From IMG/VR virus record IMGVR_UViG_3300005721_000046: 64,000 nt of DNA, one strand, 5' to 3'. Positions 1-64,000 of the stretch are shown one piece after another; position 1 is the first letter of the stretch, and each line of letters begins with the position of its first letter. Under the pieces are notes generated by a model. That model had not been told where the DNA came from. It saw nothing but the letters and a program-made list of their open reading frames with translations, and did not search any database. The position numbers and the translations under genes are program-made. This DNA comes from a virus.

Positions 1-3000
1 CTCTAAGCCAATAGTTAAGCGTCTGTCGCGGCTCTAATCCTGTTCGACTGAAAGTAATGCCTGAAGTTTGCGCTATTAATTTTGCTTCGGCAACATTACT
101 GTTCGAACTTTCGTAAATCTCGACATAGGAGAAATCTACATCTGTCGGATTTGTCCAGCTCAACCACAGAGCATTCAAACCTGAACTGATCTTAAAATTT
201 GTCGGTTTCGCGGGCGGCACGTTATCTATCGCAACTTTATGTTCTACCGTTGCGGTATAGGACGAAACGTTACCTGCTTTGTCGCGTGCACGAACACGAC
301 ATTGATATGTTAGCCCGGCAATAGTATCAAATTCATATGAATTCGATACCGTGAGAACCGACACCCAGTTTCCATCCGGAAGTTCTTTTAACTGCAGGTC
401 GTAGCCTGCCAGATCATCTTCAGTGTTTGCGTCCCATTTGACTATAACATGCGGTCTGTTATCGGTTATAGCAGAACTGACTGCCAGATTTTCTGGCATT
501 TTGGGCGGTGTTACGTCAATATCAAAAAGTGTATGAATGGCGATCTCGGTTGAATAATCGAGATTGTCTTTACCAAAATTATCATATCCGGCTATTTTAA
601 AATAGTAGGTTGTGTCCGGTTTTCCCATTACGACAATCGGATTTTCGTTGCCTTCGTAGAAAGGCTTATCGGTGCTTACATCAATTCCTGATTTTTCCGA
701 TCTAAAGAGAACAACGCCTTCAAAGTCGTTATCTTTGGGACGTTCGTATCCCATGTAAATAACCGAACCATTGACCTGATAAATTGGAGCGATTGGCCCG
801 GGCGGCGGATTATAGAAAGTTGCGGTAACAGGATCAGAGTTACGACCAAATACATCATAGAGTGTAATTTCAACACGAAGCGATCGACAGGCATCGGAAT
901 GTCCACGCGCCTGATTGTCACCGCTATTTGCTTCATAGGTATATGTATAAGCGCTGCCGACTACTCGCTCTTGTCTTAATAAGTCGCCAGTCTGAGCATT
1001 GTAGATTTTTATAATATTGTAAGCGTAATGCGGCGAAGGCTCGTTCGAAGGAGCGCTATTCATGGATTGCGCCAGATTATTTTGCCATTTGATGCGTAAA
1101 TCTCTGCCATTAAAGGCATTTGAGCCCGGATTATCAATCAACTCGATATTGCTAACGGTGGGCAATGGATAGCCCCATGCACCAACTGCATCATATTCGA
1201 GTTCTGCGGGTGTCGAAAGTACGCCTACATACGAGATGGTTTGAACATAGAATTTGTATTTGCCAGTTTTTACGTCGTTTAATGTTCTGTAAGTGTCCTG
1301 CGTGACACCCAGAACTTGATGATCGTCGTCAGGTGTGTCGACAGAGACCATAAAACCGCGCGTAAGAGAAGCGTCAGGCGGCGTCCACGATAATGTTAAG
1401 CTTTGATATGACTGACCATTTAAGACGTAACCCGTTTCTTTAACGGTCAAATTCTTTGGCGGTAATGATGTTTTCGAGACACGATCATAAGGTAATGGGT
1501 CAAAAACTATGCCGCGTTCAATACGATCGAATTTTTGCGGATCATGAAAAAGACCTGACACTGTGAAGGTGTTTTTGTCTTCTTCTTTAATATCCAAAAC
1601 ATTATAAAGTCGCGGCGTAATATCAGTGCCTTTAATCGTCCAAACAGCGTTATCGACTGCTTTTTGCGAAAACGCACTTGCTACCCTCACCGTCTTTTCG
1701 TTAATAAAAGCCGCGATAGGTCTTGTTTCGATGCTACCATCCGGCATCGCAAGCATTAGCTGATAACTTTGATTGTCATTTGCTTCAAATGGCGCATCAA
1801 GCACTATTGTCAGATCATCTTGTCGCGCGATACGACCGCCCGCTCGAATATTGGCTTTATTGGGATCCGATACGGCTATTAGGTTGCCCGGTCTTACATT
1901 AGCATGATCCCAACCTGCTTTATACGTAATGGTCTCGGTCTCGTGTTGCTCGCTATCAATAATCCACTTTCCGTAGCGATGCGCCAAGCCACGCGATGTG
2001 CAACCAGGAAATTGTAGTGATTTCTCACGCCATCCATATTTCGCCAAAAGATCGTTATCAATAACCACTTCGGTCGAAGGCGAGTAGAAGTCTTTCGGGT
2101 CGTTCCATTTCACTAAAATGACGCTATGGCGTGCTTTTAGTGCCGTTCCTGAGTATTCAAACTCTCCTTTTATAACGTTCGCTGGCGTTACAAGTTTAAC
2201 GGGATCTGACGGCATATCAGCAGTAGCAAACACTTGACCATATGCCCAATATGCCATGCCGCGCCAAGCTTTTGTGATGTTCTGCAGAACAAAATAGGCT
2301 TCGTCTTGACTGTTAATTACGCCATTAAAAGTAAAGCGGGGTTCGTAAATATCCTTGCCGGTATCTGCGTTTTTATAACCAGACGGCACAAGTTGATCGC
2401 AATATTGGGCGATTGTGTAAAGCGACCATTTATCTACAGCACTGGCTGGAATAAATTCTCCGAGGCCATATCTGTTGTTCGTGACGAGATCGTAGAAAAT
2501 CCATGCCGGATTGTTCGTCCATGCGATTTTAAATGAACCGTCCCAAATACCGCTATACTTACGCGTCCAATTATCATAATTGGATGGAACCTGTACTTGA
2601 AGACCGAGAACGTGATAGGCGCGTGGCGGAATAGACGTTCCCATGTCCTCGGCGTTTACATCAACGAAAATCGCCGCTGTATGCGGATAAATAAACTTGC
2701 CTTCGACCAATATCACATAAGACTCAAGATAAAGGTCGTTCTGTATATCGTCATCCTTCGGATCTTTGTCATCCGTAAGTCTGCGAACACGAATTTCCCA
2801 TGGATTGCCGCCATACGGCAATTGAATGCGATGAGCAATCTGAAAAGGCGAAGTCGACTTTTCATTGATGGTATTTTTAATCGCTTCTTGCCATGTTCCG
2901 TCATTGCCGCGAACATCGATAGCGTATGACAGACTTGTCTTTTTTAATTCACCCTTTGAAGACTGTTTAAACAACGCATTCACACGCATGATCACACGCA

Positions 3001-3361
3001 CTGCATCGGCGTTCTGCTCAATGATTGTGCGTGTAACTGGTGTTGCGTTTTTTTTAACCTGAACGTCGACCTGGACAGGCGTTTCTACGGCATTTTGTCC
3101 GTAAAAATAACCGTCATCGGGAGTTCCTCGGTGAAACTCCCAATTAACATTTTGAAAATTTAGAGTGCCGTCAGGTGCGGCTAAAGGTGTCTGGTCGAAA
3201 TAAATCGATTGAGCACCATTAACTAATCCTTCAATCGGACCTTCGGAGATAATCTCGACGAAACGTGCACGATCGCGTGTACGAATGGTATTAGGTTCGC
3301 TTTTAGTGGTGCTTTTATCGCCGCCTTTGCGTCCCAGAACTATATCTTGACTTGTGGTCAC
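1..3361 (-). CDS. J: host specificity / central tail fibre protein (lambda gpJ-like); C-terminus lies beyond the window start
   Basis: A minus-strand frame opens at GTG 3361 (GAAGG Shine-Dalgarno upstream) and runs off coordinate 1. It is absent from the ORF table because there is no stop in the window. Own translation: N-terminal 'VEIISEGPIEG' and 'WTNNPAWIFYDLVTNNRYGLG' resemble lambda J, followed by FN3-like repeats. Confidence 0.85.
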   Translation of the reverse strand, partial: MTTSQDIVLGRKGGDKSTTKSEPNTIRTRDRARFVEIISEGPIEGLVNGAQSIYFDQTPLAAPDGTLNFQNVNWEFHRGTPDDGYFYGQNAVETPVQVDVQVKKNATPVTRTIIEQNADAVRVIMRVNALFKQSSKGELKKTSLSYAIDVRGNDGTWQEAIKNTINEKSTSPFQIAHRIQLPYGGNPWEIRVRRLTDDKDPKDDDIQNDLYLESYVILVEGKFIYPHTAAIFVDVNAEDMGTSIPPRAYHVLGLQVQVPSNYDNWTRKYSGIWDGSFKIAWTNNPAWIFYDLVTNNRYGLGEFIPASAVDKWSLYTIAQYCDQLVPSGYKNADTGKDIYEPRFTFNGVINSQDEAYFVLQNITKAWRGMAYWAYGQVFATADMPSDPVKLVTPANVIKGEFEYSGTALKARHSVILVKWNDPKDFYSPSTEVVIDNDLLAKYGWREKSLQFPGCTSRGLAHRYGKWIIDSEQHETETITYKAGWDHANVRPGNLIAVSDPNKANIRAGGRIARQDDLTIVLDAPFEANDNQSYQLMLAMPDGSIETRPIAAFINEKTVRVASAFSQKAVDNAVWTIKGTDITPRLYNVLDIKEEDKNTFTVSGLFHDPQKFDRIERGIVFDPLPYDRVSKTSLPPKNLTVKETGYVLNGQSYQSLTLSWTPPDASLTRGFMVSVDTPDDDHQVLGVTQDTYRTLNDVKTGKYKFYVQTISYVGVLSTPAELEYDAVGAWGYPLPTVSNIELIDNPGSNAFNGRDLRIKWQNNLAQSMNSAPSNEPSPHYAYNIIKIYNAQTGDLLRQERVVGSAYTYTYEANSGDNQARGHSDACRSLRVEITLYDVFGRNSDPVTATFYNPPPGPIAPIYQVNGSVIYMGYERPKDNDFEGVVLFRSEKSGIDVSTDKPFYEGNENPIVVMGKPDTTYYFKIAGYDNFGKDNLDYSTEIAIHTLFDIDVTPPKMPENLAVSSAITDNRPHVIVKWDANTEDDLAGYDLQLKELPDGNWVSVLTVSNSYEFDTIAGLTYQCRVRARDKAGNVSSYTATVEHKVAIDNVPPAKPTNFKISSGLNALWLSWTNPTDVDFSYVEIYESSNSNVAEAKLIAQTSGITFSRTGLEPRQTLNYWLR

Positions 3362-3366
3362 GGCGT

Positions 3367-4035
3367 TTAGACCTTCATTCTTTCGATGTCTATTCCGCCG
3401 GATACGACACCACCACCTGTTATGACTTCTCCGTAAACAAGAGGAACGGGTATTGCTTGATCAGACATATTTGTCGGACCGCTCATGATGAATGAGTTGT
3501 CGTTTTTGTTGCGAGTTTTCTCTTCCGGCGATAAAAGCGAGGAAACGCCGGTTAAAGCCAAAGCAAGGCCAAAAACCGCGACGTGCGTACCGGTTACCGA
3601 CGAAAACACGCCAGTTCCGATAGCTTGTGTGAGTGCGCCACCTGTAAATAAAAATGCTGCGCCGATTAATGCAACACCGAGAATAACTTTAAGACCTCCG
3701 CCGCCATGCTTTGAGCCTTTGACAACAGGCGCAATATGCAGATCGCCTTTGCCTAGGTTGAAGTAAGAAACGTCATATTCGTCGAGACTTCTGCCCTTTT
3801 TTAGATTTTGACCACGTACGACATGCCAGGATCCTTTCGTTATATCTTCGCGAAATGCCGGAAAGTTTGTAATGAGCGCTCGAATGGCTTCACCCGCTGT
3901 GCGAACTTCGAGATTGAATACTCGACCGTATTTTTTAGCCAAAACGCCATGAAGAAAAACTTTACGCATTTTTCTTGGCTCCCGTGTAACGTATCCATAA
4001 AGATGATTGTTTTGCCCAAATACCGGCTGGCTCAC
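3367..4035 (-). CDS. tail assembly protein (lambda gpI-like); true start may be the internal Met near 3969
   Basis: About 220 aa with a Gly-rich/hydrophobic C-terminal half. Sits between K-like and J-like genes exactly as in lambda. Confidence 0.55.
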   Translation of the reverse strand: MSQPVFGQNNHLYGYVTREPRKMRKVFLHGVLAKKYGRVFNLEVRTAGEAIRALITNFPAFREDITKGSWHVVRGQNLKKGRSLDEYDVSYFNLGKGDLHIAPVVKGSKHGGGGLKVILGVALIGAAFLFTGGALTQAIGTGVFSSVTGTHVAVFGLALALTGVSSLLSPEEKTRNKNDNSFIMSGPTNMSDQAIPVPLVYGEVITGGGVVSGGIDIERMKV

Positions 4036-4768
4036 GTCTTGAAAGTCGTTGCGGTAAGTGATGAACTATGAGGCCGTCATTAATTAAAACGCCCGCGTGG
4101 TTATATTTGTCAGACCGAATTTTCATGAGAAAGCAGTCGCCGGGTTTGGCTTCTGAAAAGGGAATTTCGACAAATCCCTGACTTTTAAAGTTTTCCGCGT
4201 AAAGATCGCCGCCTTTGTACCACCAGTCGACTTCACGCGGAAAATCGTCAAGTTCGATAGGCTCGTATGGCCAGTCGAGTATGCCCTGCTCCGCCAATCT
4301 GTCTTTGCCGAAACGAAAGGTGTCTCTTAAAAGTGAGTAGCAATCTGTTATACCGTGAACAAAAGTTCTACCGATGATCGGCGGAATATAATCTTTTTCA
4401 CCCCATTTGAGAGCGTCGAATATGCGTTCCTCGTCAAGCGGAATAATTGCCCACGCAACGTCGGTTTGAACTTGGCTTTGCATGTCGGTTAGCGACGGTT
4501 CAAACGGTCCGTTGGGGTGGGAATGAACAATGTATTGTATATTTGCGTGACCGGCGAGAAGACTAGCGTATTTTGTCTCGTTCATTTTGAACGAACACAG
4601 CTTGCAACTGCAGTTTGGGTCGTTTTTTTTGTGTGATGTTATCGGATCCGCTTCATTGTCGAACGGAATATATTTGTAATCGATAATAACGCCGCAGGAC
4701 TCTTCGGGAAAACAGTCACGCGCGTGATGTTTTGCGTCATCAAACGCCAAATCAAACTTACTTGTCAT
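3962..4768 (-). CDS. tail tip assembly protein (lambda gpK-like): JAB/MPN metalloprotease plus NlpC/P60 peptidase
   Basis: JAMM motif 'EESCG...HSHPNGPFEPSLTDM'. NlpC/P60 Cys/His motif 'DCYSL...HAGVLINDGLIVHH'. Start chosen at ATG 4768, which gives an ATGA overlap with the L stop at 4765. The longest ORF extends to 4837. Confidence 0.8.
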   Translation of the reverse strand: MTSKFDLAFDDAKHHARDCFPEESCGVIIDYKYIPFDNEADPITSHKKNDPNCSCKLCSFKMNETKYASLLAGHANIQYIVHSHPNGPFEPSLTDMQSQVQTDVAWAIIPLDEERIFDALKWGEKDYIPPIIGRTFVHGITDCYSLLRDTFRFGKDRLAEQGILDWPYEPIELDDFPREVDWWYKGGDLYAENFKSQGFVEIPFSEAKPGDCFLMKIRSDKYNHAGVLINDGLIVHHLPQRLSRREPAGIWAKQSSLWIRYTGAKKNA

Positions 4769-5472
4769 TTTATTCTTTGAACTCCCGGAAACCCGCCAAA
4801 CGGAAATGGCCCGTTTGCGCCAAAGCGGGCACGACAACAGCTTAATCGCCGCGAAGGTTCATCTTTATCGGGCGTGGTCGGTAAGTCGTTGCGGTCAAAG
4901 AAACTATCGCCAGCGTAAGGGCATTGAGCTTTGGAGTAATCAAATCGACCGGTTAGAGGATCAAAGCGTCTGTAGCGCCATAAACAGGTCTCTCTAATAA
5001 CGAGTCTTCCGGGCAATTTCTTTCCCTCTTGGTCGATCGAGGCGGAAAGTTCCCATTCGATATAGACGCTATTTTCGGATGTCTTGCGTTCAAAACGAAA
5101 AATATCAGGCCCATAAAATGCTTCGGAGTCAGGTTCTTCACCATCATCCAAATGTCGTGCAAAGGTGCGTACGCGGTAAATTGTGCAACCGAGTAGTTCG
5201 CCCCATGTGGCCGACATTGCCTGCGCTACGCCATCGGTGTTTGAAATACGTACAGTCGGCGTAGGCAAAGAGCCGGTTCCGCTGGTTTCAAGACCTTCAA
5301 ACTCGACGTCGATCGGTTGATATTCAATGCCACCGAAGCGAACTCTGCCGTTATGTTTTGAACCTTGGACGAAATAAAACAAGGTTCCGCCAAGTGGCGA
5401 TGTGTCAACCGTGAAAAGATCGATAATTGCTGATGGATTTAGACTTTGAGATTCGGCATGAATAGAGGTCAT
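4765..5472 (-). CDS. L: minor tail protein L (lambda gpL-like)
   Basis: Full-length similarity to lambda L, including Cys-rich C-terminus 'CPYAGDSFFD...CCRARFG..NGPFPFGGFPG'. Confidence 0.85.
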   Translation of the reverse strand: MTSIHAESQSLNPSAIIDLFTVDTSPLGGTLFYFVQGSKHNGRVRFGGIEYQPIDVEFEGLETSGTGSLPTPTVRISNTDGVAQAMSATWGELLGCTIYRVRTFARHLDDGEEPDSEAFYGPDIFRFERKTSENSVYIEWELSASIDQEGKKLPGRLVIRETCLWRYRRFDPLTGRFDYSKAQCPYAGDSFFDRNDLPTTPDKDEPSRRLSCCRARFGANGPFPFGGFPGVQRIK

Positions 5473-5511
5473 GATTGCCTGATTAAAAGGGAAAATTATT
5501 GTCTTGCTGAT

Positions 5512-5895
5512 TTATCGTTCGTTGGTGAACGACTGAACGAGATTGGCCGTGCCTGACCAAACACCTTGATCGAATTTGAATTCGAATTCTTTACAAGTCC
5601 ACTTAAACGTCTGTGGCAGACCAAATGGACGATAATAAAAAGCCAAATTGCCCTGACGTTCTATAAAGAAACGTTCGATTTCTTGTGCTTGATCGTATAA
5701 AAGCGCGTCCCACTTCAACGGAACATTAAGCCGAATATGATTAAGACCGGCTGGCGTTATCTGACTGTAACCGTCACCGAATTCGGTTTCACGCAGTTTA
5801 ATTTCATACTTATGCGTTGTTCCGGGGGATGGGCCAACAGGAGGACAAAATGTGGGAAGCTGCATCTTTCTACCTAAAGATGCGAAATAACGCAT
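5512..5895 (-). CDS. M: minor tail protein M (lambda gpM-like)
   Basis: Motif 'EFGDGYSQITPAGLN' matches lambda M 'RFGDGYSQRAPAGLN'. Confidence 0.8.
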   Translation of the reverse strand: MRYFASLGRKMQLPTFCPPVGPSPGTTHKYEIKLRETEFGDGYSQITPAGLNHIRLNVPLKWDALLYDQAQEIERFFIERQGNLAFYYRPFGLPQTFKWTCKEFEFKFDQGVWSGTANLVQSFTNER

Positions 5896-5938
5896 CTTTT
5901 TTAATATAAAACGACGTTAAAAGCAAGTTGATTGAATA

Positions 5939-6685
5939 TTAGCGACCACAGTATCTCAGCCAAAAATCGGAATTTCGTGACCAGATACCGGCCTTTTCTC
6001 GTCTTGAATAACGACCTGGTAGATGATGAATAATATCACCGTTATCTACCAGTACACCGCCGTGAGTGTATTTATCGGACATGAACTGCATCAAAAAACA
6101 GTCGCCGGGTTTGGCTTGTCGTCGATCAATACGTTTAAAGCCTAAACGTTCATAATTATCGACGTAATAGTTTTTGCCCTCGCCCCACCAGCCATCATTG
6201 CGTGGAATGATTGGTAGCTCAATGGGTTCGTACGGCCATTCATAAATATGTTGTTTCGCTAATCTTTCTTTACCAAGCCGAAAACAATCGCGAATGAGCG
6301 AATAGCAGTCAGTCACGCCATGAACGAAGGTTCTACCGATAATCGGCGGAATTGGAGTTTCTGCTCCCCATACAAGTGGCTCGGAAACGACGTTTTCGTT
6401 CAGAAATATAAGCGCGAATGGTCGATCATATTTCTCCTGAAAACTCATTTCCTTTTCACTAGGCCAATAAGGTTCAGACGGTTTTGATGCGACTATTGCT
6501 TGTATGTTTTCAACACCCACATCTTCAAGCAAATGAAAAGGGAATTGAAAGTCTAATATATCATTATTAGCGACATTTTGCACCGGTTGATATCTGTTAT
6601 TGCTAATAAAACCGCATGCACGCGACGGATATTTTCTTCTCGCGTGTCTTTTTGCGGCCTCTAAAGCGTTATCGATTTCACTCAT
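5939..6685 (-). CDS. NlpC/P60 peptidase-domain protein, paralog of the K-like gene with a degenerate MPN/JAB N-terminal domain
   Basis: The C-terminal half is near-identical in pattern to the K-like protein ('PIPPIIGRTFVHGVTDCYSLIRD...PGDCFLMQFMSDKYTHGGVLVDNGDIIHHLP'). The N-terminus keeps 'ACGFI' (compare 'ESCGVI') but lacks the HxH JAMM motif. Confidence 0.75.
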   Translation of the reverse strand: MSEIDNALEAAKRHARRKYPSRACGFISNNRYQPVQNVANNDILDFQFPFHLLEDVGVENIQAIVASKPSEPYWPSEKEMSFQEKYDRPFALIFLNENVVSEPLVWGAETPIPPIIGRTFVHGVTDCYSLIRDCFRLGKERLAKQHIYEWPYEPIELPIIPRNDGWWGEGKNYYVDNYERLGFKRIDRRQAKPGDCFLMQFMSDKYTHGGVLVDNGDIIHHLPGRYSRREKAGIWSRNSDFWLRYCGR

Positions 6686-6696
6686 TTTAAAATGCC

Positions 6697-9600
6697 TTAG
6701 CGGGAACGATTATTTAAGAATGAGCCCGGACGTGATTGTTTGCGCATTTCATCGGCAATAATTGCACGCATTGTGCCATCAAGCTCTTTCGACATGCGCT
6801 TTGCCAAATCTTCGTTTTGTTCCGGACTGCCGGCAGAGCCATTGACCGTAATTGGTGCTTGAATTTGAACAAGTCGATTTTGCTGAAAACTGCCAGCCGC
6901 ACGCATTTGTTCAGGAGTTAGTACGGCTTCGCCTTTTTTTGCTATGATCGGAACTTCGGATGGAAGTAATCCGCCGCCAACTATTCCGCCGCCATGCATT
7001 TTGGGCGCCCCAAGAAACGCAAGCGCGGAAACCGATCTAAATGCGCCTCTGTCGCCAATCATTCCGCCACTGTGATGCACTGCGGCAGATTTGGTAAACA
7101 TTGATTTTGCGGCAGATCCAGTTGCGCCACTATCGCTCTTTAATGAGACTTTCTGACCACCGAAAATGCTTGACAAAAGTCCTTTAACGCCGATTTTTGT
7201 TATGTCATTTATAATACCGTCAATAACCGAACGTAAATTTCCGGCGCCTGTAATTACACCAGCAATACCTCCAGCAAGGCTATCCATCCAGCCTGTTTCC
7301 GACTTTTCGATCTGATCATTAATATCCGCCCATTCGCGCATTTGTTTAACAACGGGATTTATTTGTTGAGCGTATTTTTGGCGGATATTGGCTTTCTTTT
7401 GCTCAACCTCTTCTGTTATTGCAATTTCATCGGCGCCATTTTGACGCATATGTTGAGCCCACTCATCAACTGCCGCCATATCACGTTGTAATTGTGTTTG
7501 GCGCAATTGTGATTGCGTTAATAAACTATCACGAATGTCTTGCGTCTCTTGAGCCGTAGCGGCTTTTCGTTGTGCCAGCTCAAGTTGCGCTTGTTTTCTA
7601 ACGGCATCGCTTTTGGCGGCCTCAATGCTCTTATAAACCGGACCATTTTTGCCTTCGCCAAGCTGCTCGGCTTTATTTAAAAGCTGATCATAGGTCAGAA
7701 GGATATTTTTAATCTCCTGACTTTGACCTTGGTAGTTCGGATTGGCCGCTTTTTTGTTGTATTCAGCAATTTGCGAAGTGAGTTTTAACTCATCCTCTTT
7801 CATATCATTTCGAAGTTTCTGATCCTTTGTAGCCAATGTGCTTTGCACATCAAGCTGACGCATGCTCTCTAAAATCCGCTGATTACGCTCGTTCTTCGGA
7901 TCTTCGCCGTTATTAAGCATTGATTGACGCGCGGCATCGTATTTGTTGCCAGCATCAAAGGGGCGATTATAGATTTCGAGAAGTTCTTGCTTTGCTTTGC
8001 TTTTGAGCTCATTTATGTCGGCTGAAAAGCTTTCTTTTTGCGCCGCACGAACCTTCTCGTCGAGCGCGTTAATGCTTTCATCAACATTGGCGTTGATGTT
8101 CGACGAAGCGTTCAACAACGCGTTTTTAGCGGGGTCAAAGTTTAATTCCGGCGACTTTAATAGAGTTGCGTCCTTCTGTAGAAAAGAACGACGACCGGTC
8201 CATTCAAAATGCATCGGATCTTTGGTGTTTTTCCAATCTCCACCCCAAGTCAAACCCCATTTAGCCGCTAATTCCGATATATTAGCAGGCATATCGGTCA
8301 TAAAATTCTTGCCCATCGGGTTTTGCGAAGGGTTGATATCAATAGCGTTGCCAAAGGCGTGTTCGGATAGCGAACGGCCATCACGCTTTGTACGAAGATT
8401 ATAACCGCCAAGTGAATTTATCTGATAACCTTGCTCCTCAAGATCGTTTAGAAAACCTAAAAACGAAGCCGCTGCTTCCTTATGAACATTAACAGACTTA
8501 CCATTATGAGTGGTAATGCGTGTAATGTTGTTTCCTTGCCAATCGGGCGAAGTCGGATTACCCCAACGTCCCATGTTTTTTGACATGAGATTTGCCGATC
8601 CCTTTAACGTATCGTTGACTTCGGCAATTCCGCTGGTTAGCGAGTTGAGTTGACCTAATATGTTTGGTCCGAACTGAGGCCCAGACAGCCCAAGATTATT
8701 CGTTGGTGATTGATTGTTTACAGCGCCAACATTTCGTAATGAAGTTCCAATGTCAATTCCATTCGCTAGACCACTTATACCCGAAAGACTGTTCGAGACG
8801 CCATCAAGCGACATCTTTACATCGTTGATTTTTGCAATAGTCGTATTGCCGAAAGCATTTTCTCTGAACGCATCGCCTAACGTGGCGGCGAGCTTGGTTT
8901 GACTGTTGACGTTTTTGGCTAAATCATCGAATTGATTTTCAATAACCGAACTGGGGCCGATACCAAAGTACTTACCTTCCCGAATGGCTATTTTTAACTT
9001 CTCTGTTTCGGAAAGCTTAATGCCTCCTCGATCAGCCTCTTCTTTTCTGATGACGTTCTGAATATGCTGATCAAGAGTTTTCTTTTTAATCTGGTCAATG
9101 TCGTTTTGAAGACCGGTAAAACCTTCGCGCATTTTGTCGAAGACGGTCTTTTCGGCAGCCATTTGAAGAAGCTCTTGATGCATTCTTTTGACGGCTTCTT
9201 CAGCAGAGTCCAACTCGCCGTATTTGCCCGCACTAACTTTTGCGAACATCTGTGAGAAGGCGTTTGTAGCGCCTGAAATCTCTCCCTGAAGGTCAAAGAT
9301 TGTCTCTTTGAGTTTTAGAAGAGCTTTATTGCCATTCTTGATACGCGTTTGTTCGTTATTTACTGGAGACGCAAGAAGCTCTGGGTCCATTTTGTTTGGA
9401 CTCAGATCGTTTATTTTTTTCTTAATTTCGTTCTGCAGGTCTTTTATTTTTTTTATAGCGCCGAGATAATAATTTTTACCTAAACCATTTTGCGTATTTT
9501 CTGCGTCGGCGTTGGAATATTTCTTTAATAAACCCTGTTGTTTTTTTAATTCATCTTCAAGGCTAGCTAACTGACTTTGATATAATTTCTTTTGAGCCTT

Positions 9601-11436
9601 AATAGACTCATTATCGTATTTTGATTTTATATCTTTTAGACTTTCGCCTGTCTTGACGGCATTGCTGATAGCCGCTTCGCGCTGTTGACTAATAAGATTT
9701 TCAGTGTCTTCATAATCGCGCTCAAGGCCATCGGTTCTTGAATATAGAATATTTTCAACGGATCTTGCGCCCGCTTCTGTGTCCTGACGCTTCTTTTCAG
9801 CCTCAATAACCTCGCGTTCCTGTTCTATTTCTTCGCGCTCTTGTTGATTTTTCTTGGAATCAACAAGCGCTTGTTTATATACGCTTTGCTCATAATCCGT
9901 AACATCAAAGCCCTTGCTTAAATCATAAAACCACTGCGGTTTTTCGGTCAGCTTGGCTCGTGATAAAGCAGTTTCTTCCGCCTTTTTTAACTCCTCAATT
10001 TTGGCATCAATATTTCTTTTGGTCTCTTCGTAGTTTTTGGTTGAGCCATTTCTAGCGGCCTCATACGCTTCGTCCGTTTTGCGTTTTGCCTTATCCGCCG
10101 CGCTCTCCCAGTTACCAAAGAGCTCAACAATTCCCTGAATTGCTAAAATGCCCAAACCAATCAGCGGGATTGAAGCTGTAATTCCCTTAAGCGCGGTTCC
10201 AAAACCGAGTGCACCTATTTGAAGACTGGTAAATACGCTCTGTCCGGTTTTTAAACCAACAAAGCTATCTTGTATTGCTGTAAGCCCCCAACGGACTTCT
10301 GTGATAGAATTTTTAAGGTTCTTTAACGATCCAATCGCATAACCACTGAAGGCTGAAAACAACTGGGAAAGCTTGCTTACAACATATATACCACCTGCCG
10401 TCTCGATTATTGACAGCAAGGCATCGCGATATTCCCAAACATACTTCAGTGAATTCTTTAGATTTATCGCAACATTGGCTAGCGCTTGTCCGAACTGCTG
10501 CGCATAAACCTTTGCGTCGTTCGACTTTAGAAACTCGTTGATATCCTTAAGATCATCTTTGATAACCGAGAAAAATGCGTTACCGCCTGTATCAGTCGCA
10601 AGTAACTGCAGATTGGTTTTAAGCTGACTCATTTGTCCGGAAAACGACTGCATCATACGATAGCTAGCGCCACCATATGTGCGTTCCATTTCATCAGCCA
10701 GTTTTTTCAACGACGACCGAGCGTCAAGTGTGCCAGTTGCTACAACTTTTGACAACTGAGCGACGGTCAAACCCATCGAGCGTGCCATCAACTGCATTGC
10801 AGTTGGCATATGCTCGCCAAGTTGCTGTCGCAATTCTTCCATCTGAATGACTGACTTACCAGCCATTTGCGTGATAGCAACGGAAACACGATTTAATTGC
10901 TCATCTGTGCCGCCGAACGCCGTTAAACCGTCCATAAAGGATTTTAACATGCCGCCTTTGGGATCCAAACGAGCGGCTTTCATTTTAACGAACGCGTCAG
11001 TAATGGCTTTTAATGAGAATGGCGCTTGTTCGGCCTCTTTTCGCAGCCATGCGACGTTTTCCGCTGCATCCTTAATCGGATCGCTTGCCGTGGACATCGC
11101 TCGCATCTGATAGCTTAGACGTTCCATCTCGCTATTAACACGAACGATATCGCCTAAAAAGCCGCTTGAAATAGACGAAAAGACGGAAATAGCCTGTGAA
11201 AATGCGCCCGTTATAACCGAAACGTCACGCAAGACACCCGTAAACGACTCTCCGGCGGACGTCATACGACGAAGCCCGGCAGCGGCCTTGTCGCTACCGG
11301 ACTCTATTTTTTGTACAGAAGTTGCTACTTTACCAGCACTTGTTTCAATGCCTGCCAGAGAACTTATGGCGTTTTTCAGATCAGACTGAAATTTGCTGGA
11401 ATCGAGTTGAAGCTCGACTTTGATGGGGGAAGTCAT
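6697..11436 (-). CDS. tail tape measure protein (1579 aa) with embedded LAS/M15 zinc peptidase domain
   Basis: Size and position downstream of the G/T chaperone genes. N-terminal TMP-like region, long coiled coils and Gly-rich segments. Internal M15/VanY-like motifs 'SEHAFGNAIDI' and 'DPMHFEW' at about 8360-8700. Confidence 0.9.
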   Translation of the reverse strand: MTSPIKVELQLDSSKFQSDLKNAISSLAGIETSAGKVATSVQKIESGSDKAAAGLRRMTSAGESFTGVLRDVSVITGAFSQAISVFSSISSGFLGDIVRVNSEMERLSYQMRAMSTASDPIKDAAENVAWLRKEAEQAPFSLKAITDAFVKMKAARLDPKGGMLKSFMDGLTAFGGTDEQLNRVSVAITQMAGKSVIQMEELRQQLGEHMPTAMQLMARSMGLTVAQLSKVVATGTLDARSSLKKLADEMERTYGGASYRMMQSFSGQMSQLKTNLQLLATDTGGNAFFSVIKDDLKDINEFLKSNDAKVYAQQFGQALANVAINLKNSLKYVWEYRDALLSIIETAGGIYVVSKLSQLFSAFSGYAIGSLKNLKNSITEVRWGLTAIQDSFVGLKTGQSVFTSLQIGALGFGTALKGITASIPLIGLGILAIQGIVELFGNWESAADKAKRKTDEAYEAARNGSTKNYEETKRNIDAKIEELKKAEETALSRAKLTEKPQWFYDLSKGFDVTDYEQSVYKQALVDSKKNQQEREEIEQEREVIEAEKKRQDTEAGARSVENILYSRTDGLERDYEDTENLISQQREAAISNAVKTGESLKDIKSKYDNESIKAQKKLYQSQLASLEDELKKQQGLLKKYSNADAENTQNGLGKNYYLGAIKKIKDLQNEIKKKINDLSPNKMDPELLASPVNNEQTRIKNGNKALLKLKETIFDLQGEISGATNAFSQMFAKVSAGKYGELDSAEEAVKRMHQELLQMAAEKTVFDKMREGFTGLQNDIDQIKKKTLDQHIQNVIRKEEADRGGIKLSETEKLKIAIREGKYFGIGPSSVIENQFDDLAKNVNSQTKLAATLGDAFRENAFGNTTIAKINDVKMSLDGVSNSLSGISGLANGIDIGTSLRNVGAVNNQSPTNNLGLSGPQFGPNILGQLNSLTSGIAEVNDTLKGSANLMSKNMGRWGNPTSPDWQGNNITRITTHNGKSVNVHKEAAASFLGFLNDLEEQGYQINSLGGYNLRTKRDGRSLSEHAFGNAIDINPSQNPMGKNFMTDMPANISELAAKWGLTWGGDWKNTKDPMHFEWTGRRSFLQKDATLLKSPELNFDPAKNALLNASSNINANVDESINALDEKVRAAQKESFSADINELKSKAKQELLEIYNRPFDAGNKYDAARQSMLNNGEDPKNERNQRILESMRQLDVQSTLATKDQKLRNDMKEDELKLTSQIAEYNKKAANPNYQGQSQEIKNILLTYDQLLNKAEQLGEGKNGPVYKSIEAAKSDAVRKQAQLELAQRKAATAQETQDIRDSLLTQSQLRQTQLQRDMAAVDEWAQHMRQNGADEIAITEEVEQKKANIRQKYAQQINPVVKQMREWADINDQIEKSETGWMDSLAGGIAGVITGAGNLRSVIDGIINDITKIGVKGLLSSIFGGQKVSLKSDSGATGSAAKSMFTKSAAVHHSGGMIGDRGAFRSVSALAFLGAPKMHGGGIVGGGLLPSEVPIIAKKGEAVLTPEQMRAAGSFQQNRLVQIQAPITVNGSAGSPEQNEDLAKRMSKELDGTMRAIIADEMRKQSRPGSFLNNRSR

Positions 11437-11447
11437 AACGCACCGTT

Positions 11448-12157
11448 TTATCCGTTGATGCGGCTCTTGTTTTTCAAAGCGTGAAGACCGTCGCGATCAA
11501 ATTCCGGATCCAATCCTGTCTCTGTGTCGATAACAATCTCGTTTGAAACCGCTTCGTCCCACACATAAATTTTTCCAATTTGATTTGATAAATGGTCATA
11601 AGTTGCTTTAAAAGCATCGCCGCTTTGAGCCGACGCAAGTAACTGAAGCTGTCGAAGCTCCTTTTCGGCTCGTAATCTGTCGATCTGATTACTCAAAAAC
11701 CAAAATCGACGAAGTGGTGTTTGTAATAGGTCGTCAAAACCTATGCCGTATTCTTTGAGAACTCTGGCGAAGAGAAATCCAAAATCTACTGATTTCAGTC
11801 CGCCTTTTGGGCGTTTCCCGATTTTTTTGCCTCGGTTATTTCTTCTTCATCGTCCGACACAATTTCACTATTTGCGCCGCGAGCTGTTTCGGCCAATGTA
11901 CGAAGTTGCTTGAACGTCCATTTCCGCACCTGTTCGGCTTTGAGTGTCGGAAATGCACGCAACACTATTCCGATCATAACTTCCACCTCTTGCCCCGCCG
12001 TCGCGTTTACACCAATGGAGTCAATCGCTTTCATGTTTTCAATAAAATCTGCGACCGTTGCTTCTTTCATTTTGTGCTTCGCGCCGTCGACAATAAGTTC
12101 GACCGGAGTTGGGTTGCGAATCTCGTCCAAGTTAATAATTTTGGTTTTCGTGGTCAT
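11448..12157 (-). CDS. tail assembly chaperone G-T fusion produced by programmed -1 frameshift
   Basis: The -1 frame is open from the A AAA AAA heptamer (plus-strand T7 at 11822-11828) through to 11448, joining the 82-aa ORF. This is the conserved phage G/GT arrangement just upstream of the TMP. Confidence 0.6.
11795..12157 (-). CDS. tail assembly chaperone G-like (120 aa)
   Basis: Small acidic protein immediately upstream of the TMP. An A7 slippery run lies at its 3' end. Confidence 0.65.
   Translation of the reverse strand: MTTKTKIINLDEIRNPTPVELIVDGAKHKMKEATVADFIENMKAIDSIGVNATAGQEVEVMIGIVLRAFPTLKAEQVRKWTFKQLRTLAETARGANSEIVSDDEEEITEAKKSGNAQKAD
11822..11828 (-). other. slippery heptanucleotide A AAA AAA (programmed -1 ribosomal frameshift site)
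   Basis: The minus-strand reading 'GAG GCA AAA AAA TCG' is seen directly. The downstream -1 frame has no stop until 11448. Confidence 0.6.
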
Positions 12158-12228
12158 AATTTTCTTTACACTGTTAATGATTTAGCGAAATGCGCGCCCG
12201 CATCTTTTTGTGGACGCGCAAGTGAGTT

Positions 12229-13038
12229 TTATTCTTTACCAACCGAGAATAGACGACCATCTTCGCGTGCATAGCCTTTGAAATCGGCCTTATAAACACG
12301 TTCATTGTCTGTTTGATAGGCAAAGTTGAGCGCTCCAGGGCAGGCTGCGCGATAAACAGTGAAGTCGTCCTCGCCATTTGTACCAATCGGGCGCAATACG
12401 AGTGTTTTAGCCATATTAAGCAGATTGATATTAACGCCGGTCGAAACGATCGCGGCGGCCTTTGTCGGATTCACGCCGCCGGTTAAATCCGTGGTATTCA
12501 AACCTGTTCCGACTTTAGAAATTTTGCCATTACCGATTGTACCACGTTGTTTAGCTGTAATAGTTACAACAGCGTTATTGGCTTCTGCGGTGTAATCGAT
12601 CTTTGCTGCGTTAATTGCGGCGGTAAGTTTAACGGCTGTTTCTTCCGGCGTAGCGCAAATTTCAATCTCGTGATCATTTGTAGGAAATGATTTAAAAGTG
12701 AAAATGGTGTCATTGATAGAAACTTCGTTGCTATCAACAATAGGATCACCGGTAAAAGAGATCGTACCTGTTGCTTTTACGCCATCACTGACGAGTTTTG
12801 AACCCGGCATGATAGCAACCAAATTTTCAAGAGTGGTCTCCGCAAGTGGGGTTTTTACAGTTACGGTACGACCTGTAATCAACTCGGAAATAGGTGTTTC
12901 GCCGAACTGATCGACTTTTACATCATGGGTGGTTGTTGCGACTTCGACTTCAACCCCGCCTTTGGTGTAGCCGAGATCATTTCCGTCAAAAAGAATAGTG
13001 CAAACGCCAAGTTTGACGTTCTCAGTGGACGATGCCAT
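12229..13038 (-). CDS. major tail (tube) protein (gpV-like)
   Basis: 269 aa and Thr/Val-rich with a beta-rich pattern. Position immediately upstream of G/T and TMP. The hairpin motif in the leader is shared with the capsid gene. Confidence 0.65.
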   Translation of the reverse strand: MASSTENVKLGVCTILFDGNDLGYTKGGVEVEVATTTHDVKVDQFGETPISELITGRTVTVKTPLAETTLENLVAIMPGSKLVSDGVKATGTISFTGDPIVDSNEVSINDTIFTFKSFPTNDHEIEICATPEETAVKLTAAINAAKIDYTAEANNAVVTITAKQRGTIGNGKISKVGTGLNTTDLTGGVNPTKAAAIVSTGVNINLLNMAKTLVLRPIGTNGEDDFTVYRAACPGALNFAYQTDNERVYKADFKGYAREDGRLFSVGKE

Positions 13039-13168
13039 TGCAAGCTCCTTGTTACATACAGTCTGATTATTTTGTTATGAAAATTGTGGCCGGAACGACG
13101 ACATCGTTTAATCAACGGCAACACAAACGATATAATAGCCTAACTTTACGAATAATTCCAGAAAAAAA

Positions 13169-13186
13169 GGCAAGTGATTACTTACC
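13169..13186 (-). promoter_or_regulatory. hairpin motif copy 3 (GGCAAGT-N4-ACTTACC), about 130 nt upstream of the major tail gene
   Basis: Same 30-nt context as copy 2 (AAAAGG[T/C]AAGT..ACTTACCATT.AAG). On the minus-strand RNA the stem keeps pairing through a G-U wobble and is followed by U7. Confidence 0.5.
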
Positions 13187-13300
13187 ATTCAAGGCAACAA
13201 ACCAACTTGAATTTGTTGTGAATAGATTGAATTGCGTTGGCGATTATTTGAATTTCTGGTTATTACACGCCAAACAAAATTTAATAGAGATTATATTATT

Positions 13301-13708
13301 ATGAAATTATTCCGAACTTCACTTTTAATCGCAATTACCTTTATACTGAACATAACGTCGACCTTCGCCGGGACTATAGCCGATGATGACGAATTAAAAG
13401 ATGAAATGGAAATGTTTTCCAGAGCAATCGGATTAGCAGATGCTATGGCCTCGAACTGCTCCAATGGAGAGGCTCTATCACGTGTAAAAATCGTGCGAAC
13501 TAGAGGTCTTGAGCGCTTTGCTGAAGCGGGGTTTCCGCAAAAAACGGTAGAGAAATTTGACGATTTTATTCAAAAACGTATTAAAACAGAGAGCGACAAT
13601 ATCGGTTCTAGATGTAGAGAGGATTCTCTAAAGGTTTATATGAGAGGGATAGAAATGGAATATAAACTTTTGGAGAACATTCTTAGCCGTTATGTCGGTC
13701 CGCAATAA
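13301..13708 (+). CDS. small secreted protein (moron) encoded opposite to the tail operon
   Basis: Start placed at the 'MKLFRTSLLIAITFILNITSTFA|GT' signal peptide. AT-rich upstream region. It is the only plus-strand gene within the 22-kb minus-strand structural block. Confidence 0.55.
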   Translation: MKLFRTSLLIAITFILNITSTFAGTIADDDELKDEMEMFSRAIGLADAMASNCSNGEALSRVKIVRTRGLERFAEAGFPQKTVEKFDDFIQKRIKTESDNIGSRCREDSLKVYMRGIEMEYKLLENILSRYVGPQ

Positions 13709-13723
13709 AAACGTTTGACTTAT

Positions 13724-14116
13724 TTAAATAACCGCAAAGACCGTTTGAAAATGTTGCGAAAATTCAATTCCATTTCCTTTAAGTCGTGGAAACTGTACAG
13801 GCAATGCCTCAGGATAGAACCGAATTATCTTGCAATTTTTCGCCTCATGTAATTCAGGTTTTTCTACAATCAACTCGTTACAAACTTTGTTAGCTAGTAT
13901 TTCGCCTTCAACCGGATCGACATGTCGGGTTATGATCTGAATTCGCGTTTTATGCCAGTCCTTGATGTAAGGATCGATTTTAATACCAGTGAGAGGGGGC
14001 TTGATCATAACGCCTATAGATACCTCTGCCGGCATCATTGCGTTGAACAAGGTTTTTCCCGGAACGACCAAGCCGGATTCGGTTAATTTGCTAATCAAAA
14101 CGTCTTCTATAATCAT
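13724..14116 (-). CDS. tail terminator / tail completion protein (gpU-position)
   Basis: 130 aa. Position between head-tail joining genes and the major tail gene. No diagnostic motif. Confidence 0.4.
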   Translation of the reverse strand: MIIEDVLISKLTESGLVVPGKTLFNAMMPAEVSIGVMIKPPLTGIKIDPYIKDWHKTRIQIITRHVDPVEGEILANKVCNELIVEKPELHEAKNCKIIRFYPEALPVQFPRLKGNGIEFSQHFQTVFAVI

Positions 14117-14119
14117 TAT

Positions 14120-14614
14120 TTACCGACCTAACGTTGATACCAAATTAAACATCTGCTTCTGCAGCTTTTCCTCTTCTTCTTCCGCTGCACGCGAGAGAAA
14201 ATGCGAACCCACCTTATCGCCATTTGGCCCAGCCATTTTAGCCAAGGTTCGAGGTCCGGGTTTATAAGCTTCGTAGTTTTCATGAATAATCATGGCGTAT
14301 TGATCAAGATTGACGTCCGCCATGAAAACTTCGCCGTTATCGCGGTCAACAACCTGTCCGCCAACAACAACGTCAATTTGCAGGCGTCCATTAATACCGG
14401 TTCTGTCAGACTCCACGCGGATAGAGTTTTTAAGTGCACCCGTATCTTCGGGTACATACTCCTTGGCGGTTTTTACAATGTTATTTGCGGCTCTGCGCAT
14501 TTGTCTACTTGCGCCATCAACAGCTCGCTCGCCTATTTGACGCAACTCAAGTCGGTTTTCTTGCAAACCTGTTACGCGTACTTTGCTCACGTTGCTACAA
14601 TCTCCAAGTCGCAT
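14120..14614 (-). CDS. head-tail joining protein, HK97 gp10-like family
   Basis: 'GALKNSIRVE' motif typical of the HK97 gp10 family. Position. Confidence 0.45.
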   Translation of the reverse strand: MRLGDCSNVSKVRVTGLQENRLELRQIGERAVDGASRQMRRAANNIVKTAKEYVPEDTGALKNSIRVESDRTGINGRLQIDVVVGGQVVDRDNGEVFMADVNLDQYAMIIHENYEAYKPGPRTLAKMAGPNGDKVGSHFLSRAAEEEEEKLQKQMFNLVSTLGR

Positions 14615-14934
14615 TCATAATGATCAATTTTTCCGTCAACGGAACGACGGGCAAATTTTGAAATAATCTTGTAACGAACTCCGTCGAAATCAAAACGATC
14701 ATTGATTTTTACGTCAACATAATTAGCAATGAGTATTTTGCCTCTCTCAACCGTCATTTCGTCGGCCGATCCGCGAGAGGCGGAGGAGTCGGCGCGTACC
14801 GAGGTTTTCTCCGCGCCTATTTCGAGATTTACAATTGCAAACGGACAAACACGAACCGGACTGTAAATTTCACGAGCGTGAACGTCATATCCTTCTAAAG
14901 TCGATATTGCACCAACGAGATTAGGCTCAAACAT
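14587..14934 (-). CDS. head closure / head-tail adaptor protein
   Basis: 115 aa. Position and size. Confidence 0.4.
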   Translation of the reverse strand: MFEPNLVGAISTLEGYDVHAREIYSPVRVCPFAIVNLEIGAEKTSVRADSSASRGSADEMTVERGKILIANYVDVKINDRFDFDGVRYKIISKFARRSVDGKIDHYECDLEIVAT

Positions 14935-14941
14935 TTTTACC

Positions 14942-15730
14942 TCATGTTCGTGCTACGGTCATGCGGTAATAGATATAACCTGCAAGCGCTGTTAGCGTTT
15001 GATTTGAAACGCCATAATCGAGCTTGTCCGGTCGTAAAGTTAGCCAGCTCTCGCCGATTTTTTCCGTAATCACTCCAGAACGACGCTTTCGCGCAATGCT
15101 ATCGCCTTGAAGCAATTCATTCGCTTCAATAAGCTGGGCTCTACGTAAAACCTTTTTAAAGTGTGTGGGAAACTCGTTAAAGTCGTCGCGTGTGAGCTCT
15201 TGCCACGTGTGAGCGAGAATAACATATTGCTTTCCAATTGGCCTGCCGTAGTTATCAAATCGATCAAATCGCATCGGGATGGAAACCAATCGATTATACG
15301 CCTCGATCAACGCGGATTTTTTCTGCTCTTCCGATGCCGCAGACCAACCAAGCAGATTGGGTTGATTATTAGCTTCAATCTCGGCCGCTTCATAAGTTTG
15401 AAACGTATTACTCATAATCACCAGTCGCTGTTCTGTCTCTATAACATAGGAGAGTGACTGATATATCGACCCATGCGCGGTGACGAGTTCGACACGGAGA
15501 ATTCTGGCCGCTTGTAGTTCTTCGGACTGTAACTTGTTAAAAGCCGAAGATATAACGATCGATTTTTCCTTGTCCGTCTGTTCAAACGGTAAAGAACCAA
15601 AGTCTACGATTTCGTTATCCTCGCCATCAAAAAGCGTGGCTTTGATTTCGGTCGGTTCAATAGAACTGCCATTTCTGTCAACGAAATTAACGACTACCTC
15701 GACGGTGCTATCTTCGACATAGTACTTCAT
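14942..15730 (-). CDS. putative head-tail connector / head completion protein
   Basis: Position between capsid-proximal genes and adaptor genes. No motif. Confidence 0.3.
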   Translation of the reverse strand: MKYYVEDSTVEVVVNFVDRNGSSIEPTEIKATLFDGEDNEIVDFGSLPFEQTDKEKSIVISSAFNKLQSEELQAARILRVELVTAHGSIYQSLSYVIETEQRLVIMSNTFQTYEAAEIEANNQPNLLGWSAASEEQKKSALIEAYNRLVSIPMRFDRFDNYGRPIGKQYVILAHTWQELTRDDFNEFPTHFKKVLRRAQLIEANELLQGDSIARKRRSGVITEKIGESWLTLRPDKLDYGVSNQTLTALAGYIYYRMTVART

Positions 15731-15735
15731 TCAGA

Positions 15736-16374
15736 TTATTCGCTTTCAGGTGTGTTATTTGACGCTTTTACATCCGAAACATCAGCAATCTCTGAGTTAG
15801 AAACATCGTTATTGGCCGCGTTAATGGCTTTCGAGAGATCGCCAGAAATCGCTGCCTGTTTAAGTGCGTTGTTTTCCGCAACTTCCTTTTCAATGGCACT
15901 ATCGATGCGTTTTTTACGTTTTTCGAGGAACTTTTCTTGAGCTGCCAAGATCATGTCGATGAGTGCCGGGATTGAACGATGTTTGACGTCCCAAATTTCG
16001 GCAGCTTCACGCAGGCCTTTAATACCTTCTTTATCGGCAATCGCTTCAAGATTTTCTCTGGTGTAAAAAGTGGGCTGCTTGCCTGACTCCATTGCTATAG
16101 AGAGATCCTCTCGTGCTTTTTCTGTCTCTGTTTGCCGAGAAAGCGGAGCATTTACCGGTGCATGAATTGTATTCGTGCTTAGCAATTTATAAGCGGCGCT
16201 ATTTCTACTCTCATTACCATCCACATCAATTTCGATCATTTCCATGCCGATTGATAGTCGACGTCTGATGTGGTCGGGTACAAACTCGTCCGAAACGCCA
16301 TTGGTAAAATGAACAACACCAAGGGAGCCAGTGTAATTTGCCCATTGCGGCGCTGTAATCTTTAATTTTTTCAT
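15736..16374 (-). CDS. hypothetical structural-module protein
   Basis: ORF directly downstream of the capsid terminator. Acidic C-terminus. Confidence 0.35.
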   Translation of the reverse strand: MKKLKITAPQWANYTGSLGVVHFTNGVSDEFVPDHIRRRLSIGMEMIEIDVDGNESRNSAAYKLLSTNTIHAPVNAPLSRQTETEKAREDLSIAMESGKQPTFYTRENLEAIADKEGIKGLREAAEIWDVKHRSIPALIDMILAAQEKFLEKRKKRIDSAIEKEVAENNALKQAAISGDLSKAINAANNDVSNSEIADVSDVKASNNTPESE

Positions 16375-16384
16375 ATGTTGTAAA

Positions 16385-16418
16385 TCCTCAAAACGAAAAT
16401 GGGGCGATAACGCCCCAT
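16385..16418 (-). terminator. rho-independent terminator downstream of major capsid gene
   Basis: Minus-strand RNA GGGGCG-UUAU-CGCCCC followed by AUUUUCGUUUUG, immediately after the capsid stop (16451). Confidence 0.7.
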
Positions 16419-16450
16419 AGTCGCTTAGATGGGGCTTTAAGTCCCATTGA

Positions 16451-17353
16451 TTATACGTTGGTTACGCCCTTCAGTCGTGCAAGACTATGAGTAGCTTTCA
16501 AAGCTGCGCCACAATACCAACGAAGACGCCAACGACGTGCATCGCGTTTTTCGAGAAGACCAAGATCGTCTACACGAATACCTGCTGCGTTACCGCCATA
16601 AAGACCATGGAAGCCATCAATCTCGTTGAGGCGCAAAGCATAAACAGACGTAGTCGCTGTGGCCGAACCCTGTTTTTCATCTGCTGGGATGAAATCGTTG
16701 ATAATGACCGGAGTACCGTCATAACATTTGATCGGCATACCAAAGTTTTTAATCATCATTGTTTCGGCTGTATTACCACCATGAATGCGATTGAGTTCGC
16801 GGATTGCTCGCCAAGTACCCGAGCGCATCATAATGACATCAGCACCGAGCTTGACCATGTCCTTGAGCTCATCAAGAGCGGCATACGAAATAGGATTGCC
16901 GTCGACACCTGCATCAAGCGTTTGATCGGCTGTAACAAGTTTACGTACGCCATCGAACTGCTTCGGATTGACACTTGTGTCACCTGTAACGAGATTCATC
17001 CTAAATTTGCGCCCCAAGCCTTTGGCTTTGGCTGCAAGCTGAAGAGCAACCTGATCGTTAAGTTGCGACTGCGTTTCGGCAGTGAAATTGTCAATATCGA
17101 CCTGTCCGGCCAGCACCTTCAACTTTGTTTCGACCTCGACGTATTTTGCTGCCGACTCTTCGATATCTTCATAAGCGTCATACCAATCGCCGGTCGGCAA
17201 TTCGCCTTCGCGGACATAGCTGTATACTTTATCTTTTGCTTGCACGAAGGGCACGAGTGCAAATAATTCGTCACGGTCAATGATTTCTTCGATCACGCCA
17301 CGCTGTTTGTCTTCCACAGATAGCTTTTCAGCCTCTTCGACGAGAAGCGCCAT
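16451..17353 (-). CDS. major capsid protein (HK97-fold, T7 gp10-like pattern)
   Basis: 300 aa following the scaffold gene. 'DQVALQLAAKAKG' resembles T7 gp10 'DQVALGKEIIAALTKA'. Strong terminator downstream. Confidence 0.8.
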   Translation of the reverse strand: MALLVEEAEKLSVEDKQRGVIEEIIDRDELFALVPFVQAKDKVYSYVREGELPTGDWYDAYEDIEESAAKYVEVETKLKVLAGQVDIDNFTAETQSQLNDQVALQLAAKAKGLGRKFRMNLVTGDTSVNPKQFDGVRKLVTADQTLDAGVDGNPISYAALDELKDMVKLGADVIMMRSGTWRAIRELNRIHGGNTAETMMIKNFGMPIKCYDGTPVIINDFIPADEKQGSATATTSVYALRLNEIDGFHGLYGGNAAGIRVDDLGLLEKRDARRWRLRWYCGAALKATHSLARLKGVTNV

Positions 17354-17473
17354 GTGTTTTCTCCTTGAAATTCGCCGAAAGACGGGAAAGACCGCAAAGC
17401 GGCTTTGAAACGTCAGAAATGAGGTTCGGAATGAACACCCGATAAATCGGCTATTATGTTTTTGGGGGGTGGT

Positions 17474-17491
17474 GGTAAGTTATAACTTACC
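17474..17491 (-). promoter_or_regulatory. hairpin motif copy 1: perfect palindrome GGTAAGT-TATA-ACTTACC in capsid leader
   Basis: Seen directly. About 120 nt upstream of the capsid start. Additional small palindromes nearby (ccgataaatcgg, ccgcaaagcgg). Confidence 0.55.
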
Positions 17492-17581
17492 TCTGGCTAT
17501 ATAAAAGACGTGCGAAATCACGCAATAGGCCAGACTACAGCGTGCAGTTTAGCCTAAAACGGAATAAATCTCAAGAGAAAA

Positions 17582-17599
17582 GGTAAGTTAATACTTACC
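17582..17599 (-). promoter_or_regulatory. hairpin motif copy 2: GGTAAGT-TAAT-ACTTACC just downstream of scaffold stop
   Basis: Seen directly. Shares a 30-nt context with the copy at 13169. Confidence 0.55.
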
Positions 17600-17611
17600 A
17601 TTTAAGCATTT

Positions 17612-18505
17612 TTAAAGCTTTTTAGAGCTTTCAGACTCCAAACCCGCGAATATTCGTGATTTTCCGAACAGATTTTGTCCGCCAGTTTTGTTTTGAGTTT
17701 TTAGATTATCAGTGCGAGAGCGTGCGCCTTCTTTGATCTTTGAACGCACCAATGTGTCGCGATCAGGATCCGCCTCAATAATTTTCTGAAAGGCCGTATC
17801 GAAGTTATAAGGATTGCCGGAACCATCAATCAACGGCGCGCGATTTGCAGCGCCAGCAGGTTTATCATAAGCAATCACTTGGCCGTCCTTAAGATCGAAA
17901 TAAGATCCATAAAGCGCACGAGCTTTCGTGGGTGTCAAAATGAGATTTTCGTTGATATATTTGGAATTTGCGAAATTCGCGCCAAGAGTTAAATTATCAA
18001 TCGTTGCCGCGTTTTGATCAAGTTTCTGTTTTAACTCGGCAATTTCTTTTTCTCGCGCCTCAATATCGCGTTTGTGTTCTTCGGCCATCATTTTTTTGGC
18101 CAGCTCGAAATCGCCTTTAGCTTCGGCCTCTTTTTGCTTTGCCTCCTGCTCGCGTTTCTTCAGATCGCGAACTTCTTTTGGCTCAATGCCACCATATTCG
18201 TTAATCTTTGCCCGCAACGCATCGAGCTCGCTTTGTGCTTTGCGTAGCTTTTCTTTCTTTTCCATCACTTCTTTAAGAAGTCCGTCATCTTGTTTGGGTT
18301 TATCAGAAGTTTCCTTTTGATTTTCCTGTGACGTTTTTTGCGTGTCGACTTTGCTGTTCTCAGCCGCTACTTCTTCGACAACGTTTTTTGAAGCCGTTGC
18401 AGTCTGATTTGCGGTATCCGCTACAGTCTGATTTGTACCTGCGCCATTAACGGTTTCAGACGTTTTAGCTTCGGCATGTGATGTTGCGGTATTTTCGGTA
18501 GACAT
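17612..18505 (-). CDS. capsid scaffolding protein
   Basis: 297 aa, highly charged with K/E-rich coiled coil ('EKKEKLRKAQSELDALRAKINE...'). Lies between the portal and capsid genes. Confidence 0.75.
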   Translation of the reverse strand: MSTENTATSHAEAKTSETVNGAGTNQTVADTANQTATASKNVVEEVAAENSKVDTQKTSQENQKETSDKPKQDDGLLKEVMEKKEKLRKAQSELDALRAKINEYGGIEPKEVRDLKKREQEAKQKEAEAKGDFELAKKMMAEEHKRDIEAREKEIAELKQKLDQNAATIDNLTLGANFANSKYINENLILTPTKARALYGSYFDLKDGQVIAYDKPAGAANRAPLIDGSGNPYNFDTAFQKIIEADPDRDTLVRSKIKEGARSRTDNLKTQNKTGGQNLFGKSRIFAGLESESSKKL

Positions 18506-18615
18506 ATTACACTCCTGCCCGGTCTCTTCTTGGGCTGTTGAGGGGGTCGGTATCTTGACCCGTTGCTGTTTTTAGCTCCAACGGTCTCTTGTTGAAGCTA
18601 AGTTAAAAGGATTAT

Positions 18616-20199
18616 TTAGTCGGTGTCTTTTGTGACTTCGCCTTGGCGATTAGGCGCTGAAGCCGGTTTTGCGCTTGAAGGTATAGCCGCGCTGTCGGAA
18701 TTCGACTTGTCATCTAGCCAACGATTGATGTCGGCTTTCAGTTTTTGTTTTATATCTTCGCTAATTTGAGGAAAGATTTTTGAAACCAATGAACGCATTT
18801 GTTCGCGTCTGACTTCTTTCGGAGCGTCGATTTGACCTAATGTTTGAGCTAAAACGACGTCGTCGGCCATGCTTGCAATGTCAAAAGTGGTCGGATAGGT
18901 AACGAGTTTTTTATCGACGCTATTAATACCGCGCCAAGCGCAAGCGGTCGCAACGATCCAGTTTTCGACGTTTTCACAGCTCTGAGCTTTTGCCATCAAA
19001 AGCGAGTTTACTCGCTCGAAGTCATAAGCCTTGGCAACGCCGGAAGAGTTATCAATACCGACAGCATTGTCCTCTTTTGTGCGCTCACCAGCCAAGCCGA
19101 TCGAGTGATAAATTTCGTTGATGATTTTTTCAACAACCGTCAGAATAATGCTGGCTTGTTTGGGGTCGGGAGATAGAAAAAATGGTTGTGACGAAGAACC
19201 CGCGCCGCCATCATATACAAAAACGCGCTTCGTTCCCATATCCAGCGTCTTCTGATAGAGATCATCTCCCGGCAACATCGATTGACTTGGTATTGCAAGC
19301 TGCGAAAAAGTCTGGTCCTGAATGATTGCGTCGAGGTTCGACATGTAGTTTGCGGCAGCTCTATCAAGATAAGCCACGTCATCAATTAGACCGGATACGG
19401 TGTATTGATCCTCGGAGATTGTGTGGTCGGAAAACTTTACAGGTACGAAGCCGAGTTTGTTTTCTCCCTTGTCTTTTAAGACAACCTTACGTTTTTTTGT
19501 CGGCTGATTTGTTTTTGGATCTAAAACTTCCTCTTGAGTTTCAATTTCCTCAAACAACATCCATTCAGTGCGTGTCCACAAACGAACTCTTTCCTTGACT
19601 TCGTTTGACGAATTGAAAGGATCGGCGTCATCGCGTACGACCTCGCGTAATTTTACCCAGAGTAGTTCGCCGTCGCCGTCTTCATCCCAGGCATAATCAA
19701 GAATATCAGGCGCTTTAACAACGTATGCATAAATCTTTCCTTGGGAGTTTTTTTCGTCCTGAACAGTACGATTATCGCCTGTGACTGGCGTAAAATTGTT
19801 GTCAACCACAACAGCGACACGACCAAATATGCTGTTTCCAACTGATACCTGTCGCATAAATTGCGAGATATCAAGACCGCCAAGCGTCGTCTTTTCCCAG
19901 AGTTGCCTGATTACGTCATTCGCTTCGTCAAAATTGCGCTCGATCTGACCTTTGAAAAGATATTTTTGGACAAGCTCGACAACCTCCCTCGTATGATTAA
20001 AACGATAGGAGCGTTCAATGCGTTCTCTGTATTCTTTATCGCCCTCTTTCAAATATCGGAAAATGTTCGTGTCGAACCAATCTCGACCGCCTTTATACGT
20101 TGCCTCCAAAAAGGCCCAGTGCGCAATCATACTGGCGTAATGCGGATGTCGATTGTGATATATTGAAGATAGAGCTTCGTCACTATAAGAATTAAACAT
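18616..20199 (-). CDS. portal protein (T7 gp8-like head-tail connector family)
   Basis: 527 aa. Position between TerL and the scaffold gene. Confidence 0.75.
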   Translation of the reverse strand: MFNSYSDEALSSIYHNRHPHYASMIAHWAFLEATYKGGRDWFDTNIFRYLKEGDKEYRERIERSYRFNHTREVVELVQKYLFKGQIERNFDEANDVIRQLWEKTTLGGLDISQFMRQVSVGNSIFGRVAVVVDNNFTPVTGDNRTVQDEKNSQGKIYAYVVKAPDILDYAWDEDGDGELLWVKLREVVRDDADPFNSSNEVKERVRLWTRTEWMLFEEIETQEEVLDPKTNQPTKKRKVVLKDKGENKLGFVPVKFSDHTISEDQYTVSGLIDDVAYLDRAAANYMSNLDAIIQDQTFSQLAIPSQSMLPGDDLYQKTLDMGTKRVFVYDGGAGSSSQPFFLSPDPKQASIILTVVEKIINEIYHSIGLAGERTKEDNAVGIDNSSGVAKAYDFERVNSLLMAKAQSCENVENWIVATACAWRGINSVDKKLVTYPTTFDIASMADDVVLAQTLGQIDAPKEVRREQMRSLVSKIFPQISEDIKQKLKADINRWLDDKSNSDSAAIPSSAKPASAPNRQGEVTKDTD

Positions 20200-20304
20200 A
20201 AAAACCTGACGAAGATATGGGAAAATAACGACATGATGTCGTTTAAATGACCGCTATAAGGTCAAACGTGGAAAGTATACGTTATAATATAACGGTTTGC
20301 AAGC

Positions 20305-21639
20305 TTATAACGATATACCAATAATGTTTGATTGACGCATCGGATGTCTGAAATCGACATAATAACCAAGAGCATCGGCTGCGTGCTCAACACCTTTGGC
20401 TTTGTCGACTTCGCGAGATCCTTCTTTATAAGTTGTTTGTTCAAGCGAGTTGATGATACCGGAACAGTTGGCGTCAACACGCAGTCTTATTTCGCCGTTG
20501 GCGGTAAACAACAATCGATTGACCGAGTTTACGCGATCTTGCACGGCCGGATGTTTGCGCTTGAAATAAATGTTTTTAAAACCGGCTTCCCGCAAAATAT
20601 CAAGCGACGTTTCGCCACGATCATGATTACGGTTATTGCCTGCCGGGTCAGGATAGATGGAAATCTGGTTGAGATAACGATAATAGCGCCGTGATAGCTC
20701 ATCGGCGGTTTCTTGAACGTTACTTCCAAAAAGTATCGCCTCGTCAACGACCCAGATTTCACCATCTGGCTGTTCTTGCAAAACGATAGACGACATCGGG
20801 TCGATGTTAAAGTCCATGCCAATGTAAATTGGTAATTTGGGATTAAACGGATAATCACCAACGTGTTTTGTTCTATCAAACGCGTAATAGACGCGACCGC
20901 TCATATTGACGAAAGAGGCTTCAAACTCTTGAGCAAAGGATTTTGGATCCATGTCATGCCGACGGGCTTCGATTTCAGAGCGCGGCACAAAAGGAGAAGA
21001 GCTTGTGGGAAATTGCCAGGACTTCCATTCGTTCTCGATAATCTTTCCGCGACTATCTGTAATATGGTCCGGCCGCTGACCTAGCTGATAAAGATCGTAA
21101 AGCCAGTTAAAACTCTTTGGCGTACCAATGAAAATAGCCCGGCCGCGCGTTGTGGCGAGTGTCGGCTGTATAACCTCTTGCCATGTTTCTTCTTTCATGT
21201 CCTGCGCTTCGTCGAGCACAACCAGATTAAGACCTACACCACGTAAAGTATCCGGTTTATCAGCGCCTTTCAAAACAATACGTGAGCCATTGACAAACTC
21301 CATCGACATTCGAGTTTCGTTTGTCTTTTTAATCCATTGATAAGGAATAATACGTTTAAGACTATCCCACATCAGATCACGAGCCATTTGATATGTTGGT
21401 GCAATATACCAAATAAGCTGATCCGATTTTTCCGCTGAAGCCACTATAATTTCGGTCGATGAAAGCTTGGTTTTACCCCAACGTCTACCCGCCACAACAA
21501 CGCGAAAGCGATGTTTGTCCTGATAAACCTTTTTCTGTAACGAATGAAGTTTGCAGGAAAAGTTATTTAGTGTCGACGACGTCATTCTTTTCCTCAAATG
21601 ATTTAATTTCCGCAACAAGGTCGTCAGTGGTTGCGTCAA
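20305..21639 (-). CDS. terL: terminase large subunit
   Basis: Walker A 'VVAGRRWGKTKL', Walker B 'LVVLDEAQD', C-terminal nuclease region. Start may be the internal Met near 21585. Confidence 0.85.
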   Translation of the reverse strand: MTQPLTTLLRKLNHLRKRMTSSTLNNFSCKLHSLQKKVYQDKHRFRVVVAGRRWGKTKLSSTEIIVASAEKSDQLIWYIAPTYQMARDLMWDSLKRIIPYQWIKKTNETRMSMEFVNGSRIVLKGADKPDTLRGVGLNLVVLDEAQDMKEETWQEVIQPTLATTRGRAIFIGTPKSFNWLYDLYQLGQRPDHITDSRGKIIENEWKSWQFPTSSSPFVPRSEIEARRHDMDPKSFAQEFEASFVNMSGRVYYAFDRTKHVGDYPFNPKLPIYIGMDFNIDPMSSIVLQEQPDGEIWVVDEAILFGSNVQETADELSRRYYRYLNQISIYPDPAGNNRNHDRGETSLDILREAGFKNIYFKRKHPAVQDRVNSVNRLLFTANGEIRLRVDANCSGIINSLEQTTYKEGSREVDKAKGVEHAADALGYYVDFRHPMRQSNIIGISL

Positions 21640-22234
21640 GTGGTAAAGCGCCGATCTCCTTGTGATGCTTCAACAGGTCTTCGTCAGTAAGGTCTTCGAC
21701 TGTGAGCTTGGGTAATCTGTTTTCATCGACGTGTTCGTCGGCTTTAAGCACGCGTAATGTGGCTTCTACGTTATCAATAACGATACGATTATATCTATTT
21801 AACGCCTTTAAATCCGGGTCGATTGCTGAAGGAGGTCTGGACGCCTTCAGATTTTCTATAACCGTGTGTCGAGCGAGCAATAATGATTGCTTTAGAACAT
21901 TTACGGCCGTTAAACGAGTTTCTTCAATCCACTGTGCACGTTTATCCGAATAACGTTCGACGGCCGCAATGGCTGCTTTATGACCGGCGGTTGCAACTTC
22001 TGCCGCGCGAGATCCTTTTACAATTCCGGCTGATTTGAATCTTTTCGACAAAGCTTGTCGTGAAATTCCAAGATCGTTGGCAATTTCGACAAGTGAGCGC
22101 TCACCTTTTTCGTAAATATCACAGGCGTTTTGAAACTCGGCTTCGGTAAGACGTTTACCGGTGACGGTCAATGTTTCTTCGTCAAAATTTGCTTCATTTT
22201 CATCAGAATTGGGTGTCATTTGCGTATAATGCAC
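21563..22234 (-). CDS. terS: terminase small subunit with N-terminal HTH
   Basis: HTH 'LVEIANDLGISRQALSKRF'. Immediately upstream of terL and overlapping it. Confidence 0.7.
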   Translation of the reverse strand: MHYTQMTPNSDENEANFDEETLTVTGKRLTEAEFQNACDIYEKGERSLVEIANDLGISRQALSKRFKSAGIVKGSRAAEVATAGHKAAIAAVERYSDKRAQWIEETRLTAVNVLKQSLLLARHTVIENLKASRPPSAIDPDLKALNRYNRIVIDNVEATLRVLKADEHVDENRLPKLTVEDLTDEDLLKHHKEIGALPLDATTDDLVAEIKSFEEKNDVVDTK

Positions 22235-22277
22235 AAAAGCCGTGCATTTCCAGTTATTTAGCCGGAGTTTTTAACAA

Positions 22278-22370
22278 ATTTTCCCGTCCTACGCGCTGTA
22301 AATATATATATATATAATTTATTATCTAATATTAATTTCTTTACAGCGCGAAGAAGGGATAACTCTCCGG
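22278..22370 (-). promoter_or_regulatory. conserved ~90-bp element, copy 1: 11-bp inverted repeat CGCGCTGTAAA/TTTACAGCGCG (22292-22302 and 22340-22350) flanking an AT-rich (TA)n spacer, upstream of terS
   Basis: Seen directly. Near-identical second copy at 33795-33870. Confidence 0.6.
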
Positions 22371-22622
22371 TCATGGTTTAGGCCAAAAAAGTTTGTAAGA
22401 AAGATCGGTCGGAATGAGCAGAGAATAGCTTCCGGATTTTTTTCTAATCAGAACGTTGTATTTAATTAAATATCGGACGGAAATTCGTACCGCACCGTAA
22501 GAGCACTCATACGGTAATAGCTCGTGAAGTTCCCGGATATTTAAAAACTTTCCCTCACCGGCTTTTTTCAGAACAATACCCATGATGGTACGCTGCTTGT
22601 CTGTCATTCGCGGCATGTTCAT
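22371..22622 (-). CDS. small winged-helix DNA-binding protein
   Basis: 83 aa, MarR/PadR-like helix pattern. Overlaps the upstream GNAT gene by 4 nt. Confidence 0.5.
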   Translation of the reverse strand: MNMPRMTDKQRTIMGIVLKKAGEGKFLNIRELHELLPYECSYGAVRISVRYLIKYNVLIRKKSGSYSLLIPTDLSYKLFWPKP

Positions 22623-23527
22623 TGTTTTAGCCTCTCAGTCGGACTTTGACGATCAAATGCAGAAAGCGGCAAACGTGCCGGCACACTTCCTTTCGGATCC
22701 GGACATTTCCAAATTCCGTAAAGCGGTGAGGCTAAGCCGATCTGCTGAATGCCCTTGATGATTTCGCGTGCCGACATTGCTGCAACGCGACGCGCTGCAT
22801 TCGATCCGGCATTAGATGTGTTTTCCAAAGCCGAGTTGCGCATGTAGAACTGTCGACATTGTTCGATCACCAATTCGCGTTCAGTTTGAGGCTTACTATC
22901 AATCTCTGCCAATATCGCTTCGTGATCGGCCGGATTTGCCTCAAAGTTCATGCGAAAAAATTTCATGACCTTTTCGTAATTGTTCGCGTTCATCGGTTTA
23001 ACGAACCGGAAGCCCGCTTTTTGGCCGAAAGTATTATACTTCGACATCGAGGATTGAATTTCCATGAAGGTGTTACCCTCAATGCGCGACACCAAGTTCA
23101 TCATACGATAGCCTGCACCAATGCCGCGATACATCGTGTCGATCACGAAGCGAGAGATGACGCGGATATTAGCATTGATGAACTTGTATCGAGCGGTATT
23201 GGTAAAACGCGTGTCGTTTCCCGGCTTTAATTTCGGCATAACGATATGTCTCTCGCGCAGCATTCCTTTTGGCGAGCCCGTTACCAGGACACCAATCGTT
23301 TCGCCGTATAGACTTAATCGCCAAAAACGTGGGCCAACGGGTAATTTTTCAGCCTTGTAGTGAAGCTCGTGCAGGAGATTCCAGTCGTCTTTAGTGCCGC
23401 GCTCCACTATCATATCGTCTAAAAGCTTAAAAGAAGCTCGTGGAGCGTCGTTTCGTTCGAATAGAGTATCGAACATGCAGACGACGTCTGGAGCGCGTGT
23501 ATGACGCTCTGTGTTGATTTTATGCAT
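22619..23527 (-). CDS. GNAT-family N-acyltransferase with N- and C-terminal extensions
   Basis: GNAT motif A 'RVISRFVIDTMYRGIGAGYRMMNLV'. 302 aa. Confidence 0.55.
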   Translation of the reverse strand: MHKINTERHTRAPDVVCMFDTLFERNDAPRASFKLLDDMIVERGTKDDWNLLHELHYKAEKLPVGPRFWRLSLYGETIGVLVTGSPKGMLRERHIVMPKLKPGNDTRFTNTARYKFINANIRVISRFVIDTMYRGIGAGYRMMNLVSRIEGNTFMEIQSSMSKYNTFGQKAGFRFVKPMNANNYEKVMKFFRMNFEANPADHEAILAEIDSKPQTERELVIEQCRQFYMRNSALENTSNAGSNAARRVAAMSAREIIKGIQQIGLASPLYGIWKCPDPKGSVPARLPLSAFDRQSPTERLKQ

Positions 23528-23539
23528 ATTTCCTGAGTG

Positions 23540-24175
23540 CTAAATGCGTTTACAATCGACTTTTTCGCGAAAACGCTTCGTGATTGTTAAATTTGGCGCA
23601 AGTTCGTCGACAAGATCGGTATGGGTCGTCGCAACCATTAATGTTTTACCGAGACGTCTTGCAACTTTGGCTACATTGAAGGCGACGACACGGGCAGTAA
23701 CGCGATCTAAAACGGCGCCGAATTCGTCGGCAACCCATACATCAGCGCCAGACTCCATGACTTTTGCAAGTTTGAGTCGATAACGCTGACCATCAGAGAG
23801 CTCGGAAGGCTTGCGGATGTAGATCCAGGCGTCGGAAATGCCTGCCTTCGCAAGAAAATCGGTTGCTGTTACCGTGTCGTCACCAATCAATTCAATTACC
23901 GGCCTCTCCTCAAGCGTAATCGAATTGAGATCCGCGACCTTGAGACCTTCTTTGCGCATTTTGGCTACAAGGTCGCGTAGGAGAAGTGATTTACCGGATC
24001 CGGATTGACCGGTGATATAGACCACGTCTCCCTGGTTTATCGAAATCGAAAGGTTGTCATAAATAACAAATTCCTTTTCCGATAAACCTAGACCAAAGGC
24101 TTCGGCAACCTCTAGAACGCGAGGGGTTCGTTCGACTGAGCTGCGAAATCTTCGGTCAATTGTGTATGTTGTCAT
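23540..24175 (-). CDS. ABC-type ATPase (nucleotide-binding domain only)
   Basis: Walker A 'GQSGSGKS', ABC signature 'LSDGQRYRL', Walker B 'VWVADEFGAVLD', H-loop 'ATTH'. Start placed at Met 'MTTYTIDRR' (24175). The longest ORF extends to 24265. Confidence 0.65.
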   Translation of the reverse strand: MTTYTIDRRFRSSVERTPRVLEVAEAFGLGLSEKEFVIYDNLSISINQGDVVYITGQSGSGKSLLLRDLVAKMRKEGLKVADLNSITLEERPVIELIGDDTVTATDFLAKAGISDAWIYIRKPSELSDGQRYRLKLAKVMESGADVWVADEFGAVLDRVTARVVAFNVAKVARRLGKTLMVATTHTDLVDELAPNLTITKRFREKVDCKRI

Positions 24176-24186
24176 TGAATTCCCGC

Positions 24187-24576
24187 TTAACCGTTTTCGT
24201 TCATCGGGAAATAGATGTTTCCGTCCACATCGGTGTAAGGCGAGTAGATGAGAACGTCGTTGCATTCGAGACTTAAAGAGCTCAAAATCGCGCCGATAGT
24301 GCCAATTTCGGGCGAATTATATGTTTCTTTGCGAATAGCCATTTCGGTGAAGAAAAAGCCGTTTTCGACATTTCGGGCTACAATAACGACGTCGTCCATT
24401 TTACCTTCGGCAACCATGTTTCGAAGTTTATCGAGCGTTTCGATTAGATCGTTTCGCCGTTCCTCTTCTGTGACATCGATCACCGGTTTTTCGTAGTTGC
24501 TGCTATTGTTCGGAAATTTTACGACGTTATCGCTATTTGTCGTGGGAGAGTTATTATGATTATCGTTATTGTTCAT
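24187..24576 (-). CDS. hypothetical protein with Asn-rich N-terminus
   Basis: ORF tightly packed between the ParB-like gene and the ATPase gene. Confidence 0.4.
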   Translation of the reverse strand: MNNNDNHNNSPTTNSDNVVKFPNNSSNYEKPVIDVTEEERRNDLIETLDKLRNMVAEGKMDDVVIVARNVENGFFFTEMAIRKETYNSPEIGTIGAILSSLSLECNDVLIYSPYTDVDGNIYFPMNENG

Positions 24577-24578
24577 GT

Positions 24579-25271
24579 TTATTCTGCCATCACTTCCGAC
24601 GATAGAGAAGTGTCCAATATTTCGATTAAGGCATCTGGTCCTTTCTTGCCTGTCTTTGTTTCGACGCGTGACATGAGTGAGTGAATCTGACGTGACTGGG
24701 CAATTGTCACGCGTTTAAAACCGAGAGCATCAGCAACTGGCGCCATAATGTCATCGGTTGCTGCGACGTTTTCTCGGTTTTGCTCGGCTTGTTCTTCGAC
24801 CGCCGATCCTATGTCGTCGACAAAATTCAAATCGCTAATTTCGCCGAGATCTTCGATTGCAAAATTAAGTTCGTTTTCGTCAAAACCGGTATCGAAAAGA
24901 GTCAAATTGCTTTCTGTGCTGGCAAGACTTTCCTGAAGTCGTTTAAGTTCCGACGAAATCATATCCATGTCGTAAGCAACCGATGTTACGCGGTTGTCGG
25001 CAAGACGTAACGCATCTGCCTCAGCTTTGGTTAGATCGGAGCGAACAACAACCGGAACCTTTTTCAGTCCAAGTTTTAGGGCGGCCAATCGTCTACCATG
25101 ACCGATAATAATCGATCCGTCTTTCCAAACGACAATTGGCTGCGTCCATCCAAATTGCTTAATTGAATTGGCGAGCTTGGCTATTTGCTTTTCATCGTGA
25201 AGTTTGGCGTTATTCTCATACGGCTTTAGTTTTTCGATATCCCAAATCTCAGTTGGTAGGGGTTGCGACAA
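24579..25271 (-). CDS. ParB-like nuclease domain protein 1
   Basis: ParB N-terminal domain pattern 'IVVWKDGSIIIGHGRRLAALKLGLKKVPVVV'. Confidence 0.7.
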   Translation of the reverse strand: MSQPLPTEIWDIEKLKPYENNAKLHDEKQIAKLANSIKQFGWTQPIVVWKDGSIIIGHGRRLAALKLGLKKVPVVVRSDLTKAEADALRLADNRVTSVAYDMDMISSELKRLQESLASTESNLTLFDTGFDENELNFAIEDLGEISDLNFVDDIGSAVEEQAEQNRENVAATDDIMAPVADALGFKRVTIAQSRQIHSLMSRVETKTGKKGPDALIEILDTSLSSEVMAE

Positions 25272-25341
25272 TTTTTTTCTCTCCAGAATTGTATGCCGTC
25301 GCTAGTTACTTTTTTTAATTATAGCGATAAATGGCCGTCAT

Positions 25342-25998
25342 TTATTTCAGGTAAGGCATCAAAATTTGAACCAGGGCGTCACCGACGTTTGTCAGTTCGT
25401 CGGCTTCTGTGAAGCCGTATTCTTTTTGAGTGGTCGCGATAAGCGCGGTTATGCGTTCAGCGTCCGCGATAGGTACTTTAAATCGCATAATTGTGTGCGT
25501 TTTTGCAGGCTTTGCGACGGGCTCCAAATCTTCCGGTGTATCAAGTTCAGTTTCAACATCCTCCTCAAGTTCCAACATTTCTAACGCTATATTTGATGAA
25601 AAGATTTCGTTGATGTCAGATTCGCCATAAGGAAGAAAATCTTTGAGCTCGTTAGTGTCCAAAGACTTTAACAATTCGGCTAATTCAATAGCGTCGTCTG
25701 TGCCGTATCGTGCGTTGTCGGCCAAACTGATTTCTTTGGCGCGTTTGTCGTCGATACAACCAAGATTAAAAACAGGTAATTTATCCAAGCCTAGTTCGAT
25801 GGCCTGTTCCCATCGATGCTGTCCGCCGAGAATCTCGTATACGCCCTCTTCTATCTCTCGAACGATAATGGGTTTAAAAACACCATTACGTTTGAGTGAA
25901 GCGCGTATTTTGCGCTCGTTTTCGGGCGTTACTTTATTCGTATTCCATGAGTTTTTTCGGAGCTGGCTTGGCTTGAGTTCAAGAAACTGTGCTGCCAT
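25342..25998 (-). CDS. ParB-like nuclease domain protein 2
   Basis: 'IIVREIEEGVYEILGGQHRWEQAIELGLDKLPVF' ParB/Srx fold pattern. Acidic middle region like protein 1. Confidence 0.7.
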   Translation of the reverse strand: MAAQFLELKPSQLRKNSWNTNKVTPENERKIRASLKRNGVFKPIIVREIEEGVYEILGGQHRWEQAIELGLDKLPVFNLGCIDDKRAKEISLADNARYGTDDAIELAELLKSLDTNELKDFLPYGESDINEIFSSNIALEMLELEEDVETELDTPEDLEPVAKPAKTHTIMRFKVPIADAERITALIATTQKEYGFTEADELTNVGDALVQILMPYLK

Positions 25999-26090
25999 GT
26001 TGCTCTTTTTTTATAAATACCGTTATGTTATAACATAACCATATAATTTTAACCCGCATTTTGAAATAATTCAAGTAAAAAGGATATTTA

Positions 26091-27665
26091 ATGTCTCTTG
26101 TTCGTATAGCTAAGAACGCGATTTTAGCAAAATTGATTGAACCAGATCATAATATCGTTGTTTTCGTGAATAATCTTCTTTCCTATGACGTAAATGTCGG
26201 TGGAGCGTTCGGTTGGTCAGGAAAGTCATCTTTTTTTACCATGTATAACCGAACATTTCCGGCGGGCTTTGTCTATTTGGTTACGGAAGAGCTTAGTAAA
26301 GCTGGTCATGACGTCAGAATTATTCAAAGTGCGTTACCCAAACCTACAGGACCTGAAAATCCCATTGTCGATAGCTTTGGTAACGATGATCCGCGTTATG
26401 ATTATCAGATAAAAGCATTGCGACAGGTAGAAAAGTATGGCGCGGGTATTGTGCGTGTTGCAACCGGTGGCGGTAAGAGCAAGATCGCCAAATTGGTGAT
26501 GAAAAGATTTCCCGGCGTTACGCTTTTTCTGTCTACACGAGCAATTTTGCTTCGTCAGATGGATAAACAGCTCAAAGAAATCGGTATGAACACCGGAATG
26601 ATTGGCGACGGTGAAATGCATTTTGTTCCCGGCGTTAATCTTGGAATGGTGCAAACGCTCGTACAGGCTCTTGAGGAGCCAAACTTAAATAACGAAATTC
26701 TTGCAGTGATTGCCGCAGAACACAAAAAGAACAAGAAGGTTTTAACGCGTCAACAAGCCGAAAAGACTGCCAGATTAGTTTACGAGCGAAAAATTAAGCG
26801 GCGCGACGCGATAAGCAAGTTTCTTTCGATGGTTAATGTTGTCATTGGTGAAGAAGCCCATGAAGCAGGCGGCAATTCTTATTATAAAATTCTACAACAT
26901 TGTAAAAACGCGAGAATTCGCGTTGCATTAACTGCAACGCCATTCATGCGTTCTGACATGGAAGATAATATGCAGCTCATGGCCGCTTTCGGACCAATTT
27001 TGATCGACATTAGTGAGAAAATGTTGATTGATCGAGGCATTTTAGCAAAGCCTTTCTTCAAGTTTGTCGATAGTCAGCCTCATCCCAAGCTCTTTAAGAC
27101 ATCGCCATATGAACGAGCCTTGAAATATGGCTATACCGAGAACGAATTTTTGATAAATGACATGATCCGTGACGCAAAACACGCAAAATTACATGGTTTG
27201 CCGGTGTTGACGCTTGTGACGCGCAAGAAGTTTGGCGAGATTTTGCAAAAGGCTTACGAAAAAGCAGGAATTCGAGCTGTTTTTCTTAAAGGCGACGACG
27301 ATAGCGTCGAGCGGAGCGAAAAATTAAACGCTTTAGCAAGCGGAAAGATAGACGGTATTATCGGAACGACAATTTTGGATGTTGGTGTCGACGTTCCAGC
27401 GATTGGTCTTGTTCAATTAGCAGGTGGCGGTAAAGCCGAAGTAGCTCTTAGACAGCGTATAGGTCGCGGATTACGCGCGAAAAAAGGCGGACCGAATGTC
27501 GCTTTCATTGCTGATTATTCCTGCAACAAAAACACCTATCTGAGCGTTCATGCCGAGCAGCGATTTTCGATAATCAAAAACACACCCGGCTTTGCCGAAG
27601 GAATTTTGCCGAAGGGTAAGGATTTTGATTGGAATATTTTTGAAAAGTCGCTTGTTGATGCGTAA
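26091..27665 (+). CDS. superfamily-2 DNA helicase (DEAH-like)
   Basis: Motif I 'ATGGGKSK', motif II 'VIGEEAHEA', motif VI 'QRIGRGLR'. Confidence 0.8.
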   Translation: MSLVRIAKNAILAKLIEPDHNIVVFVNNLLSYDVNVGGAFGWSGKSSFFTMYNRTFPAGFVYLVTEELSKAGHDVRIIQSALPKPTGPENPIVDSFGNDDPRYDYQIKALRQVEKYGAGIVRVATGGGKSKIAKLVMKRFPGVTLFLSTRAILLRQMDKQLKEIGMNTGMIGDGEMHFVPGVNLGMVQTLVQALEEPNLNNEILAVIAAEHKKNKKVLTRQQAEKTARLVYERKIKRRDAISKFLSMVNVVIGEEAHEAGGNSYYKILQHCKNARIRVALTATPFMRSDMEDNMQLMAAFGPILIDISEKMLIDRGILAKPFFKFVDSQPHPKLFKTSPYERALKYGYTENEFLINDMIRDAKHAKLHGLPVLTLVTRKKFGEILQKAYEKAGIRAVFLKGDDDSVERSEKLNALASGKIDGIIGTTILDVGVDVPAIGLVQLAGGGKAEVALRQRIGRGLRAKKGGPNVAFIADYSCNKNTYLSVHAEQRFSIIKNTPGFAEGILPKGKDFDWNIFEKSLVDA

Positions 27666-27697
27666 GCATAGAAGGAAATAAGGAAATAGGCATATAA

Positions 27698-27737
27698 GCG
27701 AGTAAGGAAGTACGGATTTCTTTAGTTCCTTACTCGC
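27698..27737 (+). promoter_or_regulatory. 12-bp perfect inverted repeat GCGAGTAAGGAA/TTCCTTACTCGC with a 16-nt loop, directly after the helicase stop and next to GGAAATAAG repeats
   Basis: Seen directly. Possible terminator or operator. Confidence 0.45.
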
Positions 27738-27824
27738 CCCTCCCCTACCCGCGTCATTTCCGTGCATTTTCTCGCTATAAAATATTATCGACAGCAACGT
27801 TGATTAAGTGAATGCGAGGAAAAA

Positions 27825-28499
27825 ATGCAGGAAACGCCCAAAATTTTTGCTATTTGCGGTCAACCAAAGTCGGGTAAAACCACGCTTGCTCAGATGCTGA
27901 AAAACAGACTTGGCTATCAGATCATTGATGACGCTCGACCATTACGTTCAATCGCGACACAGCATTTTGGCTTATCGTTGGCCGATGTAATTACTCAGGC
28001 GGGTAAATCAAAGCAAGTCGAATTTATGGGACGTCAATGGACGGTAAGACAGATTTTGGGCGAGATCGGTAACGCGCTTGAGGATAAATTCGGTGCCGAT
28101 ATTATTCCTGAGCTTGCATATATGCAGATGTGCCGGATGATGGAGCAGAAATCAATCAAGCACTTTGTTGTACCTTCCGTAAGACGTGATCAGGGTGTCT
28201 ACTGGAAATCAAAAGGCGCGCTTGTTGTTGAGATTTGTAACCCGAACGTTCCGGAGAGTGCGTTTGAATTCGATCAATATAACAAATCGGTCATCGATAT
28301 TCGTTTAATTAATGATTTTGATCCGGAACGAATAGCGGATCCTAATCGAGAACGTCGTCGGCTTTATAATGAATTCGTTGGGCATGTTCAGAAGAAGTTT
28401 GTTAAGCAGATTCAGTCGGGTGTTTTCTGCGGCGGCGTCATTCAAAATACTCCAGAACATATGCCACAGACATTATCGTGTGACGAAAGCGTTCTGTAA
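27825..28499 (+). CDS. P-loop nucleotide kinase (dNMP kinase-like)
   Basis: Walker A 'ICGQPKSGKTT'. 224 aa. Confidence 0.55.
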   Translation: MQETPKIFAICGQPKSGKTTLAQMLKNRLGYQIIDDARPLRSIATQHFGLSLADVITQAGKSKQVEFMGRQWTVRQILGEIGNALEDKFGADIIPELAYMQMCRMMEQKSIKHFVVPSVRRDQGVYWKSKGALVVEICNPNVPESAFEFDQYNKSVIDIRLINDFDPERIADPNRERRRLYNEFVGHVQKKFVKQIQSGVFCGGVIQNTPEHMPQTLSCDESVL

Positions 28500-28609
28500 T
28501 AAGGAAATAAGCATATAGGCATCTACTTTTTTCTCTAAATAGGGAATTTCCTTGCGGTATTTGCTTATTTGGTTATGTTTAAGGCATAGATTCGTATTAG
28601 GGAATTACA

Positions 28610-29263
28610 ATGCCTTTAATCATTGCCTGTTTGTCACAAAAAGGCGGAGTGGGTAAAAGCACTCTTGCCCGACTTATTGCCAGAACCTACGCAGTCGGTG
28701 GATGGTCGGTAAAAATTGCCGACTTTAACACGACACAGTTGAGTTCGTATAATTGGGCGCAAATTCGCAACGGTGAAGGCCATAAACCAAAAATCGATTC
28801 AGAGCCTGCCACCTCGCCTTCTCTTCTCAAACGCGAAAAATATGATCTGGTTGTCGCTGATGGTCGACCGGACTCCGATCAATCAAGTTTGGAAATCGCG
28901 CGAATAGCTGATCTGATTGTTATACCAACCGGTCTACCGCTAGACGACTTGATGCCACAGTTGCGCTTTGCCAATGAGCTCGTTGAAAAAGGCATAGATC
29001 CTCAAAAAATTCTTTGGGTGCTCAACAAGATCACCGATAGCATAACTGCGGTTGCAGAGGCGCGCGATTATATTCGTCAGGATCAGGATTATCGCATCGC
29101 CGCTCAAGAGCTCATGCACAAGATCAGTTACCAGAAAGCGCAAAACCATGGACTGGCTTTATCGGAAGTTGGTCGTAAGGTTGGTTCGTTGGAAGAAAAG
29201 GCTGATCTATTGGCGGCCGAAATCGTAGAGCTTGTTACCAAGTTGACGGAGGATAAAGAATGA
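28610..29263 (+). CDS. parA: ParA/MinD-family partition ATPase
   Basis: Deviant Walker A 'SQKGGVGKST'. 217 aa (small, type Ib size). Confidence 0.8.
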   Translation: MPLIIACLSQKGGVGKSTLARLIARTYAVGGWSVKIADFNTTQLSSYNWAQIRNGEGHKPKIDSEPATSPSLLKREKYDLVVADGRPDSDQSSLEIARIADLIVIPTGLPLDDLMPQLRFANELVEKGIDPQKILWVLNKITDSITAVAEARDYIRQDQDYRIAAQELMHKISYQKAQNHGLALSEVGRKVGSLEEKADLLAAEIVELVTKLTEDKE

Positions 29264-29514
29264 CTGAAGACGTAAAAACTAGAGCAGCAGTTCCGCCGCG
29301 TTCAAACAAAAGCTTTTTGCCACACGAAATCACAGCAAAGAAAGCAGGCGCAGCAAATAACATGCGCTCGGAAAAGACCGTTAAGACGTCTTTGCTGATT
29401 ACCGAAGAGCAACATCGCGATATGCGCTTGGCACGTGTCGAGTACAATCGGCCAGTCAATGACATTCTGGTTGAAGCGTTTTACCAGTGGCTCGATCGGC
29501 AGCGTAAGAAATAA
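29260..29514 (+). CDS. small ribbon-helix-helix-like partition partner (ParG-like)
   Basis: 84 aa overlapping the parA stop by 4 nt. Basic N-terminus and C-terminal helix pair typical of RHH centromere-binding proteins. Confidence 0.5.
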   Translation: MTEDVKTRAAVPPRSNKSFLPHEITAKKAGAANNMRSEKTVKTSLLITEEQHRDMRLARVEYNRPVNDILVEAFYQWLDRQRKK

Positions 29515-29570
29515 TATCCTGGTCTTCGAGACACAAAGAAGCAAAACGGTAGATAGGTAAAGAGGGATTA

Positions 29571-29636
29571 GCGTAGATAAGGAAATAAGCATTTGCGCAT
29601 TTAGGTATACGCCTATTTAGGTACATGCTTATTTCT
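29571..29636 (+). repeat. symmetric repeat element GGAAATAAGCAT ... ATGCTTATTTCT enclosing two ATTTAGGTA(C/T)AC direct repeats
   Basis: Seen directly. Immediately downstream of the parA-RHH operon. Candidate centromere or operator. Confidence 0.5.
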
Positions 29637-30069
29637 GGTCAAACGTCAACGACGTAACTTCGCCACCTGAAAACACATCAAACTGCATTGCGATTTTTAT
29701 AGCTTCCTCGGCGTTAGCACCCATTCCAAGCGCGCCATAAGCATATTTGCAGCCAGAACCAATTGCGTAATAATCGGATGAGAGCGGACCTGATGGTGTG
29801 TAGTTATCGCAGTAATAGAACACGCCTTCTTGGGTTATATGTAATGCCGCAAAATCTGGATCGGTGTCTGGTATTTCTTCAGGTCTTGCTCCGTTATTCA
29901 ACCAGTTGGCGATTTGCTCGGAAAAGCCTGGATGCGCCGTTGTAACGCCAACGAGACTGTTATTCTTCAGCTTGTGAATCTTTAATTTGTTGCCAATTGG
30001 TGTCGCATCGCCTGAGTAGGCACGCGAGTCAGCAGCAAGCACGCCATCACGATAAACAATTGTCGTCAT
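29629..30069 (-). CDS. HslV/proteasome-beta-like N-terminal nucleophile hydrolase
   Basis: 'MTTIVYRDGV' aligns with HslV 'MTTIVSVRRNG' (Thr1 nucleophile). Lys at the HslV K33-equivalent position ('NKLKIHKL'). 'YYAIGSGCKYAYGALG' aligns with 'LIAIGSGGPYAQAAAR'. An alternative start at 30108 would add a 13-aa pro-peptide. Confidence 0.65.
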   Translation of the reverse strand: MTTIVYRDGVLAADSRAYSGDATPIGNKLKIHKLKNNSLVGVTTAHPGFSEQIANWLNNGARPEEIPDTDPDFAALHITQEGVFYYCDNYTPSGPLSSDYYAIGSGCKYAYGALGMGANAEEAIKIAMQFDVFSGGEVTSLTFDQK

Positions 30070-30180
30070 TTTAATCCATGCAATAGAGGGGAAATGCGCG
30101 CATATCATTTGCGCTTAAGGCGACCGAATTCTCAAAGTCGCTTTTGTACTTTTAATCCCAACTTTCGATAAAATCAATAA

Positions 30181-30268
30181 ATAAGGAAATAAGTGAATAG
30201 GGGAATAAGGAAATAAGCGAATAAGCGAAGAGGGGAATACGGAAATAAGGAAATAGGTAAATAGAGGA
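30181..30268 (+). repeat. array of about 9 GGAAATAAG / GGGAATAAG / CGAATAAG direct repeats
   Basis: Seen directly. Upstream of the HslV-like gene. Confidence 0.7.
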
Positions 30269-30470
30269 GGACAGAAACCTCAAGGATTGCCGGGGTTTTT
30301 TTAAAGATCGAGCAGGGGAGGTTTGGATTTGAAAGTGTCGCGGCAACTGGAGGCATCCCCGAGATGCTTATTGCGTTGGGCTAAGACTTTCGCTATAGTA
30401 TATTTATCAAGAGAACAGAAAAACAAAATATCTTGATAGTAAAACAACAATTTAATGAAAGAGAAACAAA

Positions 30471-31115
30471 ATGTCAAAAGCAAAACTTAACAAAGAAAAC
30501 AACAAAGAAAACAACAAAAAAGAAACAATCTTAAAAGTTGCTAGAACAATTGAAAACGAATACGTAAAAGCAATTGATGAACGTCTTCAATTAGCACTAG
30601 CAAAAAATGTTTGCGCTGCAAACGAGAAGAAAATGCAAAACATGAAGCGCATGTTGTCAAGTGAACGCTTGTGTAATCTTTTAAGAGATGCAAAAGTTGA
30701 CGCGAATGCATTTTCTCGTGCAATTTACGCAAGCGAAAAAGTCGTAAAATTCGCAACACAAGCAATCGCATTTGACGCGACAAAATTAAACGAAAACACG
30801 CAAGCAATCTTCAAAACTGCAATCAATTGTGCAAAAAACAACGTCGAGTTTACAAAAGATGACGCGTGCGCTTCAATAAGCAAAGATTTAAACGTTGATG
30901 AAAATAAAAAAGCGTATGTTTTTCGTAGAAACATTATTCAACAAGTTTCAACAATTGCTGCACAAAGTCAAACAAGTCTTGACGCGTTGAAAACGCTTCA
31001 CATTATTAGCGACAATGCGCAAAAGAAAAATGTCTATGACGTAAATCTTGACAGCGAATTGACAAAAGCGCTTTGCAAAAACTTTAATATCGACTTGAAT
31101 GCAAAAGCTGCATGA
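30471..31115 (+). CDS. hypothetical protein, paralog of the 32831-33640 gene
   Basis: A-rich, low-GC ORF. 'INCAKNNVEFTKDDA' aligns with 'IKCSENNVSFTQG' in the paralog. Confidence 0.5.
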   Translation: MSKAKLNKENNKENNKKETILKVARTIENEYVKAIDERLQLALAKNVCAANEKKMQNMKRMLSSERLCNLLRDAKVDANAFSRAIYASEKVVKFATQAIAFDATKLNENTQAIFKTAINCAKNNVEFTKDDACASISKDLNVDENKKAYVFRRNIIQQVSTIAAQSQTSLDALKTLHIISDNAQKKNVYDVNLDSELTKALCKNFNIDLNAKAA

Positions 31116-31828
31116 TGAAAGTCAAACGAAAGCGAGTGAATTAACTCACTCGCTTTCAAATGCAAAACCCCTACGGGGCGTCCCACGATTTCATGCGGGG
31201 CGTCCCACGATTCGACACAAATACCAAACCATGGCTACCGGATTGATTATTTCCGGAATGGCGTTCGAAACGGTTTTCAAATGGTCGTCCGTCTTTTGTC
31301 TTGAAATAATTGGCAACCAGAATGGTGTCCATGCTGAAACAATCGGAAACCGGAATTGGCAACCAGAATGGCAACCAAGTTTAGGGCTGAATCAAAATGA
31401 CCGGCACTCTAATTCAGATCCAACGGGAAACCGCTTTTATAACCATCTCCAATGGCGAATTTTTGTCAGGCATTTTGGGCGCGTTTGACCAATTTTGGAC
31501 AGGTTTTCGGCAGGTTTTTCGCTGGTTTCGGGCGGTTTTCAGGTGGTGTTGGGCGAATTTTGGTGGTGGCGGTGTCGGTTTTGGCGGTGTTGGGCGGTTT
31601 TTTTCGGCAGGTTTTCAGGCGTTTTTCAGGCGTTTTTAGGTGAAATCCACGCATCCCACGGTTTAAATCTCGCCGTTCCTAGCCGACGTGTCCATTCCCC
31701 GGAATCCAAGCAAATCCAAAACCGCAAGCTATATCTCGGCTTCTAGGAATCTTGCCATTCCCCGAATTATCCATGGTTTTTAAGAAGCGTATTGAAAAGG
31801 GCTAGAGTTTAGCTCTTTTCAATGTGTT
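31116..31828. repeat. repeat-dense non-coding region. Contains a 16-bp direct repeat GGGGCGTCCCACGATT x2 (31175-31190, 31197-31212), TTGGCAACCAGAATGG x2.5 and about 15 G-rich units with T4-5 tracts phased at about 10-11 bp (31440-31640). Candidate origin / bent DNA
   Basis: Seen directly. ORFs called here on both strands are low-complexity artefacts. Confidence 0.6.
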
Positions 31829-32137
31829 TCACTGTTGCGCTTGTGAGAACGTTAAAGCCTTTAATTCAGCGCGCTTTTGATTAAGTTGCTTAACATATCG
31901 CGCGCGTCTAAATTTCATAACATTGTAGCGTTTGTTATAAAGTTCGATTAATTCATCAACCGAGCGATTTAAAGCGCTTGCAATAAGGCGAATACGCTCA
32001 CGAGTGTTTTTAACAATCTCGCTAAGCGCGATTATGATTTTCGGTTTCTCAAAGCGTCTCGTTGCAAGAGCGACGCTTGCAGCGTTAAGCAATTCAAATT
32101 CTTCGAAAAGGCGTTCGAATGAGCTGCGAAAAGACAT
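31829..32137 (-). CDS. hypothetical protein
   Basis: 102 aa ORF. Confidence 0.4.
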   Translation of the reverse strand: MSFRSSFERLFEEFELLNAASVALATRRFEKPKIIIALSEIVKNTRERIRLIASALNRSVDELIELYNKRYNVMKFRRARYVKQLNQKRAELKALTFSQAQQ

Positions 32138-32489
32138 TTTTTTTCTCTTTCTGTTATTTGATTATCATTAAAACAAAGACAAAAAGAGCGACGATAAGCG
32201 CGATCTCTTCAATTACGTCATAAAGAACAATGCGATTAAGTTCTTTTTCATAATCAAAATGCTGTCTCATTTGTTTCTCTTTCTGTTTGTTTTTTACATT
32301 TTGATAATAGCGTTTCAGAGCGTTGAAATCTCGAGGTGTCGAACGGTGAATACGCTTGCTGATTGGCCTGAATCGGCCGGAAAAAATTGGATAACGCTGT
32401 TAATCGGCCTCAAAAAAAAACGCAGGATTAGCGGCGTTTTGGCCTAAAGGTTCCGTAGATGTTATCGGTTGGCCGGAACGCCAAGGATT

Positions 32490-32658
32490 TTAAGGAAATA
32501 TGTACATAGGCAAATAGGCCGATAAAGAAATAGGTAAATAGGGAAATAAGCACATAAGGAAAGACACACGCCCGTGGGATCAGCGGCCAAGGTGCAAGCG
32601 GCCAAGGTGTTAGTGAGGATAAAGAAATAAGGAAATAAGGAAGTAGGTAAGTAGGTAC
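32490..32658 (+). repeat. GGAAATA-type repeat arrays (two clusters) plus GCGGCCAAGGTG x2
   Basis: Seen directly, including 'GGAAATATGTACATAGG', which resembles the palindromic operator half-site. Confidence 0.6.
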
Positions 32659-32689
32659 AAAAAAAAGACGCTGACCGAAGCCAGCGTCA
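32659..32689 (-). terminator. rho-independent terminator after gene 32831-33640
   Basis: Minus-strand RNA stem GACGCUG/CAGCGUC followed by U8-9. Confidence 0.7.
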
Positions 32690-32830
32690 GTTAAGAGCGA
32701 TCAGAATAGAGAAACACAAGAATCGCCCTTGAAAAGTTTTATACAATTGAAGAAAAATTCAAAAGCATAATAATAAATTAAAGCGTCTAGTGAGCACTAG
32801 ACGCCTATGAGATATCGTTGTTGAGTTGTT

Positions 32831-33640
32831 TCATTCATGAAACATTTTAATGAGTTGACGTGTTACAGGTGTATCTTTCAAAGCGATTACATTGTCGTCA
32901 CTCTTTTCATTATTGCTAGCAATTGCATCAAAAACCTCTAATGACGCGATCATTTGCGAACGCTGCGCTTGAGCCGTTGCTTTTGAAAGGTCGTGTCGCG
33001 TCAAATAACGCGCGTCACTGTGTGAGATGCGATATTCGCGCGATAATGACGCGAGTTGCAGACCCTGTGTAAAAGATACGTTATTTTCGCTACATTTGAT
33101 CATAGAACGTATAAAACAGTTGATTGTCTTATTGCTTGAATAAAAACCTTTCAACGCACGAGCGATCTCTGCAATCTTGAAAAACGCATAGACGTTGAAA
33201 CGGTTTTTAACGCTTTGCTGTTTATTTACAAAACTCTCATTAATGTGCAATGCGACGAAAACCTGACAAATGTCGTCACTCATGAACTGATTTTTTAGAA
33301 CCGTGAGATTATTGATCATTTTCATCGTGCAATTTTCTTTTGAACGCTCATAATCGATGCGAGCGTCAAAGGCGACAGCAAAATGCATGCGCATTTCTTC
33401 AATCTTTTTTACGTCTTCGATTGCAGTAAATATGTTATTGATATCACCTGATATGCTCTCACCGATATCAACTGACTTGATTGCGTTTGTATTGTTTAAC
33501 GAGACAGTTTTAACAACCGGTGCTTTCGCGATCTCTTCTGTTGTTTTGGTCTCTTCAATCTCTTTCGCATTAAGCGCGACGGCCTGCGCTGTAATATCGT
33601 CGAAAATCGCGGTGTTCGTCATGACGTCTGCAAGGTTCAT
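32831..33640 (-). CDS. hypothetical protein, paralog of 30471-31115
   Basis: See paralog. Followed by a terminator. Confidence 0.5.
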   Translation of the reverse strand: MNLADVMTNTAIFDDITAQAVALNAKEIEETKTTEEIAKAPVVKTVSLNNTNAIKSVDIGESISGDINNIFTAIEDVKKIEEMRMHFAVAFDARIDYERSKENCTMKMINNLTVLKNQFMSDDICQVFVALHINESFVNKQQSVKNRFNVYAFFKIAEIARALKGFYSSNKTINCFIRSMIKCSENNVSFTQGLQLASLSREYRISHSDARYLTRHDLSKATAQAQRSQMIASLEVFDAIASNNEKSDDNVIALKDTPVTRQLIKMFHE

Positions 33641-33794
33641 TTTGTTTCTCTTTCTGTTTTGTTTTCGCGTTAATATTTTGATTTCATTGCGAAAAATTGT
33701 TTTACAAGAAAGACTATAGTCAAAAAAAACAAACGTGTCTCAAGGCTTATAACGGTTTGTGACGGTTTGAAATTCCGGAACTTTGAACAAAGAG

Positions 33795-33870
33795 ACGTTC
33801 CCGTCCTACACGCTGTAATATATATAATATATCTAACATTATAATATTAATTTACAGCGCGTAGGCAGGA
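33795..33870 (-). promoter_or_regulatory. conserved ~90-bp element, copy 2: IR CCTACACGCTGTAA/TTACAGCGCGTAGG (33805-33818 and 33852-33865) around an AT-rich (TA)n spacer
   Basis: Seen directly. Flanks are also shared with copy 1 ('TTCCCGTCCTAC', 'CTCCGG'). Confidence 0.6.
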
Positions 33871-33893
33871 AAGAGACATCTCCGGGCGTTCTA

Positions 33894-34745
33894 TTAGATA
33901 TCTCTAACGCACTTAAAATGCCTTAAGTGCGTTGTTAAAATCACTTCTCCTAAGAATTCGTTGAGACCCAAAATATTATAGTGCTCAACTATTAACTCGT
34001 CGGTGTCGTCACGAGCCGTTATCGCTAAAACCGAAGGAACACGGTGTTTTTCAAAAGCTAAGGCGTAATGTTCCTCTCTGTATTGCGGCTCTTTTACGGT
34101 CTTTGGGGTTTTTCGTAAAACCGTCTTCGATTGAACCGTTCGATAATAAGCGGCTTTCTGCATAACTTCGATTAAATGAGCGCGGTCGCTTTCACTTAAC
34201 TCACTTAGCTTTTTGTTTTTTTCAAATTTTGAAACGAGATCCTTGAGATCGTTGACTGTCGAAAGCTTATTCTTTTTGCAATATTCTTCTGAGGCTTCTA
34301 AAAGCGTTAATAATGTCGGATCACAACGTTGTTGACATTTGAAGTGTTCAATTTTTTCTAGTGAGGAATTTTTAAAGAATTTATTTAGCTTTTCAATCGA
34401 GATAAATTCGGCTGTTAAATCGGCGATGGCTTCCTGGGGTTTATGATGCATTTTTACAAAATAAACAGGAAATTCCATCAGGCGTGGACGGCTGATGGCG
34501 TAATAGATAGCCTCTTTCGTTTTTTCATCGAGTATTACTTCCTCAAAATAAGCTGCGTCTTTTATATTGAGCAGCGTTATGTTTGTATCCCAGTCGCCTT
34601 TTAATTTACGTCGAACGCGTCTCTTGTAGGAATCGCCGGCAGATAATATTAAATCCTCGGCTGTAACGAGATCGTAGATTTCGCAAAAATCCTCCGATTG
34701 TCTCAAGAGATCCATATAGAGAGTCGGTGACTTGCTGTCAGGCAT
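33894..34745 (-). CDS. hypothetical protein, paralog family B member 1 (two internal repeats)
   Basis: Aligns along its length with 35023-35868 ('LEKIEHFKCQQRCDPTLLTLLEASEEYCKKNKLS' versus 'EEKLQNFKCLKPCACATVFIELLKSSEEYCKEHELS'). Start chosen at the Met aligning with the paralog start. The longest ORF starts at 34841. Confidence 0.55.
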   Translation of the reverse strand: MPDSKSPTLYMDLLRQSEDFCEIYDLVTAEDLILSAGDSYKRRVRRKLKGDWDTNITLLNIKDAAYFEEVILDEKTKEAIYYAISRPRLMEFPVYFVKMHHKPQEAIADLTAEFISIEKLNKFFKNSSLEKIEHFKCQQRCDPTLLTLLEASEEYCKKNKLSTVNDLKDLVSKFEKNKKLSELSESDRAHLIEVMQKAAYYRTVQSKTVLRKTPKTVKEPQYREEHYALAFEKHRVPSVLAITARDDTDELIVEHYNILGLNEFLGEVILTTHLRHFKCVRDI

Positions 34746-34831
34746 TTGTTTATTCGCTTTCTCAATCTCAATGTGTGAATTATTGATTGAATTGTAGCGA
34801 TCAATAATAACGCCTTCAAAAGGTATCGTAA

Positions 34832-34847
34832 GGAAATACATATTTCC
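34832..34847. promoter_or_regulatory. perfect 16-bp palindrome GGAAATACATATTTCC (operator-like) within a 45-bp conserved promoter block
   Basis: Seen directly. Identical palindrome and flanks at 35936-35951. Confidence 0.6.
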
Positions 34848-35022
34848 CTATAAGCCTATTTCTGCATATGCGTAGAAGAAGGTAGATAGACTACCCGGAA
34901 GCCATGGTTTTGAGTTTATGTTCTTGGTTTTTTTGATGCGTTATATCTTGACAAAACCTTCATCAAAGACACAAAAACAGAGAAAGCTTTTTTGCTTTCT
35001 CTGTTGTCATTCTTTTACTCTA

Positions 35023-35868
35023 TTACATATATCTAAAGCATTTAAAGCATTTCATCTGCTCAGTAGTCGCGTTACTCATAAGATTACTGAACTCGAAAAC
35101 GTTATAATGTTTTTCTTCAAACTCATTTTTATGTTCAAGTAGCGATAAAACGCAAACCTCATGATTAAGAGTGCGTTCGAGATATGCAAAGGCGCGATGT
35201 CTAATGTCGTTATTTTCTTCGTCATATGAACATTCGTAAAACGCTGCATTTTTCATAATCTCGATTGCGTGATCACGATCTTCATTTAAAAACTGTTTCG
35301 TCTCGTCATATTTTTTACTGATCTTGTAAAAATCGTCATGCGTCGAAAGCTCATGCTCTTTGCAATATTCTTCAGAACTTTTTAAAAGCTCGATAAACAC
35401 AGTCGCGCATGCACAAGGTTTTAGACATTTGAAGTTTTGTAGCTTTTCTTCTGTTGCGTTTTCAAAAAACTTGTTGAACTCTTCAAGCGTAATATATTCG
35501 CATGTCAATTCAGCATATTCTTCTTCAGGTTTGTCATGAAGAATTGAACGATAGATACATGAAGGTCTATCATCGTTTTCGTGATAGCAAAAAGAATAAT
35601 AAATAACTTCATGTGTTTCTTTATTAATTGATTGCGCTTCATAATAAGCAGCTTCAATCATGAAAGACAGATCTGTCTCGAACTGACCGTAAGAGTAACC
35701 GTACTCATCATTTTCGTCATCAGAGTGCGTAAAAACTTCATGATGTTGTTTTTGATCTTCTACGTAATGAACTAATTCATCATAGTCAGTTAAATTATGC
35801 TGCACGCAAAACTTTTGAGACTTTTTCAAGAGTGCTAAATATTTAGTATCAGACATTTGCTCATTCAC
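35023..35868 (-). CDS. hypothetical protein, paralog family B member 2 (two internal repeats)
   Basis: See member 1. The internal duplication is visible ('KKSQKFCVQHNLTDYDELV' and 'KSSEEYCKEHELSTHDDFY'). Confidence 0.55.
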   Translation of the reverse strand: MNEQMSDTKYLALLKKSQKFCVQHNLTDYDELVHYVEDQKQHHEVFTHSDDENDEYGYSYGQFETDLSFMIEAAYYEAQSINKETHEVIYYSFCYHENDDRPSCIYRSILHDKPEEEYAELTCEYITLEEFNKFFENATEEKLQNFKCLKPCACATVFIELLKSSEEYCKEHELSTHDDFYKISKKYDETKQFLNEDRDHAIEIMKNAAFYECSYDEENNDIRHRAFAYLERTLNHEVCVLSLLEHKNEFEEKHYNVFEFSNLMSNATTEQMKCFKCFRYM

Positions 35869-35935
35869 TTTCTTTGTTAATTAATTGAACAATAAAGTTA
35901 TAGCGACGAGCAAAAGCGCCTTCAAAAGGCTTCGT

Positions 35936-35951
35936 AAGGAAATACATATTT
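35936..35951. promoter_or_regulatory. second copy of palindrome GGAAATACATATTTCC, 68 nt upstream of paralog B member 2
   Basis: Seen directly. Confidence 0.6.
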
Positions 35952-36009
35952 CCCTAAAGGCGTATATCCTTATATATTTAGGCGAATGTCCGGGAAATCG
36001 CGTATTAAT

Positions 36010-36330
36010 CGCATCCTTGGTTTTCATCGGCTTAGGCTTCGCGTCATGGTTTCTTCATACCTTGGTTTATCTACCTTGGTTTTCACGCCTTGGTTCTTAA
36101 ACCACGGTTTCGCGTCACGGTTCTTAAACCATGGTTTTTAATACCGAGGCATCTTCACCGTGGTTTTGTGTACCTAGGAAAAAGTCCAGCCATTCCTAGG
36201 ATTTTAGGTGTGTGAGCGAAAACTCAGTCATTCCTCGGTTTTTGCACAAAGGCTTCTAGGTGTCTAAACGCGAACTCAGCCGTTCCTAGGCGTATAGACA
36301 AAAGCTCAGTCGTTCTTAGGTATAGTCCGG
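36010..36330. repeat. GGTT-rich repeats (CCTTGGTT x4, GGTTCTTAAACCAYGGTTT x2). Then four copies of core CTCAGYCRTTCYTMGG at variable spacing
   Basis: Seen directly. Confidence 0.6.
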
Positions 36331-36444
36331 ATTGGTTTATGGCTTCAGGTTTACGGATTATGCAGGAAAAGATAGGGCGAAGAGGGGAGGGGTGAATTTA
36401 CCTATTGAAATCCAAAGAGCACGGCGGCGCGGAATTTTTCATCG

Positions 36445-36560
36445 TCCGCTTACGTCCGTTCTTATTCGCTCTTATTCATTCTTATTCGTTCTTACTCGCT
36501 TACATTCGTTCTTGGTCACTCTTGTTGGTTCTCAGTTCGCTCTTATTCGTTCTTATATGC
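36445..36560. repeat. about 11 tandem copies of a 10-bp unit YTCTTATTCG (reverse complement CGAATAAGAR)
   Basis: Seen directly. The unit is the reverse complement of the GAATAAG motif found elsewhere. Confidence 0.75.
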
Positions 36561-36840
36561 TCATACACGCTTCTAATGATCTGAAGGCGTTTTGACGCTA
36601 TCTGTCTTTTTTTACGTCTTGCTAGAATATGTTTTATGCTTAGCGTTCCCTATCATGCGTAAAAACGCTCAGTTGACCCTCTAAGCGCGTTTTATATCTT
36701 TGACGTATGAATTGACGTCTTGTTTGACGGTCGCACTCAGTGAGCTTCTATAGCGTTTTTTAATATGATGTTATTTGTTATAGACCTGTCTTAGTTTTTT
36801 ATGTTTCAGCTTGTTAGCGTTTTAAAAAAAATAAATTTTG

Positions 36841-37025
36841 GCCTAAAACGTAAACTTTTGTCAACTTATGTCGTTCTTGGCCTGAATAATCCGATATCTT
36901 AAGTTGACAGATTGTGGCCGATCGAAGCCGGAATTTGTGTTTTAGGCTGTGTTTTTACATGATAAGTTGACAGATTATGGTCAAAATGGCCTAAACGTAA
37001 ACATTTTATGGCCTAAACGTAAACG
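36841..37025. repeat. GGCCTAAACGTAAAC x3 and TAAGTTGACAGATTRTGG x2 direct repeats
   Basis: Seen directly. Confidence 0.6.
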
Positions 37026-37709
37026 TTACGCTATTTCATTTTCGACACAAAAATTCTTAAGTCTGTTGAGCTTGGCAATGGTTGCGCGAAGATGAGTTTT
37101 TTGCCAAAAGCCTGATGTTTCCATTCGCGAAGGATCTTTTGTGAAAGGTGTATCCTTTCGCTCAATCTTATTAGCCAAATATAGCCATTCAATCGCCTCT
37201 TTAAGAAAGAAGTTATGCCGTTTATGTAGAAAGGACATTTGATAACGTTTTTCTGCCTTTGCTAATTCAGGCTTTAATCGACACAAATGTTTTATAACGT
37301 TTGGTGAATCCAAATGCCGCATAACGTTTCGAACGAGCAAACTTATAAACATTATAAATATTGCGTTTTTAAGCGCCGCTATTGTTAGCAATTCATACTC
37401 GTCGAAGTGAAAGGTTTCCGGTATGTTAAAACCTTCAATCACGCTTTCAATGTTGGCCGATGGTTTGTAATATAATCGATTAAGAATGTCTAAAATGTCA
37501 TGAACAAGATCGTATGTGTTTGGATGTTCCGGATCGTTTAACGATTCCTTAGGAAATTGTTTAGCGAATTGAATGAACCAGAACAGCTTTTCGTTGAGAG
37601 TTTTCCCATGCATATTCTTCATATCATCCAACGAAATTATATCAGCTAGGTCAATCATGACGCTCTTCCGTGTCGTTTTTGTTGTCTTCGTGATTGATAT
37701 ATTTCTCAA
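37026..37709 (-). CDS. hypothetical protein
   Basis: 227 aa ORF. Confidence 0.45.
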   Translation of the reverse strand: MRNISITKTTKTTRKSVMIDLADIISLDDMKNMHGKTLNEKLFWFIQFAKQFPKESLNDPEHPNTYDLVHDILDILNRLYYKPSANIESVIEGFNIPETFHFDEYELLTIAALKNAIFIMFISLLVRNVMRHLDSPNVIKHLCRLKPELAKAEKRYQMSFLHKRHNFFLKEAIEWLYLANKIERKDTPFTKDPSRMETSGFWQKTHLRATIAKLNRLKNFCVENEIA

Positions 37710-38187
37710 TTTTTCGTTCGAGCCGCACTAATTGACATAGTTCGACGCCGATTATTAAAGCTGAATGAAAGATAAAGAACACAGCCACATAACGAAACAG
37801 TTGAATAAGGTCTGTGTGAATACCGCTAAGTCGTTCAATGAAGTTAAAAAACGTGACCCACATCGGTGTATCCGGCATTATTAATGCAAAGTCGAAAAAT
37901 AACGAGCCGTAAAAAAATACATTCGTGCGTGAATATCTTTGGTCTTTTAGTACCGATAAAATAAATTCCGAGAATTCGATTTTCACCATTTCGGTTAAGG
38001 CGAAGCGAATAATATCGTTCAGTAGAAAAAACGCCAAAAACAGCAGACATAATAAGCTATAAGGCACTATTAGTGCATAATCATTGACGCTTTGTAGGCC
38101 GAAGAGCTCATACGAGATTACAGCAATGACCATGAGCAAAATATTACGAAATGATTTTTTTGACATGTTGTTTTCTTTGTCGCTCAA
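37651..38187 (-). CDS. membrane protein (multiple TM helices)
   Basis: Hydrophobic segments throughout. Confidence 0.45.
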   Translation of the reverse strand: MSDKENNMSKKSFRNILLMVIAVISYELFGLQSVNDYALIVPYSLLCLLFLAFFLLNDIIRFALTEMVKIEFSEFILSVLKDQRYSRTNVFFYGSLFFDFALIMPDTPMWVTFFNFIERLSGIHTDLIQLFRYVAVFFIFHSALIIGVELCQLVRLERKIEKYINHEDNKNDTEERHD

Positions 38188-38555
38188 TGCAGATTATGTT
38201 CGTTTAGTTTAGAACTTATGCTCGCCTCGATGGCGTTCAAAGCGTTTCGTTCTGCTTCTGGAATTGTCGAATGAGCTTTGATTTCCGCTATTTTATTGAG
38301 CACGATAACGTTTAATGTGTTCTGTGATGGCAATAAGAGAAATATGACCATAAGCACTGGCGCGACACATGCGATTATAATCATAGCCTTTTTCGTAAGA
38401 ACCGTGATGACGGAATTCTTGTCCGGCAATATTATATACAACATAGTTACTGTTGCGATTGCGCCCCAAACAAGCAAAATCGTCGCAATAAGCAATACGA
38501 TGTATGCTGTTTGAACAAGGTCAGACCAATACATGGTCGTTATTAAATCGTTCAT
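38184..38555 (-). CDS. small membrane protein (3 TM)
   Basis: Hydrophobic segments. 4-nt overlap with the downstream gene. Confidence 0.45.
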   Translation of the reverse strand: MNDLITTMYWSDLVQTAYIVLLIATILLVWGAIATVTMLYIILPDKNSVITVLTKKAMIIIACVAPVLMVIFLLLPSQNTLNVIVLNKIAEIKAHSTIPEAERNALNAIEASISSKLNEHNLH

Positions 38556-38776
38556 ATCGTCGCCGTCAGTTCTTTACAAGTTAATATGAGCTTTAAAGTT
38601 TCGCTTGCCTCTTTGGTAATGACATCGTCGGGATAGCCTAGAGCACGGTAAACTTTGACGATTTCCGTAAGATGAGCCAGAAGCGTCAATCGAAGTCTTG
38701 CGTCCTCGTTACCGGCAAATTTCGGATCAATGTCAACGTGTGTAGTGATGTTAAATTTTAGATCGTTTCCGGTCAT
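38552..38776 (-). CDS. hypothetical small protein
   Basis: 74 aa ORF in an operon-like array. Confidence 0.35.
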   Translation of the reverse strand: MTGNDLKFNITTHVDIDPKFAGNEDARLRLTLLAHLTEIVKVYRALGYPDDVITKEASETLKLILTCKELTATI

Positions 38777-38836
38777 GATAGTTTCGCCTTTAAATTAAAA
38801 CGTGAATTGTATAAGCGACTGTTTTTATTACCGATT

Positions 38837-39418
38837 TTAAGCCGCCATTACTCTTGGATATGAAAATCGAACGTAAGTGCTAAGAACATATTTTGCCGCG
38901 TTCGAGATGGGTTTCATGTCGCTATAACGATACATCTGCATGTAGGGAAAAATAACGACTGTGCCGGTCTTTGGTTTGATTCCTGCGTCTAAATGGTCGA
39001 AGACAGTTTCTCCGCCGTTTTCGACGTCATTCAGATAGGCAAGCATTACGAATAAACGACTTGCAGTGGCGTTGCTTGTAGGACCAACAGGATGCGAAAC
39101 TCGATTGGATCCATTTGACGAATAACGTTCAATTCGGAACGACGTCAATGTCGTTGAAAAGCTCACACGTTCCGGTAGTTTTACGTTAAAATGGGTTTCG
39201 CGTGCCTGAAGAAGTGTGTTGTAAATACGCGATAGATAAGTTTTAAAGGCCGCATAATCGTGAGGATTTATTTGTTCGAAATAACCATCTGCGTCTGATT
39301 GTTCCGACTGACAAGGCTTTTTGATTTTATCTGCTAAGGTGATTAGCTTTTCACAGATATTGGTATCTAATACACCTTCATAAACGCCAATTAAATTCAA
39401 GAGAGTAGGAGTTGACAT
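38837..39418 (-). CDS. 2OG-Fe(II) oxygenase / prolyl-4-hydroxylase-like fold protein (atypical metal motif)
   Basis: 'RLFVMLAYLNDVENGGETVF...KPKTGTVVIFP' matches the P4H-like core pattern. The first His motif reads 'SHPVG' rather than HxD. Confidence 0.4.
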   Translation of the reverse strand: MSTPTLLNLIGVYEGVLDTNICEKLITLADKIKKPCQSEQSDADGYFEQINPHDYAAFKTYLSRIYNTLLQARETHFNVKLPERVSFSTTLTSFRIERYSSNGSNRVSHPVGPTSNATASRLFVMLAYLNDVENGGETVFDHLDAGIKPKTGTVVIFPYMQMYRYSDMKPISNAAKYVLSTYVRFSYPRVMAA

Positions 39419-39451
39419 AATCTATTTCTCCGAAATAGCTGCTTTCAGTTA

Positions 39452-39505
39452 GTATTATAGCTTGAGATAGCGTGGAGAAATGTCGGTATAAAAAGGCTTT
39501 AACAC
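39452..39505 (-). promoter_or_regulatory. repeated promoter-like element copy 1 (TATAAT - N11 - CGYGGAGAAATGTCGGTAT ... GGCTTTAAC)
   Basis: Minus-strand TATAAT at 39454-39459. Upstream of the 38837-39418 gene. Confidence 0.55.
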
Positions 39506-39524
39506 TTGCCTTTAGTTATGATAT

Positions 39525-39956
39525 TCATTCCGTAGGATTTAACGTTATTGTCTGTTTAGTTTCTTCGCAAAATCCGATGAAAGTCGGCATGACGTTGTAA
39601 TCTTTTTGCCATTTATCAGCGATTGCCTTAACTGCGTCATCAAAGGCCTTTTCGGCCTCACGTGAACAAATAAAAACATCTTCGTCGCCATAAAAATCGG
39701 ATATGTCCCAATTCACTTCGCCAATAAGATAATCCATATAATCAGCAAGCCTGTGATAGTAGACTTTACCAAAAATTAAATAGATTTTTGTTGGTTTTTC
39801 AGCGCAATTGGCGATTTTCGTCTTTGCATAATTCACCGCATCTTCTTGCGTTTTGAAAGCGCCTTTGTCCGTCTCGAACCGTTTTCCGTCCAGGCTCAAA
39901 AACCAACCGTCTTCGTTCAATACTCTGTTCAATGGTCTTTTACCTTTTGTTATCAT
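39525..39956 (-). CDS. hypothetical protein
   Basis: 143 aa ORF. Confidence 0.4.
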   Translation of the reverse strand: MITKGKRPLNRVLNEDGWFLSLDGKRFETDKGAFKTQEDAVNYAKTKIANCAEKPTKIYLIFGKVYYHRLADYMDYLIGEVNWDISDFYGDEDVFICSREAEKAFDDAVKAIADKWQKDYNVMPTFIGFCEETKQTITLNPTE

Positions 39957-40531
39957 TTTGTTGCTTTCTCTATGGCTTCTTTAATTTCGCGATTTAGACT
40001 GAAAAGCCCTCGAATACTTGAAAAGTTTCGTATTGTTAGCTGGGCAAGATAAATTACGGTAACAAAGCAAAACAATCGAACCAAATGAACCAGATCGATC
40101 GTTATGGCGCTTTGTTCGGTGTCAACGTTGAAAATGATTATTTGGTAGTTTGTTTCGGCTAAAGAGATTGCTATTCCGGCTAGCACACACCTTACAAAAA
40201 AAGCATTTTCTATGTAGTCGCGTTCTTTCTCAAAAAAGGATAAGACTGCTTGTCTCCAATCTGGGTTTAAGTCGGCTTTCAATATCGAAAACCTATGGCT
40301 GAACCACAGATTTAAACAAATGGCTATGCCGCTCGTTACCGTCAAAAATACGAACATATAAATGATCGTACGACCGCTAATGTCCGGCATTCCGAAAATA
40401 AAGTCGAGAACAAAGTAAAGTGCAATACTAACTAATGTAAGAAAACTATATCTATATAATTCCGGATAATCTTCTATGAAAAAGATCATTCTATTTATAA
40501 TATTGTTTATTAAACTTTTTAATGTTGTCAT
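39953..40531 (-). CDS. membrane protein (4-5 TM)
   Basis: Hydrophobic segments. Confidence 0.45.
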   Translation of the reverse strand: MTTLKSLINNIINRMIFFIEDYPELYRYSFLTLVSIALYFVLDFIFGMPDISGRTIIYMFVFLTVTSGIAICLNLWFSHRFSILKADLNPDWRQAVLSFFEKERDYIENAFFVRCVLAGIAISLAETNYQIIIFNVDTEQSAITIDLVHLVRLFCFVTVIYLAQLTIRNFSSIRGLFSLNREIKEAIEKATK

Positions 40532-40577
40532 TAGCTTATCACCTCGACAAAACGATTGCTTGAGTTAATTTCGTGAG

Positions 40578-40630
40578 TTATTATAACTGATAACAACGCG
40601 GAAAAATGTCGGTATGAAAAGGCTTTAACG
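40578..40630 (-). promoter_or_regulatory. repeated promoter-like element copy 2
   Basis: Minus-strand TATAAT at 40580-40585, N11, then CGCGGAAAAATGTCGGTATGAAAAGGCTTTAACG. Confidence 0.55.
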
Positions 40631-41398
40631 ATGTCTCGTGTTTAGTTTTTTCTCAAGTTTTTCAAAGCAAGCCGAAAGCATGCTGGAATCATAACCATTA
40701 AATAATTCACCAGCGGATAATGCAGATTGATGACTGTCAAAACCGGTTTTTGTTTTGCAATAGTCGAAGCTGATAACTTTAAAACCATATGTGCCTTTGT
40801 TATTCTCATCCTCAAAGGTTCTTACCCATTGAAAGATTCCTTGAGATTGCAAACCACATATAAAATCTTTAGGTTCGATTAAAATACCAAGTTCTTTACG
40901 TGAAAAATCTGGTTTTTCCATAAGCTCGGTTGCGTTAGCTAATATGAAATTTTTTATTTCAAAATAAACTTTATTATATGGTCGATTATGCTTTTTAGAA
41001 GCCCATTCGGTCGCGATTATTAACTTTTCAATGCCTGATTTAGATAAATCGTCATAACAATGCATGTAATAATCTTCAGGAATAATCTCAGCGACAAGGC
41101 TTAATGCGTCTTGCATATTATTTGCAAAAACAGAATCCTCGTAGAGGTTTAATTCGTCATATCCAAATGTGAAAATAAACTCAATGTCATTTTCATCAGA
41201 TTTATCAATCCTCAAGCGAACATTGAATGGTAAATGATCTAATTTTGAATCATATGGAACAAAATTAGAGTCTCGTAAATTTTCAATGGAGCCTCGAATG
41301 GTCTTGCTTACGGGCGTCATTTTAATTCTTTTGTTTGTTTTATCATCACAAATGACAAACCACGAATTAACCGGGCCGCGCAAAAGATATGCCTGCAT
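40625..41398 (-). CDS. hypothetical protein
   Basis: 257 aa ORF. Confidence 0.4.
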   Translation of the reverse strand: MQAYLLRGPVNSWFVICDDKTNKRIKMTPVSKTIRGSIENLRDSNFVPYDSKLDHLPFNVRLRIDKSDENDIEFIFTFGYDELNLYEDSVFANNMQDALSLVAEIIPEDYYMHCYDDLSKSGIEKLIIATEWASKKHNRPYNKVYFEIKNFILANATELMEKPDFSRKELGILIEPKDFICGLQSQGIFQWVRTFEDENNKGTYGFKVISFDYCKTKTGFDSHQSALSAGELFNGYDSSMLSACFEKLEKKLNTRHR

Positions 41399-41498
41399 AA
41401 TTGATGTCTTTCATATTAAGATAGATAAATGGCAATTGACAAAAACTGGCCGTCTCGAACGGTGTAAACGATGTTATTCAATTAATTCAGACGTGACA

Positions 41499-41792
41499 CT
41501 AAACATTTTCGTTTATTTGGTTGTCAAGTTTATCAAGCATTTTCTGCCTTTCACGTTGGTCAAGTCCCCACAACTGCGGATTGATTGCATAATTGTGCTT
41601 GTGACAATGTGTTGCGTGTTGAACAGCTTCGTCTAGGGTGTCAAACACGCCTAGCCATTCACCATAAAGAACCGGAAAAGTTATGCCATATTGTCCTTGA
41701 CTTCGGCCGTAATAACCAAATGAAATATGATATCTTTTATCAATTTTCAGCTCTCCTCGCTTGTTTATTCGCTTATCAGAGGCGATACGCAT
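41499..41792 (-). CDS. hypothetical protein
   Basis: 97 aa ORF with a promoter element upstream. Confidence 0.4.
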   Translation of the reverse strand: MRIASDKRINKRGELKIDKRYHISFGYYGRSQGQYGITFPVLYGEWLGVFDTLDEAVQHATHCHKHNYAINPQLWGLDQRERQKMLDKLDNQINENV

Positions 41793-41827
41793 GATGAATT
41801 CTCCGTTCGTTTGTTTTGTTGTCTTTC

Positions 41828-41880
41828 GCTATTATAGCTGCAGAAAACGCGGAGAAATGTCGGTAAAAGAAGGCATTAAA
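41828..41880 (-). promoter_or_regulatory. repeated promoter-like element copy 3
   Basis: Minus-strand TATAAT at 41831-41836, N11, then the conserved block. Confidence 0.55.
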
Positions 41881-41886
41881 CGTTTT

Positions 41887-42600
41887 TTAAGACCAATTTT
41901 GATCTTCTTCTATTTGCTTTTTTCTTATTTCGACAGCGCCCTTTAATCGTTCAATGAAGCGTTGCTTTGCCGTCATGATGTCATTACGCGGAAGAATAAT
42001 ATCTGAACCATCAAACTTGGCGAGTGTTTCTGTATAACGAATGGCGATATTCTTATAAGCGATAATACCGGAACCGGGTCGATAATCCTCTATGATCGAA
42101 AAGATATAAAGGAATGAACGCCGCGCTATTTTACGTTGTGCTATCGAAATAGCTTGGTTTATATCTAAAAATGGGCCGCCGCCAATGCCGTCGACACTTA
42201 GACATGGCTTATTAGACGTATCTCGCTGATGTTCTTCAATGTACCAAAAATAGCTTTCTGGCTTTTGTTGCCATTGTTTTTCTTTCTCTTTCGTTTTCTC
42301 GAACGCTTGTTTTAAAGCATAACAATCGCTTTGATTTAAATGATAACCCACGCAGATTTTTTTAACCACATCCGTAGGTAACGTTGTAGTTCCGGCTTCG
42401 AGCCAAGCCAGCAGTGATGCGTGTACGCCAGTCACTCTTTCCATGTCTTCAATACCATGCTTATGGGCCTTTCGTATCGTACGAATTGCAAGTCCAAAAT
42501 CTGTCGTCTCGCTTGGTATCTCGAATAAGCTGTCGCTGTTCTCGACGTTTAAGTCCCAACTCCAGTACCAATTAGTGCTCTTTTTATCTTTAATTGTCAT
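41887..42600 (-). CDS. XRE-family HTH regulator with novel C-terminal domain (paralog 1)
   Basis: HTH 'AIRTIRKAHKHGIEDMERVTGVHASLLAWLEAG'. Along-length similarity to 42726-43421. Confidence 0.55.
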   Translation of the reverse strand: MTIKDKKSTNWYWSWDLNVENSDSLFEIPSETTDFGLAIRTIRKAHKHGIEDMERVTGVHASLLAWLEAGTTTLPTDVVKKICVGYHLNQSDCYALKQAFEKTKEKEKQWQQKPESYFWYIEEHQRDTSNKPCLSVDGIGGGPFLDINQAISIAQRKIARRSFLYIFSIIEDYRPGSGIIAYKNIAIRYTETLAKFDGSDIILPRNDIMTAKQRFIERLKGAVEIRKKQIEEDQNWS

Positions 42601-42667
42601 GCTTTGTTTCCATCTCTATCGTCTCGACGAAACGGTTGTTTGTGCTAATTCTGTGTGATTGAGTGTT

Positions 42668-42722
42668 TATTATAGCTGCAGAAAACGTGGAGAAGTGTCG
42701 GTATGAAAAGGCTTTAAACGCG
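42668..42722 (-). promoter_or_regulatory. repeated promoter-like element copy 4
   Basis: Minus-strand TATAAT at 42669-42674. Confidence 0.55.
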
Positions 42723-42725
42723 TTC

Positions 42726-43421
42726 TCAGGAATAAAACTGGTCTTGTTCTTGTTGTTTTTGCCTTATCTCAACAGCGTTTTTTAAACGTTCGATGAAGCG
42801 TTCCTTTGCCGTCATCATCTCTTTACGCTGAATAATACCTGAGGCGCTAGACTTGGCGAATGTTTCTACAAAACGAATGACGATATTCTTATAAGCAATA
42901 ATACCGGAGCCAGGTCGATAATCCTCTACAACCGAAAAAACATAAACGGTTGACGGCTGTACCACTTTAAATTGTGCTACCGAAATAGCTTGGTCAATAT
43001 CTAAAAATGGACCGCCGCCAATACCATTGTTGTTTTGCGAGGAGGGCTGATGTTCTTCAATGTACCAAAAATAACTTTCTGGCTTTTGTTCCCATTGTTC
43101 TTCTTTGATTTTTGTTTTTCGGAAAGCTTGCCTCAAGGCATAATCATCTTCCTGGCTTAATTGATAACCCACGCAGATTTTCTCATCGACTCCATAAGGC
43201 AATCTTACAATTCCGCTTTCAAGGCAACTCAGTAGGCGATAGTCGACATCGGTCAATCTTCCCATGTCGACGACGGTATGATTATGAGCCTTTCGTATCG
43301 TTCGAATTGCATGACCGAAATTCGTTATTTCACTTAGAATTTCAAATAGGCTGTCATTAGTCTTAAAATCCGAGTCCCAGTTCCAGTGCCAATTAGTGCT
43401 CTTTTTGTCCTTAATTGTCAT
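42726..43421 (-). CDS. XRE-family HTH regulator with novel C-terminal domain (paralog 2)
   Basis: Start set at 'MTIKDKKSTNW', which is conserved with paralog 1. The longest ORF extends to 43448. Confidence 0.55.
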   Translation of the reverse strand: MTIKDKKSTNWHWNWDSDFKTNDSLFEILSEITNFGHAIRTIRKAHNHTVVDMGRLTDVDYRLLSCLESGIVRLPYGVDEKICVGYQLSQEDDYALRQAFRKTKIKEEQWEQKPESYFWYIEEHQPSSQNNNGIGGGPFLDIDQAISVAQFKVVQPSTVYVFSVVEDYRPGSGIIAYKNIVIRFVETFAKSSASGIIQRKEMMTAKERFIERLKNAVEIRQKQQEQDQFYS

Positions 43422-43499
43422 GTTATCGTCGACTCCTAACATCTTCACAAAGTGTCTTTTCTCCCGTTATGGGTTGATAGACGTGTGATTATTGTTGCA

Positions 43500-43697
43500 T
43501 TAAGAGCACTCCTCGAGGGCAATTCTTACAGCCGTATTAACTTGAGCGATAATTCGCTCATCGGTGTCTCCTCGCTTCTTTAAAATACGAACAATGGTAG
43601 TCATAAAAGCGGCCGGTAAGACACGAGCCGACTCGTCGTCAGAAAGTCTTCGATCCGCTTCAATCTTTATTGAAATTTTTGGTAAGTTGTCGGTCAT
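43500..43697 (-). CDS. hypothetical small protein
   Basis: 65 aa ORF with a promoter element upstream. Confidence 0.35.
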   Translation of the reverse strand: MTDNLPKISIKIEADRRLSDDESARVLPAAFMTTIVRILKKRGDTDERIIAQVNTAVRIALEECS

Positions 43698-43776
43698 TTT
43701 GTTTTCTCTTTATTCGGTTCATCTGTCGCGTCAATGAGACGTTCGTTTGTGTTGATTTTGCGTTATTGTATGTTTG

Positions 43777-43835
43777 ATTATAGCTGCAAACAGTGCGGAA
43801 AAATGCTGGGTAAAGAAGGTATTAAACACCTGATA
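43777..43835 (-). promoter_or_regulatory. repeated promoter-like element copy 5
   Basis: Minus-strand TATAAT at 43777-43782. Confidence 0.55.
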
Positions 43836-43873
43836 GAGACAATTGATTCAATGATGAATGGTTTTCGCTGTAA

Positions 43874-44251
43874 TCAATGGATATTGTCGGTTGTGTCGCG
43901 TTCTTTTCCTGATGAATAGCTGGCCGTCAGTGATTGCAAATAATCGCGTTCTGATTGCGATAAATTACCATCAGCTAACGCGGTTGCGATTGTCGCTTTG
44001 ATTATTTCTTTTTCAGCGGATAATGACGGCATTAGCGAATAAAAGAAAAAAAACGCACAAGAAGCAAAAAGAAAACCTCCAGTTATCATTTTCAGTTCGT
44101 CCGTTATTTTTTCTCCAGCCATGCTGACCGCCAGAATTACAAACATCGCTATCCAAAAAAAGATAAATGAAGTTGATGCGGTTACGAAAAAGAATGTTTG
44201 CAAATTGCTCGCGCCGTCACAGCGATAAATTATGCCAATAACGTCATTCAT
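43874..44251 (-). CDS. membrane protein (3 TM)
   Basis: Hydrophobic segments. 4-nt overlap with the upstream gene. Confidence 0.4.
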   Translation of the reverse strand: MNDVIGIIYRCDGASNLQTFFFVTASTSFIFFWIAMFVILAVSMAGEKITDELKMITGGFLFASCAFFFFYSLMPSLSAEKEIIKATIATALADGNLSQSERDYLQSLTASYSSGKERDTTDNIH

Positions 44252-44781
44252 TCTGCGATTTTCTCTTTTATTTCGTTTAAATTTGTTTCGGCCGCGAGCA
44301 ATTCAGCCAATTTTTCTTGAGCCAGAACAATAGCGTCTATGCCGCTGTTAAGCTTTCTTTGCTGGTAAATGTCGAAACAGGTTTGGAAAAATTCGGTTAG
44401 CAGGAAAAAACTAATAGCGAAGCGAACCGCTTGTACGACATCAACTGCCCCAACGCGATTACCGACATGACTAAACAGTTCAATTTGAAAATGAAAATCT
44501 GGTAGTAAAACCATAATATTGGTAAGAATGGATAGCAGAATAAATAAGACAAATTTTTTTCGCCAAACACGTTCGAGGTTGGTTATAAGATATTCGCGAA
44601 GATGCGTTTCTCCTATCGTCGCAGCTTTGGTAACTGTTCTATTAACCAGTTCAAGAGAATATATTCTTGGAAGCGCGAAAATAACATAGGAAATGCTGAG
44701 TTCCGTTAATGTAACGATAGGACTTTGCATAAACACGTAATAGAGAAACGCGAGTATGGCTAAGAAGCAGGCTTTTTTCAT
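44248..44781 (-). CDS. membrane protein (4 TM)
   Basis: Hydrophobic segments. Confidence 0.4.
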   Translation of the reverse strand: MKKACFLAILAFLYYVFMQSPIVTLTELSISYVIFALPRIYSLELVNRTVTKAATIGETHLREYLITNLERVWRKKFVLFILLSILTNIMVLLPDFHFQIELFSHVGNRVGAVDVVQAVRFAISFFLLTEFFQTCFDIYQQRKLNSGIDAIVLAQEKLAELLAAETNLNEIKEKIAE

Positions 44782-44830
44782 TTTTCGGCCTCTAAATGTT
44801 CGTAGTGGGATTCACCGTCTTGTTGTCGGT

Positions 44831-45337
44831 CTAAACTTCTTCGGAAGAGGCGATAGTCGCGTCGTAATAGATAATTTTGATACCGAGTGAGCCTGCGCTA
44901 CCAAGCTGATCAATATGATAAGATGGATCTTCAATATCGATCAGCCCGTTTAGATGTTGTTCGATAATGTCGTTGAACGCATCTCCGGGACTTTTACTCG
45001 GCCAAAGACCTCTTCCGGCTTTAATCGCTGCAGTAAATTTAGGAAGATCGATTTCACACGTTAGATATGTTTCGGCTTTAACGTTAATTGTTTTTATCGA
45101 TCCATCTTCTGTTTCGTTTTGTATTCGCTTTATCAAAAGTTGATTGCGGCGCAGTGAGACGTCAAACTTTGTTTCTCTATTTTCTTCGTCAAAAACCGAA
45201 AAAGTTTCATGAGATTGTTCGGTGTCTAGCTTCTGTAGGCGTTGCGCTACGTCTTTATTTAAGAAAATGTAACTTGCTATTGCGTCTTTGGGATTGCGAG
45301 CGGCTATTTTTTGTTTATTTATGATGAAAAAGTTCAT
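44831..45337 (-). CDS. hypothetical protein
   Basis: 168 aa ORF. Confidence 0.4.
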   Translation of the reverse strand: MNFFIINKQKIAARNPKDAIASYIFLNKDVAQRLQKLDTEQSHETFSVFDEENRETKFDVSLRRNQLLIKRIQNETEDGSIKTINVKAETYLTCEIDLPKFTAAIKAGRGLWPSKSPGDAFNDIIEQHLNGLIDIEDPSYHIDQLGSAGSLGIKIIYYDATIASSEEV

Positions 45338-45349
45338 TTTTATATGCCT

Positions 45350-46036
45350 TCAAACCGTCGCTTCGATTAGTTTTCTTTCGTCAATGACTTTTTTAATTTT
45401 GGCGCGTAAAATAACAGCCGCTGCTGCTGCGTTATATGTCCACTTTCGCATCCATTCATTTTTTTGATGCGAGTAATGAAATCCTCGTTCTTTCAAAAGA
45501 TCAGTAATGTCCGGCGAAGGCTTTTCTGAAAAAATGAATTTTATTCGTTTTTCTTCGGAATTCTGTTCAAGATCAAAGCCGTATTCCGGGTAAGAAAGTC
45601 TCTTTGTTTTAAGCGTTGCGATATGCTTTATTTCCTCAATTCGTTTTTTTAACCGACGAATTTCTGAATATTTTGCGGCTGTCTTATTTTTTTCGGCTTT
45701 TATCTCGGCGAGCTTGGCTTCAAGCTTTTCAACCGCATCCGGATCATCACTTGAAATGCCGCCTTTACCGACTGATTTCGCTTTTTCTTCATAAAATTCC
45801 GCTTTTTCAATTTCTTTGGTCGCACGACTAAAAGCACTGTCAAGCTGGTTTTGAGTCCGTAAATGTTTTTGTTCAGAATAATGACCGCGTAAAACGGGTT
45901 GACCACCTGAGCCCAAAAAGACCTGATGCCGTTCGTGCGCGGCATTCAATATTTCGTCCGATTTTTGTCGAGCTGTTGCGGCTTTTTTGAGCAGTTGTTG
46001 ACGTTTTTGTTCCTGTTTTTCGTAGATATTCGTCAT
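45350..46036 (-). CDS. hypothetical coiled-coil protein
   Basis: 228 aa. Five CCTTATTT repeats lie immediately upstream. Confidence 0.45.
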   Translation of the reverse strand: MTNIYEKQEQKRQQLLKKAATARQKSDEILNAAHERHQVFLGSGGQPVLRGHYSEQKHLRTQNQLDSAFSRATKEIEKAEFYEEKAKSVGKGGISSDDPDAVEKLEAKLAEIKAEKNKTAAKYSEIRRLKKRIEEIKHIATLKTKRLSYPEYGFDLEQNSEEKRIKFIFSEKPSPDITDLLKERGFHYSHQKNEWMRKWTYNAAAAAVILRAKIKKVIDERKLIEATV

Positions 46037-46045
46037 TTTTCAAAA

Positions 46046-46085
46046 CCTTATTTCCTTATTTCCTTATTTCTTTATTTCCCTATTT
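46046..46085 (+). repeat. 5 tandem copies of CCTTATTT (= AAATAAGG), abutting the start of gene 45350-46036
   Basis: Seen directly. Confidence 0.7.
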
Positions 46086-46308
46086 ATGTATATAGGGAGA
46101 TAAAGAAATGCGCGAAGCGGTCTGATTTAACCGTAATGTCAATACTTAGTCACAAAGAAGCGGCATCAGACTTTTCTTGCTTAGTAGGACGTTCGCGCGC
46201 ACCCCGAAAGGAATCTTTGTGACTTGGCATCGTAAGCTGTTTAGTGTCACAGCATCACGTTCTGATATTATGTATAGCGAAAATAAATGTGGAAGTATTG
46301 AGGATGTG

Positions 46309-46707
46309 TCAGGCGTCTGATTGAAGATCGTATTCGTACAACTCGTCTGGATAATTCGATTCGATGAAGTCTCTTGCGCCGTTTTGATATGCGCCGATAA
46401 TCAAATCCTTTTTTTCTGCCTCAAGTCTAGCGTTCAAATTAATCAAACCGTTTATTGTTGCTTCTTTCTGCTGGCACAGCTCGTACATTTTCACCAGATA
46501 CTGCACCTTTTGGTCTTCGATCTTCTCGTGTTGATTCATAAGTTTTTTTACAAATTTAGCGGTTTGATATTTCTTGAAATTGAAAAAACCGAACACTTTT
46601 AAGTCTCCTGAGCTTAAGCTATAACAACTATTTGTTATAGCGTGACAAAAGCTGGACTTTGTTAGGCACGATTGAGTATCGAGCGTCCGGAATAACGATA
46701 CAAACAA
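46309..46707 (-). CDS. hypothetical protein
   Basis: 132 aa ORF. Confidence 0.35.
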   Translation of the reverse strand: MFVSLFRTLDTQSCLTKSSFCHAITNSCYSLSSGDLKVFGFFNFKKYQTAKFVKKLMNQHEKIEDQKVQYLVKMYELCQQKEATINGLINLNARLEAEKKDLIIGAYQNGARDFIESNYPDELYEYDLQSDA

Positions 46708-46787
46708 AAATCGCTTGCCGAAGAAAAATATTCATGGTAGAAAACAAATGCGACAGAATTCTCTTTCTGTTGTTTGTTTTACAAAAA

Positions 46788-47078
46788 TTAACCTTCCTTA
46801 ACTGGAAGGTTTTTTTTTGACTTCGTATTATATCGACCTTCAAGTTCAAATGCCGCTATTTCTGCAATCTGAATCCATGTGCAAGACGGCTTTTTCTCGT
46901 CAACAACGACCAGGAAATGTCGAGGATCGTCAAATACTGCCACTTTTCCTCGAATAGGCGCGGAATTGCCTTTCAGTGTAACGGCTACCGAGCAACCGAC
47001 AAGCTTCTTTTTGGTTGCAAATATATTAATGAACATCGGTGTCATTGTTTGTTTCCCTTTGTATACGCCATTTTTCAA
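46788..47078 (-). CDS. small protein with tentative Sm/Hfq-like fold
   Basis: 'VAVTLKGNSAPIRGKVAVFDDPRHFLVVVDE...IQIAEIAAFEL' resembles the Sm1/Sm2 pattern of Hfq. Weak call. Confidence 0.3.
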   Translation of the reverse strand: MKNGVYKGKQTMTPMFINIFATKKKLVGCSVAVTLKGNSAPIRGKVAVFDDPRHFLVVVDEKKPSCTWIQIAEIAAFELEGRYNTKSKKNLPVKEG

Positions 47079-47280
47079 ATGAAAGGTTCTCGTCTGCGTC
47101 GACTGATGATATGGATTTTTCGATTGCCGCGATCAGAGCGGATCTATCCAGTGTTGAATATTGATCGAAATTTTTGATTGGATTGGGTTGATCAGGAAAG
47201 CTTAAAGCGAACCGGCGACGCATTTCCGCAAGAAAACAAACTGCGGCGAATTCTAAGCGTAGGCGTGAAAGATTCTGCAT
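47026..47280 (-). CDS. hypothetical small protein
   Basis: 84 aa ORF. Confidence 0.3.
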   Translation of the reverse strand: MQNLSRLRLEFAAVCFLAEMRRRFALSFPDQPNPIKNFDQYSTLDRSALIAAIEKSISSVDADENLSFEKWRIQRETNNDTDVH

Positions 47281-47936
47281 AATTAATTAGTCACAATTTT
47301 ATTAGATGGCTAAAAAGCGCGTTGTTACAAGTGGTTAAGTTTTTATAGTTGAATTCAAAGTTGAAAATTGCGGGGTATTTCTTGTTCATTAAAAAAAATT
47401 TTATGGACTCTAACAAAATATTCGATCAGAAAGCGAGAACAAAACGGGAACAGCGGAAAGGGGCGGTTTATGATGCAGTACTCGGATACAAGGATTACGC
47501 GCGCGGCAACTATGCTACGCCGCGATTTAAAATTGACTGTTGGGCGAATATTTAAAGAAAATGGCATTCTTTTTAATGAAGAGGTGTTTTTGCAAAATAC
47601 GTCAATTGATTGGGAACAACTCGTTCAAGAAGCTTTTTGCTATGGAACGGATATAATTCCGCCTCCTGTACCTGTTAAAGAGACATTAGAAATCAATGTT
47701 CAAGTTGAGGTTTTAAACGTATAAAAGTTGTTTCGTGGTTAAAATGAGATTTATAGGCCAACGAATTGAGCAAAAAAGAAAGAAAGTTATTCGTTGACCT
47801 ATAGTTAATTATGAAATATGAAATAGAAAAATGAGTGTTTTGCGTCTGAATTATGTCTTTACGTCATATATTCTCCTTTTGTTTTTTCTTATAATATATT
47901 TATAGCAAAAATGAACTTGGAATGCTGTAGGTAAAT

Positions 47937-48983
47937 CTATATCGCCCAGACCCGATAACGTGATCGGCCAGTAATTTCTCTCAATTGCAACGTCTTTAAA
48001 ATCTTCAATACACCGGCCGGAGAAATATTCAGCGCGGCTGCCGCATTTGTGGTTGTAACGACCGGCGTTGCAATAGCATAATCAATAAAAGCCTTGGTTT
48101 TGGATCCCGCACGTATGTTTTCGGTGCGTTCTTGCAAGCGTTCATAACGGACTTTGATTTTATGAGCGTTACGAATGGCTTGCTCGCTTGAAAGCGCATA
48201 AGCGTCGATATAGGCTTTCAAACGCTTCAAACGATTATGATTTTTGCGGGTATTTAACGGTGTTTGTCTTAAACCCGTTGTTATAGAAGGCAGATAATCA
48301 AGCGATAAATCCACCCGAAGGGCAGTGTTTGCGTATTCAAAGCCAAGCCATGGTTTGTTCGGTATTGGATCGAGGTTAATCCAGGCGTCCAGAAGGATGG
48401 CCGAACGCAAGATTGGCGGTTCGTGCTGCGTTGATTTTATAACCTCTTGCCATTTTTCCCATATTTCATCCTGATTTTTTGGCTTCAGCAATTGCTTAAG
48501 TCGGTTAGGCTTGATTTCAAGTGTCTCCGGATTTTCAAGGATTTTGTTTGTACGCTCTAAGATGGCGTCTATATCTTCCAGCTCTCTTTCAAAATCATCA
48601 ATAGCGGTTTTATCACGTGAAGTTTCGTGAGTTGGCTGTTGTGTCAATTGGAATGAATCTGCTTCAAAGAGCCACTCGCGCTTCTTGGTCTCGATCAAAC
48701 GTCTGGCAGCCAGAATATCCATGGCATCGGCAATATCCTGATTAGAAATTGCAACGTCGGTGTTATATGCGTGGAGCACCAAGTCGTTCAATTCGATCAA
48801 GCCGCCTTGAAGATAGATTGAGGCAACGGCTGAAAAGAAATGTTCGCGACTGTTTAGTCCGTTTTTGAACGTGGATGCCTCGATGAGACCGTTGTAACGC
48901 ATGATTAGCTCGGTCGCTTTTATCAGCGGCTCAAGGAGTTCAGAACGGTCAACCGTAGACGATCTATAATCAATTGATTTCAT
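47937..48983 (-). CDS. hypothetical protein with C-terminal HTH, divergent from integrase
   Basis: 348 aa. C-terminal 'AAALNISPAGVLKILKTLQ' HTH-like. This is a common architecture next to tyrosine recombinases. Confidence 0.45.
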   Translation of the reverse strand: MKSIDYRSSTVDRSELLEPLIKATELIMRYNGLIEASTFKNGLNSREHFFSAVASIYLQGGLIELNDLVLHAYNTDVAISNQDIADAMDILAARRLIETKKREWLFEADSFQLTQQPTHETSRDKTAIDDFERELEDIDAILERTNKILENPETLEIKPNRLKQLLKPKNQDEIWEKWQEVIKSTQHEPPILRSAILLDAWINLDPIPNKPWLGFEYANTALRVDLSLDYLPSITTGLRQTPLNTRKNHNRLKRLKAYIDAYALSSEQAIRNAHKIKVRYERLQERTENIRAGSKTKAFIDYAIATPVVTTTNAAAALNISPAGVLKILKTLQLREITGRSRYRVWAI

Positions 48984-49001
48984 TTAAAAAAATATTTCAC
49001 A

Positions 49002-49028
49002 TTAAACTGAAAGCGGCGTTCAGTTTAA
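49002..49028. promoter_or_regulatory. 10-bp perfect inverted repeat TTAAACTGAA-N7-TTCAGTTTAA in the divergent int promoter region
   Basis: Seen directly. Confidence 0.45.
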
Positions 49029-49141
49029 TCACTACCGATAATAACGCAAGCAGTTTCTAACTAATGATAACTATCCCTTATCGTTAGTGTTGAATAAAAC
49101 CGCAAATCATCGTATGGAGAGATAACTTCAACGAGGATGTT

Positions 49142-50259
49142 ATGAGCGACTTAAATCCGCTTTATTCGGTATTGCCGACAAGACAGGTCGAAAACCTCGG
49201 CCATGAACTCAATAGCGAAGATGTTGCGACATTAAGCTACCTTGTTCAGCAAGGCATGGGCGCAAACACACTGCGCGCTTTGGCCGCCGATCTTGCTTAT
49301 ATCGAATGCTGGTGCAAGGCTGCCACCGGCCATGATCTCGATTGGCCGGCACCTGAGACGCTCATACTCAAATTTATCGCTCATCACCTTTATGATGTCG
49401 CAAGGCACGAAGTTGATAAAAGCCATGGCATGCCGGAAGAGGTTGCCTCGGCCATGATTAAAGCAGGCGTTCTTAAGCATGTCGGACCGCATGCACCTTC
49501 GACTGTCAAGCGCAGATTGTCGTCATGGGCGACATTGACACGATGGAAGGGTCTTGAAGGCGCATTTCAGTCGCCAAAGATAAAGAATGCTATTCGGCTG
49601 GCCGTTCGTGCAAGTGAGCGGCCGCGCCAACGTAAAAGCAAAAAGGCGATAACCATTGACGTATTAATCAAGCTTATTGCGACCTGCGGTCAAAGTCTGG
49701 TTGATATGCGTGACAAAGCAATTCTATTGGTAGCCTTCGCATCAGGTGGTCGACGGCGTTCCGAAATCGCAAGTCTCAGGATGAGCCAATTAACGAGAGA
49801 AGCCGACGTTTTAATCGACGCGCGGGATGCGGGGAAGGGGACTATGCCATGCGCTCGAATTAGGCTTGGGCGCACGAAAACCACGACAAATGATGAGGGC
49901 GATTATGCACTGATTATGGGCAGACCCGTCGTTGCTTTGTATCAATGGATTGAGGCTGCGCACATTGATAAAGGCGCAATTTTCAGGTCGATTGATAGAT
50001 GGGGGAATATCAACAATGTGTCGCTTACAGGCCAGTCGATTAATAATATGATTAAATCGCGCGTCAAAAAAGCCGGATTGGATCCTAACGACTTTTCAGC
50101 TCATGCTTTACGAGCAGGTTATCTCACTGAGGCCGCGCGAAAGGGATATCGCTTCCCGAAGCCATGCAGCAATCAGGCCATAAATCAATACAGCAGGCGG
50201 CACGTTATTATAATGACAGTGAGCGCAGATCAGGCTTAGCGGCGCGACTTATCGATTGA
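49142..50259 (+). pseudogene. int: tyrosine recombinase / phage integrase with +/-1 frameshift near the 3' end
   Basis: The main frame ends 'KGYRFPKPCSNQAINQYSRRHVIIMTVSADQA*' at 50239. The adjacent frame from about 50160 encodes the canonical catalytic tail 'AMQQSGHKSIQQAARYYNDSERRSGLAARLID*' (stop 50257-50259). A single-base indel near 'CCCGAAGCC' (50153-50161) would restore it. Confidence 0.75.
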
Positions 50260-50578
50260 TAGGTCTTGCTTGTTTTACGTGATAGACGGCGACGATGTGA
50301 ATGATTTGGTTGTCGTCAATCAGATAGCGTATTTCGTACCTTTTGCTGACGAGCATTCGCCTTACAGGTGTTTTAGTTTGAAGTCCTTTAACGACCGGAT
50401 GGCTTTCAGGAAAAAGTTTTAAATCTTCAACTGCATCTAAAAGCGCATCAACCAGTTGCTGCACTCTTATCTGACCTGAACCGGACGCTGATTTATCGGT
50501 GCGGATTATAAAATTGGTAATCTCATAAAGTTGGTGAAGAGCATACTCTTCCCATTGAATGGCTTTGATAACATGCAT
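50249..50578 (-). CDS. ParE/RelE-family toxin
   Basis: 109 aa. C-terminal 'RYEIRYLIDDNQIIHIVAVYHVKQ' is a ParE/RelE pattern. Preceded by a small partner gene. Confidence 0.6.
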   Translation of the reverse strand: MHVIKAIQWEEYALHQLYEITNFIIRTDKSASGSGQIRVQQLVDALLDAVEDLKLFPESHPVVKGLQTKTPVRRMLVSKRYEIRYLIDDNQIIHIVAVYHVKQARPINR

Positions 50579-50579
50579 A

Positions 50580-50786
50580 TTAAGAAATGGGATCTGGCCA
50601 AGAAAGAGGTTTATCTGTGAATTTGCTCATGATGAAGCGCCGAACATCTTCATGCCTATAGCTTTTGGCACCAGGTTTTTCCATTTCTTCCAGTGCCCTG
50701 AGCGTGTCAATGTCCATCTCAGCTTCGGTCCAACCTCGTTGAGTCATTTCTTTTAAGTCAGGTGTTTTAACGCTAGCGTGAGACAT
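50580..50786 (-). CDS. putative antitoxin partner
   Basis: 68 aa ORF directly upstream, separated from the toxin gene by one nucleotide. Confidence 0.45.
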   Translation of the reverse strand: MSHASVKTPDLKEMTQRGWTEAEMDIDTLRALEEMEKPGAKSYRHEDVRRFIMSKFTDKPLSWPDPIS

Positions 50787-50863
50787 CGATTACCTTCTCT
50801 AAGTGAATATATCTTAATATATATGAACACATTACAACGTGTCAAATGGTTGTGGTCGGGTTA

Positions 50864-51238
50864 TCATTTAGAGCTAAGACAAATCTCGCGAAGATCCGGG
50901 TCGTCAATCATGTAACAGTTACCTTCGCACGATGCGCGCTCGTCCGGGTCATCAATCATATAGCAAGAGCCTTTACCGGTTTTGCCGAGACACAATGCAC
51001 GTTCTTGCGGATCTTCGATATCATAACAAGAACCGGCTTTTGTTTGGCCAAGACATTGTTGTCGCATCTGTCGGTCATCGATTGCGTAGCAAGAATCCTT
51101 GCCCGATAAACCAAGACATAATGCGCGTTCTTGCGGATCGTTAATGTTGTAACAGTTACCGCCTGCTTGCGCTGTCGCGTTAAAAGCAAGGTTAATTAGA
51201 ACAAATGATATAATGACAGCGATATTTTTGATAAACAT
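50864..51238 (-). CDS. secreted cysteine-rich protein with five tandem ~21-aa repeats (CY-I-DP-ER-LCLG)
   Basis: Signal peptide 'MFIKNIAVIISFVLINLAFNATAQA'. Repeats are seen directly in the translation. Confidence 0.55.
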   Translation of the reverse strand: MFIKNIAVIISFVLINLAFNATAQAGGNCYNINDPQERALCLGLSGKDSCYAIDDRQMRQQCLGQTKAGSCYDIEDPQERALCLGKTGKGSCYMIDDPDERASCEGNCYMIDDPDLREICLSSK

Positions 51239-51548
51239 TTTACTCTACCATCATTAAAAAAGGCATCAAATGACGCCTTTTTTAATGTCTTTTGTTTCTT
51301 CGTGACTTTCATAACATGTTTATAGGAATAATCGACGGCATGTTTATAGGAAAAACCGACACGATTTTCAGTTTTTTGTTTGCCTTTTCTAAACAATTTG
51401 CATTGTCACAAATAAAAACAGTTTGTCGGTTATTATCATCTAAACTATCACAAAAACAAACTCTTGTGGCCGCTTGATAACAAAAACCGCAAATGTCTTT
51501 TCTATGGTTATTAAGCATTTGATAACCTTTTTGTTGCTTAAGATCGGA

Positions 51549-52406
51549 TTATTTTAGACTGACAAATGGCACAGAATTACCGGACATCATTGTACTTGGC
51601 AAAGCACCATTCCAACGTTCAGCCTTTGTAAGATCAATCAAGTCAGGATTGTTATGAAGTGCCTCACTTTTTGCCTTAATTGCATCTGCCGAAGCTTGGC
51701 CCTCGATGCGAATGGACTCGGCTTTGCTTTTTGCTGACGCCAATTGACTATCAGCTAGAGCTTGAGCGCGGGTTACGGTGATTTCGGCTTCAACTTTGGT
51801 ACGTTCGAGTTCTTGCTTTTTTGTTTGAACAGCCATTTCCGCCTGTGCGCGTTGTTCTGCGGCTTCTTCTACGGTCTTCGAGAAGGTAATGTTCTCAATC
51901 TGAACAGCCTCAATCTTAATCAAACCGTCACCGATATTAGAAATAGCTTTTGTAAGCTCGGTGTTTAATCGAGTACGTTCGCGTATGGCTGTATCGGCCG
52001 TAAAAGTACCAAAAACCGAAGCTATTTGTTCCTTTGCCGGTCTTAAAATCATTCGTGAGGCTAAACTATCAAGCGTACCGAAGTTGCGATAGATTTGTTC
52101 AACCTCTCCAGGTAGTGCAGAATAGTTAATCGAGAAAGTAACAGTCGCGGTTTGTCGGTCAGATGTATAAACCGGTACATCCTTAAAATCGCTGGTTTGA
52201 GTGCGAATTGAGATAATTTTGGCGTCGTCAATAAATGGCTTTTTCCAATAAATTCCCGGCGTTGACGTGCTGATGATTTTTGAATTCGACAAAATAACTG
52301 CCCGCTCTCCTTCGTCGACAACGTAAAACGAACCGCCAATGATGGATATTGCGATAACAAAAACAATAAAGCAGATTATTGCCGACACAATTTTAATAAT
52401 GGTCAT
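51549..52406 (-). CDS. SPFH/band-7 (HflK/C, prohibitin-like) domain membrane protein
   Basis: N-terminal TM followed by 'YVVDEGERAVILSNSKI' SPFH start motif. C-terminal coiled coil. Confidence 0.75.
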   Translation of the reverse strand: MTIIKIVSAIICFIVFVIAISIIGGSFYVVDEGERAVILSNSKIISTSTPGIYWKKPFIDDAKIISIRTQTSDFKDVPVYTSDRQTATVTFSINYSALPGEVEQIYRNFGTLDSLASRMILRPAKEQIASVFGTFTADTAIRERTRLNTELTKAISNIGDGLIKIEAVQIENITFSKTVEEAAEQRAQAEMAVQTKKQELERTKVEAEITVTRAQALADSQLASAKSKAESIRIEGQASADAIKAKSEALHNNPDLIDLTKAERWNGALPSTMMSGNSVPFVSLK

Positions 52407-52591
52407 TTATTTTGTTTTTTCCTTTTTTGGTTTTTTTGATCTCGGTATAATGCCCATTTGAAAGCTTGATAGGCGCCAATACCTATCAGACATCCCACGA
52501 CGAACCCGCCTATAAGTTTGTAAATCATATTGATTACCTTACAGTTTTGTGAAAATGATTGAGATTGATAAAATTCGTTGAGGTATGACAA
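52403..52591 (-). CDS. small membrane protein upstream of the SPFH gene
   Basis: 62 aa, one TM and a basic tail. 4-nt overlap. Confidence 0.35.
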   Translation of the reverse strand: MSYLNEFYQSQSFSQNCKVINMIYKLIGGFVVGCLIGIGAYQAFKWALYRDQKNQKRKKQNK

Positions 52592-52640
52592 TCTCGCTAT
52601 ATGTTATAGCGAGATTACTTTTTGACGCTTGCGGGTAATA

Positions 52641-53435
52641 TTAAGCAGCTTCTGCAACAGTTGCTGCAGGAGCTAACAAGTCACGCAACCGATTTGTGAT
52701 TGTATTGTTGGGCAGCAATGTCAGTGTTTGCCCAGAACGATTAGCGATTTTGACGCACGAAAGAAGCGTCATCATCTGCCCTGTTTGCGAACGCGCTGTA
52801 CCTTCGCGTAGACCAGCGTCTTGATACATCTTCACAACTTCGCCGTTAGTCGCTTCGCCTTTTTCTAACAGATAAGCAAACGCCATTTTAGTGTACCGAG
52901 AAGGTTCGCGACCGGCGGCGAGCGAGATAAACAGATTATCGAATTTTTCACCAATTTTTGTCTGCAAAGGCCTAAGCTTAATCACTTCATCCTTGATAGC
53001 ATCCAAGCGTGACTGGTCCAATTTAGAAGGATCTTCTTCGAGAACAAAAAATTCAGCCGGAACTGACGCCAAAGAGTGAACAGAACGTCCGCCTTTTCTC
53101 GTTGAAGACAATTTCTGTTTCTTTTTACTCTTATCGGTCACAGCAGCCGTCACTTCAGAGACCGCTATAGGCGTCACAACCGGCTGTTCTTCGTAAATTT
53201 TTTCTTTCTCGATAGTTGCTTCAATGAGGTTGAGTTCTTCGGATGTAGGCGTTTCAACATTGCTGTCGACAGTGATATTAAGATCAGTAATTTCAGACTG
53301 ATCATTTTGATCACTATCATCGACAACCTCGTCAACCGACTCTTCTTCGCCAATAATATCGTCAAATTCACTCAATGCCTGTTCAAGCGAAACTTCTGTT
53401 TCGTTTGAGGCTTCTGTAATTTCATGTGCACTCAT
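52641..53435 (-). CDS. hypothetical protein with strongly acidic N-terminal half
   Basis: D/E-rich first roughly 90 aa. Confidence 0.4.
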   Translation of the reverse strand: MSAHEITEASNETEVSLEQALSEFDDIIGEEESVDEVVDDSDQNDQSEITDLNITVDSNVETPTSEELNLIEATIEKEKIYEEQPVVTPIAVSEVTAAVTDKSKKKQKLSSTRKGGRSVHSLASVPAEFFVLEEDPSKLDQSRLDAIKDEVIKLRPLQTKIGEKFDNLFISLAAGREPSRYTKMAFAYLLEKGEATNGEVVKMYQDAGLREGTARSQTGQMMTLLSCVKIANRSGQTLTLLPNNTITNRLRDLLAPAATVAEAA

Positions 53436-53511
53436 TTTAGTAGTCCTTCTACTCGATTAGTTTAGTATAGATTGATCATAGAAGTTTTGCGTGTGGAGTG
53501 CGGCAGGTAAA

Positions 53512-54066
53512 TCAAGCTGCTTTTTGTTTACCTGTGGTGTCAGGAAGCTTGTAAAAACCCCATGTTGAGGCTTTGAAGAAGCACTTCATCATTACCTCAA
53601 CATCATAATAGGCGGCGTGTGCTTTGCTTTGATCATAATCAACGCCGCAAGCAAACGCTAATTCGCCCAAGCGCGGCTTTTTCCCGTCAGAAGTCGCCCA
53701 AACACCCTCAAGCATCGTGTCAACAGAAGGCTTCTTAGGCATTATAAGGCCAACTCGCTTTAATTCCTTGGCAATAAAGGGAAGATCAAATTCGTTTCCG
53801 TTATGAGCTATTAACAAATCCGCGCGTGACAAGATTTTTTGCACCATTGGCGCGACCGCTTTCCATTTGGGTTGACCAAATAGATCATTAATCGATATCC
53901 CGTGAACGCGCTGTGAGTCAGCAGATATACCTCTTTCCGGATCAATTCGCTGCTCATATTGCCATATGCGTTTTTCGTCTTTCCATAGACCGACATAAAT
54001 TTCAATAATGCGATGATCGGGCGTTAAAAGACCTGTGGTTTCAATATCAAGTCCGGCGATAATCAT
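53512..54066 (-). CDS. DnaQ-like 3'-5' exonuclease (DEDDh)
   Basis: Exo I 'LDIETTG', Exo II 'AHNGNEFDLPF', Exo III 'HAAYYDVEV'. Confidence 0.8.
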   Translation of the reverse strand: MIIAGLDIETTGLLTPDHRIIEIYVGLWKDEKRIWQYEQRIDPERGISADSQRVHGISINDLFGQPKWKAVAPMVQKILSRADLLIAHNGNEFDLPFIAKELKRVGLIMPKKPSVDTMLEGVWATSDGKKPRLGELAFACGVDYDQSKAHAAYYDVEVMMKCFFKASTWGFYKLPDTTGKQKAA

Positions 54067-54362
54067 ATCGTTTTCTCAATCTTCCTAATGCCAAAAATGT
54101 TCTCAACCGTCGTAATAGCCTCGTCTTTTGTTGAAGTGCGCGCGATAGGATAAAGCGTTAGAGGTGGCATTTGGCGCAGTGAAATGCTCCAACCGTTTTC
54201 ATCGTTACCAACGACATGAGCAACATCTCGATCATTCATGGTTAAAACGCATAATGTTACGCCAAGAGACGGATTTTTGACGCGTTCATTAAAGTCGGCG
54301 TTAGTAAGAAACTGCTCTGTCCATTGAGCCATTGTCGTGTCCTTTATAATAAATGACGCCAT
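54063..54362 (-). CDS. hypothetical protein
   Basis: 99 aa ORF. Confidence 0.35.
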   Translation of the reverse strand: MASFIIKDTTMAQWTEQFLTNADFNERVKNPSLGVTLCVLTMNDRDVAHVVGNDENGWSISLRQMPPLTLYPIARTSTKDEAITTVENIFGIRKIEKTI

Positions 54363-54877
54363 GTCTTGTTGTTGACGATGGCGAAGATTGTTGAGCGGCT
54401 TACATTGTATTTTGATGCCAGAAACGCGGCGCTTTCTTTGCTGTGGCGAATTTCACACACGTCGTTCGCGGTAAGTTTCGCGTTTGCGTTTGCGCTGCCG
54501 CGACCTGTTTTCAGACCGGTTCTATGCGCATGTCGTTCGTTTTCTGAGCCGCTTGCCCATTCAAGATTAGAGACGGCATTGTTTTGTTTGTTGCCATCGA
54601 TGTGATTAACTTGCGGCAAATTATGCGGATTCGGCAGAAAACGTAACGCGACAACTCTGTTTACCAAGACTGATTTTGTAATGCCGCGCCAGGTTAGATT
54701 GAAATAAACACGGCCGGTGGACTTATGTGTTCGCGGCTTAACAACTGACCACGTGTTTGACATAAGTTCACCGGCGTACGACGCACGCGAGCAACGGCGA
54801 ATGGTTCCGTCACTCGTCACGATCAAATAACGCTTAACCAGGGCGTCTTTAATCCATGCGTCTTTGTTGAAGGTCAT
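54344..54877 (-). CDS. HNH endonuclease
   Basis: 'NHIDGNKQNNAVSNLEWASGSENERHAHR' HNH_3 motif. Confidence 0.7.
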   Translation of the reverse strand: MTFNKDAWIKDALVKRYLIVTSDGTIRRCSRASYAGELMSNTWSVVKPRTHKSTGRVYFNLTWRGITKSVLVNRVVALRFLPNPHNLPQVNHIDGNKQNNAVSNLEWASGSENERHAHRTGLKTGRGSANANAKLTANDVCEIRHSKESAAFLASKYNVSRSTIFAIVNNKTWRHLL

Positions 54878-55113
54878 TCGGGTTTTCCGGCCGAAGAGGA
54901 AATACCGTTACGAATATCGGCGTGAATGTCTGCGAGCAGACTAGATAATCCGTCGTCAACGATGCCGGATGTCGTGTCGTACAAAACATTAACAACGAGA
55001 AAATACTCTCTTTTGCTAATTTTTTTCGCGTTATAAGCCGCAGTCCATTTGTCTAATTGATCTGCAGCTTTACGCGAAAGTTCCTCCATATGACTCGGCC
55101 ATTCGTCGATCAT
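54874..55113 (-). CDS. hypothetical small protein
   Basis: Start trimmed to Met 55113 (GGAG SD) because the promoter-like element copy 6 lies inside the longer ORF. Confidence 0.35.
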   Translation of the reverse strand: MIDEWPSHMEELSRKAADQLDKWTAAYNAKKISKREYFLVVNVLYDTTSGIVDDGLSSLLADIHADIRNGISSSAGKPE

Positions 55114-55140
55114 TTTGTTCTCCGTGTTGTTGTGTGCTTT

Positions 55141-55195
55141 AGCTATTATAACTTGTAACAACTCGGAAAAATGACGGGATGTAATGGCATTAAGC
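55141..55195 (-). promoter_or_regulatory. repeated promoter-like element copy 6
   Basis: Minus-strand TATAAT at 55145-55150, N11, then CTCGGAAAAATGACGGGAT. Confidence 0.5.
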
Positions 55196-55208
55196 GCTTT
55201 GCGCTAGC

Positions 55209-55823
55209 TTAAGAGTTTATTTGAGTTTTATAGGTGTCAAGAAACAGGTCGCGGGCGCGTGTCGGCTCAAGCATTTCAATGATATAAGGCGCAATACGTT
55301 TGTCGTTATACATTTTGCCGATTTCCCAATCTTCACTACTCTTCATGACAATAATTTGGCTCGCCTCGGCCGCACAAACCGCATCATCGGCTATTTTTAT
55401 CTCTTCGGGAAATGGCAACGTTAAATTAAAACGTTCGGCAATTGCGCGCTCGTTTATTTCTTCAATTCGTTTAAAAGGCTCGAAAAAAGCCGTTGAGTAT
55501 TTTAGCGGTCGAATAAGATCTGACACGTAGGCTTCGGCCGCATCGTGGAGTAGGGCGTATAGGCCTAAATCCGGTCTACCCAGTTCTTCGCAAACATAAC
55601 GCCAGACATATACAGAATGCTCGGCGACCGAATAAAATATTTGATCAAATCTGGAGTCTTCTTTTGACCGTCTAAGCGTAGCGCCGTTCCAACGACCAAT
55701 CGTTGCGAGATGATGAGCGATTGTATAAATGTGAACGTCTTGTGGTTTGGGCGCAAATGGATAATATTTACTACCCATAGCGGTGTGCATGTATATTTTT
55801 TCAAGCTCTGTTGTGTTCATCAA
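55209..55823 (-). CDS. HD-domain phosphohydrolase (YfbR-like 5'-deoxynucleotidase family)
   Basis: 'VAEHS...ALLHDAAEAYVSDL' H/HD/D metal motifs. Confidence 0.6.
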   Translation of the reverse strand: MMNTTELEKIYMHTAMGSKYYPFAPKPQDVHIYTIAHHLATIGRWNGATLRRSKEDSRFDQIFYSVAEHSVYVWRYVCEELGRPDLGLYALLHDAAEAYVSDLIRPLKYSTAFFEPFKRIEEINERAIAERFNLTLPFPEEIKIADDAVCAAEASQIIVMKSSEDWEIGKMYNDKRIAPYIIEMLEPTRARDLFLDTYKTQINS

Positions 55824-55845
55824 AATTCATTCTTGTTGTTTGAGA

Positions 55846-56046
55846 TTAAAATATCGCCGAAAGCCAATCGACCCAAAGATTGAAACCTCGACAAATACCG
55901 CCAGGAAGAAAAACGAGACCAACAACCGCGAGTATGACGTTGTTATGCCATAGAGCCTCTATGACATGCGTTCCAAGCAGGAATGTCAACGAGTTCCACA
56001 TAAGAAATAATATGACGTCGGCTTGATGTCTCATTTTTTTACTCAA
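55846..56046 (-). CDS. small membrane protein
   Basis: 66 aa with two hydrophobic helices. Confidence 0.3.
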   Translation of the reverse strand: MSKKMRHQADVILFLMWNSLTFLLGTHVIEALWHNNVILAVVGLVFLPGGICRGFNLWVDWLSAIF

Positions 56047-56099
56047 TGATTAATTTCGTTAATCTAACTTTAGCAAAAAAATAAGCGGATAACTCGCGG

Positions 56100-56744
56100 T
56101 TAATTGAGTTTCTTTAACATTTCCATCTTGAGACGTTGTTCCGCCATATAATCGCAGATTTCGGAATATACCAAGTTCAGTCTATCTTTGAGCGGAGACG
56201 CCTCAACATCCAATGTTGTTATATCAGGAAGAATATCGGACAAAAAACCTTTTATAAGCGTTTCGCAGTGAATTTGATAGGCAAAACCAATCGGCGGTCT
56301 ATAATCGTTAAATTCATAATCTGGCAGACGCCTGAGAAAAATGATAAAAGGTTTGTAGGTATAGATTAGTTTAAGGCATAACGCGCGATAAGCTATTAGT
56401 TGTCTGTCGTAGTCTTCAAAAACGTTTGTTCGATTGGCTAATGCGTTTTTGGTGCTATGCATACCAACTTCGGCATACGTATAGGCTAAAAGATCAACAG
56501 GTGTCCTGTCTATAATACACGGTTTGTCAATCTTGCCTAGAAAGCGTTCAAATGCCTTTAACAAACCGACTTGAAAATTCATTCGATCAATAAAATTAAG
56601 ATCGGCGACCGGACTTGGCAATCCCGCCTCAGCCGCCATTTCTGTGATTGATGTTGGTATAAAAGGAATTCCAAGCTTTTTTGACAACTCTTTTGCCAAT
56701 GTTGTTTTGCCCGAACAAGACGCGCCAGTTAAACCATAAATCAT
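56100..56744 (-). CDS. P-loop deoxynucleoside/dNMP kinase
   Basis: Walker A 'GLTGASCSGKTT'. 'IIDRTPVD' dNK-like motif. Confidence 0.55.
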   Translation of the reverse strand: MIYGLTGASCSGKTTLAKELSKKLGIPFIPTSITEMAAEAGLPSPVADLNFIDRMNFQVGLLKAFERFLGKIDKPCIIDRTPVDLLAYTYAEVGMHSTKNALANRTNVFEDYDRQLIAYRALCLKLIYTYKPFIIFLRRLPDYEFNDYRPPIGFAYQIHCETLIKGFLSDILPDITTLDVEASPLKDRLNLVYSEICDYMAEQRLKMEMLKKLN

Positions 56745-56764
56745 AATTGATCCTTCTCTTGAGA

Positions 56765-57445
56765 TTAGTGTCCGGTAGAACCAAAACCGCCAGTACCTCT
56801 GGCTGTAGTTGTGATGTTTTCGTCATCGAGAACAAAAAACATTCTGGCTCGCTTTGCAGGAACCATTTGAGCTATACGATCACCGGTTTTAACAATAAAA
56901 GGAATGTCGCTTGTGTTGAACAGGATGACGCCAATCTCGCCGCGATAATCCGGATCGATTGTTCCGGGTGTATTTAAAACGGTAATGCCGTTTTTGAGCG
57001 CAAGACCGGATCGCGGTCGTATCTGTAATTCATAATCTTTGTCCATATTTGCGATCATTAAGCCCGTTTTAATAAGCGCGCGTTGACGAGGTTTGATAAC
57101 GACTTCACCGTCAACTACGGCATAGAGATCCGCACCAACTGCTTCTTCTGTCGAGAAAACAGGCAAACGCGCATCTTTGTGATTTTTAAAGAAACAGACC
57201 GTATTTTCGCAGTTAGATGCGGCTTTCTTAATTTCGTTTTTCATAAAATCTGCCCTTAATTCACCTTCTATCTCTTTGACGACAAACGAAGTAATTTCCT
57301 CATTCATGGCGTCAGTTGCCGCCTTGCGTGTCACGTATGGCCCATATCGACGCCTATCTGTTGGACGCGAGCCGAAGATAAAGTCTGCATAGAAAAGTCC
57401 TCGTTTCCTATGGATTGAATAGTTAAGTCGAGGTTGTTCACTCAT
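56765..57445 (-). CDS. dut: dUTPase with ~67-aa N-terminal extension
   Basis: All five dUTPase motifs are present ('AVGADLYA', 'RPRSG', 'GTIDPDYRGE', 'GDRIAQ', 'RGTGGFGSTG'). Long-form start overlaps the thyX stop (ATGAGTGA). An alternative start at 57244 gives a canonical 160 aa. Confidence 0.85.
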   Translation of the reverse strand: MSEQPRLNYSIHRKRGLFYADFIFGSRPTDRRRYGPYVTRKAATDAMNEEITSFVVKEIEGELRADFMKNEIKKAASNCENTVCFFKNHKDARLPVFSTEEAVGADLYAVVDGEVVIKPRQRALIKTGLMIANMDKDYELQIRPRSGLALKNGITVLNTPGTIDPDYRGEIGVILFNTSDIPFIVKTGDRIAQMVPAKRARMFFVLDDENITTTARGTGGFGSTGH

Positions 57446-58328
57446 GTGTGTTGCTTTTCGTGTTATTTTGCAGTTGATTTTCGACTAGAATTCGGTGCTG
57501 AAACCAGCCTCGACAGAAGTTTCTGCTGGGCAGACCCAAATCTAATACAGCTTCGGCTTGATGCTCGACGGGCGAAGCATGAATGGGATTAGCGCCGACA
57601 AGTTTATTAAATCGCGCAAGTTCGCTGGCGATGTCATCTTTGCCGTCAAAGGGTTTGTAAGAAATGCGAGCGCAACGTGCCGCTGACAGCGACAAAAGTG
57701 TCTGCAGGTCGTTTGCGTTGTTTGTTTTGTCGTCATCGGTGATGTAAGGTAAGTGCCATTCGCCGCTATCAAGGTCTTTATAAGAGGTGTTTTCTACCGC
57801 ATCGCGTATTTTGACCGCCAAGTCATGAAAATGCGGTTCAGCATCTTTGTGACAACGCAAAGCAAAGAAATTGTCGAAATCGGTTGCAGTAATAAGCGTA
57901 TCAATCCACATAAATGGTTCTAGCAAACGATTTACCAACTGCTTGTGATATCCGGCGTTCATAAAGCCTTCGGCCGCTTCTACTGCATAGTCACGCGCTT
58001 TTAACCACATTGCTTCGCGATTACCGGTTATTGCCGGATGACTAGCTGAAACGAATGTTACATTTGCTGAACATTCTTCAAACGCCTGCATTCCTTTTTG
58101 GTTTTTCCCCCAATGCCACGGAATAACCGGATTGGTCTTCACTTCTTCGATCATTCTCGAAATAGGAACGGCGCGAGAAGAACGTGCGTTGCGTGAAAAG
58201 ACCCTGTGTGTCATTAGCTCTGAATGAATAAAGCGCGGATAGTGTAGATGAAGCGTAATCAAAGGTCTAATGGTGGCAAGCGGATGATTGCTAGCAGCAA
58301 TAACCTTAACAAACATTTGATCTTGCAT
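57438..58328 (-). CDS. thyX: flavin-dependent thymidylate synthase ThyX
   Basis: ThyX motif 'THRVFSRNARSSRA' (RHRx7-8S). Confidence 0.8.
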   Translation of the reverse strand: MQDQMFVKVIAASNHPLATIRPLITLHLHYPRFIHSELMTHRVFSRNARSSRAVPISRMIEEVKTNPVIPWHWGKNQKGMQAFEECSANVTFVSASHPAITGNREAMWLKARDYAVEAAEGFMNAGYHKQLVNRLLEPFMWIDTLITATDFDNFFALRCHKDAEPHFHDLAVKIRDAVENTSYKDLDSGEWHLPYITDDDKTNNANDLQTLLSLSAARCARISYKPFDGKDDIASELARFNKLVGANPIHASPVEHQAEAVLDLGLPSRNFCRGWFQHRILVENQLQNNTKSNTHE

Positions 58329-58455
58329 GTTTATTTCTTTCGATAAAATGTCTCATAAGACAAAAAAATAGCGCGTCGTTTTTTTTCACGACGCACTGTT
58401 TTTTATAACGAGAATTTTTTTGGATAACTGATGGGATTAATCAGATTTGTGTCGG

Positions 58456-58683
58456 TTAAAACTCGTCATCCAAATAATCTGCCAAGTCATCAAAACCGCC
58501 AATATGTTCGCCGTTTTGATATATCTGCGGAAAAGTTTTAAAGCCTAATGCTTTAAATTCGGCGATTTCGTCAGGCTCGGCATAAATGATTTCCTGATAA
58601 CTTTCGCCGCTATCTTTGATGGCCTTTTTGGCTTTTTCGCACCAAGGACAGCCGGGTTTTGTGTGAATGACAAAAGTACTCAT
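58456..58683 (-). CDS. glutaredoxin-like redoxin
   Basis: 'KPGCPWCEKAKK' CxxC active site. 75 aa. 4-nt overlap with nrdA. Confidence 0.7.
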   Translation of the reverse strand: MSTFVIHTKPGCPWCEKAKKAIKDSGESYQEIIYAEPDEIAEFKALGFKTFPQIYQNGEHIGGFDDLADYLDDEF

Positions 58684-60389
58684 GCTTCACAAGCCTGACA
58701 TGCAGCCGCGTTCGAGCGTCCTAGCTCTTGAGCTTTATTTAGGCTCTTGTGGTAATAAAGTGATTTCACTCCGCATTTCCAAGCCCGCACGATCAAATCG
58801 ACGTTTTCTCGTTTGTTCATATCAGGATTAATCTTCAAGTTGATTGACTGGCCTTGGTCAATGAAGCGCTGTCTATCACCTGCCTGGCGAATTATCTCGT
58901 GCGGGTCAATCTCGATGAAGGTTTTAAAAATGGATTTTTCTTCATCAGAAAGAAAGTCCAGATGCTGAACAGAACCGGCGTTTTTGAGAATTGACAACCA
59001 AGTTTCACGTGTGTTTTTACCTTTTTCATCCAGCACATGTTCAAGTACCGGGTTTTTCATGGTGAAAACGCCCTTTGCGTTGTCGTTCTCAAAGTAGTTG
59101 GATTCCCACGGCTCAATTGACTGCGATATTTGACCCAGAATAATCGACGAACTAGTTGTTGGCGCGATTGCATTCACACACAAGTGTCTGACACCATAGC
59201 CTTTCAAACCTTCTGGCTCGCCATATTCTGCGGCCATTGCTTTTGAGGCTTTATGAGACATCTCACCAATATACGAATGAACGGCGATATTGAACTCGCG
59301 AGCTTTTTCGCTTTCAAAGGCGATATTATTGGCTTGCAAATACGAATGATAACCGACAACACCCAAACCCAAAGCGCGCCATCTTTTAGAGAATGCATGA
59401 GCACGTTCCATAAACTTAATCGAAGCGGTTTTGTCGATATATTCGCTCATGACAGCGTCGAGAAAATAAATCATTTCCTCAACAAGTGGGGTATTCTTCC
59501 ATTCGTCATAAAAGAGCAAATTAACCGCCGACAGATTACAAACGAAGCTTTCTTCTGCGTTTGAGGGCAGCATGATCTCCGAACAAAGATTGGAAGCGTA
59601 AATCGGTATATTCTTGTCTTTCAAGACCTGCGGTTTTGCTCGATTGACTGTGTCTTTGAAGAAAATATACGGATAGCCGCTTGAACGACGACGTTTAATG
59701 ATTTTAGCCATAATCAGGCGTTTTTTGCCGCCTTTTTCTTCGGCCAACATCTCTTGCATCCATTTGTCACCGATACATACACCGAACGACAAATGTTGAA
59801 TAACATGATGGACGCCATCTGTAATCGAGCGCATCATCAGCCATTCATTAATATCCGGATGCTCAACATCAAGCCAGATGGCGCAATTGCCACGTCGAAT
59901 GTTCGACTGTGAGATAACAGATATTGACTCTTGCAACAGTCGTGCAAAATGAACCGGACCATGTGACTTACCGCCTGCTGATATTGGCGCGCCTTCGGGT
60001 CGTAGTTCGTTCATATAGCATGAAGTCCCCGCGCCTTGTTTGGTCATCATTCCGATTTCTGCGTTAGCTGTCAGAATGGACTCCATATTATCTTCCATGA
60101 AGGATCCATTACATGAGATAGGCAGGCCACGTTTGTTGCCAAAATTCGACCATACGGGAGAAGAGGGCGAGACCCAGCCACGCGCCATGCCTAGCCGAAC
60201 AGTCGGCAGTTTTTTGTTCAAGATGCGTTCGGCTGTATCAACCAGCTGATTGGCTCTTTTTATAGCCTCTTCGCGCAAGTTTGCCTGAGGAATGCCTTCG
60301 CGGAGATAACCGCGCGAAAGCATTGTCAGTGATACATCATTCAACCAGTACCAATCTGGTCGTGTTTTTAGTTTTTGAAGGTAATTCAT
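58680..60389 (-). CDS. nrdA: ribonucleotide reductase large subunit (class I alpha)
   Basis: 'NLCSEIMLP' active-site motif. Paired with R2 upstream. Confidence 0.8.
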   Translation of the reverse strand: MNYLQKLKTRPDWYWLNDVSLTMLSRGYLREGIPQANLREEAIKRANQLVDTAERILNKKLPTVRLGMARGWVSPSSPVWSNFGNKRGLPISCNGSFMEDNMESILTANAEIGMMTKQGAGTSCYMNELRPEGAPISAGGKSHGPVHFARLLQESISVISQSNIRRGNCAIWLDVEHPDINEWLMMRSITDGVHHVIQHLSFGVCIGDKWMQEMLAEEKGGKKRLIMAKIIKRRRSSGYPYIFFKDTVNRAKPQVLKDKNIPIYASNLCSEIMLPSNAEESFVCNLSAVNLLFYDEWKNTPLVEEMIYFLDAVMSEYIDKTASIKFMERAHAFSKRWRALGLGVVGYHSYLQANNIAFESEKAREFNIAVHSYIGEMSHKASKAMAAEYGEPEGLKGYGVRHLCVNAIAPTTSSSIILGQISQSIEPWESNYFENDNAKGVFTMKNPVLEHVLDEKGKNTRETWLSILKNAGSVQHLDFLSDEEKSIFKTFIEIDPHEIIRQAGDRQRFIDQGQSINLKINPDMNKRENVDLIVRAWKCGVKSLYYHKSLNKAQELGRSNAAACQACEA

Positions 60390-60397
60390 TTAAGGTC

Positions 60398-61363
60398 TCA
60401 AAAATCGTCGTCGTCGGTATCGTCCGACTGTGTGTAAGTCGTGGGTTCGCCATGAAAAAAATCGACCTTTGGCGGCGCGTAAATTCCTTCGGTCATCCAG
60501 AAGGTTTTTGCCTCAAGTTCCGGATTGATCTTGAACTGCGGCTTATAACCAATACCCTCAAGACTTTCATTTAGCCGGATAGCGACGAAGGTTTTTAGAA
60601 TTTCGGCATTGAGATTTGGTTGGTTGTAATCACCTAACATCCAATCAACGAGATTGCATTCAGCGGCATATGCAACGTGGCATTCCTCGACAACTTTGGC
60701 TTCCATGTCTGCGTCGAAATATTGCGGATATTCCTCGCGCAAAGTGTTAATGATCTTTGTACCAATCTGGCCGTGCAAGAGCTCTTCGTTTCGTGTGTAC
60801 TTAACTTGCTGAGCCGCGTCTTTCAGTCTGTTTTGAAAGCGGTTCATCCACAAAATGATATAAAATTGGCTGAACAAGCTTACGTTTTCGGTAAACAGCG
60901 TAAACAGAACCAACGAATAGATATATTGCTTCTTGTCGTCGCCATAGACCTTCTGATTGTGCTTGGTGAGGTATTTCACGCGATTAGCAATTGCCGGAAC
61001 ATGAAGATTTTCTTCAAAAATGTTCGACATGCCCATTTTGTCGAGCAGCTTCTCGTAGGCGTCATTGTGAATCTCTTCCGTGTGCGCCATAACCGTTCCA
61101 AGGCTGTCGATCGAAGGATGAGGAAGATTGTCGCCAAGGCGTGCCCAAAACTTTTTAACCTGAACCTCGATTTGTGCAATTGCCGCAAGACAACGCGAAA
61201 CGATTACACGTTCTTGATCGGTCATTTTAAGCCGGAAATCATTTACGTCACTGTCAAAGGAAAATTTCTGCGCGTTCCAAAAGCCGTCCCACATCGCCTG
61301 GATAAAATCTTTTGTCCAGGGATAATGATTGGGCTTACGCGCTACTTGTTTATCAAATAGCAT
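60398..61363 (-). CDS. nrdB: ribonucleotide reductase small subunit (R2)
   Basis: Di-iron ligand motifs 'EEIHNDAY' and 'EELLHGQ'. C-terminal 'DDDDF'. Confidence 0.8.
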   Translation of the reverse strand: MLFDKQVARKPNHYPWTKDFIQAMWDGFWNAQKFSFDSDVNDFRLKMTDQERVIVSRCLAAIAQIEVQVKKFWARLGDNLPHPSIDSLGTVMAHTEEIHNDAYEKLLDKMGMSNIFEENLHVPAIANRVKYLTKHNQKVYGDDKKQYIYSLVLFTLFTENVSLFSQFYIILWMNRFQNRLKDAAQQVKYTRNEELLHGQIGTKIINTLREEYPQYFDADMEAKVVEECHVAYAAECNLVDWMLGDYNQPNLNAEILKTFVAIRLNESLEGIGYKPQFKINPELEAKTFWMTEGIYAPPKVDFFHGEPTTYTQSDDTDDDDF

Positions 61364-61396
61364 CGTTATAACTCTTATATTTTTGTTGAATTTTTG

Positions 61397-61436
61397 CTTG
61401 TGAAAAGTGTCACAAGTCGAAGATATTGATCATATC
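61397..61436. promoter_or_regulatory. operator-like palindromes upstream of nrdB: CTTGTGA-N6-TCACAAG and perfect GATATTGATCATATC (61422-61436)
   Basis: Seen directly. Confidence 0.4.
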
Positions 61437-61474
61437 AAAAAGAAAAAAATATCAAAGACTTGACTTTGTTATTT

Positions 61475-62044
61475 TTAGCTTGTTTTTGCAGCTTTTATCA
61501 TTGCAACTGTTTGTCGAAAAGACGGCGTTTGAATGCCTGCATGCATAATGCCGACACTATCGGCCAAATGCTCATTATCGTTCGTAATAACAAACTCACC
61601 ATGCAGCTTTCGTTTGCGCCAATCAGCTTGTGGAAACTTTTCTGTCGCCCACTCAATCATTTCTTGTTTGCTGGCGGTCTTTGTACCAACAGCAGCAAGC
61701 TTTGTTTCAGTTGGAGAAACCTCGACAATGGGTACTGTTAAGCTTGCATAGATGCCGATAACAATACCAAAACCAAGTACGGCCGAATAACTTTGTCCGC
61801 CGCTTGGTACTTCAAGAAACACTACAGCACAATCATCAAGCAGCGGTCGCAATCTTTCCGCGATTGATTGAGCGCGTTTAAGATTGTCCGAGGAAGCTCG
61901 TACTTGTTTGTTTTTGCCTTTTTCGGTCTTCAAAATATGCATTTCGCCGATTGTCAGATGCTCGTCATTCGTGTCGTAAGTGCCTTTTACGACACCGAAA
62001 TTTCGTAGAGAGCCGTCAAGAGCGGCAATTTTAATCTCAGCCAT
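61475..62044 (-). CDS. RuvC-like Holliday junction resolvase
   Basis: 'IAALDGSLRNFG' (first catalytic Asp), 'VFLEVP', C-terminal 'EHLADSVGIMHAG'. Confidence 0.55.
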   Translation of the reverse strand: MAEIKIAALDGSLRNFGVVKGTYDTNDEHLTIGEMHILKTEKGKNKQVRASSDNLKRAQSIAERLRPLLDDCAVVFLEVPSGGQSYSAVLGFGIVIGIYASLTVPIVEVSPTETKLAAVGTKTASKQEMIEWATEKFPQADWRKRKLHGEFVITNDNEHLADSVGIMHAGIQTPSFRQTVAMIKAAKTS

Positions 62045-62526
62045 TAAAATCTCCCGAATAGCGCGTTATTTGCGTAAGCAGTCTCTTTACGACGCTTTTC
62101 TTTTTCCTTTTCTTCGTTTACCGATTTCTCGAATTCTTCATTTAGAACCAATAATATGTCGAGCCATTCAAGCTGATCAGCATCAATATTGTCGGTGTCG
62201 GGAAACACCTTTTCTTTGACGATAGAGAAAAATTTTGGGAAAACAGCATCCAAATCAGAAAGCGGAATCTCGATAAATTGCCATGCTTGACAATCTTCAG
62301 GCGAAAAACCGAATATTAAATTCTTGCGCGGTGAAAGATACACATAGTCCGGAGCGAATAAAATACCGTCGACTTTTTTCTTTTTGAAAGTGCCATCTTG
62401 ATATTTTACCGTAACAGCAGTCTGAATGTCTGTTGCTAGAAATTCCTCTTTTAAGCTTGCGCCAGCAAGTCGTTCGTTTAAAAATTGCGCAAATTCTTTG
62501 GTCAGAAAACCATGTTTCTTCGCCAT
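62044..62526 (-). CDS. hypothetical protein
   Basis: 160 aa ORF. Confidence 0.4.
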   Translation of the reverse strand: MAKKHGFLTKEFAQFLNERLAGASLKEEFLATDIQTAVTVKYQDGTFKKKKVDGILFAPDYVYLSPRKNLIFGFSPEDCQAWQFIEIPLSDLDAVFPKFFSIVKEKVFPDTDNIDADQLEWLDILLVLNEEFEKSVNEEKEKEKRRKETAYANNALFGRF

Positions 62527-62597
62527 GATTACCTCGTAATAAAAACTTCTTCTTTATTTATAGCAAATTAAAACGCGCGTTTTGTGCAGGATAGTCG

Positions 62598-64000
62598 CTA
62601 CGCCTCAAGGATATTTGTGGTTCCATCCTCAAGCTTTTGCACCGTCAAAACCTGATCAACGTGATCGCGTAGCTCATTATGACTAATTATGAAAACAGAC
62701 CCGCGTTCTTTGGCTTTTTCTTCCAAAATCATCGTAAGGCGCTCTAAACCGGCCGGATCGAGTGCATCATCGATTTCATCGCCGATAAACAAATCAATCG
62801 GCTTTGTCGCACGTGTTGCGACCAAGTCTTGTAGCGCAAGCGCGGCTGCGATGCGCACCTTACGTTTCTCACCGCCGGAGAGACCTTTAAATGAGCGGGC
62901 ACAATGTTCTTTTTCCACCTCAATGGTGAATTTCTCTTTTAATCCGCCACTTGCGCTCTTAGCCAATGTCGTCCACACCGCCTTTATATTGCCGTCAGAA
63001 AGCGTCGAGAGATATTTCTCCGTTTGCATGTTGAGAAACGGCGTAACATCGTCAAGCACACGCGCACGAACGCCTGCAGGCTCAAACACACGACAAATGA
63101 CTTGTTTCTCGCGGCAAACGAGTTCTTGCGCGGTCAATTGATTTTGCATTTGCTCTTCGTAGTTTTTGGCGGTTTCTAAATCGGCCTGCGATTTCTTTAT
63201 CTGACTATCAAGCGGACACTCGGCTGTTTTTAACGACTTAATTCGTTCGACATTCTCTTTCGCCAACTGCTTCCATATATCTTTTTGCTTTTCGAGTGCC
63301 GCTATTTCATCCCGTTGCTTTTGCAAAGCCTTTAATTTTGCGATATGCTCATCCGGAGCTGTCATTGATGCGATATAGTCGTTAGTCTCTTTCTTTATCG
63401 CTTCACATTCGTATTCTATTTTATAACTCTCGCTTTCTGTAGCGTCTTGTAGCGATTTTTGCTCACTCAAACGCTTGTTAAGCGCTTTTAGTTTGTGCGA
63501 GATATGTTCTTTGTCAAACAGTCGACCGCATTCGAGGCAGGGCTTGCCGATTAAATCATTCACCGTAGCGATCTCTTTCATCGTGTTGGTAATCTCGGTC
63601 GCTATTTGCGCTTTTTTGCGTGTTATTTGATTTAAGTCAGCAGTCTTTTCCCCAAGTTTCCCCCTAAAGTCGCTAAGTTTGTCTTTTTGTTTGTAAACTG
63701 AGGCGAGCTGATCGTTGACTTTGGCGATCTGATTATCAATGGCTTCTTTATTGGACGATTTAAGCTTATTGTCTAATTTAGCAATGTTGGCGATCAACTC
63801 TTTGGTTTTTGCATGAATAAGGTTGATTTCCTCGGTCTTTTTGCTTTCCCACTGTTGTTTTGAATTTTCTAAATCAACAATGTTTTTACCGATAAACTCG
63901 ACGCGTTCGTTTGCCTTTTCGATTTCGTTGGTGATTGATTGAAGAACGTAAGTCTCTTGTTTCAGCCGATCACGGGCTATCTCTGACGCCTTTTCAAAAA
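62598..64000 (-). CDS. SbcC/Rad50-like recombination ATPase, C-terminal part (N-terminus beyond window end)
   Basis: Long coiled coil. ABC signature 'LSGGEKRKVRIAAALAL', Walker B/D-loop 'LFIGDEIDDALD'. Frame remains open to 64000. Confidence 0.7.
   Translation of the reverse strand, partial: FEKASEIARDRLKQETYVLQSITNEIEKANERVEFIGKNIVDLENSKQQWESKKTEEINLIHAKTKELIANIAKLDNKLKSSNKEAIDNQIAKVNDQLASVYKQKDKLSDFRGKLGEKTADLNQITRKKAQIATEITNTMKEIATVNDLIGKPCLECGRLFDKEHISHKLKALNKRLSEQKSLQDATESESYKIEYECEAIKKETNDYIASMTAPDEHIAKLKALQKQRDEIAALEKQKDIWKQLAKENVERIKSLKTAECPLDSQIKKSQADLETAKNYEEQMQNQLTAQELVCREKQVICRVFEPAGVRARVLDDVTPFLNMQTEKYLSTLSDGNIKAVWTTLAKSASGGLKEKFTIEVEKEHCARSFKGLSGGEKRKVRIAAALALQDLVATRATKPIDLFIGDEIDDALDPAGLERLTMILEEKAKERGSVFIISHNELRDHVDQVLTVQKLEDGTTNILEA

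Follow-up and report, generated by a model that had tools for sequence, protein, structure and literature searches.

The parA gene and the small partner gene that overlaps its end (together 28610-29514) are probably a plasmid partition operon of type Ib (ParF/ParG-like), carried on a siphovirus-type phage-plasmid of ~100 kb, a reading to which we assign a probability of about 70%. The window, meaning the whole 64,000-nucleotide stretch that was analysed, is phage DNA from end to end and represents a ~100-kb tailed phage of honey-bee gut metagenomes, whose host is probably Bartonella. A preliminary description of this DNA had listed a ParA with an overlapping 84-aa partner, a symmetric element, repeat arrays and two ParB_N genes, and all of these are present (Table 1).

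Table 1. Coordinates of the partition cassette, the repeat arrays and other maintenance-related features in the window
Feature	Position	Strand	Details
ParB_N (ParB/Srx) protein 1	24579-25271	-	230 aa; PF02195 1.8e-9, phrog_930 1e-75
ParB_N protein 2	25342-25998	-	218 aa; PF02195 1.8e-12, phrog_723 2.4e-59
Box array, helicase/kinase-like intergenic region	27660-27735	.	Forward then reverse units
Box array upstream of parA	28497-28578	.	Forward units 28497-28520, reverse 28555-28578; position-weight scan
parA	28610-29263	+	217 aa; small ParF-like partition ATPase, deviant Walker A, no N-terminal DNA-binding extension
parG-like centromere-binding protein (predicted)	29260-29514	+	84 aa; tail of ~40 aa, then C-terminal ribbon-helix-helix (RHH)
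Box array downstream of partner gene	29543-29636	.	Forward units 29543-29590, then reverse units to 29636
Largest array	30171-30274	+	11-12 tandem 8-bp units, consensus AAATAAGG; between divergent HslV-like and 214-aa genes
Two arrays, 102-aa/269-aa intergenic region	32496-32567 (~9 units), 32617-32656 (~5 units)	+	Tandem Repeats Finder, position-weight scan
Short reverse array at 315-aa gene start	34838-34861	-	Position-weight scan; weakest array call
Array just upstream of DUF3560 gene start	46046-46113	.	5 reverse units 46046-46093, forward units 46090-46113
Plasmid-type tyrosine recombinase gene	49142-50268	+	Pfam Phage_integrase; frameshifted after ...AARKG (~50143); ORF 49142-50239
ParE toxin	50249-50578	-	PF05016 4.8e-7
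68-aa ORF upstream of ParE toxin, pair member	50580-50786	-	ORF list

The ParA protein begins with MPLIIACLSQKGGVGKST and carries the deviant Walker A motif KGGxxGK[ST], here KGGVGKST. It matches CbiA in Pfam (3.3e-7), PHROG 164 'ParA-like' (6.7e-22) and, below that model's cut-off, ParA_partition in NCBIfam (2.2e-21). The profile of its family matches TP228 ParF over the full length (E ~1e-6). The gene is the most strongly conserved of those tested, with a dN/dS of 0.029 against lineage L007, a comparison in which synonymous sites are saturated. Both parA and the partner gene are intact in each contig read from more than 100 index blocks carrying the two, and the substitution pattern points to strong purifying selection in the relatives.

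What is the partner? Its start overlaps the parA stop by 4 nt, and in every case the gene lies directly 3' of parA. The sequence alone has no match in Pfam, PHROG or NCBIfam. A profile of the partner family (59 sequences), searched against the PDB, matches ParG (1p94, 6.9e-5) and omega (1irq, 8e-3) across the RHH domain. The AF2 model has an extended segment (strand) and helices 49-62 and 66-83 at pLDDT >90, preceded by a disordered tail of ~40 aa in which the motifs T(R/K)A, FLP and AANNM are conserved; the credible Foldseek matches of this model in the PDB are all RHH proteins. The partner is predicted to form a ribbon-helix-helix dimer. It differs from that of L007 by 12 non-synonymous and 48 synonymous substitutions. 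The matches of the two families to ParF, ParG and omega bear out the earlier label of a type-Ib-like cassette. The E values linking the cassette to these three proteins are weak, from 1e-6 to 8e-3.

The word GGAAATAAG, whose arrays had been noticed around the cassette, has 10 exact matches in the window against 0.80 expected, a number reached in 0 of 100 shuffles, and six of the 10 fall within 27674-30249. It is part of tandem 8-bp units of the form RAATARGN. With Tandem Repeats Finder the stretch 30179-30268 comes out as 11.1 copies at a period of 8 bp, and further arrays are reported at 27672-27688, 32506-32556, 32619-32642 and 46046-46085. A scan with position weights, requiring at least three units in 8-bp register, found 12 array segments at ~10 places and none in 20 single-strand shuffles. 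These intergenic arrays span 27.6-46.1 kb (~19 kb), close to promoters and 5' leaders, and hold up to 11-12 degenerate units each, in direct and inverted orientation. It is likely that they are binding sites of the RHH partner.

Several arrays persist in other lineages. The one at 27660-27735, upstream of the -10-like word TCGCTATA at 27772, is kept in L007 and L016, as are those at 32496-32656 (at 12903-12971 in L007 and 13602-13796 in L016). The 30171-30274 array occupies the same position in both, with a differing number of units. Between two bee-gut lineages the arrays hold their motif and position despite synonymous saturation in parA. Units with an 8-bp period occupy the equivalent position upstream of parA in every lineage, each with its own motif, and short box arrays lie just 3' of the partner stop in all of them. 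Autocorrelation of the operon flanks (the 90 bp before parA and the 70 bp after the partner gene) in 12 lineages, which are related and not fully independent, peaks at periods 8 and 16 only, with z of 5.7 and 6.0 upstream and 7.5 and 6.6 downstream; every other period is at or below 2.3.

The repeat motif changes together with the beta-strand class of the partner. Between the window and two Rhizobiaceae plasmids, ParA is 56-63% and the partner 25-28% identical, and over the full set of nine other aligned lineages the identity of the partner is 21-54%. Partners with the strand KTSLLITEEQH go with AAATAAGG boxes, those with MTFNMPxDWH with ATAGCTA, and those with DLNFKVDPEFH with TTAGCGAAAT. Among these related and not fully independent lineages, the rule correctly predicted the motif of two new ones (L115 and L116), while a third (L117) was intermediate; no clean box motif was found in L117 or in L104 (Methylobacterium).

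A minimal version of the system is found on a 23-kb plasmid of Bartonella sp. HY406. This plasmid carries only repA, parA (68% identical) and the partner gene (54% identical); the parA-partner pair is all that it has in common with the phage, and no ParB_N gene was found on it. GGTAT boxes at 8- or 16-bp spacing lie on both sides of the pair.

The closest parallel in architecture is ParF/ParG of TP228, which has the same small ParA (~206-217 aa, deviant Walker A) and the same plan of centromere-binding protein (~76-84 aa, flexible N-terminal tail, C-terminal RHH, gene directly downstream). In TP228, parH contains 12 boxes and OF eight, with ACTC boxes and 4-bp spacers (PMC3130281). The window resembles parH/OF in having degenerate short boxes at an 8-bp period, in both orientations and 8-12 per array, with one array at the operon promoter. 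Similarity of sequence is at profile level only, the boxes are AAATAAGG-like instead of ACTC, and the replicon is a ~100-kb tailed-phage genome. The window also has arrays downstream of the operon and in ~8 more intergenic places, at distances of up to 17 kb. In par2 of pB171, also type Ib, clusters of centromere-like repeats flank the parAB operon on both sides, as in the window, whereas the repeat unit and the protein sequences differ.

Which array would act as centromere? The preliminary description proposed the symmetric element at 29571-29636. It is indeed symmetric and made of boxes: arms at 29582-29605 and 29612-29635 (24 nt, 75% complementary) form an imperfect palindrome around a 6-nt spacer, and both consist of par boxes in 8-bp register. 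The element is, however, just one of ~10 arrays, and it can form a hairpin. The array at 30171-30274 is closer to parH and is the best candidate for a parH-like centromere; RNA folding finds no structure in it (z = +1.4). The array upstream of parA is a predicted operator and possibly a centromere half-site.

It is conceivable, if somewhat doubtful, that the main role of the element at 29582-29635 is to terminate transcription in both directions between the partner and HslV-like genes, which converge on it, and that it is not a centromere. Its hairpin has an uninterrupted 12-bp stem, with folding energies of -28.2 kcal/mol on the plus strand (z = -5.1) and -20.2 kcal/mol on the minus strand (z = -3.25), and recurs at the same place in relatives (z = -7.4 in L007), and RHEph10, Y2_11, Pararhizobium and pRlX6 have a GC-rich stem followed by a T run at the equivalent site. 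In the window, by contrast, the stem is AU-rich and lacks a U tract after it on the plus strand, and the arms are built from par boxes in register. In relatives a short box array sits beside the terminator, separate from it, so conservation at the 29543-29636 position extends to the predicted box binding itself. The two roles do not exclude each other.

Because the same boxes recur in ~10 intergenic arrays near promoters and 5' leaders, the partner is probably also a regulator of several promoters in the maintenance and early region, by analogy with omega of pSM19035; the spread of the arrays over 27.6-46.1 kb likewise suggests this. Omega (delta/omega system, inc18) is the RHH partner of a small ParA and also a global regulator. 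It binds tandem short repeats, direct or inverted, upstream of several promoters, and so links partition to regulation, serving both. Its repeat is a 7-bp heptad as against the 8-bp period here, its host belongs to a different phylum, and the window has more sites.

Could regulation be the only function of the arrays, with ParA in this lineage doing something other than segregation, or nothing? Early genes would then be controlled through these sites by the RHH protein itself or by some other regulator of the phage, for instance one of the XRE-type HTH proteins at 41887-43448. Most RHH proteins are transcription repressors, members of the family have been isolated as plaque-forming phages, and several genes with no relation to one another have arrays by their promoters and 5' leaders; unlike in TP228, the arrays are not confined to the operon but spread over ~19 kb, and some or all could be regulatory only or serve another protein. 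We consider this unlikely nonetheless. The arrays co-vary with the RHH beta-strand, and on the small Bartonella plasmid they border the parA-partner pair in the absence of any other phage gene. The dN/dS of parA, the strongest conservation tested, fits poorly with a decaying or idle gene. Nor are regulation and partition exclusive, since ParG does both.

The RHEph10/pLM21S1 family, to which the window belongs, has been published and consists of phage-plasmids of 115-122 kb. With RHEph10, pLM21S1, pRlX6 and B1VFA (size class ~100-122 kb) it has the gene order terminase, ABC ATPase, two ParB_N, helicase, parA, partner and HslV-like peptidase in common; ParA is 51-66% and ParB_N 54-62% identical, and no similarity at the DNA level was found. 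It differs from this group in its GC content (42-45% against ~59%), its bee-gut origin, its box motif and its much longer arrays, in carrying a plasmid-type recombinase gene with a frameshift and an island with a ParE toxin-antitoxin pair, and in that no RepC-like replication initiator was found within its 64 kb. The gene order is found on circular plasmids, 115-119 kb in complete genomes (pRlX6, pLM21S1, a Shinella plasmid, Pararhizobium p5 and two Methylobacterium plasmids), and in plaque-forming siphophages (RHEph10, RHph_*, B1VFA and V1VFA-S). B1VFA and V1VFA-S have 93-94.5% nucleotide identity to plasmid pRlX6 and phage RHph_X66 combined (PMC12509600). Both pLM21S1 and RHEph10 have been described as archetypal plasmid-like prophages equipped with REP and PAR modules (PMC4447125; PMC7969092), and mitomycin C does not induce pLM21S1 (PMC4447125). 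According to Pfeifer et al., RHEph10 lies at the margin of the AB community, which is related to SSU5-type elements (PMC7969092). SSU5-type phage-plasmids are siphoviruses of 103-112 kb with only distant protein similarity to the window; their full-length ParB_N homologues (~39% identical) adjoin an ABC ATPase.

The phage-plasmid lifestyle proposed earlier therefore fits the family, whereas for the bee-gut lineage itself we infer a plasmid state from its relatives and from contig sizes. Among the best 120 of 321 tail-protein clusters, the longest contig is 120,956 bp and most long ones are 100-121 kb; one related contig measures 168 kb, one distant homologue is encoded on a contig of 267 kb, and none of 104 index blocks places the element on a contig above 200 kb. 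Host flanks or att sites, or decayed ParA and RHH genes in relatives, were to count against this lifestyle. No host DNA or att site was found within the 64-kb window and the two genes are intact in relatives, so neither objection arises. The frameshift seen earlier in the integrase is real in this sequence, the catalytic C-terminus GH..YY (His/Tyr segment) being read in another frame from 50143 to 50262, and could be a sequencing error in a G run. The recombinase is 55-56% identical to those on 1137 mostly alphaproteobacterial plasmids, one of which adjoins repABC. The toxin-antitoxin pair was likewise recognised correctly.

That the bee-gut element is instead strictly virulent, or a prophage that integrates, with the par cassette as inherited baggage, seems quite unlikely. 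The data on this lineage are metagenomic contigs throughout, the window does contain a tyrosine recombinase gene, and a 168-kb contig exists; circularly permuted contigs are also expected from a virulent phage with terminal repeats, and the direct terminal repeats of relatives measure 3.6-3.9 kb. Against this stand the strong purifying selection on parA and its partner, their intact state in the contigs read from >100 index blocks, the plasmid type and frameshift of the recombinase, the ParE pair, the lack of any contig above 200 kb with the element among 104 index blocks and the existence of a circular plasmid near-identical to Rhizobium phage relatives.

The two ParB_N proteins, correctly described as minus-strand paralogues (30% identity, E 6e-7), probably do not belong to the partition system, because the 23-kb Bartonella plasmid has only the parA-partner pair and flanking arrays. 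They form a separate conserved block by the packaging genes, which the mechanism proposed below would not need; full-length homologues of protein 1 adjoin an ABC ATPase in SSU5, 110-kb Klebsiella phages and the Pseudomonas nickie group. A ParA/ParB system in which they bind the arrays or another site as parS, as the heading of the preliminary description implies, is most improbable: both share the CTPase-type N-terminal domain of ParB, a GxxRxxA-like motif (GHGRRLAA, read from the sequence) occurs in protein 1 and the genes lie 2.6 kb from parA, yet their matches to ParB/Noc end at about residue 95-123 (~16-123 in protein 1), no helix-turn-helix or C-terminal dimerisation domain was detected in either, they are divergently transcribed in a block with the ABC ATPase by the terminase genes, as in SSU5, they remain 54-62% identical between lineages with unrelated box motifs, and small ParF-like ParAs of type Ib are partnered by small RHH-type proteins.

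How would the type Ib cassette maintain the prophage? By analogy with ParG on parH/OF, RHH dimers would read the short boxes at 8-bp spacing and coat the arrays cooperatively, one dimer per box. The flexible tail, with its conserved T-R/K-A, would recruit the small ParA and stimulate its ATPase, and the array over the parA promoter region would autoregulate the operon. ParA would then separate array-bound genome copies over the nucleoid, and daughter cells would thereby inherit the prophage as a low-copy plasmid. Elements of this kind are already known: the Rhizobium relatives exist both as phages and as circular plasmids with a plasmid-style segregation cassette.

Which type of partition system is encoded on this element? 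ParA has a deviant Walker A motif at its N-terminus (MPLIIACLSQKGGVGKST), is small and has no N-terminal DNA-binding domain, as is typical of type Ib systems. Its family profile aligns over the full length with TP228 ParA/ParF (5u1g, 4dzz; E ~1e-6), residues 3-205 of ParF corresponding to residues 5-209 of ParA. As a single sequence, the partner encoded by the next open reading frame matched no Pfam or PHROG family; a profile of 59 homologues matches ParG (1p94, 6.9e-5) and omega (1irq, 8e-3) across the ribbon-helix-helix (RHH) domain. The AF2 model of the partner comprises about 40 low-confidence tail residues, an extended stretch, and two helices (49-62 and 66-83) with pLDDT >90, and its credible Foldseek matches are all RHH proteins (ORF56, CdbA, AmrZ, CopG, Arc, and ParD). 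Conserved T-R/K-A, FLP, and AANNM motifs are found in the tail; ParG also has a functionally important flexible tail (PMC3130281). A small, predicted centromere-binding protein of RHH type, unlike an HTH ParB, is encoded immediately downstream of parA in one operon, as in type Ib systems. The preliminary description had proposed a type Ib-like cassette, and the ParF match of ParA, together with the ParG/omega match and RHH model of the partner, bears this out. As far as sequence comparison can tell, a ParF/ParG-like type Ib partition system is a well supported reading of the cassette. The other features described there, namely the ParB_N pair and the repeats, are likewise present.

Features of the partition region and of the dispersed sites, in window coordinates
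Feature	Position	Strand	Remarks
Conserved block, terminase small-subunit-like gene to ParB_N genes	22619-24576		302-aa protein; soluble ABC-type ATPase (241-aa ORF, phrog_293); 129-aa protein
ParB_N protein 1	24579-25271	-	230 aa; ParB_N 1.8e-9, phrog_930 1e-75
ParB_N protein 2	25342-25998	-	218 aa; ParB_N 1.8e-12, phrog_723 2.4e-59
SF2 helicase gene	26091-27665		divergent from ParB_N genes
dNMP-kinase-like gene	27825-28499		P-loop
parA	28610-29263	+	217 aa; KGGVGKST at residues 11-18; CbiA (Pfam) 3.3e-7, phrog_164 6.7e-22
Partner ORF	29260-29514	+	84 aa; 4-nt overlap with parA stop
HslV/proteasome-like peptidase gene	29629-30108		convergent with par operon; phrog_1040 1.5e-33
Plasmid-type tyrosine recombinase ("integrase")	49142-50239		49142-50268 with the out-of-frame end included
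Forward arrays (position-weight scan)	27660-27715, 28497-28520, 29543-29566, 30171-30274, 32496-32567, 32617-32656, 46090-46113		
Doubtful forward array (position-weight scan)	37787		inside coding sequence
Reverse arrays (position-weight scan)	27712-27735, 28555-28578, 34838-34861, 46046-46093		
TCGCTATA sites	27772, 30390, 25320(-), 35899(-), 46273(-), 38919, 52594, 52605(-)		

The linkage of parA and partner is maintained in every lineage examined. Between two bee-gut lineages, parA has a dN/dS of 0.029, although synonymous sites are saturated (dS >1.3); in the partner, 12 differences are non-synonymous and 48 synonymous. Some sources name homologues of the partner as HicB-type antitoxins; this identity was rejected because the gene invariably accompanies parA and is in no case paired with a toxin gene. 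The HslV-like peptidase gene has a conserved position in the whole family and goes by the annotations "peptidase S14" or "HslV family". In one relative (L115), a gene for an Acb2/Tad1-hairpin domain (4956-5237; anti-CBASS/anti-Thoeris sponge family) adjoins the HslV-like gene just downstream of the par operon.

Do the ParB_N genes, which had also been described as partition genes, belong to this system? Their products are paralogues (30% identity, E 6e-7) whose match to ParB/Noc is limited to the N-terminal domain. A type Ia (P1/F-like) or chromosomal ParB-CTPase would carry CTPase, HTH, and dimerisation domains and follow directly after a large ParA. This arrangement was not found here: the ParA is of the small type, and the ParB_N genes lie on the opposite strand to parA, 2.6 kb away, with the helicase and kinase-like genes in between. 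They form part of a separate block that adjoins the ABC ATPase and terminase genes; the 302-aa protein of the neighbouring block at 22619-24576 has no family match. The ParB_N proteins are 54-62% identical across lineages that have unrelated box motifs. Full-length homologues, equally arranged, are found in SSU5, 110-kb Klebsiella phages, and the Pseudomonas nickie group; beyond these phages the N-terminal domain alone recurs, usually fused to a methyltransferase. The N-terminal-only match, the separate block, and the conservation despite changing motifs argue against the ParB_N proteins as readers of the arrays or as essential partition factors, and the pair probably has no role in partition.

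What would serve as the centromere? The word GGAAATAAG occurs 10 times in the window against 0.8 expected, a count reached in 0 of 100 shuffles, and lies within RAATARGN, an 8-bp unit repeated in tandem. With Tandem Repeats Finder, 11.1 copies of period 8 were located at 30179-30268, and more arrays at 27672, 32506, 32619, and 46046. A scan of the window with a position-weight matrix built from the large array, demanding at least three units in 8-bp register, returned the arrays listed in the table and none in 20 shuffles. The convincing arrays are all intergenic and all within 27.6-46.1 kb, several sites combining forward and reverse units; the same scan found no array in the structural and nucleotide-metabolism modules of the window. 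Arrays of 8-bp period flank the operon on both sides, not only in the window but also in 11 other lineages, as expected of a type Ib centromere. When autocorrelation was pooled over the 12 lineages, peaks appeared only at periods 8 and 16, both in the 90 bp upstream of parA (z = 5.7 and 6.0) and in the 70 bp downstream of the partner (z = 7.5 and 6.6); all other periods in both regions gave z of at most 2.3. Among the bee-gut lineages, the motif and position of the arrays are kept and the unit numbers vary. Intrinsic DNA curvature or a simple AT-rich element was ruled out as an explanation, because the period is 8 bp and not 10-11 bp, and because relatives have GC-containing motifs at equivalent positions. 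The TP228 sites parH and OF consist of degenerate ACTC boxes with regular 4-bp AT-rich spacers (12 boxes in parH, eight in OF), in direct and inverted orientation, each bound by one ParG dimer (PMC3130281); the 8-bp geometry is common to these sites and the window arrays.

The preliminary description had singled out a symmetric repeat at 29571-29636 as the candidate centromere. It is an imperfect palindrome with 24-nt arms (29582-29605 and 29612-29635) that are 75% complementary. In 8-bp register it reads as forward units up to AAATAAGC, followed by ATTTGCGC, ATTTAGGT, ATACGCCT, ATTTAGGT, ACATGCTT, and ATTTCTGG. The longer element at 29543-29636 can be regarded as a conserved feature, since a short box array lies directly 3' of the partner stop in every lineage. 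It folds as a hairpin between the convergent genes (-28.2 kcal/mol, z = -5.1), and relatives have a terminator hairpin beside the boxes at the equivalent place; the element may be a predicted binding site and a terminator simultaneously. The array of 11-12 units at 30171-30274 has no RNA structure (z = +1.4) and, by analogy with parH, would be at least as good a candidate centromere. The palindrome is real and its position conserved, and it is one of about 10 arrays.

The box motif is lineage-specific and tracks the predicted beta-strand of the partner.

Predicted partner beta-strand and box motif in different lineages
Lineage	Beta-strand	Box
Bee-gut lineages	KTSLLITEEQH	AAATAAGG
Bartonella HY406 plasmid	KTSITFPEPIH	GGTAT / TATTT
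pRlX6, pLM21S1	MTFNMPxDWH	ATAGCTA
RHEph10, Y2_11, Pararhizobium	DLNFKVDPEFH	GATTTAGCGAAAT
Shinella	DMSFKVPETFH	AAATAGCG

Between the window and two Rhizobiaceae plasmids, ParA is 56-63% identical and the partner 25-28%; partner identity to all nine other aligned lineages is 21-54%. For a test of motif prediction, three further lineages were picked by beta-strand class. ATAGCTA boxes are present in L115 (MTFVMPRDWH) and TTAGCGAAAT boxes in L116 (DLNFKVDPEFH), while L117 is intermediate. A 23-kb plasmid of Bartonella sp. HY406 has only parA (68% identity) and the partner (54%) in common with the window; here the pair is flanked by GGTAT boxes 8 or 16 bp apart, the remaining genes include repA, restriction-modification, and HipA, and no ParB_N gene is present on the plasmid. 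On this plasmid (NZ_CP104897.1), the repA-partner-parA block occurs in two inverted, protein-identical copies (L099 and L131), each protein accession of the block being listed twice. The co-variation of motif and beta-strand and the stand-alone cassette on the 23-kb plasmid lend indirect support to the partner as the predicted reader of the arrays. The same observations give indirect support to the predictions that the partner would stimulate the ParA ATPase and that the cassette would stabilise the replicon.

To which group of elements does the window belong? It is phage DNA throughout, with a GpJ-like tail gene running off the left end, an SbcC-like gene running off the right end, and tape measure, portal, terminase, ribonucleotide reductase, and thymidylate-synthase-type genes in between. 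Megablast of 1-20000, 20000-34000, and 34001-58900 against phage and plasmid collections revealed no close relative; the sole matches, two of about 330 bp at 76-77%, pointed to the circular plasmids pRlX6 (Rhizobium beringeri, 119 kb) and that of Shinella zoogloeoides (117 kb). Both share with the window the order terminase ... ABC ATPase - hypothetical - ParB_N - ParB_N <-> helicase ... ParA - small ORF - HslV-like peptidase. By tblastn with ParA, plaque-forming Rhizobium siphophages of 115-122 kb (RHEph10, RHph_N1_15, RHph_Y2_11, RHph_X66, B1VFA, and V1VFA-S) were found, as were plasmids from Sinorhizobium (pLM21S1), Pararhizobium, and two strains of Methylobacterium, all circular and 115-119 kb in size. 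pLM21S1 is a known phage-plasmid according to Pfeifer et al. (PMC7969092), and B1VFA and V1VFA-S have 93-94.5% nucleotide identity to plasmid pRlX6 and phage RHph_X66, taken together (PMC12509600). The RHEph10/pLM21S1 group is already treated as plasmid-like prophages in the literature. The window has the gene order of this group, and its structural, packaging, ParB_N, helicase, and ParA proteins have homologues there. Its pairing of ABC ATPase and ParB_N recurs in SSU5-type phage-plasmids.

The lineage of the window comes from honey-bee gut metagenomes (ELLE19 scaffolds and JGI "HBC" contigs). The longest contigs measure 99-105 kb in several samples and one is 168 kb; no contig >200 kb with the element was found among 104 index blocks. 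Upstream of the par genes there are about 80 kb in one long contig and 24 kb in another, and downstream 20 kb and 79 kb, respectively; the window is uninterrupted across both break points. These positions and sizes fit a circularly permuted genome of about 100-105 kb, as we infer. Contig sizes in the family as a whole agree with this: among the best 120 of 321 tail-protein clusters, which include plasmid-sized contigs from isolate genomes, the maximum contig is 120,956 bp and most long ones are 100-121 kb. The search with the tail-L protein gave only clusters of at most 82% identity, the two contigs looked up from it belonging to other lineages, and a ParA alignment scan of genome contigs gave, among the matches listed, only ParAs of at most 40% identity in unrelated contexts. 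An autonomous circular replicon is seen among the relatives, and for the bee-gut lineage the plasmid state is inferred. The phage-plasmid lifestyle proposed in the preliminary description is therefore a well supported reading, in so far as syntenic relatives are circular plasmids and phages; the bee-gut lineage itself would be a plasmid by extension.

No RepC or other initiator was found in 28 window ORFs outside the par region (Pfam; 10 also with PHROGs and six with NCBIfam), the window covering about 60% of the genome. Two repeat-rich non-coding regions could be candidate origins. The first, at 35869-37025 (1.16 kb), is packed with repeat families: ten 10-bp units at 36447-36556 (AATAAGAACG, minus strand), which have the AATAAG core in common with the par boxes but repeat every 10 bp, and TTTACGTTTAGGCCA (three copies), CCTAGGAACGGCTGAG (four), and AAACCAAGG/AAACCATGG (seven). 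This stretch, which precedes a 281-aa gene, is possibly an origin of replication or an iteron region. The second, at 31160-31800, contains GGGGCGTCCCACGATT (two copies), GGCAACCAGAATGG (three), GCCATTCCCC (two), and runs of GGCGGTTTT/GGCAGGTTTT with a period of about 11 bp; its GCGTCCCACGG and GCCATTCC motifs are conserved in two other bee-gut lineages, L007 (11827-12258) and L016 (12610-12963). An Rfam scan matched no family and no tRNA genes were found.

The recombinase shares 55-56% identity with genes from 1137 plasmids, mostly of alphaproteobacteria, one of these genes lying beside repABC. It had been described as frameshifted, and there is indeed a frameshift in a run of G residues following codon ~334: from 50143 on, the catalytic GH..YY end with the His/Tyr segment (GISLPEAMQQSGHKSIQQAARYYND) is read in a different frame. 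The gene may truly be inactivated, or the shift may be a sequencing error in the homopolymer. Directly after it lies a ParE toxin gene with a small upstream ORF, which agrees with the toxin-antitoxin pair described before. The recombinase, this pair, and a DUF1612+HTH_13 protein make up an island of higher GC (0.46) at 47937-50786. Two assemblies of related elements stop near window position 49.6-49.9 kb, which suggests that the island is a variable accessory insertion.

There are known precedents for RHH centromere-binding proteins that also act as regulators. In the window, TCGCTATA occurs eight times against 1.95 expected, and several gene starts lie about 40-110 bp downstream of it; genes of the Rhizobium, Shinella, and L007 relatives are likewise preceded by the CGCTATA word. 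TCGCTATA is probably a -10 or promoter element specific to this family. In Rhizobiaceae relatives, an inverted repeat, TAAGTAA-N5-TTACTTA, comes after the word and is a possible operator. The arrays adjoin TCGCTATA-marked promoters and sit in 5' leaders, which suggests that the partner additionally regulates several operons, as omega does. A bolder reading, which we hold to be doubtful, would make the ParG-like protein a master regulator of the prophage state. By coating about 10 dispersed arrays (>50 boxes) over the region of maintenance and early genes, it would repress or adjust several operons and at the same time make all of this region act as a distributed centromere. One small RHH protein would then govern both partition and the lysogeny decision, its specificity and sites having co-diversified into several classes across a widespread alphaproteobacterial phage-plasmid family.

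The system in the window adds a new member, divergent in sequence, to a published phage-plasmid family; its partition mechanism is of a known kind, and current concepts are unchanged by it. Its most interesting aspect is the combination of dispersed arrays with protein/box specificity classes. These natural classes, beta-strand versus 8-bp box, form a data set on how RHH proteins read DNA, and are potential orthogonal partition or repressor parts. To our knowledge, no element of the RHEph10/pLM21S1 type has been described from the honey-bee gut or Bartonella. The "ParA plus hypothetical protein" pair of this family is given a concrete, predicted mechanism of ParF/ParG type, with a box motif predictable from the partner beta-strand, and the little-studied family itself now reaches beyond soil rhizobia into the honey-bee gut, with Bartonella as the probable host.

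Follow-up and report, generated by a model that had tools for sequence, protein, structure and literature searches.

An 8-bp Repeat Array System in a Phage-Plasmid as Candidate Binding Sites for the Ribbon-Helix-Helix Partner of ParA

Genes and Repeat Arrays of the Locus

The DNA analyzed here, below called the window, is a 64-kb stretch of an RHEph10/pLM21S1-like phage-plasmid. It contains a parA gene (28610-29263, plus strand) encoding a small Walker-type partition ATPase of 217 amino acids without an N-terminal DNA-binding domain. The next gene (29260-29514, plus) encodes an 84-aa protein, a candidate centromere-binding protein, and its start overlaps the parA stop codon (ATGA). The intergenic DNA from 27,666 to 46,103 contains around 53 copies of an 8-bp unit with the consensus GGAAATAA and the conserved core ATARG, grouped at nine sites here named A1 to A9. 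In a PWM built from 42 of the units the strongest positions are G1, A5, T6, and A7, corresponding to an ATARG box every 8 bp.

The original prediction was that direct-repeat arrays occur at nine or more intergenic sites, and all the arrays it listed are present. They are strongly enriched compared to shuffled sequence. ATARGNNNATARG is observed 19 times vs. 0.29 in dinucleotide shuffles, three consecutive boxes nine times vs. 0.00, and three consecutive TARG 12 times vs. 0.04. Exact copies of GGAAATAR number 18, while 6.4 are expected; none of 100 shuffles reached this count, and 13 of the 18 copies lie within arrays. A strand-blind PWM cluster scan demanding at least three units in register gave five regions, every one at a named site (0.02 in block shuffles). 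None of the arrays lies inside a long ORF of the 64-kb window. The suggested genome-scale reach does not hold, as no comparable arrays were found in 1-27,600 or 46,110-64,000, leaving the system at 27.67-46.10 kb. GAATAAG, also proposed as a repeat element, is by itself not enriched (11 vs. 10.65 expected). The arrays have no match in Rfam.

A1 (27666-27737, plus) begins straight after the stop codon of a helicase gene (27665) and is found upstream of a dNMP-kinase-like gene (27825). It consists of six direct units, one non-matching position, and two inverted units, all in a single 8-bp register. A2 (28495-28580, plus) precedes the ATG of parA by 30-115 nt and is a possible parA operator. It has two strong and some degenerate direct units (28495-28542) followed by two inverted units (28557-28572), the latter pair being out of register. 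As originally noted, A1 and A2 share a string, GGAAATARGCATATARGC, at 27682 and 28503, just past two consecutive plus-strand stop codons. A3 (29573-29636, plus), between the convergent genes for the 84-aa protein and an HslV-like protein, has two direct units just past the stop codon of the former, and at 29629 an inverted unit that keeps their register.

A4 (30177-30264, plus), the largest array with 11 contiguous direct units, separates the HslV-like gene (29629-30108, minus) from the divergently oriented orf214 (30471-31115, plus) and is a candidate for the main centromere. A5 (32494-32565, plus) has nine contiguous direct units, and 50 bp further on A6 (32615-32654, plus) has four or five, behind which there is a minus-strand terminator-like hairpin (stem 32667-32688). 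TRF detects further higher-order periods of 16 and 32 bp in A4 and A5. A7 (46048-46103, minus) contains five minus-strand units and then two plus-strand units in register, and ends 12 nt ahead of the ATG (46036) of a DUF3560 gene (45350-46036, minus).

The two remaining sites are associated with the genes B1 (33894-34745, minus) and B2 (35023-35856, minus), which are true paralogs as first proposed (30% identity, E 3e-36). At A8 (34832-34863), which closely precedes a promoter-like site for B1 (TTGAAG-17-TACAAT), a plus-strand unit abuts minus-strand units (> <. <) in an 8-bp register, and A9 (35938-35969) has the same arrangement upstream of B2. The upstream regions of B1 and B2 have a conserved block in common, which includes the unit pair. 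These sites had been described as perfect 16-bp palindromes 70-90 nt upstream of both genes. They are indeed present, but GGAAATACATATTTCC (34832, 35938) has 7-bp arms and a 2-nt centre, and the centres precede the likely start codons (ATG at 34745 and 35856) by 94 and 89 nt. Each GGAAATACATATTTCC is one plus-strand unit abutting one minus-strand unit, and beyond one weak position a second minus-strand unit follows in the same 8-bp register.

ParA and Its Putative Partner

Judged from its sequence, the parA product is type Ib-like. It matches the Pfam families CbiA, AAA_31, ParA, and MipZ, and aligns with positions 1-200 of 203 of NCBIfam NF041546 ("ParA family partition ATPase") with an E of 2e-21, which is under the curated cutoff. 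The identity to the ParA proteins of pLM21S1 and RHph_X66 is 62-66%.

In the 84-aa protein a conserved N-terminal tail (TRAAVPP..FLP) precedes a predicted strand (KTSLLIT) and two helices, a layout predicted to be that of a ParG-like ribbon-helix-helix (RHH) protein. The AF2 monomer, which is of low confidence (pLDDT 62), is extended at 42-48 and helical at 49-62 and 64-83; this modeled secondary structure fits an RHH fold. Foldseek gave no meaningful match with this model. Used alone, the protein has no significant family match in Pfam, PHROGs, or NCBIfam, and its weak matches are Pfam RH3_dom (E 0.02) and E73 (4aai, E 0.025). The best PDB match of the family profile is ParG of TP228 (1p94, E 9.4e-4), followed by omega (1irq, E 0.046), Mnt, CopG, 56B, and E73, all of them RHH proteins. 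Among the 37 family members, 20 match RHH_10 and nine Pfam PF09274 (ParG). What supports the probable assignment of the 84-aa protein as RHH is thus its homology to relatives together with the family profile (E ~1e-3). Conservation is seen in the N-terminal tail and divergence in the strand predicted to read the DNA, a pattern to be expected from a tail in contact with the conserved ParA.

Arrays in Related Elements

The original prediction proposed conservation in relatives as a check. Arrays with an 8-bp period do occupy the same syntenic positions there, with other cores in most cases: TAGCTA, CGAAA, or TAACGAAT. The close relative L003, in which the RHH protein is 89% identical, keeps GGAAATAR as the array unit at the same sites, and the unit numbers differ. 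In pLM21S1 and RHph_X66, where the RHH protein is only 31-33% identical, the arrays at these sites are built from TAGCTA. The counterparts of A1 are found at 7964-7991 in L003 and 71673-71720 in pLM21S1, and those of A5 at 12913-12963 and 65778-65810, respectively. At the A2 position L003 has, as read by eye, about 11 units of mixed orientation in one register, and in pLM21S1 and RHph_X66 TAGCTA/TAGATAG units abut the parA start. Inverted TAGCT units directly 3' of the RHH gene correspond to A3 in pLM21S1, RHph_X66, L015, L017, and L019. The alignment shows that the A4 position is kept immediately 5' of a conserved GAGGAGG block, while the unit sequences differ. An inverted CCCTACTTCCCTAT...ATAGGGAAGTAGGG arrangement at ~19,830-19,870 in L003 is a possible counterpart of A7.

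Across ~45 related loci the core of the repeat changes with the predicted β-strand of the small protein. AGCTA is the top period-8 5-mer in nine of the ~13 loci with the strand MTFNM and in none of the ~32 loci with other strands. The strands (D/N)LNFKV and DMSFKV pair with CGAAA or GCGAA, PLNFKP with TAACGAAT, ISFGFRV with GGAAATCT, and KTSLLIT, found in the window and in L003, with GGAAATAA. Within the RHEph10-like family this co-variation is confounded by shared ancestry, since any lineage-specific DNA-binding protein would co-vary. Only the comparison with the loci L053, L055, and L056 breaks this link. ParA (36-37% identity) is the only protein these loci have in common with the window; all other window proteins tested, among them ParB_N, orf214, and the helicase, are absent. 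Still, parA and a small ORF are surrounded by as many as seven 8-bp arrays in these loci. The arrays accompany the parA-RHH module even in elements that have nothing else in common.

A Putative Type Ib Partition System

The arrays are probably multi-copy binding sites for the 84-aa RHH protein acting as the partner of ParA in a type Ib partition system of a phage-plasmid, by analogy with characterized systems. This reading is based on arrays far beyond chance and confined to non-coding DNA, on the strict 8-bp period of degenerate boxes lying direct and inverted in one register, and on the 217-aa ParA with the overlapping 84-aa gene. It also draws on the family-level RHH/ParG similarity, the syntenic arrays with strand/core co-variation, the arrays around the par operon of L053, L055, and L056, and the precedent of pSM19035, where multi-site RHH centromeres over promoters are already known. 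The system is most likely of a known kind (type Ib ParA/RHH), here in a new family. The core of the original prediction, a single DNA-binding protein, with the RHH partner of ParA as a candidate, and a centromere function for the arrays, is thereby retained at the computational level, while the XRE, iteron, and genome-scale parts are not.

By analogy to ParG and omega, one RHH dimer would bind each ATARG box with its two-stranded β-sheet in the major groove. Dimers on boxes 8 bp apart would touch and could coat an array cooperatively with the units in either orientation. Several of the dispersed sites could be centromeres or operators. The long arrays A4 (11 units), A5 and A6 (nine and four to five), A1 (six plus two), and A7 (five plus two) would serve as centromeres, on which the N-terminal tails (TRAAVPP..FLP) may engage nucleoid-bound ParA and stimulate its ATPase so that the plasmid prophage is segregated. 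A2 and A3, close to parA, may autoregulate the par operon. A8 and A9, which are short and lie by promoter-like sequences, might together with A1 and A7 tie the expression of neighboring genes (dNMP-kinase-like, HslV-like, orf214, B1, B2, and DUF3560) to the level of the RHH protein. The promoters being predicted only, these operator roles are guesses. Control of the accessory region, as once suggested, is not borne out, as there is no array in 37-45 kb and the sites flank conserved maintenance genes; A7 is the only site at the far edge of this block.

It is unlikely that the arrays are instead bound by some other DNA-binding protein encoded on the element, with the small protein next to ParA unrelated to them. 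The candidates for such a role are the ParB-N-domain proteins (24579-25271 and 25342-25998), orf214, and the XRE/HTH_31 paralogs (41887-42600 and 42726-43421). In their favor, the RHEph10-like family has kept the ParB_N proteins and orf214 throughout, and there they would likewise co-vary with the repeats; orf214 is in a conserved arrangement directly downstream of A4, and the RHH protein of the window lacks a significant stand-alone family match. However, parA and the small ORF are flanked by 8-bp arrays in L053, L055, and L056, none of which has ParB_N, orf214, or the helicase. The XRE paralogs, named earlier as possible binders, lie amid a different 76-nt repeat with no 8-bp arrays nearby. 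XRE-type HTH proteins normally read dyad sites of ~14-20 bp and not runs of 8-bp units, and the usual sites of ParB_N/HTH ParBs are palindromic parS sequences. ParG, on the other hand, has boxes with an 8-bp period and free unit orientation as its documented signature (PMC3130281).

Iterons were also part of the original prediction, but a role of the arrays as replication iterons that bind a plasmid initiator and mark at least one origin is very improbable. Other origin-like repeats are abundant in the region (31170-31790 and 35980-37030), and the 16- and 32-bp periods of A4 and A5 might be taken the same way. Iterons are, however, 17-22 bp long at helical spacing, while the units here are contiguous and 8 bp. 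They occur at nine separate sites, several of them immediately upstream of unrelated genes, and no Rep-family match was found among the neighboring genes tested. In pLM21S1 the main array cluster spans ~65.8-71.7 kb of a 117.5-kb circle, and the annotated RepC is ~47 kb from its nearest end. It is just as hard to credit that the arrays act as RNA, either as a purine-rich GGA/AAGG protein sponge or as a ribosome standby site, or that they are neutral slippage microsatellites. The flanking plus-strand genes run in the same direction as most arrays, GGA and AAGG are found inside the units, and A7 ends 12 nt ahead of a start codon. Yet A1, A3, A7, A8, and A9 contain inverted units in the 8-bp register, a feature of sites on double-stranded DNA. 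The conserved unit positions are ATA+G rather than GGA, the same-position arrays of relatives are built from palindromic TAGCTA or from CGAAA without any GGA, and Rfam gave no match. The keeping of position during turnover of sequence further argues for selected sites over neutral repeats.

Comparison to Known Partition Systems

In the parH/OF region of TP228, 4-bp boxes separated by 4-bp spacers are found as 12 plus 8 boxes of mixed orientation, and one ParG dimer binds each box (PMC3130281). The window resembles ParF-ParG-parH/OF in having a small Walker ParA and, immediately downstream, a small RHH protein with a flexible N-terminal tail, as well as degenerate short boxes every 8 bp, both direct and inverted, with ~8-12 boxes per array and a parA-proximal array in operator position. 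ParG is also the best solved-structure match of the family profile. The box is, however, ACTC in TP228 and ATARG within GGAAATAA here, and the window protein is under the Pfam ParG threshold. TP228 has one parH-OF region of ~160 bp, while the window has nine sites over 18.4 kb, many of them by non-par genes, and the host element belongs to a phage-plasmid family of ~110-120 kb.

The six parS sites of the plasmid pSM19035 consist of 7-10 heptads and overlap promoters, and its delta/omega system needs at least four contiguous repeats for ParA activation (PMC9499535). A1, A4, A5, A6, and A7 have at least this number. Both elements display several separate arrays of contiguous short repeats in mixed orientation, which in pSM19035 lie over the promoters of several operons. 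Omega is both an RHH centromere-binding protein and a repressor, and the same dual role is proposed for the window protein by analogy. The differences are the 7-bp WATCACW heptad as compared to the 8-bp unit, the Firmicute plasmid host, and an omega regulon of copy control and toxin-antitoxin genes where the window arrays have genes for dNMP-kinase-like, HslV-like, and unknown proteins as neighbors. The family profile also matches omega (1irq, E 0.046) more weakly than ParG. The plasmid prophage N15 is likewise a phage-plasmid with scattered partition sites, some of which lie where they could affect the expression of phage genes. N15 differs in using the type Ia proteins SopA and SopB (an HTH ParB) and single inverted-repeat sites instead of RHH arrays.

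A Tandem Array with a 10-bp Period

The array at 36445-36556 (minus), originally counted as part of the same system, is a real tandem repeat with a 10-bp period, ~10-11 copies, and the minus-strand unit A[AG]CGAATAAG; its membership in the 8-bp system is not established. It contains ATAAG boxes and copies of GCGAATAAG at a spacing different from that of the 8-bp arrays, and two 8-mers scoring above 7 bits in the unit PWM lie at 10-bp spacing. The equivalent place in L003 is degenerate.

Arrays of an 8-bp Unit at Intergenic Sites

The short repeats that the original prediction placed between positions 27,671 and 46,085 are real, and the best-supported reading is that they would belong to a ParG-like type Ib partition system, in which ParA and a ribbon-helix-helix (RHH) protein are combined with dispersed arrays of 8-bp boxes. 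The window arrays are built from an 8-bp unit with the consensus GGAAATAA. In a matrix made from 42 in-register units G1, A5, T6, and A7 are the best-conserved positions, and an ATARG box recurs every 8 bp with a variable A-rich spacer of three bases between the boxes. The enrichment over dinucleotide-shuffled sequence is clear: ATARGNNNATARG is found 19 times in the window against 0.29 in the shuffles, and three consecutive boxes nine times against none. GGAAATAR is enriched as an exact match (18 observed, 6.4 expected, 13 of the 18 within arrays), while GAATAAG is not enriched by itself in the window. As a unit holds 7.7 bits, single matches to the weight matrix are uninformative and only clusters count; 181 matches of at least 7 bits are scattered through coding DNA. 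A strand-blind scan of the window for clusters picks out five strong arrays, where shuffles yield 0.02, and none in the remaining 45 kb. Neither the proposed genome-scale reach of the repeats nor the proposed control of the accessory region is supported.

All nine array sites (A1-A9) are intergenic and sit upstream of or between operons. A2 (28495-28580), upstream of the operon formed by parA and the RHH gene, has two strong direct units, several degenerate ones, and two inverted units, and A3 (29573-29636), downstream of the same operon, has two direct units and one inverted unit in register. A1 (27666-27737) contains six direct units, one gap, and two inverted units. A simple terminator function as the whole account of the inverted repeats in A1 and A3 was rejected, since the arms themselves consist of units that keep the register of the array. 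A4 (30177-30264), A5 (32494-32565), and A6 (32615-32654) are made up of eleven, nine, and four or five direct units, respectively, and A7 (46048-46103) of five minus-strand units followed by two plus-strand units.

A8 (34832-34863) and A9 (35938-35969), earlier described as perfect palindromes, turn out to be abutting units on opposite strands. A plus-strand unit meets a minus-strand unit, giving 7-bp arms and a 2-nt centre, and a second minus-strand unit follows in register after one weak position. The minus-strand genes B1 (33894-34745) and B2 (35023-35856) are genuine paralogs, and their upstream regions share this block of units, which lies directly 5' of a promoter-like TTGAAG-17-TACAAT site.

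ParA and the Small Protein Encoded Downstream

The parA gene (28610-29263, plus strand) encodes a 217-aa Walker ATPase with a KGGVGKS P-loop and without an extra N-terminal DNA-binding domain. It matches CbiA and ParA in Pfam, and positions 1-200 of the 203 in NF041546 are aligned with an E-value of 2e-21, a match that falls short of the curated cutoff. The start codon of the following 84-aa gene (29260-29514, plus strand) overlaps the parA stop codon. Taken alone its product gives weak matches to RH3_dom (E 0.02) and to the RHH-type protein E73 (E 0.025), with no significant match in Pfam, PHROGs, or NCBIfam and no match to PF09274 (ParG). A low-confidence AF2 model of the monomer consists of an extended segment and then two helices. 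Foldseek returned only meaningless coiled-coil matches in the PDB for this model; the search is uninformative because the model is of low confidence and an RHH protein needs its dimer partner. A homologue search with the small protein found only five near-identical relatives, too shallow for profile work.

Loci were instead collected by means of a ParA profile, and 37 ORFs located directly downstream of ParA were aligned. The best match of the resulting profile among solved structures is ParG of TP228 (1p94, E 9.4e-4), followed by omega (E 0.046), 56B, E73, Mnt, and CopG, all of which are RHH proteins. When the members are scanned singly, 20 of the 37 match Pfam RHH_10, and nine match ParG (PF09274) with a best E-value of 4e-5. 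These matches indicate that the family is ParG-like, the window protein being divergent within it. Since the latter falls below the Pfam ParG threshold, it is treated as ParG-like in fold and role rather than as a demonstrated member of the ParG family. An N-terminal tail motif, TRAxVPP..FLP, is common to the window protein and its Rhizobium relatives, while the predicted DNA-reading strand is KTSLLIT in the window and GMTFNMP in those relatives. Compared with pLM21S1 and RHph_X66, ParA is 62-66% identical and the small protein only 31-33%.

Arrays in Related and Unrelated Elements

The window groups with the RHEph10, pLM21S1, and RHph_X66 phage-plasmids, which are roughly 115-120 kb in size and belong to Alphaproteobacteria; pLM21S1 has been described as a plasmid-like prophage related to RHEph10 (PMC5537653). 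The order terminase, two ParB_N genes, helicase, dNMP-kinase-like gene, parA, small gene, HslV-like gene, and orf214 (30471-31115, plus strand, in the window) is conserved. The arrays are conserved in position as well. L003, a locus where the small protein is 89% identical, has GGAAATAR arrays at the same sites, i.e., after the helicase gene and after the small gene, ahead of parA and of the orf214 homologue, and at the place of A5, with different unit numbers and orientations. In pLM21S1 and RHph_X66 the same syntenic positions hold arrays of 8-bp period built from TAGCTA. The complete pLM21S1 (117.5 kb) was used as a proxy for the rest of the window's replicon, and a scan of it showed that arrays cluster round the par region at 65.8-71.7 kb (0.02 in shuffles), while two lie outside the cluster, at 12.8 and 49.6 kb. 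A scan of viral contigs for GGAAATARGGAAATARG gave 71 unrelated single matches and no related element.

Across approximately 45 loci, using raw locus counts, the dominant 5-mer of period 8 tracks the predicted strand of the small protein. AGCTA is the top 5-mer in nine of the approximately 13 loci with the strand MTFNM, and never elsewhere. The strands (D/N)LNFKV and DMSFKV pair with CGAAA or GCGAA, PLNFKP with TAACGAAT, ISFGFRV with GGAAATCT, and KTSLLIT with GGAAATAA.

Three contigs of approximately 35-40 kb (L053, L055, and L056) have only ParA in common with the window, at 36-37% identity, and yet their parA and a small ORF are surrounded by up to seven 8-bp arrays. In L055 (IMGVR_UViG_3300046684_000163) the region 2215-12316 contains ParA, a small ORF of RHH-like type, and arrays of TAACGAAT with an 8-bp period, and the other two are alike; one of the three has up to seven arrays within 12.6 kb, one of them between parA and the small ORF. 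This ties the arrays to the par module and to no other phage-plasmid gene. The main idea of the original prediction, that one sequence-specific DNA-binding protein acts on them, with the RHH partner of ParA as a candidate, is supported. As these are unrelated phages with the same module, the dispersed layout is not peculiar to the RHEph10-like family.

Proposed Partition Model and Other Explanations

Binding by another protein is argued against by the same contigs. The ParB_N proteins and the orf214 product are encoded in the conserved neighbourhood, and the XRE paralogs had been put forward as a second candidate; the arrays in the three contigs accompany the par module only, and no arrays are found near the XRE genes, which are set among a different 76-nt repeat. 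Plasmid iterons are repeats of approximately 17-22 bp clustered at the origin beside a rep gene. The arrays, which had been suggested to be iterons, do not fit this picture: their units are 8 bp long, contiguous, and spread over nine sites, no Rep-family match was found among the neighbouring genes tested, and the annotated RepC of pLM21S1 is separated by approximately 47 kb from the closer end of the cluster of arrays. An action at the RNA level, or neutral slippage, is difficult to reconcile with inverted units kept in register and with positions that are conserved while the sequence turns over. The relatives' arrays are moreover free of GGA, and scans of the window found no tRNA and no Rfam family; a CsrA-type or sRNA-sponge reading was rejected on the inverted units, the GGA-free relatives, and the missing Rfam match.

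The type Ib ParFG-parH system is resembled in that the window encodes a small Walker ParA without N-terminal DNA-binding domain, that a small gene of RHH type, according to the family profile, lies directly downstream, and that arrays flank the operon (A2 and A3, with seven more sites), the period being 8 bp and units of mixed orientation occurring in register. In experiments ParG binds parH and OF with one dimer on each 4-bp box; the boxes, 12 plus 8 in number, are direct and inverted and are separated by spacers of 4 bp (PMC3130281). In the type Ib model for the window, whose binding and functional steps we infer, a single RHH dimer would occupy each box, dimers would cooperate in covering boxes placed 8 bp apart, whatever the orientation of the units, and their N-terminal tails would activate ParA.

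The many separate sites are reminiscent of omega on pSM19035, where six parS sites of 7-10 heptads each lie over the promoters of three operons, and where ParA activation needs at least four contiguous repeats (PMC9499535). By this rule A1, A4, A5, A6, and A7 could be centromere-competent, while A2, A3, A8, and A9 look more like operators. However, omega reads 7-bp WATCACW heptads, as opposed to the 8-bp period and ATARG core found here, and the family match to it is weak (E 0.046, at the profile level). Despite the two ParB_N proteins, the sites also differ from type Ia ParB(HTH)/parS in being tandem 8-bp units that are not palindromic, and loci without ParB_N genes still have arrays.

Nine sites are found in an 18-kb part of the window, and the 117-kb pLM21S1 has about eight in all. 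Their dispersal is suggestive of an omega-like coupling of segregation and maintenance-gene expression in a phage-plasmid. A bolder proposal, which we consider possible but rather doubtful, is that the RHH partner of ParA is a global organiser and not just a centromere binder, with distributed sites fixed at operon boundaries while strand and box (GGAAATAA, TAGCTA, CGAAA, TAACGAAT, GGAAATCT) were switched together several times. If so, the family would amount to a naturally occurring set of RHH specificity swaps, from which a recognition code for RHH proteins on DNA could be worked out. It could also account for the way in which related phage-plasmids escape partition incompatibility, and segregation would be linked with gene expression in the prophage state. 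Type Ib partition of the ParG-like kind is itself well known, and no new kind of mechanism is revealed. What the result chiefly offers is the annotation, together with a natural series of switches in strand-box specificity. RHEph10/pLM21S1-like phage-plasmids gain a testable partition module with a candidate centromere-binding protein, a box, and nine candidate sites, and the paired divergence of strand and box in approximately 45 loci is a ready data set for work on the rules of RHH recognition and on partition incompatibility. Full-text literature searches found no description of these arrays or of the partition module in this phage family.

Other Repeats and Neighbouring Genes

The array at 36445-36556, originally counted with the others, is a true tandem repeat, but its period is 10 bp and its ATAAG boxes are spaced unlike those of the 8-bp arrays. 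Its units have either an ATAAG box or GCGAATAAG, which is identical to one of the units in A4, at a spacing of 10 instead of 8 bp. The block before it (GGGGAGGGGTGAATTTACC...CGCGGAATTTTTCATC) is kept in L003, where the array itself is degenerate. Short repeats are also found at 36600-37030, namely TTGACGTCTTG (two copies), TAAGTTGACAGATT(G/A)TGG (two copies), and (A)TGGCCTAAA(A)CGTAAAC (three copies), and this looks like a cluster of binding sites or an origin.

Two long non-coding stretches, 31170-31790 and 35980-36340, are filled by a second, unrelated repeat set, which includes CGGGGCGTCCCACGATT (two to three copies), AATTGGCAACCAGAATGG (three copies), an 11-bp tandem of the GGCGGTTTTCAGG type, motifs of the form CCTTGGTT/CACGGTT, and boxes of the CAGCCATTCCTAGG type. 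L003 and pLM21S1 have similar boxes, CCATTCC or CCGTTCCCC, at the corresponding location, and these repeats could serve as origin or iteron-like sites for another protein.

The 76-nt repeat (TATTATAGCTGCAGAAAACGCGGAGAAATGTCGGTA..AAGGC.TTAA, approximate length) is present in five copies (39427-39502, 40553-40628, 41804-41879, 42642-42717, and 43750-43825), each a short distance upstream of an accessory gene on the minus strand. The copies probably serve the accessory block as a repeated promoter or regulatory cassette, and they have no relation to the 8-bp arrays. Among the genes are the tandem XRE-type (HTH_31) paralogs of approximately 235 aa at 41887-42600 and 42726-43421, whose DNA shares 73-81% identity along most of its length, pointing to a recent duplication within the accessory block.

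Directly 3' of A4 there is a non-coding block (30265-30400 in the window, 10973-11110 in L003, and about 11365-11440 in the related locus L001) that reads GAGGAGGAyAGrA ... GTCGC..GGCATCCCC ... CTAAGACTT(T)CG. Relatives with proteins of only 50-60% identity retain this block next to an array whose own sequence has been replaced. It may represent the leader or promoter of orf214 or else a small RNA. By eye, an AT-rich inverted repeat (ACGCTGTAATATATATAATATATCTAACATTATAATATTAATTTACAGCGCGT) was seen at 33805-33860, upstream of the minus-strand gene 32831-33640, and a similar GCGCTGTATATAATATAATATATATAAAATTAACAAATTCACAGCG in L003.

Immediately downstream of A7 the minus-strand gene 45350-46036 encodes a DUF3560 protein (Pfam, E 2e-20), the C-terminal part of which matches a PHROG annotated as primase. 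The gene may be related to replication and controlled by A7.

Follow-up and report, generated by a model that had tools for sequence, protein, structure and literature searches.

Conserved, oriented sequence boxes and hypervariable minisatellites in a non-coding island of pLM21S1/RHEph10/B1VFA-type phage-plasmids

Introduction

The locus examined here raises the question of what a 713-bp non-coding gap, rich in direct repeats and predicted to be strongly curved, does in a phage genome. The gap (31116–31828, hereafter the island) lies in a 64-kb stretch of viral DNA, referred to throughout as the window, which is a member of the pLM21S1/RHEph10/B1VFA-type phage-plasmids of the Hyphomicrobiales (Rhizobiales), a group that has barely been characterised. 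A preliminary description of the window took the island for a candidate origin of replication, on the grounds of three families of direct repeats, T-tracts phased as in curved DNA and two convergent paralogous genes that could encode the cognate binding or initiator proteins. The features conserved among relatives turn out to be others than those listed, and they allow this interpretation to be weighed against several alternatives.

Results

The window displays the gene order of its family, running through two ParB_N proteins, a UvsW-like helicase, ParA, an HslV-like peptidase, a 214-aa protein, the island and a 102-aa protein, and structural and replisome genes are also common to the window and the pLM21S1/RHEph10/B1VFA family. 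Related loci were found in viral contigs by alignment-based search; a single-sequence locus search of viral contigs gave no match, an exact 17-mer scan of viral contigs gave two chance matches only, both within coding DNA, and a DNA-level search of phage and plasmid collections gave short coding matches only. A non-coding island is kept at the same position in 18 of the 18 relatives examined, across 39–63% GC and at lengths of 372–1,035 bp. The low-GC relatives are L013, L041, L016 and L017, and the high-GC relatives, with island GC contents of 52–65%, form a separate clade. Insertions of minisatellites, G-rich arrays and small ORFs are tolerated in the island centre of relatives.

The island is indeed non-coding over roughly 700 bp, as first described, and the low-complexity ORFs called in it are spurious, several frames being open on both strands. 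No island ORF has a PHROG match or a credible Pfam match (one is sub-threshold, E 0.048), the largest lies mostly inside a 275-bp segment missing from a relative at 84% identity, and otherwise identical copies of the locus differ by a 13-bp indel, which argues against coding. The island has a GC content of 47.1%, above the 42.5% of the window, its four GANTC sites in 713 bp amount to a roughly 4-fold enrichment, and neither a tRNA, by tRNA scan, nor a match to a sigma-70-like promoter was found inside the island. A terminator-like hairpin stands at either edge. T1 (31128–31157; inverted repeat I10, 15-nt arms, 93% complementary) closes the gene for the 214-aa protein; it is called as a terminator on the − strand, where terminator-like sites lie at 31179–31167 and 31158–31127, and in relatives this position is occupied by clear + strand terminators. 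T2 (31784–31830; inverted repeat I4, 21-nt arms, 81% complementary) closes the gene for the 102-aa protein, and all relatives have an equivalent hairpin that runs into a stretch of T on the − strand.

To the left of the island, the gene for the 214-aa protein (30471–31115, + strand) encodes a candidate binder of the boxes described below, with a confidently predicted winged-helix model for its C-terminal domain. The island had been placed between this gene and a convergent paralog at 32831–33640. The paralogy stands, if distantly, since the 269-aa product of the latter gene (− strand) aligns over the winged-helix half with 25% identity over 123 aa (E 1e-8, pairwise BLASTP), but the adjacency does not, the true right-hand neighbour being the gene for a 102-aa helical protein (31829–32137, − strand) that is conserved in all relatives. 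The suggestion that the flanking genes encode the binder or initiator is likewise upheld in part: a winged helix is predicted and a paralog lies nearby, but no Rep family or Rep structure is matched. Neither the 214-aa nor the 269-aa protein has a Pfam, PHROG or NCBIfam match, and the structure search returned a generic winged-helix domain only, with no full-length match and no Rep structure. The window holds no RepC homolog, which by synteny with relatives is expected outside it; in pLM21S1 and B1VFA, repC lies ~50–65 kb from the island.

All three direct-repeat families noticed earlier are present in the island. Two exact copies of CGGGGCGTCCCACGATT (31174–31190 and 31196–31212) lie 22 bp apart, and two exact copies of AATTGGCAACCAGAATGG (31308–31325 and 31354–31371) are accompanied by a 78% copy at 31341–31358, a family for which TRF reports a period of 12–13 and 2.4 copies. 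The third family, described as about 15 G-rich units of roughly 12 bp, exists as a G/T-rich minisatellite on the + strand (31460–31640; G 67/C 25, T 74/A 15), but its units measure 10–11 bp and number ~13–14. The phasing of its T-tracts at about 10–11 bp, the signature of curved DNA, is borne out: 14 tracts of at least three T have start-to-start spacings of 9–14 bp or doubles thereof, and the best period, 10.8 bp, has a power of 6.7 versus 0.87 ± 0.41 in dinucleotide shuffles (0/1000 reach 6.7), making the array the strongest TT periodicity within the 64-kb window. Curvature prediction under a wedge model, one of the checks proposed at the outset, places the most curved 150-bp stretch of the window at 31426–31625, where the predicted end-to-end/contour ratio is 0.46, some 10 sd below the window mean of 0.934 (sd 0.048).

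Comparison with relatives shows that the repeats noticed earlier are slippage-prone, hypervariable minisatellites in the island centre. Three relatives whose flanking protein is 84% identical differ in the units they carry, in how often and in whether they carry them at all, with the 12–13-bp unit at 2.5, 0 and ~35 copies, and the repeats are missing when that protein is at most 67% identical. A lineage-specific 275-bp insert (31216–31490), which includes the 13-bp GGCAACCAGAATG repeats at 31308–31377, is absent from L013, L016 and L017; L005 and L007 have one 13-bp unit fewer in contigs that are otherwise identical; and in L041 the GGCAACCAGAATG-type unit family has grown to ~35 copies of 12 bp. 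The CGGGGCGTCCCACGATT 17-mer is single-copy in L013, L041, L016 and L017 and present in two copies in some high-GC relatives. The T-tract array is equally labile: it has fewer units in L013, where it is curved too, is replaced in L041 by 12-bp GGCAGCCATTTC units without predicted curvature, and is absent at 67% and 54% identity, from L016 and L017 and from the high-GC relatives. The window and L013 alone have an extreme predicted bend; in L016, L017 and pLM21S1 it is modest, and X66, B1VFA and the L041 array have none. Strong curvature arises because the unit of one array is close to the helical repeat; the bend seems to follow from unit length and does not look like a trait under selection. 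The interpretation of the listed repeats as origin iterons is not supported by these observations, the repeats being missing from relatives that keep the flanking genes, an outcome that the preliminary description had itself named as a refutation. A 209-aa ORF of L041 that reads as a W-rich repeat protein was rejected as a gene, its frame not being shared with the window and six ORFs of at least 69 aa being open across the array in several frames and on both strands. Extreme strand asymmetry and the recurrence of G-rich arrays in many relatives hint at more than neutral filler.

The conserved part of the island consists of two oriented box types, neither of which had been listed in the preliminary description. 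The M box GCATCCCC (30353–30360, + strand) is found ~45 bp upstream of a putative −10 element, TATAGT (30394–30399), of the gene for the 214-aa protein, and the B1VFA homolog has the same GGCATCCCC upstream, beside a conserved promoter-like CTAAGACTT..TA(T/A)AGT. Four of the seven matches to the M box (GCRTCCCM) in the window fall at 30353–31658, all on the + strand and flanking this gene. Beyond the gene, two exact copies of Box A (CGGGGCGTCCCACGATT, repeat family D11; 31174–31212, + strand) each contain an M box, and the extended M box CGGGGCGTCCCACG within Box A is invariant in the four low-GC lineages aligned. An M box occurs ~50–135 nt past the gene stop (mostly ~60 nt) in 11/19 islands. 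A further M box lies in the A' box GCATCCCACGG (31651–31661, + strand), which aligns with ATCCCACGG / GTCCCTTGG in L013, L016 and L017 and with GATCCCTTGA in high-GC relatives, and which precedes the first B box by ~12 nt here, as in the low-GC clade generally, versus ~6 nt in the high-GC clade.

The second type, the B box (CCRTTCC), is represented in the window by three co-oriented copies on the + strand (31672–31762): GCCGTTCCT at 31672, TCCATTCCC at 31691 and GCCATTCCC at 31754. Two to four + strand copies, at irregular spacings of 16–63 bp, occur in 19/19 islands, for a total of 56 on the + strand versus 2 on the −; these counts, like those for the M box, overstate independence, because closely related genomes supplied many of the 19 islands. 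Four further B-like boxes, CTCAG[CT]C[AG]TTC[CT]T[ACT]GG, lie in the same orientation in the next large non-coding island (36189–36317, + strand). In the 122-kb genome of B1VFA, CCGTTCCCC occurs three times, always inside one 3.6-kb module that also holds 4/4 CCCTAGG[CG] sites and 5/11 [GC]CCGTTCC[CT] sites, and this clustering identifies the boxes as local sites and not as genome-wide promoter elements. Two assignments to known elements were rejected: ECF-type (GGAAC) promoters on the − strand, on account of a distance to A' that differs by 4–6 bp between clades and of a motif limited to one module instead of being genome-wide, and, for the M box, a weak DnaA (W) box, the consensus of which, TCCCCA (PMC4285127), is unmatched. 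Most boxes lie downstream of terminators and without a detectable promoter, a placement that speaks against a purely regulatory role, as sites of that kind would be expected near promoters.

Discussion

The features offered for an origin of replication lend it no support, and none of the tests marks the island as one. What remains of that interpretation is a genuine non-coding island with the appearance of a cis-element and with predicted curvature, but not the iteron identity of its repeats. An amended version, which we consider unlikely, would take the M and B boxes as the iterons and the winged-helix protein as an autoregulated initiator acting at a lytic or a second plasmid origin, with the curved or G-rich centre aiding wrapping or R-loop formation. 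The arrangement of a winged-helix gene, a box at its own promoter and co-oriented boxes downstream does resemble that of autoregulated iteron replicons, the terminator-like hairpins would shield such a site from transcription, the boxes are limited to one module, GANTC sites are overrepresented in the island, and replisome genes are carried by the phage itself. These points are countered by the composition of the island, in which the proposed DnaA-box search found no TTATCCACA with at most one mismatch (the window-wide count is that of chance) and which contains no G-box, W-box, CtrA or IHF consensus site. It has no AT-rich unwinding stretch either, with a maximum of 68% AT per 40 bp, the 85th percentile of the window, and no stretch reaching 75%; it is instead more GC-rich than the window, and GC-rich in high-GC relatives too. 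Cumulative GC skew is uninformative: it has no inflection at 31.1–31.8 kb in the window, and in the complete pLM21S1 genome the skew is weak and follows gene orientation, without a clear extremum at the island. ORF insertions and large arrays are tolerated between the box groups, searches with the 214-aa protein gave neither a Rep family nor a Rep structure, and pLM21S1 and B1VFA carry repC 50–65 kb away. Regular repeats conserved together with an initiator gene, as expected of iterons, were not found, the conserved B boxes being co-oriented but irregular.

The restriction of the boxes to one module also bears on the structure of the virion DNA. Fixed ends with a direct terminal repeat (DTR) have been reported for B1VFA (3,605 bp) and V1VFA-S (~3,939 bp) (PMC12509600). 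Genome-wide, only one 3,605-bp segment of B1VFA matches 3,939 ± 2 bp in V1VFA-S, although the V1VFA-S length is a coverage estimate and a tolerance of ±12 bp admits a second candidate, at 65.1–65.5 kb. The segment runs from record position 39,631–39,808 to 43,235–43,412, with both ends intergenic and the island inside, so that the 3.6-kb box-bearing module would be the terminal repeat of B1VFA and, by extension, of the phage in the window. The island might then be a cis site in the processing, packaging or entry of linear virion DNA, for terminase recognition within the DTR, for cyclisation after injection, or for a T5-like stop or control of stepwise entry, and pac and cos sites such as lambda cosB and SPP1 pac typically combine repeated boxes with a bend. 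The B boxes are limited to that module; the island, however, is ~0.7 kb from one presumed end and 2.3 kb from the other and hence would not be the cut site itself, the terminase genes are ~10–12 kb away and the bend is not conserved, and we regard this role as rather improbable. A similarly low probability attaches to the island having no function beyond spacing, as a neutral gap between convergent terminators with boxes that belong to the terminators or 3' ends. Such a gap would account for a centre that is hypervariable in sequence, length (372–1,035 bp) and content, for copy-number polymorphism between otherwise identical genomes and for a curvature that unit length alone explains, but not for a Box A of which 14 nt stay invariant between lineages with only 54% identity in the neighbouring protein, for B boxes that are co-oriented in 19/19 islands (39–63% GC) and nearly absent from the rest of the 122-kb genome, or for an island never lost among the relatives examined.

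The presence of partition genes suggests a further candidate role, that of centromere for the ParA system of a plasmid prophage, since this phage-plasmid encodes ParA 1.9 kb upstream and two ParB_N proteins, the site appears shielded from transcription, and arrays of direct repeats of ~11 bp recall R1 parC. The 11-bp array is, however, missing from most relatives that keep ParA, and the island arrays do not flank the operon of parA and a small putative binder, as in type Ib centromeres. Arrays of the 8-bp repeat (R)AATARGN, found at seven promoter-proximal loci in the window, fit a partition site much better: they reach 24 tandem-dimer matches versus 0.5 expected and bracket the parA/84-aa operon (28497–28519 and 29575–29589), with the island 1.6 kb beyond it. 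The 84-aa product has, at low confidence, a strand-helix-helix sequence pattern like that of type Ib centromere binders, its AF2 model (pLDDT 62) being too weak to confirm a ribbon-helix-helix (RHH) fold. A centromere in the island is thus, in our judgement, quite improbable, and a non-coding RNA gene more improbable still. A structured or sponge-like RNA, for instance a C/A-rich repeat RNA of the − strand ending at the 31179–31167 hairpin, could draw on the − strand terminator-like sites at 31179–31167 and 31158–31127 and on a hairpin with compensatory changes in 5/10 pairs in six high-GC relatives. The covarying hairpin is not kept in the low-GC clade, though, and the sequence is not conserved even among relatives at 84% identity; Rfam searches of the window and of 12 related loci matched tRNAs only, no promoter-like match lies inside the island, and the fold-energy z-score of +1.36 on both strands indicates an RNA less stable than shuffles.

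The explanation that we tentatively prefer, at a little under even probability, is that proteins encoded in the module bind to the island, which would serve them as a platform of binding sites free of transcription. Under the platform model, the island would separate two convergent transcription units, both closed by a terminator-like hairpin, and would belong to the region for early or maintenance control in a pLM21S1/RHEph10/B1VFA-type phage-plasmid. The part of it under selection would be the M box, both past the gene for the 214-aa protein and at its promoter, and the two to four B boxes beside the opposite terminator. These boxes may be bound by proteins of their own module, the flanking winged-helix paralogs being the most plausible candidates, and a local nucleoprotein platform for autoregulation or insulation of the module could form in this way, possibly with the promoter box looped to the boxes further down. 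The island centre would tolerate anything, the minisatellites and the bend being incidental. Against the platform model stand the failure of the boxes to match any known consensus, the difference in A'-to-B distance between clades, the irregular spacing of the B boxes, the placement of most boxes away from promoters, and the strand asymmetry and recurrent G-rich arrays noted above.

A bolder possibility, which we hold to be improbable, is that the island and the two winged-helix paralogs constitute a new control element borne on the terminal repeat, with the co-oriented M and B boxes, confined to the DTR, as the cis sites at which proteins of the module initiate phage-mode replication or control how the incoming linear genome enters or is cyclised; if so, it would be an initiator/site pair unrelated to known Rep families. 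The analysis separates noise, in the form of conspicuous repeats and a bend, from the conserved signal of oriented boxes and a winged-helix family, and it puts forward one 3.6-kb module as the predicted terminal repeat, with targets that lie in cultivable Rhizobium phages. It also carries a caution, in that tandem repeats with a unit near 10.5 bp will produce a textbook 'origin-like' bend by construction.

Several known systems share part of this organisation. Autoregulated iteron replicons with a winged-helix initiator, such as P1 oriR-repA-incA, pSC101 and F RepE, and the lambda origin with its bent iterons, have in common with the island a short box in the winged-helix gene's own promoter and several co-oriented copies beyond the gene, curved DNA adjoining the boxes (in the window's lineage) and, as host element, a phage-plasmid. 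The island differs from them in a box spacing that is irregular (16–63 bp) and not ~22 bp, in lacking DnaA boxes and an AT-rich unwinding element, in a 214-aa protein without Rep family or structure match in a family where RepC is already present elsewhere, and in box groups split by a hypervariable segment of 150–800 bp that accepts ORF insertions. With the short-repeat operator and centromere arrays of type Ib and omega systems (pB171 parC1/parC2, TP228 parH and the pSM19035 omega heptads), the locus shares short direct repeats arranged in tandem between genes, on a plasmid-like element that encodes a small ParA together with a small protein of putative RHH type, but the likeness fits the 8-bp (R)AATARGN arrays and not the non-conserved, non-flanking arrays of the island.

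Phage T5, whose terminal repeat carries a non-coding repeat region (the injection-stop region), is likewise a siphophage of ~120 kb with a long exact DTR, and the island resembles that region as a repeat-rich non-coding stretch among small, individually terminated genes in what would be the terminal repeat; the DTR position is in our case deduced, for B1VFA only, and we know of no sequence or protein homology between this phage family and T5. The 14 T-tracts phased at 10.8 bp over ~180 bp recall the A-tract intrinsically curved DNA of kinetoplast-type bends, from which the island differs in a bend that is not conserved among relatives. Lastly, minisatellite or VNTR loci of bacterial and phage intergenic DNA have the same 11–13-bp units, a copy number that varies between otherwise identical genomes and strongly between close relatives, and artefact ORFs open in many frames; what sets the island apart from them is that its arrays lie between conserved, oriented boxes, in a gap conserved across the virus family.

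Anatomy and coding status of the island

The island at 31116–31828, previously put forward as a candidate origin of replication, does exist and keeps its position among relatives, and its striking features had been correctly described. It is bounded by the stop codons of the genes for a 214-aa predicted winged-helix protein (30471–31115, +) and a 102-aa protein (31829–32137, −), which end in terminator-like hairpins at 31128–31157 and 31784–31830, respectively. Both strands carry ORFs in several frames, and Pfam and PHROG searches with them gave no credible match, the only hit being a sub-threshold one to DUF6336 (E = 0.048; 14.4 bits, cutoff 25). The same locus was found with 100% identity over 3.7 kb in five metagenome contigs, two of which lack exactly one 13-bp repeat unit, a loss that would change the frame of the largest ORF, and most of this ORF lies within a 275-bp segment missing in a relative with an 84% identical flanking protein. 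The multi-frame openness, the 13-bp indel and the missing segment uphold the earlier view that the island is non-coding and its ORFs spurious.

All three repeat families named in the preliminary description are present: CGGGGCGTCCCACGATT occurs in two exact copies spaced 22 bp apart, AATTGGCAACCAGAATGG in two exact copies and a degenerate one (period 12–13 by TRF), and G/T-rich units run from about 31460 to 31640, with 14 T-tracts. The G-rich array was thus rightly recognized, but its unit is of about 11 bp and not 12 bp. The T-tract run has a best period of 10.8 bp, with a spectral power matched by none of 1000 dinucleotide shuffles and a periodicity unrivalled anywhere else in the 64-kb window. 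The curvature anticipated at these tracts was borne out by prediction, since a wedge-model path calculation identifies 31451–31600 as the most curved stretch of the window (end-to-end/contour 0.46, against a window mean of 0.934, sd 0.048).

Identity of the element

Near the island lie genes for two ParB_N proteins, a UvsW-like helicase, a dNMP-kinase-like protein, an HslV-like peptidase and a small ParA followed by an 84-aa ORF, and farther off in the window those for a tail tape measure, a ribonucleotide reductase, ThyX and an SPFH protein. There are 49 homologs of the 214-aa protein, the named ones belonging to Rhizobium phages RHph_X66 and B1VFA, the Sinorhizobium phage-plasmid pLM21S1 and Rhizobium and Ancylobacter contigs of 114–120 kb, and gene order about the homolog is identical in these records. 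Elements of the pLM21S1/B1VFA type have been described as phage-plasmids with RepC, ParA and ParB (PMC4447125; PMC12509600). By homologs, shared gene order and these published descriptions, the window (42.5% GC) is a low-GC member of this family.

A DUF1612 + HTH_13 protein (47937–48983, −) adjoins a tyrosine recombinase (49142–50239, +), and pLM21S1 has been reported without an integrase; since one metagenome assembly of the window's phage breaks at ~49.8–50.3 kb, the region 47937–50239 may be a variable module. Two further genes (33894–34841 and 35023–35868, both −) encode apparently paralogous proteins of 315 and 281 aa with common C-terminal FKC...C motifs and no family match; the related low-GC locus L013 has three or four tandem copies of this type. 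Four module genes share a leader, GAAAGAGAAACAAAATG, directly before the start codon (30457–30473, 32133–32160, 32270–32283 and 33638–33654), an unusual purine-rich initiation region without a canonical GGAGG that is kept in B1VFA as GAAAGAGAAACACTATG.

Turnover of repeats and conservation of boxes

Among three lineages with an 84% identical flanking protein, the 12–13-bp unit is present in 2.5, 0 and ~35 copies. The T-tract array comprises ~14 units of 11 bp in the window and ~9 in L013, and is replaced by 12-bp GGCAGCCATTTC units in L041, another low-GC locus; neither array is present at 67% and 54% identity or in any of the high-GC relatives compared. Predicted curvature is extreme in the window and L013 only, the L041 array being straight (0.94–0.99). 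The repeats assigned to the proposed origin are therefore absent or replaced in relatives that keep the flanking genes, which speaks against that proposal; they behave like lineage-specific minisatellites, and the bend, which is not conserved, is their by-product, arising because the unit length is close to the helical repeat. The gap of several high-GC relatives contains additional segments or short + strand ORFs, so that its centre tolerates insertions. In five of these islands (L024, L027, L028, L029 and L031) a conserved ORF of ~40 aa (MLIRSNP..Y.PR...RHGLL.IT.R.IIATG...) starts ~30–60 nt past box A, implying a + strand promoter nearby. In L041, one of the 84% lineages, the ~35 copies of the 12-bp repeat (3910–4539 and the surrounding array) open a 209-aa W-rich ORF (WKPNWQPxW...), rejected as a gene and taken as a repeat artefact because six ORFs of at least 69 aa span the array in several frames on both strands.

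The homologous gap was gathered from 18 other loci (39–63% GC), and boxes were counted over the resulting 19 islands. Each of the loci compared has a non-coding gap (372–1,035 bp) flanked by the same two convergent genes. In alignment, CGGGGCGTCCCACG (box A, whose core is the M box, GCRTCCCM) is invariant in the low-GC clade, even at 54% identity of the neighbouring protein. An M-type box lies ~50–135 nt past the gene stop (~60 nt in most) in 11 of the 19 islands and B boxes (CCRTTCC) lie near the opposite edge in two to four copies in every island (56 on the + strand, 2 on the −), counts that overstate independence because many loci are closely related. Ahead of the B boxes lies another M-like element, ATCCCACGG or GATCCCTTGA. 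As the wide GC spread of the loci shows, the boxes withstand heavy sequence turnover, and the conserved content of the island differs from the repeats first listed.

Four of the seven GCRTCCCM matches in the window fall at 30353, 31178, 31200 and 31651, all +, the first upstream of a promoter-like region of the 214-aa gene; both are kept in B1VFA. In the complete B1VFA genome, all three copies of CCGTTCCCC, all four CCCTAGG[CG] sites and five of 11 looser B-box matches, the latter on a single strand, lie inside one 3.6-kb module. By this clustering, the boxes are local cis sites, not general promoter elements.

Four more B-like boxes, oriented alike, lie at 36189–36317, in the next large non-coding island (35869–37025; 1.15 kb). 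This second island holds at least five repeat classes: these boxes, CC(A/T)(C/T)GGTTT units at 36040–36170, ten 10-bp CGTTCTTATT units at 36457–36556, GGCCTAAACGTAAAC three times, and AAGTTGACAGATT(G/A)TGG twice (36840–37030). A third (32284–32830) contains 8-bp arrays, two copies of AGCGGCCAAGGTG, several TGGCC(G/T) motifs, an inverted M-like box (32572–32580, −) and two − strand terminators; TGGCCG-type motifs also occur in the equivalent B1VFA gaps.

Function of the island

What is conserved in the island is a set of oriented M and B boxes, restricted to a small module in which predicted winged-helix proteins are also encoded. In our tentative reading, the island would be a transcription-free platform to which these proteins bind, at a likelihood slightly below even. 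The main rivals of this reading are an amended origin, a terminal-repeat function and a neutral spacer. The candidate-origin interpretation is supported in part on anatomy and not supported on the origin itself; among the features looked for, none that defines a known type of origin is found in the island. The proposed search for DnaA boxes found none there with up to one mismatch and a window-wide count at chance, and G-boxes and W-boxes (Caulobacter-type consensus; PMC4285127), CtrA sites and IHF consensus sites are likewise absent from the island, which exceeds the genome in GC content and lacks an AT-rich stretch. Cumulative GC skew in the window runs through the island without inflection, and in complete pLM21S1 it is weak, without an extremum at the island, and uninformative. 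The window has no RepC homolog; repC and the island lie at 0 and 66 kb in pLM21S1 (117.5 kb) and at 92.4–93.5 and 42.1–42.6 kb in B1VFA. The sole mild positive is that GANTC sites are enriched four-fold (4 in 713 bp). An amended model, in which the island would serve as a phage-mode origin through an initiator of its own, is unlikely.

B1VFA reportedly has fixed ends and a 3,605-bp direct terminal repeat, and coverage suggests one of 3,939 bp in V1VFA-S, both published without coordinates (PMC12509600). Both genomes were assembled, and 3,605-bp B1VFA windows corresponding to 3,939 bp in V1VFA-S were sought. A tolerance of ±2 bp leaves a single solution, B1VFA 39,631–39,808 to 43,235–43,412 (difference 335 vs. 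334); ±12 bp yields the same region, wider, and a second candidate within structural genes at 65.1–65.5 kb. The first solution (MT770738.1 39,631–43,412; L018 about 8,752–12,534) has both ends intergenic. It takes in both predicted winged-helix paralogs, namely the 307-aa protein and, with its promoter, the 214-aa homolog, as well as the island and two small genes, and nothing else. This suggests, reasonably but indirectly, that the island would lie inside the B1VFA terminal repeat, 0.7–2.4 kb from its ends, a placement that would carry to the window by synteny only; a terminal-repeat function for the island is improbable. A neutral spacer, with the turnover of the arrays on one side and the retention of oriented boxes on the other, is equally doubtful.

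RNA and partition

Rfam has no family in the island or in 12 related loci, and both island strands fold less stably than shuffles (z +1.36). Six high-GC islands share a hairpin, CCTAAGCCG-[stem-loop]-CGGCGGAnCCC, with compensatory changes in five of ten pairs (L022 6812–6848, L023 7031–7070, L024 6975–7012, L030 6974–7012, L031 7116–7161 and L009 10196–10240); lacking a T-run, it is not an obvious terminator, and it is not kept in the low-GC clade.

A better centromere candidate than the island is provided by 8-bp (R)AATARGN arrays of up to 11 copies (24 tandem-dimer matches vs. 0.5 expected) at seven intergenic loci (27676–27698, 28497–28519, 29575–29589, 30179–30265, 32504–32558, 32625–32647 and 46047–46085). 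They are mostly promoter-proximal, with one on each side of the parA/84-aa operon, and in high-GC relatives the equivalent places carry 8-bp TAGCTAnn arrays. The 84-aa ORF (29260–29514, +) overlaps the end of the small ParA gene, and in its product a disordered N-terminal half precedes a strand-helix-helix sequence pattern (KTSLLITEEQHRDMRLARVEYNRPVNDILVEAFYQWL); a weak AF2 model (pLDDT only 62) shows two C-terminal helices, and the protein is likely a type Ib centromere-binding protein. The arrays look like an operator-centromere system of the omega/ParG type.
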